This document shows positions 1 through 64,000 of a DNA stretch of 64,000 nt, one piece after another. Source of the DNA: an uncultured virus (IMG/VR IMGVR_UViG_3300027704_000010) (Duplodnaviria; Heunggongvirae; Uroviricota; Caudoviricetes); IMG/VR virus record IMGVR_UViG_3300027704_000010. One strand, written 5' to 3'. Each line of letters starts with the position of its first letter. The stretch's first letter is position 1. The notes under the pieces are model-generated. The model was not told the origin of the DNA and searched no databases. It saw only the letters and a program-made list of their open reading frames with translations. The position numbers and the translations under genes are program-made.

Positions 1-292
1 CCAATAGTTACCGGGGGGTACCGGCATAGTATGACTAATGGTTGCAGTTTTGAAAAAATGGCATCGGTTGAAATTCAATATTTGTACACACTCAAATGCC
101 GGAGGTGGTGTATTCAAAAAAAATTTAGCACAAGATTTTTCTATACTGTATAGAGCCTTCTTCTATGCGTATAGCATGGATGAGGCTGATGCGTACAGCA
201 TCTCTATGTATACCTCTGTATGCCCACTATACATCATATATAAGTATTCGGCTAACACTATGCACTATAGTGGTTACATGCATAAAAGTGTA

Positions 293-321
293 TTGACTTC
301 TTACTCAATATACAGTATACT
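293..321 (+). promoter_or_regulatory. sigma70-type (host RNAP, early) promoter
   Basis: TTGACT (293-298), 17-nt spacer, TATACT (316-321). Followed by SD CAGGAG (337-342) and ATG at 350. Confidence 0.75.
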
Positions 322-349
322 ATAGTATATACTTTGCAGGAGAAACATT

Positions 350-517
350 ATGACTAAACAGGATAGACATGCTAAGAGCGAAAGAGCTAGAACTCACAGG
401 AAACATATTAAAGCTATTGTGAAGAACAGTAGGTTACGCTTCTATGCTCACATGAAACATTTGCGAGAGAAGTATAATAAAATTAAATCGAGACATCATG
501 ATAACAAAGTTGATTAA
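350..517 (+). CDS. small basic hypothetical protein (55 aa)
   Basis: Translated by hand: MTKQDRHAKSERARTHRKHIK...HHDNKVD*. Good SD and upstream promoter. Not in the supplied ORF track. Confidence 0.65.
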   Translation: MTKQDRHAKSERARTHRKHIKAIVKNSRLRFYAHMKHLREKYNKIKSRHHDNKVD

Positions 518-569
518 TAAATGGAAGAGGAGTTTGTATAAGCATTGGATTGCTCCGTGGGGATTATAA

Positions 570-575
570 TAAATA
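570..575 (+). promoter_or_regulatory. late-type promoter core TAAATA, 5 nt before ATG 581
   Basis: AATAAATA-GTATT-ATG, the same geometry as four minus-strand sites. Confidence 0.5.
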
Positions 576-580
576 GTATT

Positions 581-694
581 ATGAAAGATATAATTAATAA
601 AATACTATATACCAGATTCCATGTGGGCTATTTTGTATGTGCTTTAATATTTGCTATGGGCTTATGTATTACAGCACTAGTAGAACTAATTTAG
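581..694 (+). CDS. small membrane peptide (37 aa)
   Basis: MKDIINKILYTRFHVGYFVCALIFAMGLCITALVELI*. One hydrophobic segment; preceded by TAAATA-N5. Confidence 0.5.
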   Translation: MKDIINKILYTRFHVGYFVCALIFAMGLCITALVELI

Positions 695-784
695 TTTTGC
701 TAAACTCTGATTGAGATTAAATAGGATCTCACCGCGAAGGCGCTTCGTTTCACTCGCACCTACTGAAGGTTCCGCCGCCCTGGG

Positions 785-1459
785 CTATTTGTAACCTATT
801 TGCATGTAGCGACTATATGCTGGAGTTACCATACTGCCCACGTACTTGGTATTGCTTAATGGGTATTTGCTTATCATATCCTCTATGCTGTTGCTGGTAT
901 TAATATGTCCATCAAAGGATTCGCTGTTATTAGTTTGCATTATAATTAATTGATCCGAGTCAACAGTATCAAACCAATCGCTATTCATATGTTCACAACT
1001 GGTATTAATAATCCAATCGGGTTTAACCGTAATTAATTCCCCTCCAGTTTCAAACTCACAGTTACTTAAATCTAAATGTGTAGCATCAGCAACAACTCCT
1101 TTGTAACGCCAGCCTGCTAGATACTTTTGGTTCAGTCGTTCACTTAAATCTTGTGCAGTGGGATCAGCATCAACTCCGTATATACGTTCTATAGTTAATG
1201 CTCTGTGCAGTGGATCAACTAGACTGCCTATCCAACTGCCTAATATAATCACAGTGGCATTAGCTTTTAATGGAGATACTTTATACAGTTCGCCTAACAG
1301 CCAGCTCTTGGATGCTAACTGTCCTTTGCTGAATGCATGTTTAGGATACAAACTGCTGTGTTGTACTATATGCTCGAACTGGCTCATGCTTACTTTCAAG
1401 AAGCCTGCATCGATATAATCGTTAACCGCTTCCCATGTGTCTAGTTTAATTTCATTCAT
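785..1459 (-). CDS. class I SAM-dependent methyltransferase-like protein
   Basis: Motif-I-like VIILGSWIG, acidic end of strand 2 (IYGVDAD), and DWIINTSCEHM. Start placed at MNEIKL (1459) by ATGA overlap with the upstream ORF. Confidence 0.6.
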   Translation of the reverse strand: MNEIKLDTWEAVNDYIDAGFLKVSMSQFEHIVQHSSLYPKHAFSKGQLASKSWLLGELYKVSPLKANATVIILGSWIGSLVDPLHRALTIERIYGVDADPTAQDLSERLNQKYLAGWRYKGVVADATHLDLSNCEFETGGELITVKPDWIINTSCEHMNSDWFDTVDSDQLIIMQTNNSESFDGHINTSNSIEDMISKYPLSNTKYVGSMVTPAYSRYMQIGYK

Positions 1460-1605
1460 TTTATTCTCTCTAACATTTCTAATACTGTGCATAGTTCAGC
1501 AACTGAGCTGTCTAACACCATGTGAGCAACTTCGTTATCGTTCTTGGCTCTCTCCTCACATAACATATCTATTCTTACTCTGAGGTACTTTTCAATTTTA
1601 TCCAT
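1456..1605 (-). CDS. small hypothetical protein (49 aa)
   Basis: MDKIEKYLRVRIDMLCEERAKNDNEVAHMVLDSSVAELCTVLEMLERIK*. Fills the gap, has upstream GAGG, and its stop overlaps the next ATG. Confidence 0.55.
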   Translation of the reverse strand: MDKIEKYLRVRIDMLCEERAKNDNEVAHMVLDSSVAELCTVLEMLERIK

Positions 1606-1781
1606 TCCTCTATCCTCTCTAGTACTGCGTTCTTTTCTTCATCTGTGGCTGTGTACCAGTCACGCATCTCAGTAGCAGTTCTGTAACAGCCGATGCAGTA
1701 CTCACTGTTCACATCAAACGTACATATTTTAATACAGGGTGATGGTACCATACTGCGTGGTCTAGCTTTACCTCTTCTCAT
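1575..1781 (-). CDS. DUF1289 family small Cys-rich (putative Fe-S) protein
   Basis: Signature PSPCIKIC...CIGCYRTATE..DW. Confidence 0.8.
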   Translation of the reverse strand: MRRGKARPRSMVPSPCIKICTFDVNSEYCIGCYRTATEMRDWYTATDEEKNAVLERIEEWIKLKSTSE

Positions 1782-4700
1782 ACTGTGCCTCTAACCATTC
1801 GTAATCATTAATTAATTCTAATGCAACTGTGTTCCCCCGGTTGCGTCCTGCATAGTCATTACCTGCGTTTGCTCCTGCTACAGCTTGATCACTGTAGTCT
1901 CCCTCAGTAGCGTTTAGCCATGCCCCTAATCTTTGTTGTGCGTCTGCGTCTGTGCTAGTTGCTAACTTAACGCACTCTCTGAATGCACTACGCCATGTGC
2001 TGTATGCATCAGTATTAAATCTTGTTGTACAAGCAACTTCAGGCATTACTTTAAATCGTTTGCCTAATCCAGTTGTAAAGTCTATGCCCCAAGTGGTTGC
2101 TCCTCTAACTGCGTTAGTGTTAAACAGTTTAACTCCGCCGTAGCCATAAGTATCACCAGTAACAGGGTTAGCACTATTCCACACATGAGTAACGTCTTGG
2201 TCATATACATCTGGTATATAACTAAAGTCGAAGTCTGTGCTTACATCAGCATCACCGTCCACTACCCAGAACATACTACTGCTCACTGAATTACTTGCTT
2301 GTTGGTGTGCTGTGAATATTCCGTCTACATCACTAACCAGTATAGACTCGTCTGGTAATGCCTCTAGCAGTTCATGTGCGTTGTTTTGTGCGTAAGTGAT
2401 GAGTACTATGTCATATGGCTTATACACACTAGCAGTTGCTTTAACATACTGTAGTGTTCCACGTGGCATTTTGTTTAACTGTATGTCATCTGATGTTAAA
2501 CCTTCTATACCTTTGTGCCATAAACGTATGCCACCATATGAATGTGTTTTGTTTGTGCGTGGATTAACTCGTTGCCATGTGTGTACTTTGTTTAATCCAT
2601 CTAGTTGTGGAGTATAACTGTACTCGAATTCAGGTATTGGTGTTACATCTGGATCAATAGTATAGAAGTAATCACCTGTAGTAACATTTTTATAGTTGTT
2701 TAACTGCTTGAGTAACGGTGTTTCAGTGTTAAGAGCGAAACATTCCCACGTTGTAGGTGTAGTTGCTACCCGGTATACTGGCTTTAAGTCTTTAAAACTG
2801 TTGTTAATTAACTGTTTAACAGTGAACTTGGTGTTGGTAAAGGTACCAGTGGGTACTAAACGAACGCCACGTTGGGCATCTATGCTGTCAATCCACACGT
2901 GAACCACATGCTCTTCCCACTTAGTAGGCACATAATCAAACTTCCAATCGCTTACTAAGGTGCTATGAGGATCAACTACCCAGTACATGTTGCTGTCTAA
3001 GTTCATTTCAAACAATAACAGTTGGTCTATTATGTCTTTATCACTGTTCAAGTAGCATATAGGATACTCTTTTTGCTCACCTGCTACAGCATTTAATATT
3101 AATTGGTCTGGTATACTGCAAGTTAATACTTGTTCATCAGTTAATTGACTAGCATTATACGTTGTGGGCCACAGTCTAAGACCGCCATGTCCTATAACTA
3201 ACCCTTCTGCGTCTGTTCTTTTCCATACATGCACTACATTTGTATTGTTTACATGTGGTATAATGCTCTCTGCAATAACAGTTTCGGTTAATTCAATGTC
3301 TGGATCTACTGTCCACACATAGCCTACGTCACTATGCTTGGCTAATACGTCCTGTATTTCCTTTGATGTCATGTGTTCTAACTGTTCAACGGGCCATATA
3401 GGATCTCTACTTGCTACCTTAGGCAGTTCTTTTAGTTTAACATAACTGTTTTCTTTAATTTGTTCTAGTGTGTAGTGGGCTACCGGCATTAGTTTAACGC
3501 CACTTTGCTTACTGCTACCTGCATGTTGCCACATGTGGACTACATCTTTATCATATTGTGTTGGGTAATAACTATAATCGAAGTCTGCATCTACTTGTAC
3601 ATGTGCATCAACTACCCACATCATGCTTACGGTTGTTTGTAGTGCCAGAGCTTCGTAGACGCCGTCTAACGGCTGTAACAGTTCTTCCGGCTGTATGTGG
3701 TACACTGGATACTTTTTCTGTGTACAAGCCGGCTCTCTAATATACTTTGGTCTACCTTTGCCTTCGTTCTTGTTCCTTAAACTAACTCCACCGTAATCGT
3801 ATTGCTTACCTGTTACAGGATTTAGTTTTTGCCATACATGTTGCTTACCATCGTCGAACACATCAGGCTGGAAGTCAAAGTCAAATCCTACAAGTACATC
3901 AACGTCTGGATCAACTACCCAGAACCAAGCATGAGTACTCTTTGCTAATCCTTCTTGATATGAACTGTATGTTTCAAACTCATACGTTAATGCTACAGGA
4001 CTCATGTCGTGTACTTTAACATCACCATTCCAATCCTTTGGCATCCATATAAGTATGCCATTGAATATATGTTTAGTGTTACGTTCGAATGTTGTTGGGC
4101 TCCACGGTATATGACTTATGTCATTAAAGGCTGTGGGCAGTATCCAACAGTCAGCATCTACTCGATCCATTCCTTCATCAGTGTATATGATCGGGTAGCT
4201 TCTACCTCCGACGGGGTTAGTGGCAATAAACTTGCTGTCCTCACTGCCAGATCTCGGAACAAGTTTAATACCTCCTGCTCTGTTGTCGCTGATATTTGTA
4301 ATTGCTTTGGGGTATTTGTGTTCCAGGTCATCCGGAAACTTGAATATGTGTATGTACTTTGTGTCATGCTGTTGTGGAACATAGTTGAACTCCTCGTTAA
4401 TTTGATGTTCGTTGTCTACTAACCAGAACATTTTAGTTCTGCTTTTCCTTGCAGGAGTATCATAGTCGCTGATATTATCTGCATAGAATATATCATAACG
4501 TACAGGACAAATATCTTCTTGATACTTATGCTTGGTTACGTCAAAGTGTTTATTCATTAATCGTACGCCACCACATCGGGTATCCCATGCGTCTGTGAAG
4601 TCTGCTGGGTAACGTTCTTCTAGGTGACTGGGTATTTTAAATACATGTATATAATCTAATTCGTGACTTGCTGGAACGTATAACAGTTTACCATTAAACT

Positions 4701-5652
4701 GAAACTCTCTATCCACAATCCAGAACCATTCTGTTTTACTACGCTCTGCATAGTCGCTGTATGTTTCTGCATTAAAGTCTTCGTTGTCTATATAGAACAC
4801 ATCATACGCTTCGTCCTCTACTGGACATGCAGGATGTATTTTAAGTTCCGCGTATGTCCAATTCATAGGCACTAGTCTAATGCCACCCATACCCAACGGA
4901 TACTTTTCTTTTAATTGGTATGGCATTTTAAAACTGTGTACAAAGTCTTTCTCAAACGGATTAGGAACCCAGTCAAGTGTTTTAGTATTAATAGTATGTT
5001 CTTTATCTATTAACCAAACATATTCGTTTGTGTGTATATCACGCTGACTGTAATCGTCTACATCGGTAACAAACATAAACGGTATGTCTAAGTCTGCATT
5101 TAAGAAGCCGTGGTATTTAATTTGTGCGTCTTTCCAATCACGTGGATATAATTTAATGCCACCTTCTTCTTTTGGATACTTATGTTCTAGTTGTCCCCTT
5201 AAATGAAAACTGTGTATGAAGTCTGGTTCAAAGTTCCCCGGTGCCCAATCGATGTTTTCAGTTATTTTATATTCAGGATCAACGCACCAAACATGTGTGC
5301 TACTAGAGTTATCAAAGTAGTCCCCCGGTGTCGTGCTTGTTAGTACGTTGAATGTTTTTGTACATGCTACTGCATTGTGATGGAATGTTTCTGGAAACCC
5401 AATTGGCTTTTTAACTTTTAATGTTACTCCGCCATAGTTCAATTGGTTCCACTTCCAAACATGTTCGTAATTTTTTGTATGCGAGTCTGGCTTAAAGTCA
5501 AATATACTATAGTCGGTAACAGTAATGTCTTCTTCGATGAACCAATACATTGATGTATTGCTAGAGATAGCAGACACGTTACTGACTTGTTGTGCAAAAG
5601 GTAACTGCTCTACTAGAGCATCGTTCTCTCCTACATAAAAAATATCATACAT
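1768..5652 (-). CDS. 1294-aa protein made of about 12 tandem glycosyltransferase(GT-A)-like repeats
   Basis: Recurring unit W[VI]VDx[DE]...F[DN][FY]xP...H[VI][WF]...GG[VI][RK]L. The last unit (MFWVVDGDA...NPVTGDTYGYGGVKLF...WRSAFRECVKL) is similar to the single-domain ORF at 30715-31710. Confidence 0.7.
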   Translation of the reverse strand: MYDIFYVGENDALVEQLPFAQQVSNVSAISSNTSMYWFIEEDITVTDYSIFDFKPDSHTKNYEHVWKWNQLNYGGVTLKVKKPIGFPETFHHNAVACTKTFNVLTSTTPGDYFDNSSSTHVWCVDPEYKITENIDWAPGNFEPDFIHSFHLRGQLEHKYPKEEGGIKLYPRDWKDAQIKYHGFLNADLDIPFMFVTDVDDYSQRDIHTNEYVWLIDKEHTINTKTLDWVPNPFEKDFVHSFKMPYQLKEKYPLGMGGIRLVPMNWTYAELKIHPACPVEDEAYDVFYIDNEDFNAETYSDYAERSKTEWFWIVDREFQFNGKLLYVPASHELDYIHVFKIPSHLEERYPADFTDAWDTRCGGVRLMNKHFDVTKHKYQEDICPVRYDIFYADNISDYDTPARKSRTKMFWLVDNEHQINEEFNYVPQQHDTKYIHIFKFPDDLEHKYPKAITNISDNRAGGIKLVPRSGSEDSKFIATNPVGGRSYPIIYTDEGMDRVDADCWILPTAFNDISHIPWSPTTFERNTKHIFNGILIWMPKDWNGDVKVHDMSPVALTYEFETYSSYQEGLAKSTHAWFWVVDPDVDVLVGFDFDFQPDVFDDGKQHVWQKLNPVTGKQYDYGGVSLRNKNEGKGRPKYIREPACTQKKYPVYHIQPEELLQPLDGVYEALALQTTVSMMWVVDAHVQVDADFDYSYYPTQYDKDVVHMWQHAGSSKQSGVKLMPVAHYTLEQIKENSYVKLKELPKVASRDPIWPVEQLEHMTSKEIQDVLAKHSDVGYVWTVDPDIELTETVIAESIIPHVNNTNVVHVWKRTDAEGLVIGHGGLRLWPTTYNASQLTDEQVLTCSIPDQLILNAVAGEQKEYPICYLNSDKDIIDQLLLFEMNLDSNMYWVVDPHSTLVSDWKFDYVPTKWEEHVVHVWIDSIDAQRGVRLVPTGTFTNTKFTVKQLINNSFKDLKPVYRVATTPTTWECFALNTETPLLKQLNNYKNVTTGDYFYTIDPDVTPIPEFEYSYTPQLDGLNKVHTWQRVNPRTNKTHSYGGIRLWHKGIEGLTSDDIQLNKMPRGTLQYVKATASVYKPYDIVLITYAQNNAHELLEALPDESILVSDVDGIFTAHQQASNSVSSSMFWVVDGDADVSTDFDFSYIPDVYDQDVTHVWNSANPVTGDTYGYGGVKLFNTNAVRGATTWGIDFTTGLGKRFKVMPEVACTTRFNTDAYSTWRSAFRECVKLATSTDADAQQRLGAWLNATEGDYSDQAVAGANAGNDYAGRNRGNTVALELINDYEWLEAQYEKR

Positions 5653-5980
5653 CTATTTTGTGTCCTACTACTGCGTTTATATATTTATTGATATGGTCTA
5701 GTCCGTTGTCTAGGTTTTCTAATTCACGGAACATTAATTGGTTAGCACTAAAGCAACAATCGTCTCGGTGATGTCTTGCACTAATCTTACACACATGACA
5801 GTTCCCTTTTAGTTTCCAGAACATCATTTCCTCTGGAGTTAACAGTGGATCATATAGCCATGGGTTGCGTGATACTTCGGTAGGCGATAGTTCGCTATAG
5901 TCGTGGTCCGCAAGTAGTTCTTTAACGTAACCGTTTATGCCTATTGCCTCTATTCGTTCTTTAACTTTTTCGTTAGTCAC
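5645..5980 (-). CDS. hypothetical protein with CxxC/HH/CC motif (possible metal binding)
   Basis: GNCHVCKISARHHRDDCC. GTG start at 5980 overlaps the end of the carbamoyltransferase gene. Confidence 0.55.
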   Translation of the reverse strand: MTNEKVKERIEAIGINGYVKELLADHDYSELSPTEVSRNPWLYDPLLTPEEMMFWKLKGNCHVCKISARHHRDDCCFSANQLMFRELENLDNGLDHINKYINAVVGHKIDV

Positions 5981-7517
5981 TTGTATGTACTCTGATGTTG
6001 TAATGGTTTGTAAAAGCAGTAGCATCTTCTTTAGTATTAACTATTGGCTGACCTTTAACATTGAGACTCGTATTGAGAACAATAGGACAACCTGATACTT
6101 TGTGCCATTCGGATAGTGCTTCATATAGTTCAGGGTGCTGTTTTCTATTAACAGTCTGAACCCTACTCGTTCCATCCCCATGTACGACAGCAGGTATTTC
6201 ATCTGGACGTTTGCATTTTGCTACAAACTGCATGTATGGACTTTCGTTTAAACCGCCCGGCAGTTCAAACCAATCTTGTACATGTTCTTCTAAAATGATA
6301 GGAGCAAACGGTCTAAACTTTTGTCTACGTTTAATTTCATTTACTCTATCCTTAATCTCTTCCCCTCTAGGATCAGCAAATAAACTTCTGTTCCCTAATG
6401 CTCTAGGACCAAACTCTGCTCTGCCATTGGCAACTCCAAAGATTTCCCCATTGTTTAAACTCTCGACAAACTTCCTTACGGGCCACTTGCCTTCTATTAC
6501 AGTTCCTAAGTAAGGAGTTTTCCATTCTACTTTCTTTAATGTATCTGCAAAATGTAAGAATGCCGCGGCACCTAAACTACTTCCAGCATCACCTGGGTTA
6601 GGCATTATGTGTACGTCATCGAATATATCAAACAGTTTACTATTAGCAACACAGTTTAATGCACAGCCACCCATGAACACTAAGTTCTTACTATGAGTGT
6701 ACTTGTAGGCTAACTCCGCGTATTCCATAATTCTTTCTTCACATACTAACTGAGCACTTGCGGCTAAGTCGTACTTAATTTGTTCGTTACCCGGAATGTT
6801 TAAATTGTTTATTAAGAAGTCGTCTGGTAAGCCTCTACTCATATCAATGGTGTGTAGACACTCTCCTCTATTCTCTTTAGTAATCTTTTCATGCTTAAAC
6901 AATTGCTTACGCATCTGTTTAGCGAATATCGGATTACCGTATGCCGCCATTCCCATTAGCACATATTCATCTTCCATAGGCTTCAGTCCTACTCTGGCTG
7001 TTACAGCACTATAGAATAAACCTAGACTACTTGGGAAGTTTGTTTCGTGTACCAATTCAAACTTGCCACCTCGTTCTTCATACCTGTATATGGTTGCAGT
7101 CTGCACTTCGCCTATTGCATCGATAGTCATTATAGCACACTCGTCGAAGTCACTAGTAAGTACTCCTGCGGCGGCATGACTTTGATGATGTAATGTATGC
7201 TGAACTGGAATACCGTCTAGCTGTGGATAAAATCTTTTAAGCCATTGCTCGGCAGTTGGTTCCGTGAACACAGCCTTAACTGCATCCATTCTCAGTTGTT
7301 TTAGTCTACGTTTAGACTTTAACTTACTATCCTCATGCATTACTATAACATCTGGCATGCCAAATGTCAATGCTTCTGCCATTAATTCTTTGTGTAAGAA
7401 AGGATCGTTCTTCTTTCTACTATAACGTTCGCTGTGACCAGCAAACATAATCTTGCCTTCGTCGACTACACAAACAGACGCATCATGGAACATACAACTT
7501 ATACCAAGTATTCTCAT
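5973..7517 (-). CDS. carbamoyltransferase (NodU/CmcH/TobZ family)
   Basis: N-terminal ILGIS..HDAS and ERYSRKK, HHQSHAA, MGGCALNCVAN, PNPGDAGSSLG, GRAEFGPRALGNRS, RPFAP, HGDGTSRVQTV, LNTSLN. Confidence 0.95.
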   Translation of the reverse strand: MRILGISCMFHDASVCVVDEGKIMFAGHSERYSRKKNDPFLHKELMAEALTFGMPDVIVMHEDSKLKSKRRLKQLRMDAVKAVFTEPTAEQWLKRFYPQLDGIPVQHTLHHQSHAAAGVLTSDFDECAIMTIDAIGEVQTATIYRYEERGGKFELVHETNFPSSLGLFYSAVTARVGLKPMEDEYVLMGMAAYGNPIFAKQMRKQLFKHEKITKENRGECLHTIDMSRGLPDDFLINNLNIPGNEQIKYDLAASAQLVCEERIMEYAELAYKYTHSKNLVFMGGCALNCVANSKLFDIFDDVHIMPNPGDAGSSLGAAAFLHFADTLKKVEWKTPYLGTVIEGKWPVRKFVESLNNGEIFGVANGRAEFGPRALGNRSLFADPRGEEIKDRVNEIKRRQKFRPFAPIILEEHVQDWFELPGGLNESPYMQFVAKCKRPDEIPAVVHGDGTSRVQTVNRKQHPELYEALSEWHKVSGCPIVLNTSLNVKGQPIVNTKEDATAFTNHYNIRVHTSD

Positions 7518-7735
7518 CTATAAATAAATGGATCTGCTTTACGGATTTGTTCTAACTTATCCTTCAGCATCTCTTCTTCCTCATCAGTAAGATTTAATTC
7601 GGGTACATCGGGTACTTCAATTTCTGTAGGGCCTCTAAGTACTTCAGCTTTCTTACTTATTGGATTACCCTGCAAGTCACCGTGGTCGATAATCTCTGTT
7701 ACCTCTTCGGCTAGTTCGTTTCTTTCTTCTGGCAT
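7514..7735 (-). CDS. small acidic hypothetical protein ending ...IRKADPFIYR
   Basis: 73-aa ORF overlapping both neighbours (ATGA overlap with the carbamoyltransferase). Confidence 0.7.
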   Translation of the reverse strand: MPEERNELAEEVTEIIDHGDLQGNPISKKAEVLRGPTEIEVPDVPELNLTDEEEEMLKDKLEQIRKADPFIYR

Positions 7736-8451
7736 TATAATTCCTCTATAAACTTTTTAACTTCATTTGCATATAGCGTGTGTAAATGCTTATCTGCGTG
7801 GTACCATTCTGAGAAGTGTGAAGCGTTTTCTTCTGTGTCGTACCTTTCTATAAAACTGTCTTCACTCTCAAAGAACACATCATGCGGGAACGTATGCATT
7901 AAATGTTTTAATCTTAAATGATCAAACGTCTCTGCTTTTATTGACGCACAATTATTTACCTGTATGTGATCAACTTCGTAAGATTTTAAGAACGAATCTA
8001 GCATAGTCATATAAGTTATTTTTTTAAACAGTCCAAAGTTATAGTCTGTGTGATATAACTGCAATGCTTTGAACCATGTAGTGAAGTCGCCAGTGTTTTT
8101 GTATTGTTCTGCATCAGATCCGTTTGCCCAATGTATATGTTGATCTTCCCATGTAAACTCTACTCGTTCGTTAGTAGTCCATCCTACACATACAAGTAAC
8201 TCCTTTGGATCTCTTCCTTGATATACCCACTGACTAACATAGTCAATAGTGGATCGCATGATGTATTCATTACTGCCACCCGGTGCTGAATGATTTGTGT
8301 AGTTAAGTTCAAACGCTCTAGCAAGTTGTCCGGGCCATGCATGGACAATATTTTGTTTAGTAGCCGCAGTTGTTCCTGGGCCACATATCTCACTACCTGC
8401 CATATGGCTACAACCGATTGCGTATAAGTGTGTTTTGTCTTTTAAATCCAT
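7735..8451 (-). CDS. SGNH/GDSL-hydrolase-like protein
   Basis: Block I GCSHMAG, WP, N.S.PGGSN, VGWT..ER, and a C-terminal His region (WYHAD..H). Confidence 0.6.
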   Translation of the reverse strand: MDLKDKTHLYAIGCSHMAGSEICGPGTTAATKQNIVHAWPGQLARAFELNYTNHSAPGGSNEYIMRSTIDYVSQWVYQGRDPKELLVCVGWTTNERVEFTWEDQHIHWANGSDAEQYKNTGDFTTWFKALQLYHTDYNFGLFKKITYMTMLDSFLKSYEVDHIQVNNCASIKAETFDHLRLKHLMHTFPHDVFFESEDSFIERYDTEENASHFSEWYHADKHLHTLYANEVKKFIEEL

Positions 8452-9759
8452 TTACCAATCCAGTAATTTGTATAAGTCTGGCAGACTGTCTGCTAAACTT
8501 TGGTTACGTTTATCATCTAATAACAATGTGTAACGTTTGAATATTTCCATTTGCGTTTCAGCATCATCGTTAACTTGGTCATCGCCCAATGCATTAATAA
8601 TTCCTAGCACTGTTTGTTTATTCCTTTCATCGTTAGCAAAGTATGTACTAGTATCAAGCCAGTGATGTAATCTACTCTTTGCTTCGTCTCTAATGTTCTT
8701 AGGCAAGTTACGAATGTCTAAGCATTTAGGATAGTTGTTCATTAAGAAACTAATGTCTATTCGTCTACCACTTAGTTCAGTGATCTCTTCAGCATAGTCT
8801 AGTAAGTCTGTTATATTTAATATGTTATATATTTGTACAACAGGACTAAACAACAAGTTACCTACAACTTTAGAATCAGCATACTCTTTAATATGCTTAT
8901 CTACTATAGACCATTTGCTTCCACTTCTAATATATTCATTGGTGGTACTGTAGCCATCAACACTTAAACACATCAACACATCTCTAAACTTGACTACTAA
9001 GTCTAGGAACCTGGGTTGTATGTTAGTCATGTTAGAGTTGAACACTAAGTCAATGTCCTTAGCAATACCCATCTCTACACATTTTTCTAGTATCCAATAT
9101 ACACGTTGTATAATAGTTGGCTCACCACCCGTAAAGTATAATCTATTTACATTAGGTAACCACTCCTCTACTGTTGCTAAGAAGTCTGGCTCATCGAACC
9201 AAGGGATAGTGTAATCGTCGAACTGCTCCCAATGAGTGTTCTCTATTACGAATGCACGTTCTTCTTCTGTGTATATAGTATCGTCTTTTAATTCTTTATA
9301 TATAGCACTACTGTTTTGGCTCTGACACATTCTACATTTTAAGTTACATAGTGTGCCAAGTCTAAAGTCTAAGTATTGCGGTGACTCCTCTACGAAGTAA
9401 TCGTTGTTAATACTCTTGTCTATTATCTTTTTAATCTCTGGAGCATTTCTATGGAAGCCCATCCAGTCTTTGATATAGTTTTCTCTGTAACTAGGTATGC
9501 CCAAGTCTTCTAATTGGTAGCAAGGCTCACACCCTTCTACTTGGTCGCCTTCTATCATTTGCTTTCTTATCTTACGATAGTGTTTCCCATTCCAAACATC
9601 TTCAATCTTATCACCACGGTCTAACATAATAGGATGCTTGTCGTCATTGTCTCGTTTCACTTGCCCACTAGCAACACAGCAAAAGTTAACTGTGCTTGTT
9701 GGCTGTGTCATTACATGTATCCAAGGATACGGACAAAATGTTTTACTATAGTCCGTCAT
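8452..9759 (-). CDS. radical SAM protein with N-terminal SPASM/Twitch-like domain (rSAM-1)
   Basis: CNLKCRMC and FTGGEP. N-terminal FCPYPW...FCC...CEPC. Start at MTDYSK. Confidence 0.92.
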   Translation of the reverse strand: MTDYSKTFCPYPWIHVMTQPTSTVNFCCVASGQVKRDNDDKHPIMLDRGDKIEDVWNGKHYRKIRKQMIEGDQVEGCEPCYQLEDLGIPSYRENYIKDWMGFHRNAPEIKKIIDKSINNDYFVEESPQYLDFRLGTLCNLKCRMCQSQNSSAIYKELKDDTIYTEEERAFVIENTHWEQFDDYTIPWFDEPDFLATVEEWLPNVNRLYFTGGEPTIIQRVYWILEKCVEMGIAKDIDLVFNSNMTNIQPRFLDLVVKFRDVLMCLSVDGYSTTNEYIRSGSKWSIVDKHIKEYADSKVVGNLLFSPVVQIYNILNITDLLDYAEEITELSGRRIDISFLMNNYPKCLDIRNLPKNIRDEAKSRLHHWLDTSTYFANDERNKQTVLGIINALGDDQVNDDAETQMEIFKRYTLLLDDKRNQSLADSLPDLYKLLDW

Positions 9760-10975
9760 GTTTATTGCCTGCTTTAATTTGTTGCATGTCTGACATAAAC
9801 TGCATTGTGTCACTCTGCTCAAAAAATGGTTTAAGGTGTTCCCATAACTCTGGGAATGTTTCTGCTATACTCTCATCTCTGTACTTGTCACTGAATGCTG
9901 TCTGTCTTACAAACTCGTCCATGTGTCCTAAGTAGTGCTCTTGGTTCATATACGATAACGTTGTTTGTATTCTAGGATCATTATGTCCAGCAAACTTCTC
10001 TGTTATTGCTCTCTTAACAGACTTAGGTAATGCTTTAGGACTTACATGCTTAGGCTCGTATACCATATTAAAATGTATGTTACAGTCTATGTCGTTCTCT
10101 AGTTGCCATGTGAGTATCTCATCCATGTACATAACATTAAACAACCCTACTGTATAAAAAATATTTAACTCTAAGAAGTCGTGTTGATTAAACTTGTGGA
10201 AGTTATCTACAACTTCATCAAACTGTTGTGGGTGACGTATGTATTCAAACTGTTTGCCTACACCATCAATACTAAAAAATATTTGTACTCGTTTAAACTC
10301 TTTCCAAAGTTCAATAGCATGTGCCGGATATATAGATCCGTTAGTGTTATAACTAATACTTATATCCTTAGCTCTGCCTTTATCAACTAACGATTGTAAT
10401 ATTTCAAAATGTCTTTTAATAAGGAAAGGTTCTCCACCAAAGAACTCCAAGCTCTCCACTTCCTCAATCTGAGATTCTAAGTCGTCCCAGAACGCTTCGT
10501 TCATCTCGGGCCACCGTCCTTGCTTCGCCATCATCTGTGCAAACAAGTTAGTCGAGTTGTCTCGTTCTATTTCTTCTGGTACCCATTGGCTACTTGCAAA
10601 ACTTGTACATATTCTACACTTGGTGTTACATATATTGCCTAGTTTCAAATCCATGCTCTTTGGTTTTAGATGATCCAAGTCTTCTATGTGATGTGAAAAC
10701 TTTATAAGTTCTCTTAAACGTTTACTTTCTATTCCAGCATCTTCTTCGTTCCAGCAATTGAAACATGCTTTAGGTTTTTCTCCTGCTAGGAAGTCTGTCT
10801 TTAAGTCTGCTAGCCATTCGCTATCCCATGCTTGTTTTAATGTGCCACCGTCTGCTAAGTCGATACCAGGAACAGTTTCCTGCATAACACAACAAACAGC
10901 AACCGAGCCATCTGTTCGTGCTTCCTGATTAACCCATGGGAGTATACAAAAATGTTCTGGTGTAGCAGTTGACAT
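9746..10975 (-). CDS. radical SAM protein with N-terminal SPASM/Twitch-like domain (rSAM-2)
   Basis: CNTKCRIC and FFGGEP. N-terminal FCILPW...VCC...CFNC. Confidence 0.92.
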   Translation of the reverse strand: MSTATPEHFCILPWVNQEARTDGSVAVCCVMQETVPGIDLADGGTLKQAWDSEWLADLKTDFLAGEKPKACFNCWNEEDAGIESKRLRELIKFSHHIEDLDHLKPKSMDLKLGNICNTKCRICTSFASSQWVPEEIERDNSTNLFAQMMAKQGRWPEMNEAFWDDLESQIEEVESLEFFGGEPFLIKRHFEILQSLVDKGRAKDISISYNTNGSIYPAHAIELWKEFKRVQIFFSIDGVGKQFEYIRHPQQFDEVVDNFHKFNQHDFLELNIFYTVGLFNVMYMDEILTWQLENDIDCNIHFNMVYEPKHVSPKALPKSVKRAITEKFAGHNDPRIQTTLSYMNQEHYLGHMDEFVRQTAFSDKYRDESIAETFPELWEHLKPFFEQSDTMQFMSDMQQIKAGNKHDGL

Positions 10976-10978
10976 TAC

Positions 10979-11140
10979 TTAATCCTTGTTCCCATAGATG
11001 ATATCTACTAACGAGTCTTCGTCATTGTCATCCGGTGTAAAATTATCGTCGGGTGCAATCTCGGCATCAGCATTTGCAAATCGTCTGCGTTGTATGGCGT
11101 CCCAATTAATATCTAGCGCCTGTTTTTCTTTATCAGTCAT
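10979..11140 (-). CDS. small acidic peptide (53 aa)
   Basis: MTDKEKQALDINWDAIQRRRF...DDNDEDSLVDIIYGNKD*. Upstream GGAG; fills the gap between two rSAM genes. Confidence 0.6.
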   Translation of the reverse strand: MTDKEKQALDINWDAIQRRRFANADAEIAPDDNFTPDDNDEDSLVDIIYGNKD

Positions 11141-12485
11141 CTTCTCTCCATTGTGGATTTCTTTCAGCATCTCTTTCTACTCTACTCTTTGATAAGTCTA
11201 CAGCATCATACTGTTCTCTATAAAGTTCAAACTCTGGATGCACATCAAAGAAATCTTCTTTTCTAAACCTGTCCATTTCTTTTACACTTTCTAAAAACTC
11301 TACAGTTAAGTGTGTATCGTCTCCATCTAGGAAACTTCTGAATGCTTTAAATGTACTTGTTGTTCTGCCTAACTTGTCCAAATCTCCTATCTCTTCTAGC
11401 AACACATCAATCTTATGTTGGGCTTCTTCTCTTAAATGCTTAGGCATCACAGTTGCTCTTTGGAATTCTTGTCCTAGTAAAATATTTACAGCGAATCCTT
11501 CTATCTCTATAAATTTCGTATCAACAAGTTCTCTATAGAAGTCTGTGATATTTAATGCATTGAATATACTTACTGTACAACTAACGTGGAAGTCTCGTAT
11601 CTCAGGTGCTTCGTCATGTAGTCGCTGTCTGTTTGCAACTAAGTCTTTCCATATAGTTCCTTTACGCAGATACTCTCCACGTTTACCACTAGCATCTATA
11701 CTAGCACCGATGCCAACAGACTCAAACTTCTTCCAAAGCTCAATAACATCTTGTCCCTTGTATGTGAGCTTACTAAAGTTTGTGTTATAGTAAATTCTCA
11801 TAGGGGTATTTTCTTTTGTTCTTCCCATGTCAACTAACTTATTCATTATGTACCAATGCTCATCCATTATCAACGGCTCGCCACCTGCCCAGTATATTTT
11901 CTCTACTGTGTCTAGGTACGGATCGAATGTTTCTAGGAAGTCTGTTGATCCTTTTTTGATTTGGTGTAAAGCCTTCTCGGGTGTTTTATTAAACTGACTG
12001 TCTACTGCATCGTTGAACCACTGACTACTTAAATCTGGTCCACAGGATCTACATCTCATGTTACAGATATTACTAAAGCGAATATCCATGTATGTCATGT
12101 TAACACCGTCGACGGTACCGTCTTCATGTGTAGCCTTTACTGCTTCGAACTGGGCAGTACCATGCTCGTTATTCTCCAGCATAATGTACTCGCCATTGCT
12201 TCGCTGTCTTAAAGTTTGATGTCCGTGTGACTCTTGTTCGTAACATCTATTACAGTTAGAAAGTTTTTTATGGTTAAGCATGTCTAGCCTAAACTTCTTC
12301 AGCTCATCACCGTTCCACACTTCTTCTAGAGTTTGTTCATTTAAGTTGCCAACAGGAGAATGCAGTTCACTTAAACAGCAAGTAAACACTCTACCATCGG
12401 GCCAAGGGTGCATGTGTATCCACGGTATCACGCAGAATGCTTCGCTTTCCATTAGTTCTTTTTTTGATAGATCTTTAAAACTCAT
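11133..12485 (-). CDS. radical SAM protein with N-terminal SPASM/Twitch-like domain (rSAM-3)
   Basis: CNMRCRSC and WAGGEP. N-terminal FCVIPW...TCC...CNRC. Start at MSFKDL overlaps the desaturase stop. Confidence 0.92.
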   Translation of the reverse strand: MSFKDLSKKELMESEAFCVIPWIHMHPWPDGRVFTCCLSELHSPVGNLNEQTLEEVWNGDELKKFRLDMLNHKKLSNCNRCYEQESHGHQTLRQRSNGEYIMLENNEHGTAQFEAVKATHEDGTVDGVNMTYMDIRFSNICNMRCRSCGPDLSSQWFNDAVDSQFNKTPEKALHQIKKGSTDFLETFDPYLDTVEKIYWAGGEPLIMDEHWYIMNKLVDMGRTKENTPMRIYYNTNFSKLTYKGQDVIELWKKFESVGIGASIDASGKRGEYLRKGTIWKDLVANRQRLHDEAPEIRDFHVSCTVSIFNALNITDFYRELVDTKFIEIEGFAVNILLGQEFQRATVMPKHLREEAQHKIDVLLEEIGDLDKLGRTTSTFKAFRSFLDGDDTHLTVEFLESVKEMDRFRKEDFFDVHPEFELYREQYDAVDLSKSRVERDAERNPQWREDD

Positions 12486-13258
12486 TTGCTTATTACCTTT
12501 ATTATCAATCCGTTTAAATCCCACTCCCACCATTTGTTTCCTTGGTATGCTAGACTAGGATCATTGTGATGATTATTATGCCAACCCTCACCGAACGTTA
12601 TTATATTTACCAGCCAATGGTTAGTACTCTTGTCGTTAGTGTCATATGTTCTGTAACCCATCCATGTAAGCCCTTTACCATGACCCCATGTATTAAACGC
12701 ACCGGTGGCCCAAACACATAAACTTACAGGAGCCAAGTACGCATACAGCACTAGCAATGGATCTATTAATGCTAAAACTACAATGTATACTAGTATGTAT
12801 CCAAAAAAGTAGTTATGCGAGTGTAATACTGCGTTGTTCTTTAGCCAATCTTTAGCAAGTCGTATGTTATATTTTTCATCCTTTAACCCTAATGTCCAGC
12901 TCTTCCACAAGCTCATGTGGTGCGGACTATGAGGATCACTGTCGCTATCAGATGCTTTGTGGTGTTCTCTATGCTTAACTATGTAACCAAACACACTACT
13001 TAAACTTGCTAAGGTGCCTGTTACGTTAAGTACATTTTCCCAAAACTTGTTAGTCTTGAAACTCCTATGTGCAAAGTATCTGTGTTGCCCAACGAATATT
13101 CCTATGCTACTAAACCAAAAGTAAACAATAGCAGTTACCCACAACAGTTCACTAGGACCTATAAGCAGTACTGCTAGTAGTCCGGCATGAGCCAGCCATC
13201 TAAGACTGTCTCCTTTAGTTTTAGTATACGCTAGTATGTTCACTTTGCTCCACTGCAT
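12482..13258 (-). CDS. membrane fatty-acid (delta-9/DesC-like) desaturase
   Basis: Three His boxes HRYFAH, HREHH and GEGWHNNHH, plus DPHSP, hydrophobic segments and WWEWD. Confidence 0.92.
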   Translation of the reverse strand: MQWSKVNILAYTKTKGDSLRWLAHAGLLAVLLIGPSELLWVTAIVYFWFSSIGIFVGQHRYFAHRSFKTNKFWENVLNVTGTLASLSSVFGYIVKHREHHKASDSDSDPHSPHHMSLWKSWTLGLKDEKYNIRLAKDWLKNNAVLHSHNYFFGYILVYIVVLALIDPLLVLYAYLAPVSLCVWATGAFNTWGHGKGLTWMGYRTYDTNDKSTNHWLVNIITFGEGWHNNHHNDPSLAYQGNKWWEWDLNGLIIKVISK

Positions 13259-14465
13259 CTACTAACTTAGTAAATGTATTTCTCCATTCGCTGTTATCGT
13301 TGTTGTCTAGTAAATCGTTAAAGCGACAAAACTGTTCCCACTTTAATTCATTCCACTCATCGTTATTAAACATGCTAAGTAAAGTGCCTAATTTATGATC
13401 ATTGCCCAACGCTTGTCTAAATTCTGTATGTATCAACTCTCTTGCCTTAACAGGTATAACTGCAGGACTTAGGTAATCAGGATCATACACGAAGTTCATA
13501 TCAACTTCTATCCCAATGCTATCGGCCCATTTAAAAAATTCAGGCAATGTAGCATAATTGTAAGCACTCACTGTTTGTGTAATTCTTAATGTTAATGTAT
13601 CTTGTAATGGTAATAATGTATTAATAGTTTTTAATACGGCTTCCCATTTTGTATTAGTTCTTATAAAAGCATTCCTATCTTCTAAGTCATCAATACTTAA
13701 ACATATTCTTGCTTCTTTAAAGTGGGGCCATAGTTCTAATGCAATTGGAGGTAGCATAGTACAGTTAATGTTATACCACAGTATAATATCTTTTGCTCTG
13801 CCACTAGCTACTAATTTCTTTAAGTAAGTCCAATGCTGTTTAATCAATGTAGGCTCTCCACCATTGATATAAATTACTTCTAAGTTTGGAGCGGAGTTAT
13901 ATAGGTCGTCATAAAAATTATCATCCTCTGCCCATTTAAAATCTTCAGGAAAGTTAAGTCCTAAGTAACCTTTATTTACGAAGTCAGCTTTCTCCACAAT
14001 GTCTTTATAGTCTTCAAGCCACTTTGAACTACTTGCCGGATTACATGTACGGCACCGAACGTTACATACATTGCCAAGACGAAGCTCGACAAAGCGGAGA
14101 TCCATATCAATATCGCCACCTTCCCTAGTAACCCCACTCGCCCAATCAAGGGTGTTCTGTGGAAAAACAGATTGTTCATGTATTCGTTTGGACTTGATTC
14201 CGTTATCTTCTTCATTGTAACACCTCATGCAAGCCTTTGGCTTTTCATCGTTGAGCATCTGTAGGCGAACTTCTTTATAGTAGTCGCTGTTCATCTGCTC
14301 TTCGATATTGTTTTTGTTTAAGTCTAGGAACTCATCGTAATCATCCTTATAATTTCTAGCTCTGTTTTTGCCATCAGTGTGGTCACTGATGCAACACAAT
14401 GTGATACCACCGTGAGGATGGGTGGCTAAGTGTTGCCAAGGTAGAGGACAATATGTAGAACTCAA
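13221..14465 (-). CDS. radical SAM protein with N-terminal SPASM/Twitch-like domain (rSAM-4)
   Basis: CNVRCRTC and INGGEP. N-terminal YCPLPW...LCC...CMRC. Confidence 0.92.
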   Translation of the reverse strand: MSSTYCPLPWQHLATHPHGGITLCCISDHTDGKNRARNYKDDYDEFLDLNKNNIEEQMNSDYYKEVRLQMLNDEKPKACMRCYNEEDNGIKSKRIHEQSVFPQNTLDWASGVTREGGDIDMDLRFVELRLGNVCNVRCRTCNPASSSKWLEDYKDIVEKADFVNKGYLGLNFPEDFKWAEDDNFYDDLYNSAPNLEVIYINGGEPTLIKQHWTYLKKLVASGRAKDIILWYNINCTMLPPIALELWPHFKEARICLSIDDLEDRNAFIRTNTKWEAVLKTINTLLPLQDTLTLRITQTVSAYNYATLPEFFKWADSIGIEVDMNFVYDPDYLSPAVIPVKARELIHTEFRQALGNDHKLGTLLSMFNNDEWNELKWEQFCRFNDLLDNNDNSEWRNTFTKLVDAVEQSEHTSVY

Positions 14466-15826
14466 TTTATCAACTCCCTGGTGCTATGCTGTTTGTAACC
14501 ATTTGTCAACACTTCCTCATATTCTTTCGTGTAATCGAAGTCTTGTTTTATCAACTCGTGTAACTCGGGAAAGACTTCTGTAAAGTTCTCTTCTCGATAA
14601 TGGTCTCCTCCTGCTATTTGTGATTTAAATATTTTCCATTTGTTTTCTATACTTCGTTGGTCAAACATTAATAGTTTATCCTCGGAAACTTTTGCTCGTA
14701 GTTTTTCATCTACGCTGGCACCATTCTCATATAACGGTGAGTTAAAGTATTTTAGTAATGCTACTACTTCACTCTCATAGTCACCTGACCATGTGTGCTC
14801 TTGTAATTGTTGTGTGATTATTTTCTTAGCAAACGCTGGTAGTACATTACATGTAAGCCACTTAGGATAATGTGCAATGTTATTCCATATTTTAAATGTA
14901 GGATAGTGTTTGTGGAAGTAATCGTGGAACTCAGGCAAGTACATTATATTTAATGCTGTAACAGTATGTGTTATTTGCATGTGTACTGGATAGTCGCCTG
15001 TGTGTAGTTCGTAAAAATAATCTAAGTTCTGTTTGACCTCGTCCCACTTACCAGGGTGCCTTAAGAATTCAAATCTGTCTCCGATGCCGTCTATACTAAT
15101 ACTAAACGATAACTCTTTAAAGTTACTTGCCATACGTTGCAAGAACACAGGGTCTGCTATTGTGCCGTTAGTACTTAACGTCATGCTAATGTTTTGTGAA
15201 TAGTTCTCATTAATAAGTTTGTCAACAAACTTCTTGAACTCTTTCATATAGAAAGGTTCGCCACCCATAATCTCTAATCGTCTTATGCCAGGTAGCCACT
15301 CATCCATTGTAGTCCAAAACTTACTGTTCTCCATATCGTTCATGGGAACCTTCGCACTAGTTTCCCAATACGGTATGTGTCTCTCTTTAGCTTCTGCTAA
15401 CCACTTACTACTGTAGTTTGCATTACAACTTCTACATGCTAAGTTACAAGTGTTATCAAATATTAATTGCATGTCCATTACTGCTGTAGGTTTAGCAGTC
15501 CATTCGAATGTTTCCATCCAGTTAGGGCCATACCAGTTATCGTAGTAGTCATTGTATTGTTGGCGTTTACTGTATTTGCCATTGTCTTCATCGATCCAGC
15601 ATGTTTCACAGTTAGCTGGCTTACCGCCATCGAGGATCTCATTTCTTATACGTTGATGGTTATCACTAGTAAATATATCTTGTACAGCATCATCGCCTAA
15701 GGTGTAGCTTGTACCATGGTGGTCCTGTAGTCTATCTTTTGCGATACAACATGTGCGGATACTTCCACCTGGCTCGTTGCTCAAGTGTGTCCATAGTAAT
15801 GCACAATATTTTTTATCTTCGCTCAT
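14462..15826 (-). CDS. radical SAM protein with N-terminal SPASM/Twitch-like domain (rSAM-5)
   Basis: CNLACRSC and IMGGEP. N-terminal YCALLW...TCC...CETC. Confidence 0.92.
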   Translation of the reverse strand: MSEDKKYCALLWTHLSNEPGGSIRTCCIAKDRLQDHHGTSYTLGDDAVQDIFTSDNHQRIRNEILDGGKPANCETCWIDEDNGKYSKRQQYNDYYDNWYGPNWMETFEWTAKPTAVMDMQLIFDNTCNLACRSCNANYSSKWLAEAKERHIPYWETSAKVPMNDMENSKFWTTMDEWLPGIRRLEIMGGEPFYMKEFKKFVDKLINENYSQNISMTLSTNGTIADPVFLQRMASNFKELSFSISIDGIGDRFEFLRHPGKWDEVKQNLDYFYELHTGDYPVHMQITHTVTALNIMYLPEFHDYFHKHYPTFKIWNNIAHYPKWLTCNVLPAFAKKIITQQLQEHTWSGDYESEVVALLKYFNSPLYENGASVDEKLRAKVSEDKLLMFDQRSIENKWKIFKSQIAGGDHYREENFTEVFPELHELIKQDFDYTKEYEEVLTNGYKQHSTRELIN

Positions 15827-16700
15827 ACTGGTCCTGTATTAATTTGCTGATACATAGTCTAGTAGTATCATTGCCTCTGTTGTAGTCACTATACTTATCG
15901 TCATTGCTCGTAGCAAACAATATGCAGTTAGTGGCATCAACACCAAGGTCCTTGCACACTTGTTGCTGTACGGCCCTGTACTTTGTTACTATGAAGTCTG
16001 CAGAGTATTGCTCTATGCAATGCAGTCCTACTAATGCTCCAAAGTTATTTACAATGCCATGCTGGTTAGCAAATGTTACAGCATCGTCTACTTCTGTTCT
16101 TTGGTATCTTACTCCGCACCTACTACCTATAATAGGAAACGTTTTCCCTAAACTGAATGTTACTTCTTCTATACACTTATAATTTAAATCAATTTCCATA
16201 CCGTAGCACATACCAAAGTATGCACAATCAATTAGTACTGGAACATTTAATGCTGAACATTTCTCTAGTAACTTAATGTGCTGTGGGTGTGCTGTACCAA
16301 AGTCACTAAACGGTATGCTTATAATAACAGCATCGCCTACAGTAATTTCATTTGCATCATATATCCACTTCCAATTGTTACCCATAACATTGCTGGCAAC
16401 CTTATGCATCATGAAGTCACCTTTTAAGAATCTAAAGTTCTTATCATGGTGTCTCATCATAAACATTTGGAATGCTTCACTAGTACCATGTGTCATAGTA
16501 CCATGCTGAAAGTTTTCTAAACCAGTGAGTGTATTTTCTGTACTGGACCAAATCCAGTTTCGCATTTTATCTACGAACTGTTTCTCTAATCCAGTTACAC
16601 CGTCAGCAACAAAAAAGTTATTCCATACTTCTGGTTGAGTAACATACTGTTGTAAACTAGCAGTTATTTCTATGTCTTGTATAGCGTAAGCACCCTTCAT
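15813..16700 (-). CDS. PLP-dependent fold-type-I (aminotransferase class I/II-like) protein
   Basis: GTSEAF, VLIDCAY (PLP-binding Asp), FSLGKTF (Schiff-base Lys), RCG and C-terminal RLC. Confidence 0.65.
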   Translation of the reverse strand: MKGAYAIQDIEITASLQQYVTQPEVWNNFFVADGVTGLEKQFVDKMRNWIWSSTENTLTGLENFQHGTMTHGTSEAFQMFMMRHHDKNFRFLKGDFMMHKVASNVMGNNWKWIYDANEITVGDAVIISIPFSDFGTAHPQHIKLLEKCSALNVPVLIDCAYFGMCYGMEIDLNYKCIEEVTFSLGKTFPIIGSRCGVRYQRTEVDDAVTFANQHGIVNNFGALVGLHCIEQYSADFIVTKYRAVQQQVCKDLGVDATNCILFATSNDDKYSDYNRGNDTTRLCISKLIQDQYERR

Positions 16701-17485
16701 TCGTCACCGTCCAATTTGCCATGCCCGTATTCATTTTCTAAATGGTATGGCTGATCAGCATCTTTATCATACCAGTATAAACTTTTGTGTGGAGGATCTC
16801 TCCAATCATGTTTACTATCTGCTATGTAGTAAAATAATCTAAAGCCTACTCTAAACTTGTCATCGGGACAAGCAATTGGATTAGGATGTCCATGGAAGCC
16901 ACGTTTGTGATATTTCCAAATGACAACGTTACCCATCTCTGGTAGATAACTTACTACCTTGCCTTGCTTATCGAAATCCCAAAACTGTAAGTCGCCGTTC
17001 CATTCTTCTTCCCACTCAGGAGTAAAATATAATATTAAACTTAATGCTCTGTGTGTTTGACATTCTTCATTCCAGTTAAAGTCGGAATGTATTTTAAGAC
17101 TATCTCCCTTATAACTTTTCATATACCCTGCACCAACTAAATACGGATCGGGTAGTAGGTGAGGAACGTCACATACTTTTCGTAGCCATTCTAAAAACTC
17201 TGGACTATGTAAAGCACTAACAAGTTGTCTAGCCACCGGTGCATGTTTTAAATTCTTACACTCTTCCATATAGCTATCGGCTCGGGTAAACGTAGTCCAA
17301 TACTTTTCAGGTATCGTAATACTCTCTTCATACAATGCGTTTGGGAGACCGTCAGGAATAAAATCTTTTAAATGCAAAGTAGGATAAGGAGGCGTATAAC
17401 GATATTGTTCGTTAAGATTACGCATTTCCTTTTCGCTACCCCACTTGTCGTGTATGTAGTTTATTATCTTCTGGTCCCAGTTCAT
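16697..17485 (-). CDS. 2OG-Fe(II) oxygenase
   Basis: LKIHSD (HxD), W..EWNGDL, GFHG (distal His) and the 2OG-binding Arg in RVGFRLFYY. Confidence 0.88.
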   Translation of the reverse strand: MNWDQKIINYIHDKWGSEKEMRNLNEQYRYTPPYPTLHLKDFIPDGLPNALYEESITIPEKYWTTFTRADSYMEECKNLKHAPVARQLVSALHSPEFLEWLRKVCDVPHLLPDPYLVGAGYMKSYKGDSLKIHSDFNWNEECQTHRALSLILYFTPEWEEEWNGDLQFWDFDKQGKVVSYLPEMGNVVIWKYHKRGFHGHPNPIACPDDKFRVGFRLFYYIADSKHDWRDPPHKSLYWYDKDADQPYHLENEYGHGKLDGDE

Positions 17486-18777
17486 TATTTCTTTACCCTA
17501 GTGTTACCATAGTGAACAACTTCAACGCCCTCTATGTCTGGAGTTTTTCTCCACGGATCAACAACTATACTACCTAGTGCAAAACTAAGTTCAGTGCCAT
17601 TACCCGTTCTAACACTTAATGCTTCATCGCATGATGAAGGAGAGTGCTGTTCGTACCACCCTGGTACTGTATCTAATTGTTCGCCGTATGTAACTTGTGG
17701 ATTATGTGCTAGTAAATATACTGCTGGATTGTTTAATACATACTCCGGTGGCATGTCACCAGTTTGTTCGTCATAGTAATACAATGGATGCCCTTGGGCA
17801 AGAACATAGTGACCTACCAGCATACTACTAGAACCACTTTCATATGGCACTAATGGTTTGTATGCTTTACCTACAATAACTATAGGTATGTCATTTGCTA
17901 AGTCTAGCAATCTCTTTGCCATGTTCTCTGCCTGCTTTTCTCTCGAAAGCATTACAGCATCAAACAAGTCGTAGCCTAAGTCTAGTTCTTCTGCCATCCA
18001 ACGTAGTGCGATATTATCTCTTGGGTGACAAGCACCACCATCGCCCATGCCTGGCTTCATGTACCCAGGTCCCATAATACGCCTTCCAGAATTTGCCAAA
18101 GCATCACACACAACTTCTGCGTTAATGTTGCCTGACGCTTCTGCTACGTCTTGTATCATGTTAACTAAACTAACTTTTGCTGATATAAATGTATTGTAAA
18201 ATACTTTAATGCATTCACATTCATCCCATGTACCTATAACATACTTGGGATCGTTCTGCATTATTGTTTTATAAAAGTCTACAAGTTCCTTTGCGTCACC
18301 TGTTTCATTTCCATCTTCTGTTCCAATCATTACCATTTCTGGATTAACCATATCCCACTTCACAGTACCCATAGCAATTAAGTATGGGTTGTATATAAAG
18401 CGAGTGTTGGGTAATAGTGGTACAAGTTCTTTTCGAACTGTGCCGGGTAAGACTGTGCTTATAAGAACAACCAGTTGTTCCTTTGTTGCGACAGCATTTA
18501 CTTGAGAAAGAACTTTCTTTACTATTGTGTAATCAAAGTCTTTGTTTGGTAAATGGCTGGTAGGTGCTTTGCCGTCATACTGTGGATCATGCGGAGTAGG
18601 TGCGGCTACAAAGATAATATCTTTGCCAACTACAGCTTCTTCCATCGTGTTAACCATTGCAAAGTTTTCAGGCTTTACATCGTTAATATCGTATCCAACA
18701 GTATAATGAACTTCAGCGACCATTTCGGCGCAGGCTTGCCCTAGCTTGCCTACCCCAATAAATCCGATTGAGGCCAT
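17485..18777 (-). CDS. UDP-glucose/GDP-mannose dehydrogenase family protein
   Basis: GVGKLG Rossmann motif, PTP, STVLPGT, K..YNTFISAKVSLVN, and catalytic GGACHPRD. SD AGGAG at 18785-18789. Confidence 0.92.
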   Translation of the reverse strand: MASIGFIGVGKLGQACAEMVAEVHYTVGYDINDVKPENFAMVNTMEEAVVGKDIIFVAAPTPHDPQYDGKAPTSHLPNKDFDYTIVKKVLSQVNAVATKEQLVVLISTVLPGTVRKELVPLLPNTRFIYNPYLIAMGTVKWDMVNPEMVMIGTEDGNETGDAKELVDFYKTIMQNDPKYVIGTWDECECIKVFYNTFISAKVSLVNMIQDVAEASGNINAEVVCDALANSGRRIMGPGYMKPGMGDGGACHPRDNIALRWMAEELDLGYDLFDAVMLSREKQAENMAKRLLDLANDIPIVIVGKAYKPLVPYESGSSSMLVGHYVLAQGHPLYYYDEQTGDMPPEYVLNNPAVYLLAHNPQVTYGEQLDTVPGWYEQHSPSSCDEALSVRTGNGTELSFALGSIVVDPWRKTPDIEGVEVVHYGNTRVKK

Positions 18778-18818
18778 TATCTATCTCCTAATTTTATTGT
18801 GTGTATCGTATACTGTAC

Positions 18819-18824
18819 TATTTA
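18819..18824 (-). promoter_or_regulatory. late-type promoter core (CATAAATA)
   Basis: Intergenic TAAATA upstream of the SD and ATG of the nucleotide-sugar dehydrogenase. Confidence 0.55.
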
Positions 18825-18836
18825 TGCAAATTTCTA

Positions 18837-20168
18837 TCAGCTATTATAGAATTCTTGCATTTGTTTATACCGGTCAGTATCTTCGACTACCCATAAATAA
18901 GGATCTGTGTTAACTAATTCAAGGAATCGTGCCTTGTTACGTTTTAATTTTGCTTGTACATCTACACTATGATATAGCTGATGTGTTTGTTCTATTGGTA
19001 TTTGGGCTAATGCAGTAATGTTTTCTTTTACCATTCTCATGCGTTCGCCTGGGTGAGCTGTACTATCATATGTTTCATCAAAGAACTCAGGGAATGTTTC
19101 AAAGCCTAAATCTTTAAATGCTTGGAGACACCCTGCATACCCAACAGATAATAACGGTAACTCGTAGTAAGCACTTTTTAAACTCTTCTCAGATACCCAG
19201 CCTGATAATGGCATAGTCATTGCCTCGAGTTCCCATTGGTCTATTGAAGTTTCAAATATAGTTGTGTTATTGTTTGGAGGGAATATTGAAAACCCAAACC
19301 TGAACTCTTGTGCCCAGTGTGTTTCTGTTGCTATGTAAGTATAGCAATTGTCTACTACATCAGTGTGTATAATATCTTGCCACTCACCAATAGTAGTCAT
19401 ATGATGGTCACCGTCTGCTAGAATACATAAGTCTAAATCATTTGGTCTAAGATAACTTAGATGTGTATGTGGCAGAAGTTCTTTGCGATATTTTATAAAT
19501 TTTACTATCTCAGTCCTATGTTCTTTCTCATAGTTATTTAAACATACGAATATTTTTTCTCTTCTAACTTCACCGCCAGGACTAACATACAGTTTTAGTT
19601 TTGCTTCAATATGTCTGCCTACAATTCTATTAGGATACACAGAGTAGTATTGGACATCTGCCGCCGGGAATAGTTTCTTATGTATTTTTACTTCAGTAGT
19701 ATTACCTAACCAGAAGTGCAATCGGTCACCGTAAATTTTCTTTAATTGTCGCTTGATTACTTTAGTTCGGTCATGAAGTAATTCCGGCATATCTGCAGAA
19801 CCCTGGGTTTCGAATACTCTGCTACTATACATATCCCAACCACTTGAAAACAATAAATGTATATTTTTATATTCCTCTATTGTTTCAACAACTTTCATTA
19901 ACAGCGGACCGTCGTCTAAGTACGAGTTTACACTTAATCCTAATTCTAGTATGTGTGTTATACCACCGTCACGTTTAGCACTAGCTATAACATCGTAAAT
20001 ATTATCGTAATGCACTACCAAAGGAGCTTGTCCAGGCTGTGTGCTTATAAGGTCAGGCATGCTATTAGACCTGCATGGTATGCCGAGTGGTCTGTCATTA
20101 GCAAACGTATCGAATGCATCTTCAGGAGAGAAGAGACATCGTACTATGCATAGCAATTTATTACTCAT
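18837..20168 (-). CDS. hypothetical protein, glycosyltransferase(GT-B)-like C-terminus; paralog of 20971-22212
   Basis: FVCLNN..K.HR...IATET...SEKSLK...P...G....KDLGFETF..FDETYD, shared with 20971-22212. Confidence 0.5.
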   Translation of the reverse strand: MSNKLLCIVRCLFSPEDAFDTFANDRPLGIPCRSNSMPDLISTQPGQAPLVVHYDNIYDVIASAKRDGGITHILELGLSVNSYLDDGPLLMKVVETIEEYKNIHLLFSSGWDMYSSRVFETQGSADMPELLHDRTKVIKRQLKKIYGDRLHFWLGNTTEVKIHKKLFPAADVQYYSVYPNRIVGRHIEAKLKLYVSPGGEVRREKIFVCLNNYEKEHRTEIVKFIKYRKELLPHTHLSYLRPNDLDLCILADGDHHMTTIGEWQDIIHTDVVDNCYTYIATETHWAQEFRFGFSIFPPNNNTTIFETSIDQWELEAMTMPLSGWVSEKSLKSAYYELPLLSVGYAGCLQAFKDLGFETFPEFFDETYDSTAHPGERMRMVKENITALAQIPIEQTHQLYHSVDVQAKLKRNKARFLELVNTDPYLWVVEDTDRYKQMQEFYNS

Positions 20169-20974
20169 AATGGTTTCCTCCCAATGAGGCCACGGACCGA
20201 GGTTACAAGATCGATAATATCGTTAACTTCGCTCATACTAGTAAGTTTCATCTCTATGATCATTTTCCAAACATTTGCAATATCGGTAAACCTGTTTCTG
20301 TACCAAGCATAATCAGAACCAAGTAAATTCATATATGCCAGTGTAACTAGCCGCACTTCATCTGTGAGTGATTGATTTATTCTAAGCATTGAATACATAA
20401 ACGTATCATTTGCTTTATATGGTATGGGGTTCGCTCGGAGATCGCTGGCAGTCTTATCACTAATGTTTGGAATGATGCCGATAGAGTCGGGACTCATTGT
20501 GTTATGAATCATGACTATTGAATTAGCAACTACCCTTTCATTATTGTCACCGTGCTCTGCAAAACAATTTAAAATTGATATGCACCATCTAGGTGTTATG
20601 TTATAAATTATATCGTTCCAGTCCGTTGAAATTAGTTGTCTTAGTACATCAATATCCCATTCCTCTCTCTTGGGGTCGAAATCTAATCCATTACTATTTC
20701 TGGACAAAATAATACATGCTTTAGTACGCACAATTGAGTTAGGGTGATTAATTGCTACATAACTTAATATTTCGATTCGGGTAGAATTCCAGTCTTTAAA
20801 TCTTGGATTGCTATAATAGTTATAAAAGTGCTTAGGCAATACTAGTGAATTGCGTGAGGATCCATGCTCGGCGGTTTCATCATATGCGTCTTTGAACTGC
20901 GTGGCGATGCTAGTATGTAAAATTTCATCCCAATTGGTTAAGTCCGGCTTGTTAACATGATTCATGCCGGTCAT
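20165..20974 (-). CDS. hypothetical protein
   Basis: 269-aa ORF with ATGA overlaps on both sides; no recognised motif. Confidence 0.7.
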   Translation of the reverse strand: MTGMNHVNKPDLTNWDEILHTSIATQFKDAYDETAEHGSSRNSLVLPKHFYNYYSNPRFKDWNSTRIEILSYVAINHPNSIVRTKACIILSRNSNGLDFDPKREEWDIDVLRQLISTDWNDIIYNITPRWCISILNCFAEHGDNNERVVANSIVMIHNTMSPDSIGIIPNISDKTASDLRANPIPYKANDTFMYSMLRINQSLTDEVRLVTLAYMNLLGSDYAWYRNRFTDIANVWKMIIEMKLTSMSEVNDIIDLVTSVRGLIGRKPL

Positions 20975-22212
20975 AAGCTAAATTCTGGTGTGTTGTTTAC
21001 TACTGTGTTGTATTTAGTTATTAATTCTTGCGTGGGGATAAAACAATGTGTTCCATATACTGCTAAGTTATGGTCTATAATGCTTTGACATTCGGTGCTA
21101 TTGTAATAAGAATGTATGTCTGCTATATCGATATCTGTTAATCGTTTTATTTCTACATACAGTTTCTTTAAACGTAATAACGGATCAGGCTCAGAATCAA
21201 ACGAATAGTTTATGAAGTTATCAAACAATTTAAATCCTAAGTCTTGCATTAGTTTATTAGCACCCGCAATCCCTGATATTAAAAACAGTTGTCTAAAGTA
21301 AACTGGTTTAAAACTTTTTTCAGTAACATGTCCTTGCATCGATAGTCTCTCGCCATCTAGTTCTATTACTGATCTAACATCGTAGCCATGCATAGTTTCA
21401 TTCACAATATTAATGTAACTATCATTATAATAATTCTGAGGCAATGAATCTTGCCATATGGCTATGTCGGTTTGTGATAGCGTTATGTCTTGTTGTAACT
21501 TAATGTCTTTACCTAAGTACGACACATAACTACTGTCTGGAGGCATTCGGTCTACAATAAATGTTCTGTGTTTCTTCTCTAAATTATTTAAACATAAAAA
21601 ATGTTTTGTACGTTGATTCGAATGGTGTTCAATTTGTTCTCTATTAAACTGTTTTATTCTATTGAAGTAAAAAGCCATGAACTTTGCATCTACATCAGGG
21701 CGTTTAGTTTTAATAGCATCTACAACATATTTGTTACACAGGTAAAAATTAAGTCTCTCATTATCAATGTCTTTTACACTATCCAATATATAATCTACAG
21801 CATTAAATCCTGCATGTTCATAGTGCCCCAGGTCCCATGTGTTTGAAAACATAAAGTTAACTTGTGGGAAAGGCTCGAATGTTTTTATTAGTTTATGTAA
21901 TGTATTAGCATCATCTTTAATAGCATGTATGTATATAGGAAATAGTAATAGTATAACAGGCGTACCATTAATTCTTCTTAACTGTTTTTTAATAGGCAAG
22001 TTTAAATCAATGGTTTCAGTACGATGGCCCACTGGTGTATAAGTAGGATATGTTCCATCTGCTCCTACATTTTGTGTATCATCATCATGGTTTGTGTGCC
22101 AATCTGCGTTAGCAAACTTTGGCCCGGGCGGCTGACTGTCGTTCCAAACATTAGAAAGCTTCGGCCCCATTTCGTAATTACCTAAATTTTTAAATTGTAG
22201 AAATACTATCAT
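20971..22212 (-). CDS. hypothetical protein, glycosyltransferase(GT-B)-like C-terminus; paralog of 18837-20168
   Basis: FLCLNN..K.HR...INIVNET...TEKSFKP...G....QDLGFKLF...NYSFD. Confidence 0.5.
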   Translation of the reverse strand: MIVFLQFKNLGNYEMGPKLSNVWNDSQPPGPKFANADWHTNHDDDTQNVGADGTYPTYTPVGHRTETIDLNLPIKKQLRRINGTPVILLLFPIYIHAIKDDANTLHKLIKTFEPFPQVNFMFSNTWDLGHYEHAGFNAVDYILDSVKDIDNERLNFYLCNKYVVDAIKTKRPDVDAKFMAFYFNRIKQFNREQIEHHSNQRTKHFLCLNNLEKKHRTFIVDRMPPDSSYVSYLGKDIKLQQDITLSQTDIAIWQDSLPQNYYNDSYINIVNETMHGYDVRSVIELDGERLSMQGHVTEKSFKPVYFRQLFLISGIAGANKLMQDLGFKLFDNFINYSFDSEPDPLLRLKKLYVEIKRLTDIDIADIHSYYNSTECQSIIDHNLAVYGTHCFIPTQELITKYNTVVNNTPEFSL

Positions 22213-22214
22213 TG

Positions 22215-23633
22215 CTATCTCGAGTTATGTTTCGGATCAGGGCGTGTGTACCAATTGTATAATTCCTCGTCTGCTTTATAAATTTCTTCTATTGTTAATG
22301 CTTCGCCTTCAGCGCCATCGTTTCTAATAGTAGCAATAGTTTGTTGCCATTGTCTGCCATTAAAGAACTGATCCTCATGTGTATCTGGAAACTGTTCGGC
22401 GAACGTAGGAGTGTTTAGTATTGTTTCTAGTTGAGTTATTACTGTGCTTTGTTTCTCAGTTACAATAGGACGCAAATCATCTAACAAACTGTTTACTATT
22501 CTATCTAGTATATGTCTGGGCCAACTCATAAATGTAAATACTACGTCAGGATGGAATGCAAACATATTCTTAGTTTCAATTTTAACATTAAGGTCTAGTG
22601 AGTACTGTACGAAGTCACGTAAGCCAAATAGTCCAGGACCTGTTAGTGTTAAGTCCATAAGCATTTTACTATCGCCACCAGGACATGCAACACCTTCTCT
22701 AAAGTTCTTATCCCACTCTTCCCATACTAAACCTGTGCGTATGAACTCGCCTATCTTTCCTATGCCGTCGATACTAGCACACATAGTCCAGTCCTTTGCT
22801 TGTGGCAACCAGTCGTACAAGTAGTGCTTACCAAAACGTACTCTACTTAGGTTACTGTTATAACGTAAGTGTACTTTGCGTAAGTTATCATCTTCGGATA
22901 GTCTAGCCATGCTCTTCCAATGTATATCATACATAAGTGGCTCACCGCCAACCCAGTATATTTCTTCCACCGTGCCTGACTTAATTGCTTCCCAAAATTC
23001 TTCTTCTACTACTTCCTTTTGAAACTTTTGTATAATCTTTTTATTTTCTGGAACCATGAACGGTTGGCTCTCTGGAGTCCAGTGGTCGTTCTGTCTCTTC
23101 TCTGTTTCCCATGCTGAACTAAGTTGCTCACCGCACATACGACATTTGAAGTTACATAAGTTACTAACCCTGTAATCAAAACTAATAGGATTCATTGTAG
23201 TAAAGCCATCGTCGTCTGTACTATCGAAGCACTCGTCTATTTTATCTTCAAATAAGAAACCAGTAAACCATTGACGGTATGTACTTTGACTTAGTACACT
23301 ATCGTTGCACACATTACATTGTGGTATCTCTTCACCTGCCATTAACTTCTTACGGATGTCCATCATATATGGACTGTTCCAATGTTCTTTTAAACTAATA
23401 GGCTTATAGTCATCGATGGTCCCGCTCTCTTTAAACTTGCCAGTACTTTCATCATTACTTGCATCGATGTATTGCTTTTGGAATTGGTGTTCTTCTCTAC
23501 TAGCACAACACATACGTCTCTCTGACTGCGGACTAATATAAGTATGTGTCCATGGAGCAGTACAGAAAACTTTGTTCTCTGAGTCTTCGACCATACTGCC
23601 ATGAGCCCATTTAGGCTTAATTCTATTACTCAT
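22215..23633 (-). CDS. radical SAM protein with N-terminal SPASM/Twitch-like domain (rSAM-6)
   Basis: CNFKCRMC and WVGGEP. N-terminal FCTAPW...MCC...CNVC. Confidence 0.92.
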   Translation of the reverse strand: MSNRIKPKWAHGSMVEDSENKVFCTAPWTHTYISPQSERRMCCASREEHQFQKQYIDASNDESTGKFKESGTIDDYKPISLKEHWNSPYMMDIRKKLMAGEEIPQCNVCNDSVLSQSTYRQWFTGFLFEDKIDECFDSTDDDGFTTMNPISFDYRVSNLCNFKCRMCGEQLSSAWETEKRQNDHWTPESQPFMVPENKKIIQKFQKEVVEEEFWEAIKSGTVEEIYWVGGEPLMYDIHWKSMARLSEDDNLRKVHLRYNSNLSRVRFGKHYLYDWLPQAKDWTMCASIDGIGKIGEFIRTGLVWEEWDKNFREGVACPGGDSKMLMDLTLTGPGLFGLRDFVQYSLDLNVKIETKNMFAFHPDVVFTFMSWPRHILDRIVNSLLDDLRPIVTEKQSTVITQLETILNTPTFAEQFPDTHEDQFFNGRQWQQTIATIRNDGAEGEALTIEEIYKADEELYNWYTRPDPKHNSR

Positions 23634-24618
23634 CGTCTTCCCATACAGCGATATCGCTAATGTAAGGACATGCTTCTAATTTGGTTATAATACTTTCGAA
23701 CGTTTCATTTTGTAACGCTCCTAGTTTAGCTCTGCCTATGGCATGTTTAGGCTCTGTGTGGTCAATGCCATATTTAGAAACTTCGTTGGCTTCACACCAT
23801 TGATGCAATCTTCTATTTAAATGTGTTTCAACCTCAGCATCAAATACTTGAAACGAGGCTTGATTCAAACCAATACATGCACTACCGGATATTAATGTTT
23901 GAGGTTTAACCTCTTTACGTTTTATTAATTCTAAATCTTTTGATGCATAAGCATGACCTAAATCTTTGCCTACGGTAAAGAAGTCTAAAAACAAATCACC
24001 TGTATAGTATTGACTTTGGAATTGTGCGTAGTCGTCATCTGTTAATTCTATATATTCTGCTTCTGCATTAGGACTAAAATGTCTTGCTACTATAAAGTAT
24101 TGCTTCTCATCTAATTCTTCTACTGCAAAGAAACGAGATATGTTTGCTTCTATTTCGTGTACCGTTTTATTTAAACGTTCCAATATCTCTACTTCCGGAT
24201 GAGATTCTTCTGTGTAAACAAAGCCTGAAACTTCTGTTAACTCTACTAATTGTTTTTCAAAAATAAAATGTACTTCGTTTAATTTGTCGTGCATTTCTTT
24301 TGTAGTATCTGTTATAGATAACTTTAGATCCGGATCGGCTCCTTGCGAATCTATATCAGTATTTAAACTATTAATTAGTAGTTGCATGTTTACACTTTGA
24401 TTAGCGTCATACAAATTCCAATGTAGCCATCTATATTCATCAGCTATTGCTGTTTTTGTAATGTTATAAAACTGATTACCAATATGCGTGTCTGCTAGTT
24501 TCCAAACAAGTTCTTGGTTGCCACCTTTAAAACTACTCTTGCCTATTACATTAGTGCCACCACTATCCATTACACCTACGGGTGTTGGACTTAAACTCAG
24601 TTTGTAGTACTTACTCAC
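23626..24618 (-). CDS. hypothetical protein
   Basis: 330-aa ORF overlapping two rSAM genes. LNEVH..FE / LN..VHEIE helices could be metal ligands. Confidence 0.7.
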   Translation of the reverse strand: MSKYYKLSLSPTPVGVMDSGGTNVIGKSSFKGGNQELVWKLADTHIGNQFYNITKTAIADEYRWLHWNLYDANQSVNMQLLINSLNTDIDSQGADPDLKLSITDTTKEMHDKLNEVHFIFEKQLVELTEVSGFVYTEESHPEVEILERLNKTVHEIEANISRFFAVEELDEKQYFIVARHFSPNAEAEYIELTDDDYAQFQSQYYTGDLFLDFFTVGKDLGHAYASKDLELIKRKEVKPQTLISGSACIGLNQASFQVFDAEVETHLNRRLHQWCEANEVSKYGIDHTEPKHAIGRAKLGALQNETFESIITKLEACPYISDIAVWEDDE

Positions 24619-26291
24619 TCGTCTACTGCTCCGCCAAGTCCATCAGTGTCTGTGTCCCAACCAATGCTACTACCAGCACGTTTTTTAATATTAGGATTAA
24701 CTCCTTCTATTTCATTTTCGTATTTGGTATCATCATAGTCATCGTCGCTCTCACCTGTTTGGCGTCCACGTACTTTCATTTCTACAACTTTAACTTCGCC
24801 GTCCTCTGTAACAATACGTTTGGCATACAATGTATTAGTTACACCTACACTATCTGGTGCTTGTATGTCGTGGTCATCGCTAATGTCTAATACATCAATG
24901 CTGTCGTACCAGTCTACTAGCCTAGGGAATGTTGTTCTAAAATTATGTCCACGTCTCGAATCGTACTGCTCGTAAAACACTTTGAAGTCATGGTCTAACA
25001 AGTATTGCTCTGCTGTATTCCTGTGTGGAGTTTTAACAACATCTAAATATTCTATTAGTCTGCTTATTTGATCTTGTTCCCATGCTTGGAGTAATTCTAC
25101 GCCATGCATATCTCTCTCGCCTTTATTTCGAGTATCATCTAACCACTCGCTAAGTTCATCATGATACATTTTACGCAAGTCATCTGGCAATGTTAATGGA
25201 CTTTGGAAACTAGGGAAACGTAATATGTTTACACTAATACCCGGAACGTGATGTCCGTATTTTCTCTTCATAGACAATGTCCAATCTAAGAATTGACAAA
25301 TAGTATCTAAGCATAATGCATTGACAGTCATCATCATGTGTACGCCTTCGTATCTTGCCTCTGTGGCAAAACGTTCAAACTGTGCTGTCCATATTTCCCA
25401 ATCTAATCCGTCTCTGATATATTCTGCTTGGGCACCAAAGGCTTCACAACTGGTATACACATGGAAGTGGTCAATGTGTTGTGTAGCATCAATAAACTTG
25501 TTTAGTAACCCAGGCTTAGCCATTAAGTTACTGTTAATAGCCAAACGCATCTTCTTAGCATTGGGCTCATCTGTTTCTTTAAACCAATCGAACAGTTTGT
25601 AGATACTAGGAGTCATTAATGGCTCACCGCCAGTAACACGAATCTCTTCTAGCTCTTTACTTAGCTCGGGCCACCATCTCCAAAATGCATCTACATAAGG
25701 ATTGGCTGTACCGGCATCGTACGGTTCGGCATACGGAGCATCATCGATAAAGTGACCTCTTGCATCTGACTTAATACCTTGATACCCACCATTGGTTCTA
25801 ATGTCTTTAACCCATGTACTACTAAACGCAGGATTGCAATAACTACATGCTAACTGGCATGTTCTATCAAATGCAACCTCACAGGTTTTTAAATTAACAT
25901 CAGCGTTAGGATCTAACGTTGCAATGTGTTGTAAGTCTCTATCTTCATATATAACTGTTTTATATACTCTGTCGGACACAGCTTCATTGCCGTCCGAGTC
26001 TTGCCCCATGTCTTCAATCTTCCAACAGTACTCACACTCTTTGGGCCGTGTGCCTTCCTGCATCATTTGACGCATCTTCTTTTTGTGTCTGCTGTTGTGA
26101 ATAGCACTAGGGTTTTCTTTAATGTCTTCTAAATCTATTTGGTGTGCTGGGGGATGATGACAACTAGTTGTTCCACCATGGCCCAACCATATAGTAGCAT
26201 TGTACCATTTGGCGCCGCAAAAGGAATCTGATACTGGATCTATCATCCTTGCTTTAAATTCTCTGTGAGTCTCGTCTACCTTCCTAACCAT
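24615..26291 (-). CDS. radical SAM protein, CxAKW...SCHHP subtype (rSAM-7)
   Basis: CQLACSYC and VTGGEP. N-terminal FCGAKW...TTSCHHPP...CEYCW; acidic C-terminal extension. Confidence 0.92.
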   Translation of the reverse strand: MVRKVDETHREFKARMIDPVSDSFCGAKWYNATIWLGHGGTTSCHHPPAHQIDLEDIKENPSAIHNSRHKKKMRQMMQEGTRPKECEYCWKIEDMGQDSDGNEAVSDRVYKTVIYEDRDLQHIATLDPNADVNLKTCEVAFDRTCQLACSYCNPAFSSTWVKDIRTNGGYQGIKSDARGHFIDDAPYAEPYDAGTANPYVDAFWRWWPELSKELEEIRVTGGEPLMTPSIYKLFDWFKETDEPNAKKMRLAINSNLMAKPGLLNKFIDATQHIDHFHVYTSCEAFGAQAEYIRDGLDWEIWTAQFERFATEARYEGVHMMMTVNALCLDTICQFLDWTLSMKRKYGHHVPGISVNILRFPSFQSPLTLPDDLRKMYHDELSEWLDDTRNKGERDMHGVELLQAWEQDQISRLIEYLDVVKTPHRNTAEQYLLDHDFKVFYEQYDSRRGHNFRTTFPRLVDWYDSIDVLDISDDHDIQAPDSVGVTNTLYAKRIVTEDGEVKVVEMKVRGRQTGESDDDYDDTKYENEIEGVNPNIKKRAGSSIGWDTDTDGLGGAVDE

Positions 26292-26886
26292 TATAATTTC
26301 CTACGTCGAAGCTCAAGCTTCTTACCTGTACCTGATTATTTAGTCCTATTATCCATTCTAACATCTCCGCTACACTATCAGCAGTCATCATATAATCTTC
26401 TGCAAAATCTTTAAGCCATGCTGTGCTATCAGTGTCAACCATGCCTGGCTTAATGTTCGTTACTCTGCACTTACCTTTCTGGAACTGATTACTTAGTTGT
26501 AAACTTGCCCAGTCGAGTCTTGCTTTGTCACTAACATACGGAGTCCAGTCTTTGTTGTAACCCATCTGTGCAAAGTTATGTATACTGTCGCTACTTGTTG
26601 CACCCATATTAATTATTTGCCTAGGCTTGTTTTCCCATGCTTCATAGAACAGGTATAGTAGTCTGACTTGGCTACCGGGTGCGTATGCGTTGTTAACGAA
26701 TATATCAGCTTTCCATTCTAATGCTTCTTTAACAATACGTTTGCAAGTACTCTCTTTCATAATATTGTAGCCATTGCTTTTACTAAAGCCCATGACTTCA
26801 ATACCCTGAGCTTCTAGCCTTTCAACTAGATACTTTCCGATGCCTCTTGTGTGTCCTGTTATTGCAACTCTTTTTGTGTGTGCCAT
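26284..26886 (-). CDS. short-chain dehydrogenase/reductase
   Basis: ITGHTRGIG, NNA, YVSDK (YxxxK) and PGMVDT. Confidence 0.9.
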   Translation of the reverse strand: MAHTKRVAITGHTRGIGKYLVERLEAQGIEVMGFSKSNGYNIMKESTCKRIVKEALEWKADIFVNNAYAPGSQVRLLYLFYEAWENKPRQIINMGATSSDSIHNFAQMGYNKDWTPYVSDKARLDWASLQLSNQFQKGKCRVTNIKPGMVDTDSTAWLKDFAEDYMMTADSVAEMLEWIIGLNNQVQVRSLSFDVGNYNG

Positions 26887-26891
26887 ACTAC

Positions 26892-26897
26892 TATTTA
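26892..26897 (-). promoter_or_regulatory. late-type promoter core TAAATA, 5 nt before ATG
   Basis: GGTAAATA-GTAGT-ATG (26886); no SD. Confidence 0.6.
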
Positions 26898-26908
26898 CCT
26901 GCTTTTTT

Positions 26909-28009
26909 CTAGTTATTAAACAAATCTACGCTTTCCCAAGGTAAATCATCTTTACCGAAGTGCCCGTAGTTAGTTGTCCTTGTTAAGTCTAGATTAAACA
27001 AATCAAAACGTTTAATAATTCCTAGTGGTGTTAAGTCAACATTATCACGGAAGTAGTCTTCAAACTCCTTTCTAACAATGCCATCTGCGTACACATATAT
27101 ACTAGTAGGTTCTTTAACACCGATAGCATAACTTAGTTGCACTACACAGTTTTTAGCCTTGCCACTAGCAACAACATTCTTTGCTAAGTAACGTGCCATG
27201 TAAGCACCGCTTCTGTCTACTTTAGTACAATCCTTGCCACTAAATGCTCCGCCACCATGTGGGGCATAGCCACCGTATGTGTCTACAATAATCTTACGTC
27301 CTGTAAGTCCTGTGTCTCCATCTGGCCCACCTATAACAAATTTACCTGTAGGGTTAATATGCCATACTGTTTTTAGTACGTCTACTTTATCTTTGATAAC
27401 CGGCAATATAATGCCTAGTACACGTTCTCTTACTTCGTCTATGCTTAGTTCGTCGCTATGTTGAGTACTACATACAACTGTCTTAATGTATGAAGGCTCT
27501 CCTAGTTTTTTGTATGCAAATGTTACTTGACTCTTTGCATCCGGTCCTAACCAATCTGCACCGTTGCGTCTTGCTTCTTCTAGTGCTTGTAGTATTTTAT
27601 GACTGTAATGTATTGTGCTAGGCATAAAGTTATCTGTTTCGTCACATGCGTAACCAAACATAATACCTTGATCTCCTGCTCCAAAGTCGTCAGTGCCTAA
27701 GGCAATGTCTGAACTTTGTCCATGCAGTTCGTTGTATACCACTAATCTTTCCCAATGGAATCCGTCTTGTTCGTAACCAATCTCTTTTACTACGTTGCGT
27801 ATTAGTGATTCAACTTCCTCTTTACTAATGAGTTTGTCTGACTTATATTCGCCTGCTACTGTAACCATGTTAGTTGTAACTAATGTTTCAACTGCCGCTC
27901 TATTATTAATGTTACCATCGATAATAAATGTTGCTACTGTATCAGAGATTAAGTCGGCTATTTTATCCGGATGTCCGTTACTCACGCTTTCGCTTGTGAA
28001 TTCGTACAT
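26909..28009 (-). CDS. metK: S-adenosylmethionine synthetase
   Basis: FTSESV..GHPDK, GAGDQG, INPTG.FVIGGP.GD.GLTGRKIIVDTYGG, GGGAFSGKD..KVDRS and YGHFG. SD AGGAGAGG. Confidence 0.98.
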   Translation of the reverse strand: MYEFTSESVSNGHPDKIADLISDTVATFIIDGNINNRAAVETLVTTNMVTVAGEYKSDKLISKEEVESLIRNVVKEIGYEQDGFHWERLVVYNELHGQSSDIALGTDDFGAGDQGIMFGYACDETDNFMPSTIHYSHKILQALEEARRNGADWLGPDAKSQVTFAYKKLGEPSYIKTVVCSTQHSDELSIDEVRERVLGIILPVIKDKVDVLKTVWHINPTGKFVIGGPDGDTGLTGRKIIVDTYGGYAPHGGGAFSGKDCTKVDRSGAYMARYLAKNVVASGKAKNCVVQLSYAIGVKEPTSIYVYADGIVRKEFEDYFRDNVDLTPLGIIKRFDLFNLDLTRTTNYGHFGKDDLPWESVDLFNN

Positions 28010-28046
28010 AATCCTCTCCTGTTGTTTACTTCATATAGAAGTGTTC

Positions 28047-28054
28047 TATTTATA
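28047..28054 (-). promoter_or_regulatory. T4-type late promoter consensus TATAAATA upstream of metK
   Basis: Exact TATAAATA in the intergenic gap, about 37 nt before the metK ATG. Confidence 0.65.
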
Positions 28055-28078
28055 TTATAACATGAATTGCTTAATAAA

Positions 28079-28402
28079 TCAAGCAACAAATAATCCTTTC
28101 ATGCTTTTACCTTTTGACATATCACCGTTGAATGTCATTTTGCCACCCATAACTAATTTAACTGGGTCAGCGCCTTTAGTAAACATCTCAATCATTGTAT
28201 CTTTGCTAACAAATCCTACAGTGATGTCTGCTTTATCTAAATGCTCGTTACACAGAATACATTTCTTATCGTGTACACTAATAGAAAACTTACCATTAGT
28301 TTCACTAATAACATTAACGTTAATATCAATATCAATGCCTTCTGATTTTTCTTTCTGAAATTTACCTTCTAAGTCTGTTTTAATTGTGCCAAAGTCTAAC
28401 AT
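28079..28402 (-). CDS. SCP2 sterol/lipid-binding domain protein
   Basis: C-terminal ADIT......M..MFT...DPVKLVMGGKMTFNGDMSK is the typical SCP2 pattern. SD AGGAGG before MLDFG. Confidence 0.8.
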   Translation of the reverse strand: MLDFGTIKTDLEGKFQKEKSEGIDIDINVNVISETNGKFSISVHDKKCILCNEHLDKADITVGFVSKDTMIEMFTKGADPVKLVMGGKMTFNGDMSKGKSMKGLFVA

Positions 28403-28430
28403 ATTATCCTCCTTTTGGATATTAAGTTTT

Positions 28431-30065
28431 TCATAGCAATGCTTCTGCCTCTTCACATTGTTGCCAAAATTGATGCATCTCTGGAAATGTTGCTAAGAAA
28501 TTTGTGTCTCTTCTTGCGTCATGTTCGCTAAAGAATTTAAAAAAGTCTGCTCTGTCTCTTCTTAACTTATCACTATCGATGTCTTGTTTCATTATATCTA
28601 AGTTACGTTTTGCTTTAGCAATTTCAAAATCTTTAAAACCTCTGTAGTCTACATAGTCTTCAGTTGCTTTGTTATCTTCCATAAATTGAATTGCTTCCTG
28701 CATGTAGTCACAATACTCGCTAGGTAGTACATGTATACTTTGCCATGCTGGTGCTCTAAGCAATGGAATGTCAAACCATATACGTTGCTCCGGAACTTCC
28801 CAACCCATTGCAAACTGGTTCTCTTTACTCCACTTATCTCTAAGGTCTAATATTCCTTGTAGGAATTCTGTAAAACTTGTAACACTTAAACAGTTAAACG
28901 TGTTAATAAAATTAATACTAGTAAATCTAGTTTCGTCTAAAAACCTATGACAGTTATTCCACACAGTATCAAATACCATACCATTACGCATATACTCTGC
29001 TTGTTCGCCCCAACCATCTAAACTACAAAACACACTAAAGTTATGATATGCTTTGTCGTTGTATTCGTAAATATATGTGAAACTATTGTTATCCTGTTCT
29101 TCGCATTGTCCAACTTGCATAAACGTTTGCGGTATCTCTTCTCGTTCTATTACTGCTAAGTTGCTGTCGTGATAACGTTTTGCATCAGCGCCAATTATAG
29201 CATGATCCCATGTTTGCCAATCTGTGCCGTCTAGTGGATCTGCTACATATACTTCTGCACCATGTTGTACATTATCTAATCTCTTAACTGAATCTAAAAA
29301 CTTTACAAACAATGCATCGTTGGCAGGACACATGTTTGTTGTTATACTTAATTCTAAATCTTTATTTGGATTTGCTAATACATAATCTAATACTTTAAAA
29401 GTATTCTTATCCATTAATGGCTCACCACCAGTCATACGAAACACACGAAGTGTTTTATACATCTCGGGCCACCACTTCCAAAACGCTGTAACGTATGGAT
29501 TAAGATCCTGTTTTACTTTTAATGGCATTAAGTTTTTTAGTGCAAGACTGTCAATATTATTATGTGGAGCAGTAGTTGGATATTCCCCAAACTCGTCTAT
29601 CTCTTCTTGCCATGCTGTACTTAAATGTGGAGAACAATAACTGCACTTGAAGTTACATGCTTGATTAAAGTTTACTTCTACATAACGTGGATTGATGTTG
29701 CCACTAGCACCAGCATCTAAAATATCTTCTTTACTTTCTTGTGCCCAATACTCGCCACTGCGATATACTCGGTCACTTCTTGCACCCGTATCTTCTATGT
29801 CCCAACAATAACTACAGCCATCTGGTCTCTCGCCTTTAAGCATTTGTCTGCGTTGTTCTTTCTTTTCTTTTGTGTTATGTAGTGCTGTTGGATTATCTTT
29901 TAACTCATCTAACGGAATTGAATGTGTAGGCGGATGATAGCAACTGTGTGTTTGACCATTTGTTAAGTGCATAGATACCTGAGACCATTTAGCATAACAC
30001 ATGCTAGGACTAATATTATCTAGTTGCTCTTTAGCCTTATCAGCGGCTTGGTCGTATATGCTCAT
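28431..30065 (-). CDS. radical SAM protein, CxAKW...SCYHP subtype (rSAM-8)
   Basis: CNFKCSYC and MTGGEP. N-terminal MCYAKW...THSCYHPP...CSYCW; about 70-aa internal insertion relative to rSAM-7. Confidence 0.92.
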   Translation of the reverse strand: MSIYDQAADKAKEQLDNISPSMCYAKWSQVSMHLTNGQTHSCYHPPTHSIPLDELKDNPTALHNTKEKKEQRRQMLKGERPDGCSYCWDIEDTGARSDRVYRSGEYWAQESKEDILDAGASGNINPRYVEVNFNQACNFKCSYCSPHLSTAWQEEIDEFGEYPTTAPHNNIDSLALKNLMPLKVKQDLNPYVTAFWKWWPEMYKTLRVFRMTGGEPLMDKNTFKVLDYVLANPNKDLELSITTNMCPANDALFVKFLDSVKRLDNVQHGAEVYVADPLDGTDWQTWDHAIIGADAKRYHDSNLAVIEREEIPQTFMQVGQCEEQDNNSFTYIYEYNDKAYHNFSVFCSLDGWGEQAEYMRNGMVFDTVWNNCHRFLDETRFTSINFINTFNCLSVTSFTEFLQGILDLRDKWSKENQFAMGWEVPEQRIWFDIPLLRAPAWQSIHVLPSEYCDYMQEAIQFMEDNKATEDYVDYRGFKDFEIAKAKRNLDIMKQDIDSDKLRRDRADFFKFFSEHDARRDTNFLATFPEMHQFWQQCEEAEALL

Positions 30066-30709
30066 ACGGTAATTCCGTGCGTTTTGAAGAACGATTTCAT
30101 GAGATGGCTGATTAATGTTACTTCACCATTCATAGTTTCGTATTCGGAGTCATCCAGATCTCCATTGATAATTCTAGCAGTTGCCTCAGCCCAGAGCTCT
30201 GGTGCCTGGTCCATGCCGCCAGGACATATTCCGTATGCGTTGTTGTTAGGCTCGATTGCAATACATTTCATTAGTTGTTGCTCTGCCGATCTAAGATACC
30301 TGTATGAAAGGTTCTCGAAGCCATACTCTCTTCTACCCAAAGTAACAGAACTAGTGATAAAAATAAATTGTTTACAATGACTTAAGATATCATATATAGC
30401 TAATTTGCCATACATTGTTTGTTGTAGGTTGTCGTCATTTTCCTTTTTAAAAGTTTCAACATGATCTAAGTAATATGTGTCGGCAACATTCCTACGCTTA
30501 TATTTTGGTGTAGCACCACCAACAACTCTCTGATTAAATACTACAACATCTGGATCAGGGTATTTACTAAACTCTGTTTCCATCTGTGCCGGGTCAGTAT
30601 AGTCGAGAGTATCTCTACCTAATTTAATAACGTTGTGTCCGGAACCCGTTAGATAGCCAGCAATTGACAAAGGATATTGTGTTGTGGATCCTATTAAGTA
30701 TATAACCAT
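30062..30709 (-). CDS. degenerate SDR/Rossmann-like protein
   Basis: IYLIGS, D.VVFNQ, FIFITSS, Y...RS and GICPGG follow SDR topology but lack the canonical Lys. Confidence 0.45.
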   Translation of the reverse strand: MVIYLIGSTTQYPLSIAGYLTGSGHNVIKLGRDTLDYTDPAQMETEFSKYPDPDVVVFNQRVVGGATPKYKRRNVADTYYLDHVETFKKENDDNLQQTMYGKLAIYDILSHCKQFIFITSSVTLGRREYGFENLSYRYLRSAEQQLMKCIAIEPNNNAYGICPGGMDQAPELWAEATARIINGDLDDSEYETMNGEVTLISHLMKSFFKTHGITV

Positions 30710-30714
30710 GTTAG

Positions 30715-31710
30715 TTACAGCAATCCTTTTTCTAAAAGTTCTTGTATTTGTTTTTCTCTAACCATTGCACCCCAACGTTTAGGATTAACAAAAGTCTTCT
30801 TAAAGAATTTACACATGTTAGGATTTGGATCGAACAACATCATATCATTAATTTCTTCGTTTAATGTTACACCGATATCCTTGATTGCTATCTCTAACAT
30901 CTCAGGATCATGTGATACTTTAGTGTAAGGGCAAACGACATTGCCTGGGAAACGTGGTAGCACTTGGTTACTAAAGAAATCACTAAACCAGTCATAGTCT
31001 GATATTAAATTAGTATCCCATTCAGTTAATACAGTCATTTGGCATCCAAGCCTTGCTCCGTATATAGCCCACATGCCGTTGTCAATATCACTTCCAATGT
31101 TACACCATGTTTGTAATCTGTTATAGTTCTGCCACCATATCTTATCTTTAAATTCATCTGGCTTTACACGAACACCTTGGTCGGTACTCATTTTAACGCC
31201 TTCTCTAAAGCCTGCTCTGAAGGCTTGAAACGGACTTGCTGTTTGATGTACTTCACTGAATGTGTCGTTAAGTTGTATGTAATCTAGCTTCCAACAAAAC
31301 TCCATACCCTCACCATCTTGTGCGGACTCATGAGTGTTAATTGTTTTAGTATATTCTGTGGGCCAACATTTAAGTCCACCATTACCGTACACTAAACCGT
31401 TTAGAATGTTTTTAGCATTCCAACTAAAAATACATTTACTGATATCATTACCATCATGATCTGTCTCAGGAACATCTAATACTTGTTCGAAGAAATCATC
31501 CATAACAATATTGTCACCGTCTACTGTGATAAATCGTTCTGTTTCTGATTGGTTAGCACATGCCTTGTGAGCGGCATCGAATCCTGTAACTCCGTGTACT
31601 CGTTTAGCCCATGGGACCTTGTTTAACAAGTCTGCCCAATGTTCTTCTGCATTTGGCTCGTCATAGCTGATGTAAAAGATATCTAATTCTGTTACGTCTA
31701 TTTTCGCCAT
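30715..31710 (-). CDS. glycosyltransferase(GT-A)-like protein
   Basis: DIFYISYDEP, GFDAAHKACA, ITVDGDN (DxD), NGLVYGNGGLK and AFRAGFREGVKM. Confidence 0.65.
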   Translation of the reverse strand: MAKIDVTELDIFYISYDEPNAEEHWADLLNKVPWAKRVHGVTGFDAAHKACANQSETERFITVDGDNIVMDDFFEQVLDVPETDHDGNDISKCIFSWNAKNILNGLVYGNGGLKCWPTEYTKTINTHESAQDGEGMEFCWKLDYIQLNDTFSEVHQTASPFQAFRAGFREGVKMSTDQGVRVKPDEFKDKIWWQNYNRLQTWCNIGSDIDNGMWAIYGARLGCQMTVLTEWDTNLISDYDWFSDFFSNQVLPRFPGNVVCPYTKVSHDPEMLEIAIKDIGVTLNEEINDMMLFDPNPNMCKFFKKTFVNPKRWGAMVREKQIQELLEKGLL

Positions 31711-31735
31711 ATGATGTATCCTGTGTTAGTGTAGT

Positions 31736-32353
31736 TTATACTCTAACGTATTTATCATATATTTTGGAGGTGTATATACTAATGTCGGTAAAATTAGCAA
31801 GTGTATGGGGTAATGTAACTGTTTTATCTTTGTGTAATGCAATACCGTCGACTATAAATTTCTCTATTACAAAATGCGGGTCGCCTTTTTCTGTTGCATA
31901 AAATTTTAAATTATGCTTTGTTTTATTCTTTTTAATTGTGTTAGCATGTATCTTTACTGTAATCTCTTTTGCAGTCAGGCTTACTTTTACATCAAACGCA
32001 CTGCCATTAAAGCCTACGTGGGATTTAACTTCAGTTAAAAAGTTTCCGTTAGTAGTAACTTTGTCACTAGTGTAAGTCTTTAATATAATATGGCAAACAC
32101 CATGTTCATCTCGTTCTATACTGAACTGGGCCATTCCCTTTTTACGTTCATCAATAATTTTACAATCAATAGTTTTAAGTTCTGCAACAGCATTGTCACC
32201 GATAGATTTTGCTTCAGGCGGCTTAGTACTTTTATATAATATGTCACCATCATCATTGTATACCAAATAAGTAGTATCGTTTTCTGATGCAATTACTTTT
32301 GCTAAACTACCTTTCTCTTGTTTAAGTAGAGCTAATCGTTCACCTGGAGTCAT
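31736..32353 (-). CDS. hypothetical protein
   Basis: 205-aa ORF in the operon; no recognised motif. Confidence 0.7.
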   Translation of the reverse strand: MTPGERLALLKQEKGSLAKVIASENDTTYLVYNDDGDILYKSTKPPEAKSIGDNAVAELKTIDCKIIDERKKGMAQFSIERDEHGVCHIILKTYTSDKVTTNGNFLTEVKSHVGFNGSAFDVKVSLTAKEITVKIHANTIKKNKTKHNLKFYATEKGDPHFVIEKFIVDGIALHKDKTVTLPHTLANFTDISIYTSKIYDKYVRV

Positions 32354-32362
32354 AATGTTTTC

Positions 32363-33226
32363 CTATTGGAGATAGTCGCTTTCTAGCTGTGCAACCATAT
32401 CCTTTGTTAGCCATTCCTTTGAAACATAATGAAACGGGTGTGTTATTTGGAAATTGCCTATCTTAAAATCTTTGTAAGACTTATAATATGTAGGCAATGT
32501 TTCAGTCCAATCGGTGTGTACTAAACTTGTTGGAATATTTTGTACTTCGCTTTTCATGTGTATAAACGTAGGTAGTTCTGTCATGTGGTCTGCTGTACAC
32601 TTATCTTTTATTCCTAAGATATGCATAGCAAGGCTGAATGCCACATCTGCACTTAGCCAGTCTGGTTTTCCTTTTGGCATATACTTAAAGTACATACGTT
32701 CCCAATTATGGAATATAATCTCTACCATCTTGAAAAACTCTGTTGCAAGGTCTGACTTTTTAAAATAAAAGAATGCTGTATAAACATTTGGCATATCATT
32801 TAGTTTTAAGGACTGCCTGTAGTGTGTATCGTATACATGTTCGTCTCTATATGTTTTTACATTAGTACAAGACCATATATCCTTTTGTGCTAAAATATCC
32901 CACCACTGACTTACATCTGTAGGGAACAACATATCAGTGTCTAGTATTACTGTCTCATCATACGGAGTCATGTAATAGTATTTCCACTTGTTATTAATTT
33001 TCCATTCTTTATCTTCAGCATCATCTTCCCAAGGTATATCCACAATGTGATCAAATACTTTTTTGTGTTTTGCTGTAATAAGTTTTTTAGTCCTAGCGTC
33101 AATACACACCGTAAGATTGTTTACAATGCCCTGTGTTAGCTTTAAGTTCATTGCGAGTGCATACGCCTGCTCTAGATAATCTACAGTGCCGTTGTTTTGT
33201 GCTATTACAATGTAACCCTTACTCAT
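32363..33226 (-). CDS. GT-A (GT8/mannosyltransferase-like) glycosyltransferase
   Basis: KGYIVIAQNN..DY, TPYDETVILDTD (DxD), ADVAFSLA and FHY. Paralog of 34509-35405. Confidence 0.7.
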   Translation of the reverse strand: MSKGYIVIAQNNGTVDYLEQAYALAMNLKLTQGIVNNLTVCIDARTKKLITAKHKKVFDHIVDIPWEDDAEDKEWKINNKWKYYYMTPYDETVILDTDMLFPTDVSQWWDILAQKDIWSCTNVKTYRDEHVYDTHYRQSLKLNDMPNVYTAFFYFKKSDLATEFFKMVEIIFHNWERMYFKYMPKGKPDWLSADVAFSLAMHILGIKDKCTADHMTELPTFIHMKSEVQNIPTSLVHTDWTETLPTYYKSYKDFKIGNFQITHPFHYVSKEWLTKDMVAQLESDYLQ

Positions 33227-33905
33227 TTTCTAATAATCTCTGTGTGTCTTTCCAGTTTGTAACTGCGAACACTTGTTCTGGTTGTAGTTGTACTGCTAGA
33301 GGATAATCATTTCCTGCAGGGTCAACTCTGTCGCCATAAAATTTAATTGAGTCTATGTCGAAGTCTTTTAATATTTGAGACTTATCACATCCCTTTTTAA
33401 ATATATCTATACCTGTCTCACCGCCAACTTTTGCACTTAGCTCTGGGAAACGTGTATTAAATCTTTCAGCAATAGCAGTTCTTTCTTGCACTATTAAATC
33501 GTATTGATAGTAGTGTTCTCTTTGTTGTTTGTTTGCATGTCTACCCACAACACTAAAGTTAACCATGCCGGTTCTCTCTTCTATGTGTAAGCCTGTTTGT
33601 GTTTGCCATTTGCTGTTATCTAATTCGTTTACTAGAAAGAAGCCTGATTCAGCTGGCAACTTCCAATCATTATGACTAAGTTGCTCGTCTTTAGCATACA
33701 CATCATTACCACTACAGTTATAAACTCTCATACATGCGTTGTAAACATCATCGCCAATTTGTTCTATTGTCTTTGGTCGGTCACTGCCTGTTACTAAAAT
33801 TACACTATGGGTTTTAGCAAACTCTAAAAACTGTTGTTTAAACTCAGCGTCTATTGTTCCTCTACTAGGAGTTAGTGTGCCATCTACATCAAAGATATAA
33901 TTCAT
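33219..33905 (-). CDS. HAD-family phosphomannomutase (eukaryotic PMM-like)
   Basis: FDVDGTLTPSR, VTGSD, ERTGMVNFS.VGR, VGGETGIDIF..G.DK and FYGD....GNDY. Start at MNYIF. Confidence 0.88.
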   Translation of the reverse strand: MNYIFDVDGTLTPSRGTIDAEFKQQFLEFAKTHSVILVTGSDRPKTIEQIGDDVYNACMRVYNCSGNDVYAKDEQLSHNDWKLPAESGFFLVNELDNSKWQTQTGLHIEERTGMVNFSVVGRHANKQQREHYYQYDLIVQERTAIAERFNTRFPELSAKVGGETGIDIFKKGCDKSQILKDFDIDSIKFYGDRVDPAGNDYPLAVQLQPEQVFAVTNWKDTQRLLENE

Positions 33906-33912
33906 GTGTGTG

Positions 33913-33999
33913 TTACTTCTTTTTTCTTTTATTGAACTGTTTATTAGCATTACGTTGCCAACTCCATTCGAAGAATTTACTAATTGCGTTGCTTATCAT
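33913..33999 (-). CDS. micro-ORF (28 aa, basic C-terminus)
   Basis: MISNAISKFFEWSWQRNANKQFNKRKKK* fills the gap. Confidence 0.4.
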   Translation of the reverse strand: MISNAISKFFEWSWQRNANKQFNKRKKK

Positions 34000-34009
34000 T
34001 CGTTGTAAT

Positions 34010-34237
34010 TCAAACATCTTTCTTCCACGTTGAGGGATCGCCCCAACTAATTAAATCGTTTATAGCAGACTGGCATCCGTGAATGTAATCTCTATCTTCT
34101 TCGCTTAGTACTGACCAAGCGTAGGTAACTTTGTCTATCATCGCTGTTACTTCTTCTGGATGATCCAGGTGATAGTTGCTTTCCATACATGCTTGAATCT
34201 CATCCATTCGCTTGTCTAGTTTTTCTCGTAACTTCAC
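34010..34237 (-). CDS. hypothetical protein
   Basis: KLREKLDKRMDE...WSVLSEEDRDYI. GTGA overlap with the upstream ORF. Confidence 0.7.
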   Translation of the reverse strand: MKLREKLDKRMDEIQACMESNYHLDHPEEVTAMIDKVTYAWSVLSEEDRDYIHGCQSAINDLISWGDPSTWKKDV

Positions 34238-34401
34238 TTTACTGGTTTCCAATCTTCTTTAAATAAACAAAATCTAGTTTGCCCATCCTTTGTTTCGTAC
34301 ACAAACTGTGTTGCTAATAGTTGTACAACTTTGCCCGTGTTAGTTCTATTAAACCCAGACTCGTGATGCACTATAACATCTTTAAGATTTGGCTTTTTCA
34401 T
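34234..34401 (-). CDS. small hypothetical protein (55 aa)
   Basis: MKKPNLKDVIVHHESGFNR...QFVYETKDGQTRFCLFKEDWKPVK*. Upstream GAGG. Confidence 0.6.
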   Translation of the reverse strand: MKKPNLKDVIVHHESGFNRTNTGKVVQLLATQFVYETKDGQTRFCLFKEDWKPVK

Positions 34402-34519
34402 CTTGTTCCTCTTCTCGTAAGTCTTCGCCTTCCTTACCTCTAGTGCGATTACCGTCCGAATTTAATTCTGTTAAATCTTGTTGCTTGTTTTTTTGATTGT
34501 GTTCTTCTTCACATGACAT
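34382..34519 (-). CDS. small hydrophilic peptide (45 aa)
   Basis: MSCEEEHNQKNKQQDLTELNSDGNRTRGKEGEDLREEEQDEKAKS*. Upstream AAGGAG. Confidence 0.55.
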   Translation of the reverse strand: MSCEEEHNQKNKQQDLTELNSDGNRTRGKEGEDLREEEQDEKAKS

Positions 34520-35405
34520 GGCTTAGTAACTCCTTACTTACTCTATTTATCGCCCACTTGTTCATAACATGTATATCTACGCCACGCCATCTACATAACA
34601 TAAAGTCGCCTAGACTTTTTGGCTTCTCTAAGTAGAATATTAATTCATTTTTCTCTGGAGAGGAATGTACATCGTCGGTATCAAATGTTTTATAAAGTGC
34701 AGGCACCGGAAGTTGTGGAACTCCTTTCTCTACAAATCCGGATAGCATGTGTGCGGCTACACTAAAACTGTAATCATTACGATATAAGCCACCGGGCCAT
34801 CTATACAGTTCTTGGTAGTATTGAGTGTTGTCTCGTACATGTCGTACGGTATTAAAAAACTGTTGTGCATAGTTAGACTTTTTAAAGTAAACTACTGTAG
34901 CCCAATACATAGTGATGCCAACAGGACTCAAACGTTTAAGTGAATCGTCATTACGTTCTGACATAATGTCTTCGTAGTTCCAGTTCATCATTAATTCGTT
35001 GTCGTGTCCCCAACACTGATTTAATACATCACTCATAACTAAGTAGTCTGCATCTATTAGTATTGTTTCATCATATGGACTTAGGTCGTAAGCATCACAT
35101 CTATCTATGTTATAAAACGGAAGTGATGTACTTTTGTGGCTCGTATCTTTGTATGAGCGTCTGTTAATGTTCTTGAATGCTTTGTCTTTAGTTGTTATAA
35201 CAATATTTGATATAGCATTGTGTATGAAATCGTAACCCATTTCATCTAAGTTATAATCATAACTGTATTGGTTTGTAACAACTGTGATATTATCTATACC
35301 TAAGTTTTCTTTGATATAGTATGCATTTATAGTTGCTAACTTTAGATAATCTATTTCCTCATTGTTATGAGCAAATATTAATATGCCTTTACTTGGAGTT
35401 GTCAT
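34509..35405 (-). CDS. GT-A (GT8/mannosyltransferase-like) glycosyltransferase
   Basis: KGILIFAHNN..IDY, YDLSPYDETILIDAD, RNDYSFSVA and DIHVMNK. Confidence 0.7.
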   Translation of the reverse strand: MTTPSKGILIFAHNNEEIDYLKLATINAYYIKENLGIDNITVVTNQYSYDYNLDEMGYDFIHNAISNIVITTKDKAFKNINRRSYKDTSHKSTSLPFYNIDRCDAYDLSPYDETILIDADYLVMSDVLNQCWGHDNELMMNWNYEDIMSERNDDSLKRLSPVGITMYWATVVYFKKSNYAQQFFNTVRHVRDNTQYYQELYRWPGGLYRNDYSFSVAAHMLSGFVEKGVPQLPVPALYKTFDTDDVHSSPEKNELIFYLEKPKSLGDFMLCRWRGVDIHVMNKWAINRVSKELLSHVM

Positions 35406-35757
35406 CAAGTTCCATATCCACCAGCTTATGAACTTTTCTGCTTTTCTTTATTTTGGAATATTCGTAATGATATTCGTTGGTAGCTTCAAAGTACCTTGAT
35501 AGAATCTCTTCTAAGAAATCATCTAGCCCGACAATTTCAATTGGATTGTTATACACATCTAACAGTACTGCTTTAGTGTGCCCTTGTGTTATTAATGTCT
35601 GTACAAACGATATAAGCATTTGAGAAATCTCAAACGTACCACCGTTAGTACTGTAACTTAATAGTGTTTGCACTTTAGATCGAAGTGCGTTGTGTTGTAC
35701 GTTTAGAGTTAATCTATAGTTCGCGAACTCTAATGCTTTGGTTAATTTAGAAGTCAT
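35389..35757 (-). CDS. hypothetical protein
   Basis: 122-aa ORF; first gene after the terminator, preceded by GATAAATA-N5. Confidence 0.75.
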   Translation of the reverse strand: MTSKLTKALEFANYRLTLNVQHNALRSKVQTLLSYSTNGGTFEISQMLISFVQTLITQGHTKAVLLDVYNNPIEIVGLDDFLEEILSRYFEATNEYHYEYSKIKKSRKVHKLVDMELDDNSK

Positions 35758-35762
35758 AGCTA

Positions 35763-35768
35763 TATTTA
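35763..35768 (-). promoter_or_regulatory. late-type promoter core GATAAATA, 5 nt before ATG
   Basis: GATAAATA-TAGCT-ATG (35757). Confidence 0.65.
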
Positions 35769-35774
35769 TCAGTC

Positions 35775-35806
35775 AAAAAAAAGCCAGTTACTGTGAACTG
35801 GCTTTT
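35775..35806 (-). terminator. Rho-independent terminator
   Basis: Stem AAAAGCCAGTT / AACTGGCTTTT with a 6-nt loop, giving a U8 tract on the minus strand. Lies just after the stop of 35821-36867. Confidence 0.85.
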
Positions 35807-35820
35807 AAATTTATATCTTA

Positions 35821-36867
35821 TTACAAGTTACTTATTGCTGATGTACCAGGTTGTGCTAATGTTATACCATTGTTTGCTCGTTTAGTAGTACAAGTACTTG
35901 AAACTGTACCGTCTACACTATCAACATAACCGACTGAGTCATCACTGTTACCGTCAACACCATCCGCTCCAATACCATCGCCTAATGCGTGATCATCTCT
36001 AAGTGTTGCTTTGAATGTTATAGCTGTTGGGTTAGTAGTGCTGTTAACTTTAGCAACTAATTGGTAGTAGTTACTTGCATATGAACTAGAACCATACTTG
36101 ATATACATCTGTACATACGAAGTAGTCAATTCATAAAAGCCTTTACCGGCACTTGTACCTGTTGAACCTGAACTAGTTAAGTTGTTCAAGTTAAAAGTAA
36201 GTGTGCCCATTGCACTTAATAGTGCTGTCCAGTTACTATTTTGTGAACCAATTGTTCCTGCGGCTGAACCTGATGTTCCTCCTGATCTTGAAGAAGAAAA
36301 ATTAATTTCTCCACCTGCATTAAAGAACGCTCTACATTGTGCTTCACTGGCAAAGCTCACTGAAAATTCATGTGTTACTTCTGGTGTTGATGAGCTTCCC
36401 CATCCTGCTGTTCTACTTGAGGTTGCTAACGATTCTGAAGTTAAACTTCCACTTGGTACACTAAATCTGCTATCAAAACATGATTTAGCATCTGCCATTA
36501 AGTTAGACCAGTCAGTTGATGAAATACCATCACCTGCCGCTGAATCTGAAGTACTTGAAGAATTTAATGTTAAGCCAAGGAATGTACCTACCGCTTGAAT
36601 CTCATCCTGTAAATTTTTATATCCATTGTCTGTGCTACTTGCTCGGATAAGCTCTCCGCCTGCGGCATCCAACGAACCAATTGATTGGTCGTAACCATAA
36701 ATTGAACTTGCTGTGTATGTGCCCAATGTATGATCTGCAGGAGTACTTAACTGCCTGTAGACATTGTTTTTCATTCCATCGTAATCAGCGTTACCGATTA
36801 CATCACCAGCGACCACTTGGGTCATTGTGTGTCCACCGGATACTGTTAAAGTGCTTCCACTTGCCAT
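35821..36867 (-). CDS. virion structural protein (Ser/Thr/Gly-rich)
   Basis: F.SEAQCRAFFNAGGEI...W..LL..MG motif as seen in large-phage tail proteins. Own promoter, SD AGGAG and terminator. Confidence 0.7.
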   Translation of the reverse strand: MASGSTLTVSGGHTMTQVVAGDVIGNADYDGMKNNVYRQLSTPADHTLGTYTASSIYGYDQSIGSLDAAGGELIRASSTDNGYKNLQDEIQAVGTFLGLTLNSSSTSDSAAGDGISSTDWSNLMADAKSCFDSRFSVPSGSLTSESLATSSRTAGWGSSSTPEVTHEFSVSFASEAQCRAFFNAGGEINFSSSRSGGTSGSAAGTIGSQNSNWTALLSAMGTLTFNLNNLTSSGSTGTSAGKGFYELTTSYVQMYIKYGSSSYASNYYQLVAKVNSTTNPTAITFKATLRDDHALGDGIGADGVDGNSDDSVGYVDSVDGTVSSTCTTKRANNGITLAQPGTSAISNL

Positions 36868-36894
36868 ATTAAACTCCTACTAGTTTCTTACTTA

Positions 36895-36902
36895 TATTTA
36901 TC
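36895..36902 (-). promoter_or_regulatory. late-type promoter core GATAAATA
   Basis: GATAAATA directly after the upstream stop, then SD AGGAG and ATG 36867. Confidence 0.6.
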
Positions 36903-39067
36903 TATCTAACACCGATAACTGCTTCTACTATGCCTTCACCGCCGTCATTTTTATCTTCTAAACTTCTTCCTACAATAGCCCTTGTGTCATACTCATCTTC
37001 CATACTTGCCCATGCAACTCCTGGAACATCACTAGAAACTAAACGTTGTCCTTTCTTAATTTTGCCAATTACTTTAACAGGTACTCTTCCTGCTAATGCT
37101 ACTGGTAAACCTTCTGCTTCACTGTTCATTAAGTAAGCAGGGTTTGTTGATATAACACCAAACACATCTGTGTCTGCATGTTCTAAAGTCATTGTAATTT
37201 CAGCATCGCCACCAATTTTAACTACTGTGCCTGCCTCGTAAGTTGCGTCAGCTGAGTATATCTCCGCCATATCCGCGTACTTAGCCGAACTTGCCACACC
37301 AGTAAATGTTGTTGCAAATACTTCTGCGTATTTGAAACTTGCCGAACCTAAGCTAACTGCATTATCTGTTGCTGGTGTAATATTATGTGTATGCGTGTCT
37401 GCCGCATCGCTTCTTAAGAAACTTGCACTACTAATACTATCTAATGTATCAGCGTCTACGTTTAAAGCATCGATTACAGTCTTAGTTACTTGACTGTCTA
37501 CATACCCTTTAACTGATTGTTGAGTTGGAATAAGTGTAGCACTATTGCTAGACATATTATCTTCGTCAACGAATGCTGTTGCAGTAATTGTACCATCAGA
37601 TAATGAACCAAACTTAACAGTAGTTGAACCTGCATCAACACCTGCTGTTGCGAGTAGCTCAGATGTAAATGATTTTGCACCACCTAATGTTTGCGTACCT
37701 GTTGTTCTAATAACTGTGTTGTCTACAGCAACTGAACCAACTACTCCGCCGTTGTATGTAAAGTCTGCAATACCATCGCCGTCTGTTAGTGCATTGCTTA
37801 ACGATGTATTCTGCAAGTTACCTGTACTAGCATCAAAAATAACTGTGCCATCTGTTGCTTTTAAGTCAAATCCTTTAACACCGTTAGTAGTAATATTCTG
37901 TGTAGCTGTTACTGATACATTACTTAAATGTGCTGTATCCATCGGGTTAGCTGTAGAACCAATTGTTTCAATTGTGTCTGCTCCAAATCCTATAATACTT
38001 CCCGACATGTGAATGTCGTCTACATATAATGTTTTAACAGGCTTTGCTGTTGTACCAACTGAAAGTTTTGATTGACCGCCAGCATCAGTAATAGTATGTA
38101 TAACTTGATCAGCCGCTGATGAACTACCAATTGTAATCGATCCACCTAAAAATGCATTATTAAATCGTTGTGTTGAAGTACCTAACGAAGCAGTATCTGT
38201 ATTAGTTGGAATAAGATTTGTACTACCTGTGTGGTAGAAGCCTGCTGATGGAGTTATGGATCCGGAAATTAGTAATGCATTAGCCGAGGTAGCCGAAGTG
38301 GCTAAGTCCGCTAATGGTACTGATGTATCACTATATGCTCGTCTTAAATTCATACCTGGCTTAATAACTAAGCCAATACCTAAACCGCCCGAGTCATTAA
38401 ATTCGCTGGATAAATCTACAGATGCACTGTCGTTATCTCTATAACTCGTTCCTAATGTAGCGTCTGTTACAGTGAACTCTACGTTATCACTAAAGATAGC
38501 CATAACAGTTTCAAGTCCTGACGGAGTACCAAAAGCGGTACCACTGTCATTAACATATACTAAGGCTATAACTGCTCTTTTAATACTGTTGTTGTCTGTT
38601 AAATATAGTGTTCTTAATCTTGTTCCAAAGTTAGGACCGCCTGACTCTGATTGCCATCTACTTGTTACAGTACCTGGGTATGAAACTTCACGCCATGCTG
38701 TACCGTCATATAATTTTTCTTTGTTGTCAACTGTATCGAAGTAAGTTGTGCCGGCGGCTAAGTCTGATGTCGGGGCCGAAGAAGCAATGAGAGGAGTTTG
38801 CCTTCTCCATGCCGTGCCATCATATACACGCATAGTGTTGTCAGATGTATTATACCAATGCTGACCTACTAATGCTGTTTTGCCTCTAGCAACTGGATTA
38901 CTAGTAGAAGCAAAGTTCTCTAGCATCCATAAAGTGTTTTGTACGAAAAATTGACCATAGCCTGATACGTTCCTGCCTACAAGTGCTACACCATACTTAG
39001 TGCTTACCTCACCTGTTGCGACGGTAATAGTACTGCCTTCGTCTGTCGTTTTTACTGAATACGTCAT
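36902..39067 (-). CDS. tail fibre/baseplate-associated protein with C-terminal peptidase-G2/intramolecular-chaperone-like domain
   Basis: N-terminal LVGRN.SGYG....N...LENFA...GQHWY, internal DEDNMSSNSAT..PTQQSVKGYVD, and C-terminal YADMAEIY...GVISTNPAYLMN...VALAGRVPVKV.G. Confidence 0.75.
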   Translation of the reverse strand: MTYSVKTTDEGSTITVATGEVSTKYGVALVGRNVSGYGQFFVQNTLWMLENFASTSNPVARGKTALVGQHWYNTSDNTMRVYDGTAWRRQTPLIASSAPTSDLAAGTTYFDTVDNKEKLYDGTAWREVSYPGTVTSRWQSESGGPNFGTRLRTLYLTDNNSIKRAVIALVYVNDSGTAFGTPSGLETVMAIFSDNVEFTVTDATLGTSYRDNDSASVDLSSEFNDSGGLGIGLVIKPGMNLRRAYSDTSVPLADLATSATSANALLISGSITPSAGFYHTGSTNLIPTNTDTASLGTSTQRFNNAFLGGSITIGSSSAADQVIHTITDAGGQSKLSVGTTAKPVKTLYVDDIHMSGSIIGFGADTIETIGSTANPMDTAHLSNVSVTATQNITTNGVKGFDLKATDGTVIFDASTGNLQNTSLSNALTDGDGIADFTYNGGVVGSVAVDNTVIRTTGTQTLGGAKSFTSELLATAGVDAGSTTVKFGSLSDGTITATAFVDEDNMSSNSATLIPTQQSVKGYVDSQVTKTVIDALNVDADTLDSISSASFLRSDAADTHTHNITPATDNAVSLGSASFKYAEVFATTFTGVASSAKYADMAEIYSADATYEAGTVVKIGGDAEITMTLEHADTDVFGVISTNPAYLMNSEAEGLPVALAGRVPVKVIGKIKKGQRLVSSDVPGVAWASMEDEYDTRAIVGRSLEDKNDGGEGIVEAVIGVR

Positions 39068-39080
39068 TTCTTAAATTCCT

Positions 39081-39701
39081 CTAATTTAATTGAACTCGAA
39101 CCGTATAAACGATTTCAATTTCTCTGTTTTTACTTTTTTGTACTGGGTGAAATATAACATGTGTCAGTAATATACTGTCGTCAATATCATCAGCATAAGA
39201 TAATAATCCTAACTCGTCGAATACATACGATCCATCTTGTGTTGTGCTGGTGTCAAATGCATCAGCATCACTTGGTTCGTTGTACCCCAATGTACAAGTA
39301 ATTTTTAAGTCAGTGTAACTCGGTCCTGGGATAACTTCGATTTTATCCGTTGTCGTGTTATTACTAACTACTTTTTGGTAAGTCCTTGAGTACAATGTTC
39401 CACTGCTCTCATAACTTTCGCTAACTCTTGGAGATTTGTAAATTACTTTACCTGCTGTGTCGACACTGGTTGCTCCGTTGCCAAAGCCCATCCATTGAAC
39501 ATAGTAATTACCTAATTTATCTGTAATTGCCCTAGCAATCATATTCGCCATGTTGCCATAGTGAATAGCATTACGTTTGTTTACTAGTTCTTCGCCAGTT
39601 TCTTTATCCTTAATAAGGATATGACCTGACATTTTTAGACCCATTGTATCATCCACAGGACTCTCCGCTTGTTCTTGGTTAATTATCTCTTTATCTTCCA
39701 T
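39081..39701 (-). CDS. virion/baseplate-associated protein
   Basis: GHILIKD...NAIH, FGNG, FDELGL and LTHVIFHPVQKS.NR..EI.YTVR. Start reassigned to MEDKE (39701). Confidence 0.65.
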   Translation of the reverse strand: MEDKEIINQEQAESPVDDTMGLKMSGHILIKDKETGEELVNKRNAIHYGNMANMIARAITDKLGNYYVQWMGFGNGATSVDTAGKVIYKSPRVSESYESSGTLYSRTYQKVVSNNTTTDKIEVIPGPSYTDLKITCTLGYNEPSDADAFDTSTTQDGSYVFDELGLLSYADDIDDSILLTHVIFHPVQKSKNREIEIVYTVRVQLN

Positions 39702-39706
39702 GCTGT

Positions 39707-39738
39707 TATTTATCACTTTTCTTTAAAAATAGTTTTAA
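39707..39738 (-). promoter_or_regulatory. late promoter GATAAATA with upstream 16-bp near-palindrome
   Basis: Minus strand: TTAAAACTATTTTTAA-N8-GATAAATA-N5-ATG. Confidence 0.6.
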
Positions 39739-42700
39739 TTAAGTACCTTGTATGAATCCTACTATACTATTAACGTCAGTTGAGCCCGATGTATCACTTA
39801 AACTTGTAGTAACATAGGAACTATCACTGTCATCTGCTAACCAGTTCAGGTCTTGTGGATCTCTATAACCAGCCAATTTAATATTTTGTGTTTCTTCACC
39901 GTTGTATACTTTACTGCTTACTGCAATAATTGGGTTAGCCGTTGTACCTCTAGTACCACGTATAATGCCTAGCAACTTATTACTTATTGAGTCAATGCCT
40001 GTATACTCTATTCTTTCTGAGTTAATCCATATAACACCTTTATTACTAGCGGATGCGTTTGGTAAAACATCAGCATCTGCTACTGTAATGGTAGTATCCC
40101 ACTCATTAACTATTGCTGTAACTGTTGTTAATCCTGATGTCGAACTTCTATAAAAGTCTGTTCTTCCAAATAGATCCATAAACACAGTATGTCTAACTGG
40201 TTTAGAACTTGCTGTTCCTATTGCAATATTGCCATGTGAAACGTTACTTGTATAAACATTCATAACTAATGTTTCAAATGGTTGTATAACAATAAGTTCT
40301 TCCGGTCTGTCTGGTCCGTATCCTGACTTAGTAAATGTTACTGCATCAAATCCGTATACTGTTTCGTTGTTAACTCTATAGTTTACAGCGCCTTGACTAT
40401 CAGTATCAAACACACCGTGGAAGTTATTAACTGTTACATCTTTATCCCAAACTTCTTCATCCCATGCAAAGAAGTCAAAGCCTCTTGTATTAGTGTAGAA
40501 TGTAGTTGGGTGTGTGCCTGGAACAATATCCATAAACACATTAGCATCTAATATCTCGCCGTTAAAGTCTCCGCCAACTGCTGTCTTAACTAAACTTAAT
40601 GTATAGTTTAGGTTGCCATCGTTAACCATGTTAGTCATAATAGCTTTATTAGTTGTTATAGTTGTATTTGCTCCTGCGCCAGTGCCGTGTGCTGAATCCA
40701 TAGCATGTACAAATGCTGTTCTAATATGTGTATTGAACTTAAACTCTCTGTCACTTGCTCTCCAATTAACACTAGTGTTGCCCATTGCGGCTTCTGTTGT
40801 GCCTTCAATACTTATAATGTTTTTAGCAATACTTTCTTTTAATGTTTCTTTAGCAGGGTTAAAGCCGTGTACTGATTCAAAGTCAAGTACATCACCTACT
40901 TGTATTCCACCTAATGTTGGATTGTCTGTGTATGCTTTATTAAACTCAATTTTGTTATCTGCAATATTATATGTCCAGTTAGTAACTGCGCCGGCTAGTA
41001 ACGTACTAGCACTAACGTTTGGTACTACTACGTCATTATGCCTAACTGTTAAACTAGAAACATCACTTGCATCAGTAATGTAAGGTATGAAGTTAAATGG
41101 TACTTCAGTTAAGTTACTGGATGCTATTACTCGCTGTGTCTTTGTTGTAAGCGAATTTTGATACAAGTCTGAATTAACTCTATCAATTATAATCTTAGTG
41201 TTTATTTTTCTTACTGGAGCATTACTACTTACAAATCCTGCGTATGCTGTATCGCTGTTAAGTATAGTTGCATCAGCTGTAATACTTGCATCTAGTATAC
41301 GAACAGATGTTGCATCCTCATCAAAGTATGGAGGTCTATCAAAGTCACTAGTTGATCCCTTCAATATTTCTACTGGAGCTTTCTTAATATCTCTATAGTT
41401 TCTAATCTTACTACTGTAAGGTTTAACTTCATTGAAGTATTCAACTGCTTTGCTAAAGTTATCAACTTTTAATCCTTTAAATTGGATTAAGTCAGTTTCT
41501 TCTTTTTGTACATTTAAGTATGTAGATTTAAACGCCCAACTCAATTCTATTTGTTCGCCTATTGCAAACTTAACCATACTAAAGAATAACTTGTTCCAGT
41601 AAAGTTTATGTGTGCCTATGAATACTTTAGTGTACAAGTGATGTAGTATTTGTCTAATCTCTTTTCCGATTTCAAGTTGTTGCTTATCAGTGTATACCTT
41701 TTTATTCCACTGTACCGTTTCGTTTTCCATAGCAATCAGTGTAAACTTGTTATCTGTTTTAGTGTATTCGAATAACTTATATTTAGAAGTAGCAGTATCT
41801 TGTACTTGTATAATACTCTTGTCTAGTAAGTTTTTTATTAACTTTAATTGCTTTTCAGTTTTAACTCGTCTAAGTGGTCTATAATCTTCGTTATAATAAA
41901 TTTTAGTATTTTTTACTTTGTTAGTTCGTAGTAACTTAAACCAGTTAGAAGTTATTAAATGAGGAATTGAAGTTGGTAGCCCAACTCTCCAATCTGTAAA
42001 TACTGTGTCCATTTGTAGTTCTGAGAATATGTCGTTCATTGTTTCGAACATTTGCTTTCTAGCCGCTAAAATATCCTTAAACATTGTTTGTCTAGGTCTA
42101 AACTGTGAACCGTATCTCTCGCCTTCACTAAGTCCTGCAACAGGAACAATTTCGTTTATAGCATTGTATCCTGCTAAACTGTCCATAACCTTAATACTTA
42201 GGTTGTGCGGAATAGTTGCATTAGTATTGCCTTCACCTGCTAAAGTCCAGCTGGTGTGCTTCTGCGATAATCCAGATTCTTTTCTTCTAAAGTTTAAACT
42301 TACAATAGAGTCTTCAGTTTTAATTAAATCGCCTAACTTATTAATTGTCATTGCTTCCGGAGAAACAAGTGCAAAATAAGGCATTCTGTTTCCTTCAGGA
42401 TTATCTAACAACTGTTCAAGCTCTTGTGTACTTTTGTTTCTATTGTATTTCATCATCGCATCGTTAGATACTTCACTTATGCCTCTAACCCAATAGTAGT
42501 ACGAAGTTATTGTTTTGCCTCGTTTGTTTATTGCTTTCTCATCAATGTATGCACCACTGTCTATTGCTGTTCCAGGTCCTGCATATTCTATTGGTGGTAC
42601 AGTATTTCGTGTCCACTCGTAAATTACAATTTCACTTCCTGGGAATTTAGAACCCCAATCATTGTTTCGTTGCATATTATTGTAAGCAAATTGTCCGTAT

Positions 42701-45700
42701 GTTCCTTTACCTTGCTCGTACCAGTTATATCGTACTTTACTAGTATCCCACCAAGTTTGTCCTACTTGCTCTTCGCCAAACTTAGTATACGCTGGATCAT
42801 ACACAATAGGATCATTCTCTACTTTGTAAGTAATGTCCTTATCTATGAATCCTGGTATAATACCTTTGAATGGATCGTATAAGTTAATATCAAATTCTTT
42901 TACAGCCGTATCAGCATCGTAAGTAATTACGTCATCTATGAATGCAATGTCTGTTAATGTTTCTTGCTTTCTTATTACTGTACCGCTTTCTAAATATGCC
43001 CAGCCGTTACCACCGTAGTTATCAATCCATACATTGGCATGGTCGGCTAATGTTAATCCTGCTTCAGTGTCATATCTCATGCTCTGTAACAATAATGGTT
43101 TAACGTCTTGCCTTGTGAGGTTCGTGTTAGTAAACACAACAGGGCTAGTGCCGTCTACTCCTCTAAGTTCGTATTCATACAAGTTTGCTATTGTACTAGC
43201 ATTACCTAATCCCATTCCTAAAGTAAAGCCTTGCGTCCATGGAAGGTTACCTTGCCAACCGCCGCCACGTCCTAATAATCCTGCTGTACTGTTAGCGCCT
43301 GTTAATGCAGAACCAGTAACGTCTAATTGAGGATCAATGCCAGTGGAGTCGATGTTCTCAAAGTTTGGATAAGTTCCACACACATAGTCACCATCTGTAA
43401 TGCCTAATAACTGTAGTAGTCCTGGGTTAAGTTCATCACCTAGTCTTATACCACTAATGTTTGGTCCGCCCATAAGTAGTTCGCCGAAACTAGCAAGGTC
43501 GCCGTCACCGCCGTCACCGGTGCCGCCGGCTCCGCCTAATCCTCTGCTACCGTTTCTGCCGTCTCCGTTATTATCTCCATCTGGATTTAAAGGTCGTCCG
43601 TCCGGTCCGTATTGTACTTCGTCTGCTCCGAACCAAGGGTCACCATTTTCGTCTAATGGACTCCATAAAGTAATGTCATCTGCTAATTGTCCTAATGGGG
43701 AACGCGGAAGAATCATGCCATTTGGCAGTCCTAAATCGTTGAGTGCATTACCGGCTTCGCTACAGCTAGGAATATCTCTTGCTGTTAAGAATACTCTACC
43801 GCCTGAACCTGCACCAGGCTTATTCAATGTGCCCAAAGTATCACTGTCGCTTACACCTGTTGTTTTACGTTTAATATCGTACTGTATTGGTACGCCAGCG
43901 TCTAAGTCACTTGGGAATATTTTGTATATGCCTCTATCAATAACTTGTATATCTGTTATGCCGCCATAGCCGTCAACGCCTGTAATAACAAACTTAGCAG
44001 GTCTCTCCATAACTGGCCCGGGTTTAAGTCTCGCGGACACTTCCGCATCTCTACCTTGTCCTCTAACAGTAATAGTTGGAGGATTATCTATGCTATAGCC
44101 AGAGCCTCCTAGTTTCAAGCCTACTGAAACTATTCCGCCATTTGAATCGTAAGTGATTGCGTCATAGTCTACTAATGCTCCACCACCTGGTTCGCCACGT
44201 TGTCCAATCTTAAACGTTATAGGTGTAGCCATTCCATTTGTAAGGTAGCCACTGCCTGGGTTATTAACTGTGAATTCCTCAATTGGACTAACGCCTTGAC
44301 TTACTACAGGTGTACCACCCATAAGTCTCATTATGGCTCCGACTTCGTAACCTGTACCTGCTGTAATACAAATACTGCTTTTAACAAGAGCTTGTCTGTT
44401 TTGTTCTGCTGTTACAGTATTAGTAGTATATGATGTAACATGTGTAGCAACATCCAACGTACTTGACGTGCCGCTGACAGTATGTCTAGTTGCGCCTGCG
44501 CCAGTTGTAGTTGGTGTTACTGTTGTTTCTTTATTAAAGCATACTTGATTATCTTGCTTAATAGAATAGTCTAACACTTCTTTATATATTCCGCCTGCAC
44601 AACCATTTCTAATTATCATTGGATCTGATAACTTGTTTCTGATCATTAAGCACTTTTCTTTAGTTGCTGAATCTACAGTAATAAGAACGTTAACTGATGT
44701 TGTTTGACTTAGTATCTCTTTCTTAATTGCTGTTAATTTAGTTGAGCCACTTAGCAATATGCTATCACCGTTAATAAAGAACGAGTCACCGGCGCCAACC
44801 ATTTTAGTTTGTCCACATATTTTAACTCTAGCTTTAGGCTTACAAATTGGTACATTAACTGTTCCACTTACTGGAGCAACTGTGCCTGATGTTGAATTCT
44901 TCTGTAAAGCTGTTAATGAAAGATAGCTAGTACTTGCTGTATTGTTCTGTTTCTGATTAAGACCTACACCAGATACTAAACCAGTTCCGCCAAATATTGC
45001 TCCGCTGGTCATATTGCCGTTAACACCGAACTGAGGAACTCCTGATGGTGCTTGGTTAATAGGGTATGTTTTGTATATTGGGAGATTAATAGATCCCATT
45101 CCACCATAGCCGCCTGAGCCTCCTAGGTGTACCATGTTCTGTCCTACGTTTAATCTGCTATTAGAATAGCCACCTATAAAGTTATGCGCCATGCCTGCTA
45201 TGGGTGGGTATAAAGGAAAGCCGTGTATCTGTGTTTGGTTTGCCAATGTTACCAAATTAGTATTCTGATTTCCGTTTGGAGGAGGATTACCAACTCCAAC
45301 TGATCCCTTACTTGGGTAGCCGGCTCCGTTAACATCGTCTGCTGGATGTTCCATGTAATATTTAAATGCTGTACTTGTCTTCGAATCTTTGTCTAGAGTA
45401 ATAGTAATATATCTGCCTTTACTAGCATCATATGTAAATGATATTTTGCCATTTTCTTTAACAAAGCCGTTACCATGTTCTGAATAACCTTGATTTAATA
45501 ACTGACCAGGGCCAACATTATTTTGTTGCCACGGTGTCATTCCAGCTGATATTTGCCATTTAACACCTGACCATGCATGTATATCTACTTTGTCTATAGG
45601 ACTTAATGTACTTGCAACGCCTGTGCCTGCAATCTTAGATCCAGTCGATCCTGCATGAGTACTTTGGTAAACTGTTAGTCTATCTTTAGCACTATACATA

Positions 45701-48700
45701 TCAAACAATATTCTAACTGGATATGTTTGAGAAGTGTCTTCCGCAAACTTGTACTTAAATGTTTCTGTTTGTCCTCTGCCCTGCGTGTTCATCTCATTTA
45801 CAAATACAGATGTAACTGGTGGTACCGGAGGTTTCGGTGGTACCGGAGGAGGTGGAGGACACGGATCATCGTGCTGTGTAAGAGATATTAACGGTGTCCA
45901 GTCAACTACAGTTGTGCCTGTAGTTGCCACACTTGCACCTGGGCCTGTCTGTCCCTTGCTAATTGTTGATGGTGGAACAATTGTTTGAATCGGTTGTGGC
46001 GGTAGTGGGTTGCCAGCTGGATCAGTAAAAGGCCACCCTTTGTTTGGTGGTGGTGTCGGTATCGGATTCGCTATCACCGGAATACTAACGCCTGGAGCAG
46101 GTGGATTCGATGGCATCTGAGGATAACCAAGTCCTGTATGTACAAGCTGTTGCTGTAAAGTATTATATGCTACACCTCTGCCTACTGCAGAAGGTATAGG
46201 ATTTTGTGTTGTTATGTTAGGAATAATATTATTTACTAGAGGTGTTCCACTCACAAATGGAAGCACTGGTAAAGAATGACCTATACTTGAATTTGGTTTA
46301 CCGGCACCGCCCATGCCTGCGCCGCCTTGTTGGAAATACGGTGTGCCGCCCTTCGACGCTGAACCGCCCCTCATCAGTTTATTTACTTGGTTCATTATTC
46401 CAGTAATTCCTGTTAAGGACATATACATGGAATCACATTGTACTAATGCTCCCGACTTAATAGCCATCTGTCTATTAATCTCATCTGCATATTCTTGTGA
46501 AGTATGCATTGGGAACGCTGTTGCAACTTTGGCTCCATTAACCATAATATCGCCATCATGTTTTGATATTAAGTATGCTTCTGAATCTGCGCCACCTGTT
46601 GTTGGCAATGTATCTGTGCCGTGTACTTTATATTCTTTTTCTGAAACATATCTAATTCCGCCTGTTGCGTACGGATGGTCAAACCCAAATCCTTCTAAAC
46701 GTATAACAGTAGAGCTAGGTACAGATTCAACTTTCCATGCCCAGTTATAATAGTTCGGTTCCATGTCAACAATGTTTATAACTTTGTTTACAATTGTGTC
46801 TGTTCCATCTGTGTCTAAAGTATGTGCTTCTTCTAAAGTAACTTCTACCTGGTCTGTCATCATAGTTGCATTGCCAAATGCATTATCCTGGAATGTAAGA
46901 CTTGCTGTGCCTGTCGCTGTTGCATTTTGAGATAGTACCACTCCTGTTACTGTAACTTCTGCAACTGTTGTGCCTCCAGTAATGCCTGCGCCACTTACTA
47001 GCATACCGGATGTTACTACTGCATTCGGTGAAGCGATAGTTGCCGTTGTACTGCCACTAGTTGTACCTACTGAAACTACAACACTTGTAGGCTCTACAAA
47101 ATCTCCGTACACACTAATTGTAGTTGCTGATTTCCCAACAACTCTGTATACACCTGAATAGTAACCTGCGTTGTTAATTTTAACAACTCCTAAGTTTGCA
47201 ACTGTTGAAGTGTTCATGTCTGTTGTAAATACTAAACCGTTATTAACTGCTAAACTTAATGCACTTGAACTAACATTTGAACTAAAAGTACTTTCAGTAA
47301 CTGTGAATGTTGTTATAATAGAATTTGCTGTACTGTAATTATTTGTTCTCTTAGAGAACTGTATAGTCGCACCGTTTGACATTGTAACTGCTGTGTCTAC
47401 TACCATTGTAACTGCATCAGTTATAGCAGTAACTTTAGTGTTAGCTGGTATCCCAGAGCCACTTACAACATGTCCAACTTGAATAGTGTTATCGCCTGCT
47501 GTAATGATTATAGTAGTTGCACTAGATAATGCACCATTAATTGTTGTGGAATAAATTCCTGTATCAGTTGTATCAACTAATGTTGTTGCCATTGTAGACG
47601 GACTTACTGTAACATTACTTGCTTTATAAGTATTACCGTTTAAGGCACCTGTACTTGAATCTGTGAACGTTATATACGAGCCTTCTTCAAAGTCGTTCAT
47701 TGAAGTAGTGCCTGTATAAGTTAAGTTAACTGTGTTGCTAGTACCAACGTTGGCATCTAGAGCAAACGTTTCTGAAGTATTAATATAATAGTTTACTGCT
47801 GAAACATTACCACTTACTGTTGGCTCAATTTTTTCTATTAACAATCTTAACGGCTCTTTATATCCAATGCCTGAAATTGTTACAGAATTTTTAACAACTT
47901 GATCTTCATTTAAGAAGTATCCAACCGGAGTATTAACTTCCATAATAGTGTTATCAAACATCTTGTCACCATCAGCAAGTTCGATATTTGCATAATAACT
48001 ATCTAGTGCAATGCCTTCACGTTTTAATGCTATAACATTATCGTAATAGTTTGTAATGTTTGCTTCGTCTGTTAAGTAGTTTGAGTTAGCATAAGCATCT
48101 AAACTTATGTCAGTGTACAACATTGTTGTACCTAAATTATCGTTGAATTTAATATAAGCAACATTACTAGTAGCATCAAATCCTGTGGGTTGAACTAACT
48201 TGTATGCATTAAAGTCTGAATGCTCACTAACAGCAAAATGTACTACATCATTTTCTTGAGGTATCTTATTAGCTGGACGAGAATCAATATCAAATAATCC
48301 TGTAAAATCATTTAAGTTCATTGCTTGGTATGCCACGTTGTACGAGGATATGTAACCTGCGTTTGGTAGTGGAGTATACTTGCTGTCAGTAATACCTGTG
48401 AAGTCAACATTTTTAGTAGTGGGCCACAAGTCTTTAGTTTTCATATCTGTTGGTCTATGAATAAATCTTGTGCTATCATCTACGTCAATTAATATAGTCG
48501 AATCCGATAAGTCGTCTGGTGTTATTTCTAATGTTCGTTGTTGTTTTAGTCTTGCCGCTAATGCATCCTCGGCTTTAACTTTAATATTTAATGTGCTACC
48601 AGGTAAGTCACCTTGATATGCTTCTGCAAAATCTACTGTTGCTCTTTCAATAATTGTGATAGGAGTATTTTCGTTTAACTCTCCACCCGGTAGTTTAGTT

Positions 48701-51700
48701 ACATCATAAAATGTAATAGTAGAATTATGAGTACCAGCATTATTATCTATTGCAAAACCGTTTGTTCCGTCTGTCTCTAAAGCATCACTTATTAGTGTGC
48801 CGTTAATAAGCACTTCTATATGCGGATAGTTACCGTTTATAATTTGTAAGTTGTCTATTGCAATGTTACCTGCTTCCGGAGTTGCTTGACTAGTTACGTT
48901 GCCTGACTCAGGAGCAAAAGTAAATGCTAATGATCCAGATGTTGTTCTTTCAGTAGGAACAATAGTTGATCTGCTACCAGAATCGAATTCCCAATTAACA
49001 GTATTGTCTTCTTCTACGGCTACTACTGTTGTGCCATTGATATTAACAATAACGTTAGTGTTCGTTGTGGCGTTTGCAGTTTCAAAACTGTATCGCTGTC
49101 TAGGTTGGAAACGCTTAGAGCCAGTATTAAGAATAATATCTGCTGAGTTATCTAATTTTAATTTGTTTACAAGGTCATCTTTTTGTGCATCGTTGGCACT
49201 ACTTACAGTAAAGTCGTTACCTGAAAGTTGTAACTTGTAGTTAGTGGACGCCGCTGTGCCCAGTGTAAGTACTGATGCTGTAACGTTAGCGTTGGTATTA
49301 GCGTTGGTGTTAATTGCTTCTGCAACAAGTGTAACATTACTAGACGAACTGAGGTCAATGAACGATGCCGCATTTGCGGAGAAGTTATCTGTTATGCTTA
49401 TACCAGTTAACACATTAGCACTAAAGGATCCTGAGCTATCTAAGAATGCATTACTAACAGCATACGGCTTACTGAAGTAAGTTGTAATATTTGCAGTAAG
49501 TAACTGTGCCGCTACAACTGTTACACTAGGATTAATAGTATAACCATATCCTGGTTCAGTAACTGTAACATCTTTAATAGTACCGTCTGTGTTCAAGTTA
49601 ACAGTTGCTTCAGCAGTTGTTCCACCTGCGTACATAAATGATCCTGGGATCTCTGCTGGTGGTCCTTCAATTTCTAAAACAGGTACACTATAGAATTTAG
49701 TAGTTGCACCTAGTAGTTCCACTTCACTAATTACACTAACAATATCTTCCGGATAAACAATTTGTATTAATTGATTTTCGCTTGTAATTTCTGAATCTTG
49801 TATTTTAATATCTAGTCTCTGGTTGTTTTGAACGTCACCAAAATCTCCAGACTTAAGAGCCCACTCGTCGTATACTGCTATACTACCAGGAACTAATACT
49901 TTATCACTGTTAAGTAATTTTTCAATACTTGCCTTAGTACCCTTGTCTCTAATCATACCATTGTAGAAATCGAATTGGTTATCGTCTACAAGTTCAAACT
50001 CTCTTAGATATTTTCTTTCGGTGTAACCATACTGTCGTCTACTTGCTTCGTATACTTGTCTTTCAACTGGTACATGACCGATCTCATTGTATCTACCCAT
50101 GTCTTGTGCAAGTGTATCGTAGTTTGGCTTTAAGCCATCTTCAGTAATTAAGAAACCTTCACTCATTAACGAGCCTGTCCAGTTTGCTGTTCTCTTACCT
50201 TTAACTTTTAATCTTTTTTGTCTATGCCCAAACACTGTGTCGTAAATTGTATCTCCAAACACAGTCTTATTATTAATAAGCATAGCATGTTCTATACTAT
50301 TTGTATGGATAATAATTCCAAAAATCTGCGAGTTAGTTGGTGGAGTAACTTCAATAGTACTTCCTTCTCTAACAATTAAACAGTCTGTTGGTAAAATCTT
50401 TTTACCAGTTTCGTCTAATATACTAAACTGTCCTTTAAATGATTCTGCAATCTCGCTTATTCTACCTTCAATGGAAGTGAACTTAATTTTTCTTGCCATT
50501 GGACTTAGGCTTAATGTATTACCAGTTGCCCACTTACCTAAACTCCAGAATAAAAATTGCTTGCCTGAATATACCCAGTCACTAACATCATTTATTTCGT
50601 TGTTGAAGTCGTTAAAGTCGTAGCCTTGTGTTTTCTGCTTTCTTCCTAACTCAGTTAAGAACTCAAATACTTCGCCTATAGTTTTATAAACTGTGCCGTA
50701 TTCTACACGTTCTGTTACGCCAGTTCCTTCTAAGTAGTAAGTTGCTTCAGCGGCATTAACCATTGGCAATGAGCTGAGCCTTTGATAAAATTCTGTATTA
50801 GTTACTGCTGTTGCTTTTGCAACTGCACTTTTTGCCTGGTAGTAGTTGTATCCAGACTTAACAATATCGCCTGCGTTGTATGAGAGTGTAGCCCCGTAAT
50901 TTGAAAAGTCTGCTGGTTCGCCTCCAACACTTACTTCTGTACGTTGCCCTTCTTTATTAGAAGGCTCAACTTCAAAGAATCTCTTAGTACTGCTGTATCC
51001 TGAAAGTTTGTAATACCCGTCTGCTGTAAGCTCAACTATTACACCAGTGTATTGGTTTGTAGTTGTGTAAGGTCCAACGTGAACACTTACTTGAATATCT
51101 TCGTGTGGAAGAATTAAACTTGAACTATTACCTGTTATGCTGTAGCTATCGCTGAATACTGTCATAGTATCTTTGTCAACAAAGCCAGCAAACTTATGTC
51201 CTAGTTTACCGTTAACTGATTTAAACGGAGTAGCAAATTCTGTTTTGGTGTTTATACCATGGAATCGTAAGTACGAATCAATAAATTGTGTATACCCTGT
51301 GTTAGTAAGTAATGTTTTATTGTCAGCGGCAGTATTACCGTGTACAATTGCATCTTTAACTTGGTAACGTTTAAATGTTGTTTTGTCAAGTAGTTGTAAA
51401 GGGTTTGCTGAACTTCTAATAATTTTTTCTGGCTCTGCAAACACACTAGCAAACTTACCTGGCTTTGTGAGGAATAATGCTTCTGCTATTGCAAAAGGAT
51501 ATTGCTCTGACATCTTCCAAGCATTCTCTACTGGAGCTCCATCGCCAAATTTCCATTCATTAGCAACCTTTGTAACGTCACTAGTGTATGTAGTTGTCTG
51601 TGTATTAACTAATGAGTAATTCTCTGTGCCTGCTGTAGCAAATGTGCCTGCACCTAATATGTTGTTTGCAAGGTCAGTTGTAGTAAATCTAAACTTAGGA

Positions 51701-54700
51701 CCTACGGTGTACGGATATGCTGGAGCGCCAGCAGTATCTATTGTGGCAACATACGCCCATACGCCACTTGGAAACTCTGGAGTTACCATAAAGCGTCCAT
51801 TAAATTCGTCTAAGTCACCTGTTGCAGTATCGAACACATAGTCCTCTATGAACTCGCCTGTAGGTATTCCGCCTACTCCTAGTGCATAAGTATCTCTTGC
51901 GTTTGTTTTTAAACTATAACTAGATACTAAACGTTTAATATCACTAGTATCGTTTAATCTGTCTGTATATCCATATGGCCCGTAAATTGGCAAACCATCA
52001 AATGCCCAACCAATTATTGGACTATGCGTTGATGTACTCCATGCACTAAGCCCAACTGTTTTTGGACTAGGCTGTACATAACCATAGCGGTTATTTGCAT
52101 CTGGGTTTCCACCTGCTGTATCTCTGCCTACTTCGTTTCTGTACATAGCATTGTAATGCCAATTGCTAGTAGTATCAATAGTAACACCTGTGTTGCCGTT
52201 AAATACTAAACCTCCGTTAACTGCAATACCTGTATGCGTTTTAGCAGTAGTTGTGGCTGTAACAAATTGTGCCGCTGTAGATGTACTTGCATCTGAGTAA
52301 TGATTGGCGTCGGTAGCATCTGCTATAACTTTTATTGTATATTTCGATGTCTTGTCTTCTACAAAAGCAGTACTATTACTAATAGGGAATGTTCCAATAA
52401 CATGATTTAATAAGTTACTTGTTGTTACATTAATGTGCGTAGTGGTGCCGTCTGTTCTTTCGTTTATATGTAAACCGTCTGTAGTTCCTACAAACGAAGT
52501 TGCACTAGCTGTTGCTGTGCCAAGCTCTGCTTGAGTCCATACTGTGGTTCTAGTTGTGGACGCTGTGCTTGAAATATTTGCTGGTGCTAATAACTTAGCA
52601 TCTGCGTCTACTGGTAACATACTCTTTAATCCAATACGTCTGTAAGGATTATTAATTTTGTATGCTGAATTATCTACATTCTTTGTGGTGCCTTGCCTAA
52701 TGATACCGTTTTCAATATCACTCCACATTGGTTTGTTGCCACTACCATAATTAGTATTTGTTGTTGTAATATATTGAGTGTCCCACCAGCTTGGCTTTTT
52801 AACAAGTCCCAACATTTCCCATGGATGCGTATGTGGTCTAGCAGTATCAAAACTATCTTCAAAAATGCCTCTCCAGTACCCAGCGTTTGCTGTGCCTGAG
52901 TTATAGTTCCATGTAAACGGTTTATCAACATCGTAATATTCGTTTTCAACAAAGTCCGCTTCGTTTCTTGCAATAAATTTGTTAAAGTTTTCTCTTAAAA
53001 TGTTGTAGTATGCAGTTCTAGAAATACCAGTATTTCTAAATGTTCCTGGTCTAATATCGTGTACATTTAAATCTGGATAATTTAGTTTGTCTCTATAAAC
53101 TTGTTGTACGCTGTTGTAAACTCTCTTTTCAAATTCTAATAAAATTTCATCTTGCTTATCGTTGTCTGCAACTGTTCTACTGCCGTCATGTCCAACTATA
53201 ACGTTAATTGCTTCTGCAAATGATGTATCAGACATAATTTTTGGTAACTGTACAGGTGTAATACCCATAGCAGATGTAGTTGGAGGACATTGAGCACTTT
53301 CTCTATTTTTGTTAAAGAATCTAACTTTAATAGTATTGCCTAATGTTAACGTATATTCTGTTGTAAATGATAGAGTACACACGCCGAGTTTGCCAGCCAT
53401 TGTATAATCTTTATCTATTAATAATAATACATCATTGCCTTTAGCATCTTGATCATAAACATGAATAGCATTTTCTATTTTATCTAAATTTAAGAAGTTA
53501 GATAGTGTGTATTCTTTTTGTACAATATTATTAATAAGAAGTAATTCTTCATCATACCTGTCGCCTAATGCTAACATGTAACTGTAGTCAAATACTAGTT
53601 TACCTGGATTGTATGCTATGACGTTTTGTAGAACGTCTTCCAATATTGCATGGTCTGTCATTACTGTTGTATCGTTAGCATCGATATAGCGTTTAATTTC
53701 TTTCTTTAATCTGTTTTTATATTTTAGATACTCATCGCCGTTAAACTTCATTGCATCTACAATGTTAAATTTATCGTTGCTTACAAGGAATCCTGCCATC
53801 TGCAAATCGTCGTCTGTTTGCACAATTTTGTTTGCAAGAGTTTTATCGTCATCTAGGCTAGCAAAATTGTTATCACCTAAAGCATTACCAACTATGTTAG
53901 TTTGCTCTTGGATATAGTCCTTAACATGTTCTAAATACTGCGGTTCACTAATAGTTAATACATCAGATTTTTCAGTATTAGCATACCAGCCTAACGGTAA
54001 TTCATATCGCCCGGTTCGTTTCTTGTCTTGTATTATTCCAGTAGTTGTTGGAGTAGTAATTCTAATAGTATCATTCTTTACTACATTGAATGTTGTAAAC
54101 TCTATTGCTTTTAACGTAGTGTTGTATGTCCAGTCTGCTCTACGAATTCCATTTACTTTTACTCTAATTTTAGTAGCATCAGACGGTACAGTAGTAAGGT
54201 TCCAGAGTGTGCGTTTATTGTCGATGTCAAGTTGCGATACTTCAAAATCGTCTTCCACTTTCTGTTTAAATGAGTCTTTATGTCCACGCCATGCTGTGTC
54301 GTAAGTAATTACTCCGTCAGTATCTGTCTTCTTATAATAACTATAACCTTTTACAAAGCTAGTAGTTGTGCCGCCGAAAGGTGTGTAACTAATTACATCA
54401 CTAGACATGTTATTATCAAACACAATTTCACTAAAGTTATTAAAGTTTTTATATTCTAATGGGAATCCTAATACACTGTCGTTAGTTGAACTAGTAAGTG
54501 CGTCCTTATAGGAAAATAACTTAGTTCCTTTGAATGATGAACTTGGATACGTTACTTCGTTGCCAACAGATTTTTTACTAGAGTCGTATGCCGCAAATAA
54601 TGGCGCTGAATTAACTTTTGTCTTTCTTTGACCAACAATCCATTTTGTTCCAGACCAGTAGTATTCTTTACCTTGATGTTGCACTCCAAACAGAACAGCT

Positions 54701-56337
54701 ACAATGTCGCCTGTTACTGGAGTCCACGGAACAAAGTTTGAGTCGCCGTCAACTGCTCCAACTGGATTAGTTGTTGGATGTGGCATCCTTGTTAATTTTA
54801 TTCTGTTATTAAAAGTTAATGCTACACCGTCTGCAATAGTTTCTGCTTGACTTAATGTAATAGTAAGTGTGCTAGTATTAATTGTTTTTACTGTTGTATC
54901 GACACCACTAATGCCTGTGCCTTTAACTAAAGCACCAACGTAAACATCTGCCATACTATCTAGTACAACAGTAGTGGAACTAGAAACAGCACCGTTAACA
55001 GTTTGTGTTTGCGTATCCTCTACAACATAAATGTATTTTGATATGGTTGCATCTTCGTCTGGTAATAGCAGTTTGTTAGCAAGTTTTAATCCTTGATTAT
55101 CTAGTAAAGCACTAACGGCTCTGCCTTGCACTTCATTTTTAGTATAGCCTGTGCCACTTAAATCAGCACTGAATGTTGTTCCTTTACTTCCAAAGTTATA
55201 TAATTCTAAATTTCTATCAAATTCTAGGATCGGTCTTTTTGCTCTGTAAGCCTTATCAGGCAATGCAGTAGCCGATTCTGTAAATCTGTCCTTGTGATGC
55301 CAAAAGTTAATCCTACTCCAAGTATTGTTATCTTCAGCGGCCCTTTGCATAATCAAGTAGTCGGGTACTATCTGGGTGTTGCCGCCATCCCATGGATCAG
55401 CATCAAAGCCTGCAGTACCTGTGTTCATGTATGAAAGAAACTTGCCAGTGCCTGTAACATATCCTTTCCAGTAAGTTTCACCAGTTAATGTTATATCATC
55501 TAATCCAATAAAGAATTCGTTGTCAATTTTCTTTCCTAGTGCGTCATAGTATTGTCTAGCAGTGCCGTTGTCTTCTAATAATAATGCGGCGGCTGTAATT
55601 GCACCTGATGGTATGTTAGATGCTATAAGCGTTGATTCCGCCGTTATAACTTCATCGTCCCACGGCGTAAATGCTGGTGTTGAAAATATAGCACTAAAGT
55701 TTTGATCCTTAGCATATAACACTATGCTATCGCCTACACCTTCTACGATGTATCTGATTCCTAAGTACGTTGCTGGAATAACATGTGTGCCTGCAAATTC
55801 TATAACAGCGCCGTTTTTAAGTTCTATGCCATTAGGTGAAGTATAAAACTTCTTGCCTATTATATCTTTTAAAACATTAATAGTTGTTGCACTAGTTCCG
55901 TTAACTGTAATCTTGTTTGGGCCGTCTGTGCTCCAGAAATATTCCTGGAAGTTAACTAGCTTGTCGTAATCAATTGGAGGTAAAAAACTATAAAAATTTG
56001 TGTCAAACAATACATTTTCGTTTTTAGTATCTACGCCATAACTCGATAATTGGTTAACAAAGTCTTCGTAGAATAATACATTTGTTGCTTCGCCGGTAGA
56101 TCCATCAATTGTGTTTACTACTGGCTCTAAACTGTATTTTTGTCTGCTTGGATTTGGTTCAACAATGTAGTGGTCTTGGCTGGAGTTAAATTGATCTGGC
56201 TCCTTACGTCCAATGTATGCGGAAATTGTTTCAATGTTACTTTTACTGAATAACTGTTCTACGGTACTTTCAAAAAAGTTCTTTAATACCGTGGTCTGTA
56301 ATGCACCGGGTAACTTACTTATTTGCTTATCAGCCAT
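39739..56337 (-). CDS. giant (5532 aa) virion structural/baseplate protein with internal YHYH-like domain
   Basis: Uninterrupted 16.6-kb ORF in the baseplate operon. N-terminal PPIDYDKLVNFQEYFW; HSPIIGWAFDGLPIYGPYGY...GDLDEFNGRF..TPEFP; G[SY]GY beta-repeats; EYFNEVKPYSSKIR; C-terminal I.SERIEY...RGTRGT. Confidence 0.8.
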   Translation of the reverse strand: MADKQISKLPGALQTTVLKNFFESTVEQLFSKSNIETISAYIGRKEPDQFNSSQDHYIVEPNPSRQKYSLEPVVNTIDGSTGEATNVLFYEDFVNQLSSYGVDTKNENVLFDTNFYSFLPPIDYDKLVNFQEYFWSTDGPNKITVNGTSATTINVLKDIIGKKFYTSPNGIELKNGAVIEFAGTHVIPATYLGIRYIVEGVGDSIVLYAKDQNFSAIFSTPAFTPWDDEVITAESTLIASNIPSGAITAAALLLEDNGTARQYYDALGKKIDNEFFIGLDDITLTGETYWKGYVTGTGKFLSYMNTGTAGFDADPWDGGNTQIVPDYLIMQRAAEDNNTWSRINFWHHKDRFTESATALPDKAYRAKRPILEFDRNLELYNFGSKGTTFSADLSGTGYTKNEVQGRAVSALLDNQGLKLANKLLLPDEDATISKYIYVVEDTQTQTVNGAVSSSTTVVLDSMADVYVGALVKGTGISGVDTTVKTINTSTLTITLSQAETIADGVALTFNNRIKLTRMPHPTTNPVGAVDGDSNFVPWTPVTGDIVAVLFGVQHQGKEYYWSGTKWIVGQRKTKVNSAPLFAAYDSSKKSVGNEVTYPSSSFKGTKLFSYKDALTSSTNDSVLGFPLEYKNFNNFSEIVFDNNMSSDVISYTPFGGTTTSFVKGYSYYKKTDTDGVITYDTAWRGHKDSFKQKVEDDFEVSQLDIDNKRTLWNLTTVPSDATKIRVKVNGIRRADWTYNTTLKAIEFTTFNVVKNDTIRITTPTTTGIIQDKKRTGRYELPLGWYANTEKSDVLTISEPQYLEHVKDYIQEQTNIVGNALGDNNFASLDDDKTLANKIVQTDDDLQMAGFLVSNDKFNIVDAMKFNGDEYLKYKNRLKKEIKRYIDANDTTVMTDHAILEDVLQNVIAYNPGKLVFDYSYMLALGDRYDEELLLINNIVQKEYTLSNFLNLDKIENAIHVYDQDAKGNDVLLLIDKDYTMAGKLGVCTLSFTTEYTLTLGNTIKVRFFNKNRESAQCPPTTSAMGITPVQLPKIMSDTSFAEAINVIVGHDGSRTVADNDKQDEILLEFEKRVYNSVQQVYRDKLNYPDLNVHDIRPGTFRNTGISRTAYYNILRENFNKFIARNEADFVENEYYDVDKPFTWNYNSGTANAGYWRGIFEDSFDTARPHTHPWEMLGLVKKPSWWDTQYITTTNTNYGSGNKPMWSDIENGIIRQGTTKNVDNSAYKINNPYRRIGLKSMLPVDADAKLLAPANISSTASTTRTTVWTQAELGTATASATSFVGTTDGLHINERTDGTTTHINVTTSNLLNHVIGTFPISNSTAFVEDKTSKYTIKVIADATDANHYSDASTSTAAQFVTATTTAKTHTGIAVNGGLVFNGNTGVTIDTTSNWHYNAMYRNEVGRDTAGGNPDANNRYGYVQPSPKTVGLSAWSTSTHSPIIGWAFDGLPIYGPYGYTDRLNDTSDIKRLVSSYSLKTNARDTYALGVGGIPTGEFIEDYVFDTATGDLDEFNGRFMVTPEFPSGVWAYVATIDTAGAPAYPYTVGPKFRFTTTDLANNILGAGTFATAGTENYSLVNTQTTTYTSDVTKVANEWKFGDGAPVENAWKMSEQYPFAIAEALFLTKPGKFASVFAEPEKIIRSSANPLQLLDKTTFKRYQVKDAIVHGNTAADNKTLLTNTGYTQFIDSYLRFHGINTKTEFATPFKSVNGKLGHKFAGFVDKDTMTVFSDSYSITGNSSSLILPHEDIQVSVHVGPYTTTNQYTGVIVELTADGYYKLSGYSSTKRFFEVEPSNKEGQRTEVSVGGEPADFSNYGATLSYNAGDIVKSGYNYYQAKSAVAKATAVTNTEFYQRLSSLPMVNAAEATYYLEGTGVTERVEYGTVYKTIGEVFEFLTELGRKQKTQGYDFNDFNNEINDVSDWVYSGKQFLFWSLGKWATGNTLSLSPMARKIKFTSIEGRISEIAESFKGQFSILDETGKKILPTDCLIVREGSTIEVTPPTNSQIFGIIIHTNSIEHAMLINNKTVFGDTIYDTVFGHRQKRLKVKGKRTANWTGSLMSEGFLITEDGLKPNYDTLAQDMGRYNEIGHVPVERQVYEASRRQYGYTERKYLREFELVDDNQFDFYNGMIRDKGTKASIEKLLNSDKVLVPGSIAVYDEWALKSGDFGDVQNNQRLDIKIQDSEITSENQLIQIVYPEDIVSVISEVELLGATTKFYSVPVLEIEGPPAEIPGSFMYAGGTTAEATVNLNTDGTIKDVTVTEPGYGYTINPSVTVVAAQLLTANITTYFSKPYAVSNAFLDSSGSFSANVLTGISITDNFSANAASFIDLSSSSNVTLVAEAINTNANTNANVTASVLTLGTAASTNYKLQLSGNDFTVSSANDAQKDDLVNKLKLDNSADIILNTGSKRFQPRQRYSFETANATTNTNVIVNINGTTVVAVEEDNTVNWEFDSGSRSTIVPTERTTSGSLAFTFAPESGNVTSQATPEAGNIAIDNLQIINGNYPHIEVLINGTLISDALETDGTNGFAIDNNAGTHNSTITFYDVTKLPGGELNENTPITIIERATVDFAEAYQGDLPGSTLNIKVKAEDALAARLKQQRTLEITPDDLSDSTILIDVDDSTRFIHRPTDMKTKDLWPTTKNVDFTGITDSKYTPLPNAGYISSYNVAYQAMNLNDFTGLFDIDSRPANKIPQENDVVHFAVSEHSDFNAYKLVQPTGFDATSNVAYIKFNDNLGTTMLYTDISLDAYANSNYLTDEANITNYYDNVIALKREGIALDSYYANIELADGDKMFDNTIMEVNTPVGYFLNEDQVVKNSVTISGIGYKEPLRLLIEKIEPTVSGNVSAVNYYINTSETFALDANVGTSNTVNLTYTGTTSMNDFEEGSYITFTDSSTGALNGNTYKASNVTVSPSTMATTLVDTTDTGIYSTTINGALSSATTIIITAGDNTIQVGHVVSGSGIPANTKVTAITDAVTMVVDTAVTMSNGATIQFSKRTNNYSTANSIITTFTVTESTFSSNVSSSALSLAVNNGLVFTTDMNTSTVANLGVVKINNAGYYSGVYRVVGKSATTISVYGDFVEPTSVVVSVGTTSGSTTATIASPNAVVTSGMLVSGAGITGGTTVAEVTVTGVVLSQNATATGTASLTFQDNAFGNATMMTDQVEVTLEEAHTLDTDGTDTIVNKVINIVDMEPNYYNWAWKVESVPSSTVIRLEGFGFDHPYATGGIRYVSEKEYKVHGTDTLPTTGGADSEAYLISKHDGDIMVNGAKVATAFPMHTSQEYADEINRQMAIKSGALVQCDSMYMSLTGITGIMNQVNKLMRGGSASKGGTPYFQQGGAGMGGAGKPNSSIGHSLPVLPFVSGTPLVNNIIPNITTQNPIPSAVGRGVAYNTLQQQLVHTGLGYPQMPSNPPAPGVSIPVIANPIPTPPPNKGWPFTDPAGNPLPPQPIQTIVPPSTISKGQTGPGASVATTGTTVVDWTPLISLTQHDDPCPPPPPVPPKPPVPPVTSVFVNEMNTQGRGQTETFKYKFAEDTSQTYPVRILFDMYSAKDRLTVYQSTHAGSTGSKIAGTGVASTLSPIDKVDIHAWSGVKWQISAGMTPWQQNNVGPGQLLNQGYSEHGNGFVKENGKISFTYDASKGRYITITLDKDSKTSTAFKYYMEHPADDVNGAGYPSKGSVGVGNPPPNGNQNTNLVTLANQTQIHGFPLYPPIAGMAHNFIGGYSNSRLNVGQNMVHLGGSGGYGGMGSINLPIYKTYPINQAPSGVPQFGVNGNMTSGAIFGGTGLVSGVGLNQKQNNTASTSYLSLTALQKNSTSGTVAPVSGTVNVPICKPKARVKICGQTKMVGAGDSFFINGDSILLSGSTKLTAIKKEILSQTTSVNVLITVDSATKEKCLMIRNKLSDPMIIRNGCAGGIYKEVLDYSIKQDNQVCFNKETTVTPTTTGAGATRHTVSGTSSTLDVATHVTSYTTNTVTAEQNRQALVKSSICITAGTGYEVGAIMRLMGGTPVVSQGVSPIEEFTVNNPGSGYLTNGMATPITFKIGQRGEPGGGALVDYDAITYDSNGGIVSVGLKLGGSGYSIDNPPTITVRGQGRDAEVSARLKPGPVMERPAKFVITGVDGYGGITDIQVIDRGIYKIFPSDLDAGVPIQYDIKRKTTGVSDSDTLGTLNKPGAGSGGRVFLTARDIPSCSEAGNALNDLGLPNGMILPRSPLGQLADDITLWSPLDENGDPWFGADEVQYGPDGRPLNPDGDNNGDGRNGSRGLGGAGGTGDGGDGDLASFGELLMGGPNISGIRLGDELNPGLLQLLGITDGDYVCGTYPNFENIDSTGIDPQLDVTGSALTGANSTAGLLGRGGGWQGNLPWTQGFTLGMGLGNASTIANLYEYELRGVDGTSPVVFTNTNLTRQDVKPLLLQSMRYDTEAGLTLADHANVWIDNYGGNGWAYLESGTVIRKQETLTDIAFIDDVITYDADTAVKEFDINLYDPFKGIIPGFIDKDITYKVENDPIVYDPAYTKFGEEQVGQTWWDTSKVRYNWYEQGKGTYGQFAYNNMQRNNDWGSKFPGSEIVIYEWTRNTVPPIEYAGPGTAIDSGAYIDEKAINKRGKTITSYYYWVRGISEVSNDAMMKYNRNKSTQELEQLLDNPEGNRMPYFALVSPEAMTINKLGDLIKTEDSIVSLNFRRKESGLSQKHTSWTLAGEGNTNATIPHNLSIKVMDSLAGYNAINEIVPVAGLSEGERYGSQFRPRQTMFKDILAARKQMFETMNDIFSELQMDTVFTDWRVGLPTSIPHLITSNWFKLLRTNKVKNTKIYYNEDYRPLRRVKTEKQLKLIKNLLDKSIIQVQDTATSKYKLFEYTKTDNKFTLIAMENETVQWNKKVYTDKQQLEIGKEIRQILHHLYTKVFIGTHKLYWNKLFFSMVKFAIGEQIELSWAFKSTYLNVQKEETDLIQFKGLKVDNFSKAVEYFNEVKPYSSKIRNYRDIKKAPVEILKGSTSDFDRPPYFDEDATSVRILDASITADATILNSDTAYAGFVSSNAPVRKINTKIIIDRVNSDLYQNSLTTKTQRVIASSNLTEVPFNFIPYITDASDVSSLTVRHNDVVVPNVSASTLLAGAVTNWTYNIADNKIEFNKAYTDNPTLGGIQVGDVLDFESVHGFNPAKETLKESIAKNIISIEGTTEAAMGNTSVNWRASDREFKFNTHIRTAFVHAMDSAHGTGAGANTTITTNKAIMTNMVNDGNLNYTLSLVKTAVGGDFNGEILDANVFMDIVPGTHPTTFYTNTRGFDFFAWDEEVWDKDVTVNNFHGVFDTDSQGAVNYRVNNETVYGFDAVTFTKSGYGPDRPEELIVIQPFETLVMNVYTSNVSHGNIAIGTASSKPVRHTVFMDLFGRTDFYRSSTSGLTTVTAIVNEWDTTITVADADVLPNASASNKGVIWINSERIEYTGIDSISNKLLGIIRGTRGTTANPIIAVSSKVYNGEETQNIKLAGYRDPQDLNWLADDSDSSYVTTSLSDTSGSTDVNSIVGFIQGT

Positions 56338-56345
56338 GTTTTTTC

Positions 56346-59300
56346 CTAATATCCGCTGTTGTCTGTTGAGCTACTAGAGTTGCCCACAGAATTATTTAGG
56401 GTAATTGTATTACCCAATGTAGTGTTTGCTACACTTTGATCCAGTACATAAGTACCATGGTAGTATGTTACACTGTTAGGCATGTAAAATACTTGCCCAA
56501 AGAATGTGTGCGTCATACTTGTTCCGTCACCTGCAAAGTTTGCCGCTTCAGCTGAAGCATATAACGGATAGTAACCATTAATAGCATAAGGACCCACAGA
56601 GCTGTCAACACCATTGTATGTTGTTAATAGTCCGCTACTAGTCTTGTTAGGCTTAATGTTACCATGTGTTAATTTGTCTACAACATCAATTTCGTCAATG
56701 CCGGCTGTACTTAAAAATAGTTCGTCTGCATCTGCTTTAACTTGGAATAAGTCTCCAAAAACACCACTTGCTTTTGTAGGCACAATAACAATACTGCCTA
56801 TAGCATTTCCAACTTGCTGATGTATATAACTGCTTAGTTCTGTGAAGTAAAAAGTATCGCCGAAGTCCCAATTATCTACATTGAAATATTGGTTAATTGC
56901 GCCAATAACTTTTGTTTTAATTTCGTTATCACTTAAACTTGTTCCAGGCAATCGAACAACTTTGAATTTTGCTTGTAGCTCATCAGTTGCATCATCGCCA
57001 AATATTAATTTAAATCTTCCACTCTTGAATACTAATTGGTCACTAGCAGATTTAAAGTCTTGTAAAATAGCAAATTCGTTTTCTAATTCTGAACTAGTAG
57101 GTGCTGTTGGGAAATCTGTTCCTGGCACTTTAATATAAGATTGCATGTCTTCCCAGTACGAAGAAGTAAGTACAAAGAATTCATGTACGTTACTAACACT
57201 AGGATCGATTCGCATACTATTGTCTGCAACGTGAGTCCATTTAAATACTACACCGTTTTGTCTGAGTGACTTAGAATTCTGTGTAAAACTTCTGCCTTTT
57301 TTAGCAAAGTGACTTGAACTTTCGTAGTTGCTAACACTTGCTAAGTTTGTGCTACTCTTAGTTAAAATAAATACCTTCCCAGTATCTTTAGAATAAATCT
57401 TTTTATTATGCATGCCACCAGTAGTTTCATTTTTACCTTGCTGGTTATTAAATAAATCAACAACAGTTTTGTTTCTAACTAAGTAGAATTCGTAATCAGC
57501 AGTATTATACGGCACACCAGCGGCGCCTGTCACAGTTGATCTATCTCCAGCAAACGTTAGTGTTGTTTCTTTTCTTAAATCTAATATGCCTGTTTTAACT
57601 GGTCTAGTATAAGTGTAGCCATCAAAGTCTTCATAATTTTCAAATAATATAATGTCGTCTGCGCCAACAAAATGTTCAAACTGGATTGGATTATCTGGAC
57701 TATCTGATGATGCTGTATTAACAGGAGTAACTTTAACCTTCTTAGGATCAGTATATCCGTCTGGGTAACTAAAGTTTCCTATAGCACTATATACTATCGG
57801 AGCATCAAGTCTAGAGTTGTCGTTAACATACTTAACTGCAATAGTATCACTTCTGTTATTTCTAGCAGAGTTGTCTATAGCATAGTGATGTCTTGCTTCA
57901 AAGTCAACTACAAGTGTTCCTGTCTGTGCCGCATAGTTACTAGTAGCTAATTGGAAAGAAGCGCCAGCTACTGTACATGAACCGCCTGCCGCCAGTGTTA
58001 AGTTCTGATTATTATATCTGTATGCAATGCCGCCTGTAGCATTTAAAATTGGTCCACCGAATGTGGTACCATCAAACGCTATAGTTATTTTTGGCAACTT
58101 ATAAATTACGCCAGTGTCTGCAACTACTACTACTTTGTCAGTAACAGTTGTTGATGCCGATGTGCCTAATTCAATTGATGTTGGTTGTACAAAAGCCCCT
58201 ATGGCTCCATTTTGATAAATTCCTAAGTTAGATATAACTGAAACTGCTATATCGTAATGCTTAACATTTCTGGAAATCAACGGTATATTAGAAAAGTAAG
58301 ATCCTGTAGTACCTAAATACCACTTGTCTCCAATTATTACACCGTCTTCGTCAACCCATGTAAATGATTCTGTGAAACTAGGCTTAATGTTTAATGTTGG
58401 TAATTCAATTGAATCGTATTTTGCTAAACCTGTTGCGTTATCCTGTAACCTGTTTTCATTGACATTATAAAATCTAACATCGTCTAAACTTTCGAACACA
58501 AATTGTGTTCCTCTAATTTCAATATCATATCTGTATGATAATGTATCTACATTAACATATTTAAATTTTAATATCCAACTTGCATCTAATCCTGTTCCTG
58601 ATGAATCTCCGGTATACGAAGCACTAAAGTCTTTAGCAGTACTTAAATTATTATTCTCTATAATATAGAATCTATTTTCGCTAGGCATAAATCTTACGCC
58701 AAATGTTCTTCTAGAAGCCATTGCCGATTTTAATTGCTGTTCTTCTAATGCAAATAATGTTTTTCTTAAAATAACAATTACTTCATCACATTTCCAACCA
58801 TTTGTAATTTTCTTATTAAGTTTAACTGGGCCATTTGATGTACTACTAGCCGAGTTTCTAACACCGTTGTTATCCATACTAACAATCTTAGCCCATTCAT
58901 ATTTTGTTTTATCAGTGGGATCATAGAATTTTAACATATAGCCAGGCTGTATAATTTTAAACAGCGTATTAGCTACATTAACGTCAGTAGGTGTTCCACC
59001 AGCTGTATATGTCTCAGACATATACCCAAACACACCTGTAGCAATTCTTGGCAATGTATTCCATGTTATGCCGAATAATGAAATATCAAACATATCAGTA
59101 TAAGCAGGAACTTCTTTAACTTTAGTTCTAAATGTGCTGTAAATAAAATCATTAAGTTTTAAGTTCTTAATAATAGTTGGAAACTTTGTGTTAATAAAAT
59201 CTTGTGTAGTATTCGTAGTTGTTACTTTAAATGCATCACTAGAGTTACTAGGCTCTTCATACAATGCGCCATCTTCTGCGATACTAGTTGTGGTCTGGAA

Positions 59301-60719
59301 AGTACTAGTAGGATCTGTAATATCAATATATCTACTGTGTCCAGCATGTGTTTTGTTAGTAACTTTTAATTTTTTAATGTTTGTGCTTTTAGCTAAAGGA
59401 AGTACTTGGTAGTCTTGAGCTGTAACCATTCTGTCTTGAGCATAATATGCCTGTGGTGCTCTTTCCTTAATGCCAGCAAGTGTTTCTGCAGGTAAACTGT
59501 TTGATACCTTGCTTTCTAGTTTTGATGTAATTGTTAACTGATGCGATTTACCATCTCCTGTAAAGTATGGTATAGTTGTTACAACAGTTCTAACATCATC
59601 TGGCTGTAGTGCAAATCTTTCGTTGTCACTAACTCTGTACTGAGCTTTAAATGATCCCATAGGTACGTTTGCAAAGTTACCGTCTGCAAACTGTAGTCTA
59701 ATACCACCTTGTCCTACATTTTGTACAGCATATAATAACGGAGTATTTTTAGCCTTAGTGTTATACATTAAAGTCTGTCCAACAGTGTTTGGAACTTTAA
59801 CCCACTTAGTTAATACTTTATCATTACTATCTACTTCTGACAAATATACATCTGTTTCATTAATATTATCAACAGCAATTGCTTGTTGTCTGTTTTCAAT
59901 TGGTGTAGTAAAATCGAAATTTGATGATCGCAATGTGCCTTGCTTAAACATCATAAAGAATCCAGTATTTTTACTTAATGATCCTAGTCCGTCATTTCTA
60001 TGAAGTATTGAAAAGTTGTTTGTGCTGTCTGGATGCTTTTCTGCAAACACACCGGCATCTTCAAAATCAACATTCACAAATTCAAATGCTCTGTCAACTC
60101 CGTTAACATTTACATCAAAGCCGTATGTTTGCGATGCAGTGATTGGAGTGTTAATATCGTATCTGTCTGTTATGATTCCACCGACAGTTCCTGTTTTTAC
60201 AGGCTTACTAAATCTGTTAACATTACCAAATGCACTATTCATTATAGTTAAAAATTGTTCGTAACTGTCTGGATTGTTTGCATCGTTCCAGCTAATAGTT
60301 TTATCGTTTATACTTGCACCCGAACTATCTGTTAACGCCTCTGAAGTTGACACGCTTACAATTTTCATTAATCCACTTGCAGGCATATTTCGTTTTGGAT
60401 TGTATCCAAGTTGTCTAGCAAGTTTAAATACCGAGTCTCTTCGCTCAGCAGTTTCTAAAAAGTTTTCTCTTGTATTAACATCCATTCTGAATGCAATACT
60501 TTGCCCGAGGTAGGCAAGCAATTCTATGATTGCTATGAATTCTGAACTTTCAATATAATCATTGAAGTTTTCTGGAAAATTAGATTTGATATATTCGACC
60601 ATTGCATTTCTAATAGTGTCAAAGTCGTATGCTTGAAAGTCTACTTGACTATATGCCTGATAGGCTACTGACCAATCTTCTGCCGCGAATAAATTATTTT
60701 GTCTGCTATTAACTGCCAT
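56346..60719 (-). CDS. baseplate wedge protein (T4 gp6-like)
   Basis: DFDTIR...FNDYIESSE...LAY...RENFLETAERR.SV..LA..LGY, F.DG.F, ET...IKERAP..Y..Q.RMVTAQDY. Follows the gp25-like gene. Confidence 0.85.
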   Translation of the reverse strand: MAVNSRQNNLFAAEDWSVAYQAYSQVDFQAYDFDTIRNAMVEYIKSNFPENFNDYIESSEFIAIIELLAYLGQSIAFRMDVNTRENFLETAERRDSVFKLARQLGYNPKRNMPASGLMKIVSVSTSEALTDSSGASINDKTISWNDANNPDSYEQFLTIMNSAFGNVNRFSKPVKTGTVGGIITDRYDINTPITASQTYGFDVNVNGVDRAFEFVNVDFEDAGVFAEKHPDSTNNFSILHRNDGLGSLSKNTGFFMMFKQGTLRSSNFDFTTPIENRQQAIAVDNINETDVYLSEVDSNDKVLTKWVKVPNTVGQTLMYNTKAKNTPLLYAVQNVGQGGIRLQFADGNFANVPMGSFKAQYRVSDNERFALQPDDVRTVVTTIPYFTGDGKSHQLTITSKLESKVSNSLPAETLAGIKERAPQAYYAQDRMVTAQDYQVLPLAKSTNIKKLKVTNKTHAGHSRYIDITDPTSTFQTTTSIAEDGALYEEPSNSSDAFKVTTTNTTQDFINTKFPTIIKNLKLNDFIYSTFRTKVKEVPAYTDMFDISLFGITWNTLPRIATGVFGYMSETYTAGGTPTDVNVANTLFKIIQPGYMLKFYDPTDKTKYEWAKIVSMDNNGVRNSASSTSNGPVKLNKKITNGWKCDEVIVILRKTLFALEEQQLKSAMASRRTFGVRFMPSENRFYIIENNNLSTAKDFSASYTGDSSGTGLDASWILKFKYVNVDTLSYRYDIEIRGTQFVFESLDDVRFYNVNENRLQDNATGLAKYDSIELPTLNIKPSFTESFTWVDEDGVIIGDKWYLGTTGSYFSNIPLISRNVKHYDIAVSVISNLGIYQNGAIGAFVQPTSIELGTSASTTVTDKVVVVADTGVIYKLPKITIAFDGTTFGGPILNATGGIAYRYNNQNLTLAAGGSCTVAGASFQLATSNYAAQTGTLVVDFEARHHYAIDNSARNNRSDTIAVKYVNDNSRLDAPIVYSAIGNFSYPDGYTDPKKVKVTPVNTASSDSPDNPIQFEHFVGADDIILFENYEDFDGYTYTRPVKTGILDLRKETTLTFAGDRSTVTGAAGVPYNTADYEFYLVRNKTVVDLFNNQQGKNETTGGMHNKKIYSKDTGKVFILTKSSTNLASVSNYESSSHFAKKGRSFTQNSKSLRQNGVVFKWTHVADNSMRIDPSVSNVHEFFVLTSSYWEDMQSYIKVPGTDFPTAPTSSELENEFAILQDFKSASDQLVFKSGRFKLIFGDDATDELQAKFKVVRLPGTSLSDNEIKTKVIGAINQYFNVDNWDFGDTFYFTELSSYIHQQVGNAIGSIVIVPTKASGVFGDLFQVKADADELFLSTAGIDEIDVVDKLTHGNIKPNKTSSGLLTTYNGVDSSVGPYAINGYYPLYASAEAANFAGDGTSMTHTFFGQVFYMPNSVTYYHGTYVLDQSVANTTLGNTITLNNSVGNSSSSTDNSGY

Positions 60720-60720
60720 G

Positions 60721-61092
60721 TTATATCTCTACGTTTTCCCTAGCATACTCTACAAATAGTGTGTCTTCCGATAAAAACGGTTTAAACTTTAAGTGTAATG
60801 TTATGCGAATTGTGTGGTCTAATACATCAGTGAACATATCGGTCATTTCTACCCTGCTGTCCTTCGATACAATACGCTCTATATCTTCTTTGATTTCTGC
60901 AACAACGTATTGGTCTAGAGGGTTCATTATAATATCCCAAATTCTAGTACCATATGTAGGTCTCATTACTCGCTCACCTCTTTTGGTATAAAGTTCGTTA
61001 AGTAAGTCAGCTTTTATAAGTTCACCATCAATTAGCGTATAAGGTGCCCTTACCTTGCCTGTTGTGCTGAATCCTCTGTATATATTTGCCAT
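60721..61092 (-). CDS. baseplate wedge subunit (gp25/GPW family)
   Basis: LIKADLLN...T.RGERVMRPTYGT.IW.....P...I...D.RV. Confidence 0.92.
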   Translation of the reverse strand: MANIYRGFSTTGKVRAPYTLIDGELIKADLLNELYTKRGERVMRPTYGTRIWDIIMNPLDQYVVAEIKEDIERIVSKDSRVEMTDMFTDVLDHTIRITLHLKFKPFLSEDTLFVEYARENVEI

Positions 61093-61097
61093 ACAAC

Positions 61098-61129
61098 TAT
61101 TTATCCTAAAGGATTAAAACTAGTTATAA
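61098..61129 (-). promoter_or_regulatory. late promoter GATAAATA with upstream 16-bp near-palindrome
   Basis: Minus strand: TTATAACTAGTTTTAA-N8-GATAAATA-N5-ATG. Confidence 0.6.
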
Positions 61130-61157
61130 TAAACACCATAATAAGCCTAAAAAAATG

Positions 61158-61186
61158 TTGACTTTTCAATAGAATGGATACATAAT
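61158..61186 (+). promoter_or_regulatory. sigma70-type promoter
   Basis: Upstream A-tract, TTGACT (61158-61163), 17-nt spacer, CATAAT (61181-61186). Confidence 0.7.
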
Positions 61187-61235
61187 AACATAGTAGGAAT
61201 TATCTTGCTAATTTTATAAATTTATAGGAATAACA

Positions 61236-61511
61236 ATGAGAAATATCATTGAACGATTCGACAGCATTTGCAAAAAAGCAGACGCAGTTAACAAGCAGTT
61301 AAAATTAACTGATCAGTCTTCTGGGTACGGACCTCGTTTCCAAAAGATGATGTCGAAAAAACAGAATCGTCTACATTCCGTAGGCATTTACGATTACCAC
61401 ACTAAGGGCTATGTATTGTTCGAAATGGTTAATCTTGTAGGTCAGAAGGGCAAAGTACCACAGGAATTCTATGACATGGAATCTATGCTCAAGAATGCCG
61501 TTACCGCCTAA
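61236..61511 (+). CDS. hypothetical protein
   Basis: 91-aa ORF with SD-like AGGA, downstream of the sigma70-type promoter. Confidence 0.75.
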   Translation: MRNIIERFDSICKKADAVNKQLKLTDQSSGYGPRFQKMMSKKQNRLHSVGIYDYHTKGYVLFEMVNLVGQKGKVPQEFYDMESMLKNAVTA

Positions 61512-62121
61512 CAAAAATATTGTTTTTATACATGGTAGTGGCGCCTCCACGTTAAGTTTTAACTTTTTACAAATATTCTTGCCAGAACATAACGTACTTT
61601 ATATAGAGTACGACACGCAAGAGCTACCGGAAACATTAGTAACTCGTATCAAAATGGAAATACTCGATGAGTTTGGGCATGAACCATTCTCCGTAATAGC
61701 ACATAGTTACGGGTGTTTGCTAGGATTAAAAGCGGTACAGGCATTTGCTAACTGTGAAGTATTTTTAGCCATGAGTGCTCCGTGGGGCGGTAGTAGAACA
61801 GCAAAATGGTTATCGTATGCATTCAGACACAGCAAACTTTTTACAGCACTAAATCCAAAGAGTACGTTTATCACTGCATTACAAACTGTAAACAATGATT
61901 TTAAGATAATTAACATAGTAACAACAGGAACTAGAGGAGCCGGAAATGCTCTTGCTGGTATGGGTGAATCTAACGATGGCACTCTAACTGTTAAAACACA
62001 GAAATCTGTTCCTAGTAATTTTAATAATTTGAAACAGATTGAAATGGGTACTAGTCACAACGAAGTGCTAGTTAATTTTGAAACGGTTGAAATTATAAAA
62101 AGGGAGATGTTTGGTGAATAA
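61495..62121 (+). CDS. alpha/beta hydrolase (lipase/esterase, PGAP1-like)
   Basis: VFIHGSG oxyanion motif, AHSYG nucleophile elbow, SAPWGGS, NDGTL and SHNEVL (Ser-Asp-His triad). Confidence 0.85.
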   Translation: MPLPPNKNIVFIHGSGASTLSFNFLQIFLPEHNVLYIEYDTQELPETLVTRIKMEILDEFGHEPFSVIAHSYGCLLGLKAVQAFANCEVFLAMSAPWGGSRTAKWLSYAFRHSKLFTALNPKSTFITALQTVNNDFKIINIVTTGTRGAGNALAGMGESNDGTLTVKTQKSVPSNFNNLKQIEMGTSHNEVLVNFETVEIIKREMFGE

Positions 62122-62326
62122 TAACCATAGCTTAAACGATACCTTAGAAGAAGAACTTCGTCTTATGCTTGTTGACAAGAACAACGAATGTAATCAACTA
62201 AGAGCCGAAATTAAAACTTTAAGAAGATCAGTTGCTGAAGAACAAGAAGGCAAATATAGAGCCTATATCAAGTTTGCTGATTTACAACAACAAATACATA
62301 CAAATAAGAATAACGAAACAGCTTAA
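62114..62326 (+). CDS. small coiled-coil protein
   Basis: LEEELRLML...LRAEIKTLRRSVAEEQEGKYRAY. SD AGGGAG. Confidence 0.7.
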   Translation: MNNNHSLNDTLEEELRLMLVDKNNECNQLRAEIKTLRRSVAEEQEGKYRAYIKFADLQQQIHTNKNNETA

Positions 62327-63867
62327 CTAGTTGGTTTGTCTTTGTCTGCATGGCCTATGTAAGGCTCTCGAGTCAGTAATGGCTCTATAATACTAGTAAC
62401 AGTATCTTTATTACCATCTCTCTCACCGTCAGTGGTCAACGGATTATCTTCGCTAGTTGCTTGAAAGTCATATTCCCACCCTGGTGTTTCTATTGGCTGG
62501 TCTTCATGTGCTATTGTCGGTATAGCCAAAGCGGCTTTACTGTTTTCTGCCTGTGTTGCACTACCACCATCATTGAGATGCACCGTACTGCCCACTACGT
62601 TTACTTTATTACCTGCTTGTATATTTGTCTCACCGCCTGCCTTAATATGCTGAGTTTCTGACGCTGTACTAAACATGTTAGACTTAGCATTTAAATGCAT
62701 GTCAGCGCCAGCGGTTGCAAGTAGTGATCGTCTGGCAGTTAAATGCATACTGCCTAACTCGTCTACTTCTAACACAAAGTCTTTCATAACTTTCATAGTA
62801 GCTTCTGCGCCAGCGTTAATGTTGAGTACGCCACGTTGATTGCCGTCCTCGTCTTGTTGTTCATGTGCTTCGCCATAAACACCTGCATTAATATTTACAG
62901 ATGTGTTGCCTTCTAGATTTAAATTTTTGTCTGCACGAATATTGATGTTACCTTTAGCTCTATACGAAATATCTTTTTCACTATATATTTGTATGTCGCC
63001 GTCTCCACTCATCTCTACCCACGCAGTACCTTTTGCATTTATTATATAAATTAGTCCGTTAGTGTCGTCCATTAATACTTGGTTGCCACCTGCTGTTCTA
63101 ATTCTTATATTTTTACTGTCGCCGTTGATGTCGCCATCGTCCATCACAAAACTGTGTCCACCTGTTCTGTGTGTGCCGTCTTTTTTACCTGTAGTTAAAT
63201 TTACATCTTCTGCACCAGGAGTAGATATACCAAATACTGCACTAGGTGATTCTCTTCTTGCACTAGATGACGATAAGCCTCTGAGCTTGTCATTTATTAA
63301 GCCTTGGTCAAGAATAGGTTTTGTTATATATGGGTTAACTGGTCGTGTAGCATTAACACCGTGATTTATTTGGTCTGTTTGTCTATTAACTTCTGCAACT
63401 GGCAATTTTTGGTCTGTGCCAAAAGTTCTGCCTGCGGCATTACCAGGTACCATGTTAGCCATTTGATCTGGTAGTAAACATCCTAGTACAAATGGTAATT
63501 TAGATTTGCCGTCAGCAAAACATACTAATACCCAGTTACCTACATCAGGCGGTACCATCCACATGCCATATGTTTTTTGTGTTTCGACATACGATGCTAA
63601 ATTGTCTCCAATTCTGTTAGCCGGGGTACTTCCACCAAACGGAGTACTCCAGAATGCATTAACCCAATTACTCGGATTATCTCTATCTTTGCCTAACGAT
63701 GGAATATACACTGTTAGTCTGCCACTGTTAGTATCGTCTTTAGGTCTAACAATAACTTCGCCTAAATATACACCGAAATCTAAATCAGCATTTTTAGTCA
63801 TTTCCGCAGTGGGATTATTTCTACTAACTTTAAACTTATCTGCTCTATAATTTCCGCGTAAACTCAT
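62323..63867 (-). CDS. baseplate hub/central spike protein (T4 gp5/VgrG-like), no recognisable lysozyme domain
   Basis: OB-fold GRLTVYIP...YGMWMVPPDVGNWVLVCF, RTGGHSFVMDD / RTAGGNQVLMDD, beta-helix-like repeats, and TVHLN. Confidence 0.85.
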   Translation of the reverse strand: MSLRGNYRADKFKVSRNNPTAEMTKNADLDFGVYLGEVIVRPKDDTNSGRLTVYIPSLGKDRDNPSNWVNAFWSTPFGGSTPANRIGDNLASYVETQKTYGMWMVPPDVGNWVLVCFADGKSKLPFVLGCLLPDQMANMVPGNAAGRTFGTDQKLPVAEVNRQTDQINHGVNATRPVNPYITKPILDQGLINDKLRGLSSSSARRESPSAVFGISTPGAEDVNLTTGKKDGTHRTGGHSFVMDDGDINGDSKNIRIRTAGGNQVLMDDTNGLIYIINAKGTAWVEMSGDGDIQIYSEKDISYRAKGNINIRADKNLNLEGNTSVNINAGVYGEAHEQQDEDGNQRGVLNINAGAEATMKVMKDFVLEVDELGSMHLTARRSLLATAGADMHLNAKSNMFSTASETQHIKAGGETNIQAGNKVNVVGSTVHLNDGGSATQAENSKAALAIPTIAHEDQPIETPGWEYDFQATSEDNPLTTDGERDGNKDTVTSIIEPLLTREPYIGHADKDKPTS

Positions 63868-63998
63868 CCGCCTGTACTCCTGTCCGCTTTGGACTCATTA
63901 AATGTTTCTAGTTGTCGTGCGTTGACGGCGTCTGCTTCTGCATTAGGATCAAATCCATCATCTGCTGGACCGGCTAAGTAGCCATCTCCGTAATCTAT
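63864..63998 (-). CDS. 3' end of upstream gene (partial)
   Basis: Open frame ...IDYGDGYLAGPADDGFDPNAEAD...RSTGG*, ending in an ATGA overlap with the gp5-like start. Confidence 0.6.
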   Translation of the reverse strand: MDYGDGYLAGPADDGFDPNAEADAVNARQLETFNESKADRSTGG

Positions 63999-64000
63999 AT

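What the first reader, a model, noticed from the sequence alone, without database searches (positions are those of the whole stretch)
785..35757. About 35-kb phage biosynthetic island with eight radical SAM enzymes, attached to the virion genes
Seen: a tightly overlapping, co-oriented run of 8 rSAM enzymes, MetK, a carbamoyltransferase, six or more GT-like proteins, PMM, a nucleotide-sugar dehydrogenase, 2OG oxygenase, PLP enzyme, two SDR-like proteins, an SGNH-like protein, a methyltransferase-like protein, a desaturase and SCP2. It starts immediately after the tail/baseplate genes and carries the same TAAATA late elements. Known: these families build and tailor sugars in natural-product and surface-glycan pathways (TobZ/NodU carbamoylation; the Twitch rSAM BtrN oxidises an aminocyclitol). 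Inference: a complete, late-expressed, self-supplied pathway making a heavily modified glycan or glycolipid, most simply to decorate the virion. Alternatives are host-envelope remodelling or DNA hypermodification.
Basis: partly seen in the sequence, partly recalled or inferred. Interest (0 to 1): 0.92.

Follow-up and report, generated by a model that had tools for sequence, protein, structure and literature searches.

The report
Phage sugar-tailoring island, eight radical-SAM genes
An uncultured marine giant phage carries, right behind its tail genes, about 35 kb of sugar-transferring and sugar-editing genes, including eight copies of an untested iron-sulfur enzyme family; it probably makes an unusual sugar decoration whose chemistry and target are unknown.

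Summary
Window 785-35757 is one co-oriented minus-strand block of 32 ORFs of 80 aa or more, directly downstream of tail and baseplate genes.

- All eight radical SAM proteins belong to one catalogued but functionally unassigned subfamily, NCBIfam NF033640 N_Twi_rSAM (294-363 bits, cutoff 170).
- MetK, carbamoyltransferase, NDP-sugar dehydrogenase, PMM, 2OG oxygenase, desaturase-like, SDR and SCP2 proteins are confirmed.
- Six glycosyltransferase-like domains were invisible to Pfam but are supported by fold or profile.
- The PLP call is modest. The SGNH, second SDR and methyltransferase calls are weak.
- A conserved G-A-TAAATA element is shared with the structural genes.
- The island is syntenic in a 50-87% identical relative, and 24 of 25 related contigs carry N_Twi_rSAM genes.
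- In bacteria the family is rare (2 of 401 genomes) and lies in glycan loci.

Best reading: a glycan-building and radical-tailoring cassette co-regulated with the virion genes. The acceptor is unproven. "Complete, self-supplied" is overstated, because no sugar nucleotidyltransferase was found.

Similar regions were noted in pelagimyophages (PMC7029224). This scan also found such islands before on other DNA: 73 notes in at least 68 genomes.

The parts
785..1492 (-). 235-aa protein, methyltransferase-like (unverified); last gene of the island
   Evidence: Pfam Methyltransf_25 at E 0.2. Profile against PDB gives thermospermine synthase at E 0.45. Homologues directly follow GT-A genes in L071 and L076-L080.
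1575..1781 (-). 68-aa Cys-rich DUF1289 protein
   Evidence: Pfam DUF1289 at E 8e-18, 64 bits. Homologues in 3 related loci.
1768..5652 (-). 1294-aa protein: C-terminal GT-A domain (aa 1080-1293) preceded by at least 6 partial repeats of the DxD-to-YGG segment
   Evidence: HMM of the 30715-31710 family: E 1e-36 for aa 1080-1293, and weaker repeats at 23-79, 400-433, 570-629, 662-709, 770-842 and 990-1047. 59% identical orthologue in G002.
5973..7517 (-). NodU/TobZ-type carbamoyltransferase
   Evidence: Carbam_trans_N E 1e-41, Carbam_trans_C E 8e-56. phrog_1601 E 5e-102.
7514..7735 (-). 73-aa acidic small ORF just upstream of the carbamoyltransferase
   Evidence: conserved at 48-50% identity in G002 and L090.
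7735..8451 (-). DUF6071 protein, SGNH-like (weak)
   Evidence: Pfam DUF6071 at E 3.6e-10. No PDB match.
8452..15826 (-). Five N_Twi_rSAM genes (8452-9822, 9746-10975, 11133-12533, 13221-14465, 14462-15826) with an embedded membrane FA-desaturase-like gene (12482-13258) and a 63-aa ORF (10979-11170)
   Evidence: NF033640 at 309-363 bits. Alignment A1. FA_desaturase at E 5e-14 with 3 TM-like segments. Small ORF.
15813..16700 (-). PLP-dependent-enzyme-like protein
   Evidence: Aminotran_1_2 at E 1.9e-5, 24.5 bits against cutoff 19.7. SLGKTFPIIG.R.G is conserved in the G002 orthologue.
16697..17485 (-). 2OG-Fe(II) oxygenase
   Evidence: 2OG-FeII_Oxy_3 at E 2.5e-12.
17485..18777 (-). Nucleotide-sugar dehydrogenase
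   Evidence: UDPG_MGDP_dh at E 1e-17. TIGR03026 at E 9e-41. Present in 6 of 8 surveyed relatives.
18837..22212 (-). Two paralogous GT-B-fold glycosyltransferase-like proteins (18837-20168, 20971-22212) flanking a 269-aa unknown
   Evidence: AF2 model pLDDT 77.5. Every Foldseek row listed is a GT-B enzyme. VIA Z 10-11.4. The two paralogues are 28% identical.
22215..26291 (-). Two N_Twi_rSAM genes (22215-23633, 24615-26291) flanking a 330-aa unknown
   Evidence: NF033640 at 294 and 319 bits. The unknown has no hit.
26284..28456 (-). Short SDR (26284-26886), MetK (26909-28009), SCP2 (28079-28456)
   Evidence: MetK is absent from G002.
28431..30065 (-). Eighth N_Twi_rSAM gene, with an insertion
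   Evidence: NF033640 at 327 bits in two stretches. 37.5% identical to 24615-26291.
30062..30709 (-). 215-aa Rossmann/SDR-like protein (weak)
   Evidence: RmlD_sub_bind at E 0.13. GDP-fucose synthase at E 0.025.
30715..31710 (-). GT-A-fold glycosyltransferase-like protein, the most conserved gene of the island
   Evidence: AF2 pLDDT 84.8. Foldseek: SunS at E 8.5e-5, also PBCV-1 A64R, Mimivirus R699 and ppGalNAcT. 73 related loci.
32363..35408 (-). Two GT8-like GT-A paralogues (32363-33226, 34509-35408) with PMM (33219-33950) and small conserved ORFs (34010-34252, 34234-34401) between them
   Evidence: Profile A2 against glycogenin at E 1.2e-5 with invariant D96 and D98. PMM at E 1e-22. The 55-aa ORF is conserved in 27 loci.
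35389..35757 (-). 122-aa conserved unknown, first gene after the promoter
   Evidence: Orthologues in 58 of 73 loci. No family or fold match.
35763..35806 (-). Terminator hairpin (35806-35779) followed by GATAAATA (TAAATA at 35763-35768)
   Evidence: 11-bp stem plus T-run, the only strong terminator in 785-40000. Hairpin conserved in 33 of 46 relatives and TAAATA in 41 of 46.
35821..39716 (-). Flanking virion genes: Ser/Thr-rich 348-aa protein (35821-36867), tail fibre protein (36902-39067), 211-aa phrog_11259 protein (39081-39716)
   Evidence: PHROG tail fibre at E 6e-23. S+T is 28% against a window median of 12%.

Best explanation
The island is a phage-encoded cassette that assembles a glycan and then edits it chemically.

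Proposed roles:
- PMM and a nucleotide-sugar dehydrogenase adjust host-derived sugar precursors.
- Six soluble glycosyltransferase-like domains (GT-A, GT8-like, GT-B) build the chain.
- A carbamoyltransferase, a 2OG oxygenase, SDR(s), a PLP-type enzyme, an SGNH-like protein and eight old, diverged N-terminal-twitch radical SAM enzymes tailor the sugars. The radical SAM enzymes would abstract a hydrogen atom, and the outcome (epimerisation, oxidation, deoxygenation, decarboxylation or C-C bond formation) is unknown.
- MetK, where present, replaces the SAM that each radical turnover consumes.

The island is transcribed from G-A-TAAATA elements of the same kind as those in front of the neighbouring virion genes, so it is probably made together with the tail. 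The most likely acceptor is a virion protein encoded next to it (the Ser/Thr-rich 348-aa protein or the fibres).

Shown: gene content, folds, family membership, synteny, the conserved motif and terminator, and carbohydrate contexts of the family.
Inferred: sugar substrates for the radical SAM enzymes, late timing, and the acceptor.
For: - 8 of 8 radical SAM ORFs are NF033640 members with intact Cys motifs. Each has a 63-87% identical orthologue in G002, while the paralogues are only 21-37% identical to one another.
- GT folds and profiles.
- In 8 diverse relatives, the same position holds radical SAM genes (22 ORFs) together with NDP-sugar dehydrogenase (6 of 8 loci), NeuB (4 of 8), RmlC, a GDP-mannose-dehydratase-type epimerase, methyltransferases and a sulfotransferase.
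- In bacteria the family lies in an O-antigen-type locus with RmlC, RmlD, Wzm, Wzt, a TylF-type O-methyltransferase and a WbsX GT. One copy is fused to Wzt, read through without a stop. In a second genome it lies beside a GT2 and a GDP-mannose-dehydratase-type gene.
- TAAATA is found upstream of orthologues of 35389 (41 of 46), 35821 (38 of 48), 39081 (28 of 34) and 30715 (42 of 59), against 0-2 for internal genes and a 5.2% background.
- The GT core and the adjacent structural genes co-occur in 54-60 of 73 loci.
- Near-identical contigs from RNA libraries of two studies cover both structural and island genes.
Against: - No glycan, acceptor or reaction has been observed.
- No sugar nucleotidyltransferase is found in 0 of 5 related records, so the pathway is not autonomous.
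- SPASM/twitch radical SAM enzymes often act on peptides. SkfB is among the best solved matches.
- A membrane desaturase-like protein and SCP2 hint at a lipid moiety.
- The Wzt fusion is a single cluster (1 of 87 hits), and only 2 bacterial contexts were seen.
- Peripheral O-antigen GTs also lack TM segments (recalled), so solubility does not exclude a host-envelope target. The published reading of similar regions is host O-chain modification (PMC7029224, passages read).
- RNA-library contigs show neither timing nor strand and may derive from DNA.
- Ser/Thr richness is common in fibre proteins.
Confidence: 0.5

Rival explanations
1. Host-envelope remodelling. The phage GTs and tailoring enzymes act at the cytoplasmic face on the host's own O-antigen, LPS or capsule intermediates. 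The host's export machinery then displays the altered glycan, which blocks superinfection or stops progeny from sticking to debris.
For: - This is the published reading of the GT- and radical-SAM-bearing 'host recognition cluster' of pelagimyophages, where GT8 is the commonest GT family (PMC7029224, passages read).
- Bacterial N_Twi_rSAM genes sit in an O-antigen-type locus.
- A membrane desaturase-like protein and SCP2 are present.
Against: - The island has no flippase, polymerase, ABC transporter, Gtr-type or initiating phosphoglycosyl transferase by Pfam. Only one protein has TM-like segments.
- The shared promoter motif and fixed position behind the fibre genes tie it to virion genes, and late expression would be poor timing for exclusion.
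Confidence: 0.22
2. Protein or peptide modification. The eight twitch radical SAM enzymes modify amino-acid residues (cross-links, epimerisation, oxidation) of a virion protein or a small phage peptide, and the GTs act separately.
For: - SPASM/twitch enzymes are typical peptide maturases. Weak hits go to SkfB, PapB, YhhB and WgkB, and the 2OG enzyme weakly hits YhhC.
- Conserved small ORFs of 55-73 aa lie in the island.
- Giant and Ser/Thr-rich virion proteins are encoded next door.
Against: - No PqqD-like recognition element and no known precursor family were found.
- All peptide-maturase hits are far below their cutoffs.
- The family's neighbours in phages and bacteria are carbohydrate enzymes.
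Confidence: 0.1
3. Small-molecule or glycolipid product. The island makes a free aminoglycoside-, nucleoside- or glycolipid-like compound that acts on the host or on competitors.
For: - The enzyme mix (carbamoyltransferase, PLP, SDR, radical SAM, GTs) resembles antibiotic clusters.
- The best solved match of the radical SAM profile is BlsE of blasticidin S biosynthesis (E 6e-8).
- SCP2 and a desaturase-like protein are present.
- A cyanophage paper read three such genes as 'antibiotic synthesis genes' (PMC12801897, passages read).
Against: - No scaffold-forming enzyme (such as a DOI synthase or DegT-type aminotransferase) appears by Pfam.
- There is no exporter.
- The island is coupled to virion genes.
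Confidence: 0.1
4. DNA hypermodification. The GTs and tailoring enzymes decorate phage DNA bases.
For: - GT-B structural matches include T4 beta-glucosyltransferase (Z 10.3) and the phage HY126 GT (Z 10.8). HY126 phage DNA carries arabinosylated 5-hydroxycytosine (PMC13326640, passages read).
- A 2OG oxygenase and a carbamoyltransferase are present.
Against: - No thymidylate-synthase-family hydroxymethylase in 0 of 5 related records, including a 91%-complete one.
- The 2OG enzyme is of the P4H-like 2OG-FeII_Oxy_3 type.
- The GT-B matches are generic across the fold.
- The island sits with virion genes, not replication genes, and shares their motif.
Confidence: 0.04

Closest known systems
NCBIfam NF033640, N_Twi_rSAM (twitch domain-containing radical SAM protein)
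   Same: All eight proteins score 294-363 bits against a cutoff of 170. They have the N-terminal 4-Cys domain before the CxxxCxxC core.
   Different: The family has no assigned reaction. Here eight diverged paralogues sit in one phage island. The family is large: 7,241 clusters at 50% identity with E<=1e-30.
Host recognition cluster of marine T4-like pelagimyophages and cyanomyophages (Zaragoza-Solas et al. 2020, PMC7029224; passages read)
   Same: A large variable region beside the tail fibre genes with many GTs (GT8 commonest), UDP-glucose dehydrogenase and radical SAM gene cassettes.
   Different: This phage belongs to a lineage of about 340 kb whose baseplate resembles PA5oct, SCTP-2 and Atu_ph07. 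The paper did not identify the radical SAM family and proposed host O-chain modification.
Virus-encoded virion glycosylation (chlorovirus PBCV-1 A64R, Mimivirus R699, mycobacteriophage capsid and tail glycans)
   Same: Soluble virus-encoded GTs. The 30715-31710 model matches A64R and R699 structurally.
   Different: Those systems, as I recall them, have no radical SAM enzymes. No glycan has been shown on this virion. The mycobacteriophage work (Freeman 2023) was seen only as a citation.
Twitch radical SAM sugar enzymes BtrN and BlsE
   Same: A radical SAM core with one auxiliary cluster domain acting on sugar-like substrates. BlsE is the best solved match (E 5.6e-8).
   Different: The match covers only the core (profile positions 209-359). 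The twitch domain is C-terminal in those enzymes (recalled) and N-terminal here. BtrN was not among the 10 matches at E<=0.01.
ABC-transporter-dependent O-antigen loci with chain-end modification (Wzm/Wzt)
   Same: In one bacterial genome, four N_Twi_rSAM genes lie between Wzm/Wzt and sugar methyltransferases, and one is fused to Wzt.
   Different: The phage island has no transporter. The fusion is a single cluster (1 of 87).

Membership tests
NF033640 N_Twi_rSAM | Score above the curated cutoff (170 bits) | tested here: met
   8 of 8 proteins, 294-363 bits.
NF033640 N_Twi_rSAM | Auxiliary 4-Cys (twitch/SPASM-like) domain N-terminal to a CxxxCxxC radical SAM core | tested here: met
   Invariant C30, C49, C98, C101, then C159, C163, C166 and GGEP. 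Pfam places SPASM before Radical_SAM in 5 of 8.
NF033640 N_Twi_rSAM | A defined reaction or substrate | not testable with these tools
   No reaction is assigned in the model name. No paper was found.
GT-B glycosyltransferases (18837-20168, 20971-22212) | Two Rossmann-like domains | tested here: met
   Model pLDDT 77.5. Foldseek E 7e-5, with every row listed a GT-B enzyme. VIA Z 10-11.4 with about 290 residues aligned. Donor and acceptor are unknown.
GT-A glycosyltransferases (30715-31710; aa 1080-1293 of the 1294-aa ORF) | GT-A fold with a DxD-type motif | tested here: met
   Model pLDDT 84.8. Foldseek: SunS at E 8.5e-5, A64R and R699, with TM only 0.2-0.4. Invariant D66 in the DGD motif.
GT8 (32363-33226, 34509-35408) | Sequence membership in GT8 with DxD | tested here: inconclusive
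   The profile matches glycogenin at E 1e-5, but only over positions 16-110. D96 and D98 are invariant. No Pfam Glyco_transf_8 hit.
Virion glycosylation systems | Glycan attached to a virion protein | not testable with these tools
   Needs purified virions.
Seroconversion / O-antigen modification modules (Gtr-type or Wzx/Wzy/ABC-dependent) | Membrane flippase, bactoprenol-linked GT, polymerase or transporter in the module | tested here: not met
   No such Pfam family in the ORFs scanned. Among the proteins checked for TM-like segments, only the desaturase-like one has any.
Phage DNA glycosyl-hypermodification (hydroxymethyl-pyrimidine route) | Thymidylate-synthase-family dNMP hydroxymethylase | tested here: not met
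   0 of 5 related records, against controls 10 of 14. Other routes were not tested.
RiPP radical SAM maturation systems | Precursor peptide plus a recognition element (PqqD-like) | tested here: inconclusive
   No PqqD-like domain. Small conserved ORFs exist but match no precursor family.
Aminoglycoside-type pathways (BtrN, TobZ) | Aminocyclitol-forming enzymes (DOI synthase, DegT-type aminotransferase) | tested here: not met
   No such Pfam hits in the island. BtrN is not among the profile's PDB matches.
Pelagimyophage-type host recognition cluster | Variable region beside tail fibres with GTs, UDP-sugar dehydrogenase and radical SAM cassettes | tested here: met
   compared with passages of PMC7029224. 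Lineage membership was not tested.

The most novel reading that the evidence does not exclude
N-terminal-twitch radical SAM enzymes are a large, unrecognised class of glycan-editing radical enzymes. In these phages, a swappable set of them rewrites sugars of a glycan attached to tail or fibre proteins. This would give the virion a hypermodified sugar coat that tunes host recognition or shields the tail, and would be the first radical-SAM-dependent virion glycosylation system.
Probability: 0.3. Interest if true: 0.85.

Novelty: new variant of a known kind. Interest (0 to 1): 0.6.

Why it matters
The family is very large (7,241 clusters at 50% identity with E<=1e-30), and no paper I found assigns it a reaction. 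It is concentrated in abundant marine and freshwater giant phages, at a fixed place beside the host-recognition genes. If these enzymes edit sugars, they add new radical carbohydrate chemistry and a new layer to phage-host recognition. They could also explain part of the bacterial O-antigen diversity seen where the same family occurs. The island gives a concrete test set: eight enzymes, six transferases and a candidate acceptor.

Tried and rejected
- Whole genome: none is held for this window.
- megablast of 8000-30000 against cultured phages: no match.
- tblastn of one radical SAM protein found only 22-25% identical vibriophage genes in uninformative neighbourhoods.
- Pfam at E<=10 gave no GT for the unknown ORFs.
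- Profile searches against solved structures gave nothing significant for the GT-B family, the 30715 family, 785-1492, 35389-35757, the SGNH-like, PLP-like and 23626-24618 families (E>0.2, noise), and only weak SDR hints for 30062-30709 (the PPR rows there are repeat artefacts).
- ESM Atlas returned only viral hypothetical clusters for the 1294-aa and 122-aa proteins.
- Genome-contig scan: the 8-paralogue alignment was too diverse. The orthologue alignment found one MAG contig of 14 kb, probably a binned phage fragment, and one weak hit.
- The moraphage lineage (PMC12619734) was considered and not adopted: genomes up to 307 kb, Bacteroidota hosts, no mention of radical SAM.
- RNA-library contigs leave most of 28632-31287 and 20000-22655 uncovered. 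That proves nothing.
- Complex prediction was not used, because an enzyme-acceptor pair is a poor case for it.
- Literature searches for a description of the family or island found only Nishimura 2017 (12 radical SAM genes in one T4-like genome) and Zaragoza-Solas 2020.


Full report
**What is there.** The window is a fragment of an uncultured marine giant phage.
- All long ORFs are on the minus strand.
- At 35821-63867 lie virion genes: a baseplate hub protein, gp25-like and gp6-like wedge proteins, a 5532-aa virion protein, a tail fibre protein and a Ser/Thr-rich 348-aa protein.
- The gp6-like protein is about 36% identical to those of PA5oct, SCTP-2 and Atu_ph07.
- Downstream, 35757 to 785 holds 32 ORFs of 80 aa or more, many overlapping, plus at least four conserved small ORFs.

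**The radical SAM genes.**
- All eight score 294-363 bits on NCBIfam NF033640, 'twitch domain-containing radical SAM protein' (cutoff 170).
- They share four invariant N-terminal cysteines, then CxxxCxxC and GGEP, so the auxiliary-cluster domain precedes the core.
- They are old paralogues, 21-30% identical to one another with one pair at 37.5%. Each still has a 63-87% identical orthologue in the relative G002.
- The nearest solved structures are weak, core-only matches: BlsE at E 6e-8, then SkfB and MoaA.
- A profile of the eight finds 7,241 clusters at 50% identity with E<=1e-30, including tandem-fused forms.

**The other enzymes.**
- Confirmed: MetK, NodU/TobZ-type carbamoyltransferase, nucleotide-sugar dehydrogenase, eukaryotic-type PMM, 2OG oxygenase, a membrane FA-desaturase-like protein, SCP2 and one SDR.
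- No ORF hits a Pfam glycosyltransferase family even at E<=10, yet six GT-like domains are supported:
  - two GT-B paralogues, by an AlphaFold model and two structure searches;
  - a GT-A protein, and the homologous C-terminal domain of the 1294-aa ORF;
  - two GT8-like paralogues with an invariant DxD.
- The PLP call is modest. The SGNH-like, second SDR and methyltransferase-like calls are weak.

**Regulation.**
- TAAATA is rarer than chance overall (67 sites against 107 expected), but it sits in 6 of 14 upstream gaps.
- In relatives below 97% identity it lies within 80 nt upstream of orthologues of 35389 (41 of 46), 35821 (38 of 48), 39081 (28 of 34) and 30715 (42 of 59). For three internal genes the counts are 0 of 50, 2 of 49 and 2 of 27. 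The background is 5.2%.
- The extended consensus is G-A-TAAATA. This is close to the T4 late promoter TATAAATA, which I quote from memory.
- The only strong terminator in 785-40000 is the hairpin at 35806-35779, between the last structural gene and the island. It is conserved in 33 of 46 relatives.
- Contigs of RNA libraries from two studies cover structural genes and several island genes at 0-2 differences. This does not show timing and may include DNA.

**Distribution.**
- The island is syntenic in G002, including all eight radical SAM genes and the link to the baseplate genes, but G002 lacks MetK.
- The 30715-31710 protein has relatives in 73 viral contigs.
- Within 10 kb of it, the GT core and flanking structural genes recur in 54-60 of the 73 loci, MetK in 10 and PMM in 12. 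Three of the 73 loci are near-identical to the window.
- 24 of 25 long related contigs carry N_Twi_rSAM matches, from 1 to 10 per contig, including a 339,794-bp record rated 91% complete.

**What the radical SAM enzymes act on.** The evidence here is association only.
- In 8 diverse relatives (61 ORFs; I left out 2 of the 10 loci listed) they are mixed with NDP-sugar dehydrogenase, NeuB, RmlC, an epimerase/dehydratase, methyltransferases and a sulfotransferase.
- In cellular genomes the family is rare: 2 of 401 genomes of one phylum, and 0 of 14 controls.
- One of those contexts is an O-antigen-type locus in which one copy is fused to Wzt. That fusion is a single cluster among 87 hits.
- The other context sits beside a GT2 and a GDP-mannose-dehydratase-type gene.

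**Limits.**
- No sugar nucleotidyltransferase and no thymidylate-synthase-type hydroxymethylase were found in 5 related records. So the pathway depends on host sugar activation, and the classical DNA-glycosylation route is unlikely.
- The acceptor is unknown. The adjacent 348-aa protein is the most Ser/Thr-rich in the window (28% against a 12% median; 23-29% in 49 orthologues), which is only suggestive.

**Prior knowledge.**
- Zaragoza-Solas et al. 2020 (PMC7029224, passages read) described GT-rich regions with radical SAM cassettes beside pelagimyophage tail fibres and proposed host O-chain modification.
- Nishimura et al. 2017 (PMC5332604, passages read) counted 12 radical SAM genes in one T4-like genome.
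- I found no paper naming the N_Twi_rSAM family in phages or giving it a reaction.
- This scan has noted such islands before on other DNA: 73 notes in at least 68 genomes.

**Verdict.** The feature is real and widespread. It is best read as a glycan-building and radical-tailoring cassette co-regulated with the tail genes. Its chemistry and target remain open.

Noticed in passing
window 39739-56337 (-): One ORF of 5532 aa, a virion structural / baseplate-wedge-like protein (phrog_10938 at E 8e-251) with a YHYH domain at aa 1360-1535.
   Followed up: partly
window 1768-5652 (-): The 1294-aa protein looks like an array of partial copies of the DxD-to-YGG segment of a GT-A domain, ending in one complete GT-A domain. 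The Atlas finds only viral hypothetical clusters.
   Followed up: partly
window 35763-35768, 26892-26897, 61098-61103 (-): At several genes TAAATA starts only 11 nt before the start codon, with no Shine-Dalgarno sequence between. The median position is also -11 for orthologues of 35389 and 39081. These transcripts may be leaderless or have very short leaders.
   Followed up: no
window 1575-1781 (-): A 68-aa Cys-rich DUF1289 protein lies between the 1294-aa ORF and the last island gene. I recall this family as a putative small Fe-S protein, which could relate to the radical SAM enzymes.
   Followed up: no
window 7514-7735 (-): A 73-aa acidic ORF abuts the carbamoyltransferase start and is conserved in G002 and L090. 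An earlier scan note describes a similar tiny partner on other DNA.
   Followed up: partly
window 34234-34401 (-): A 55-aa ORF with no family match is conserved at 52-65% identity (in the 12 hits printed) in 27 related loci.
   Followed up: no
window 61471-62121 (+): The only sizeable plus-strand gene with a family hit: an alpha/beta-hydrolase-like protein (Abhydrolase_6 at E 1.4e-5) inserted between baseplate genes.
   Followed up: no
L099 8582-11143 (-): A bacterial ORF of 854 aa fuses the Wzt ABC ATPase and its C-terminal domain to an N_Twi_rSAM enzyme inside an O-antigen-type locus. Only one cluster shows this fusion.
   Followed up: yes
protein database: Many family members are tandem fusions of two or three N_Twi_rSAM units (800-1400 aa). 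4 of 87 hits are fused to class-I methyltransferase domains.
   Followed up: no
L090 (MAG contig, 14 kb): A contig binned in a Gammaproteobacteria MAG carries 3-4 N_Twi_rSAM genes at 72% identity plus the 1294-aa ORF homologue. It is probably a phage fragment and at most a weak host hint.
   Followed up: partly
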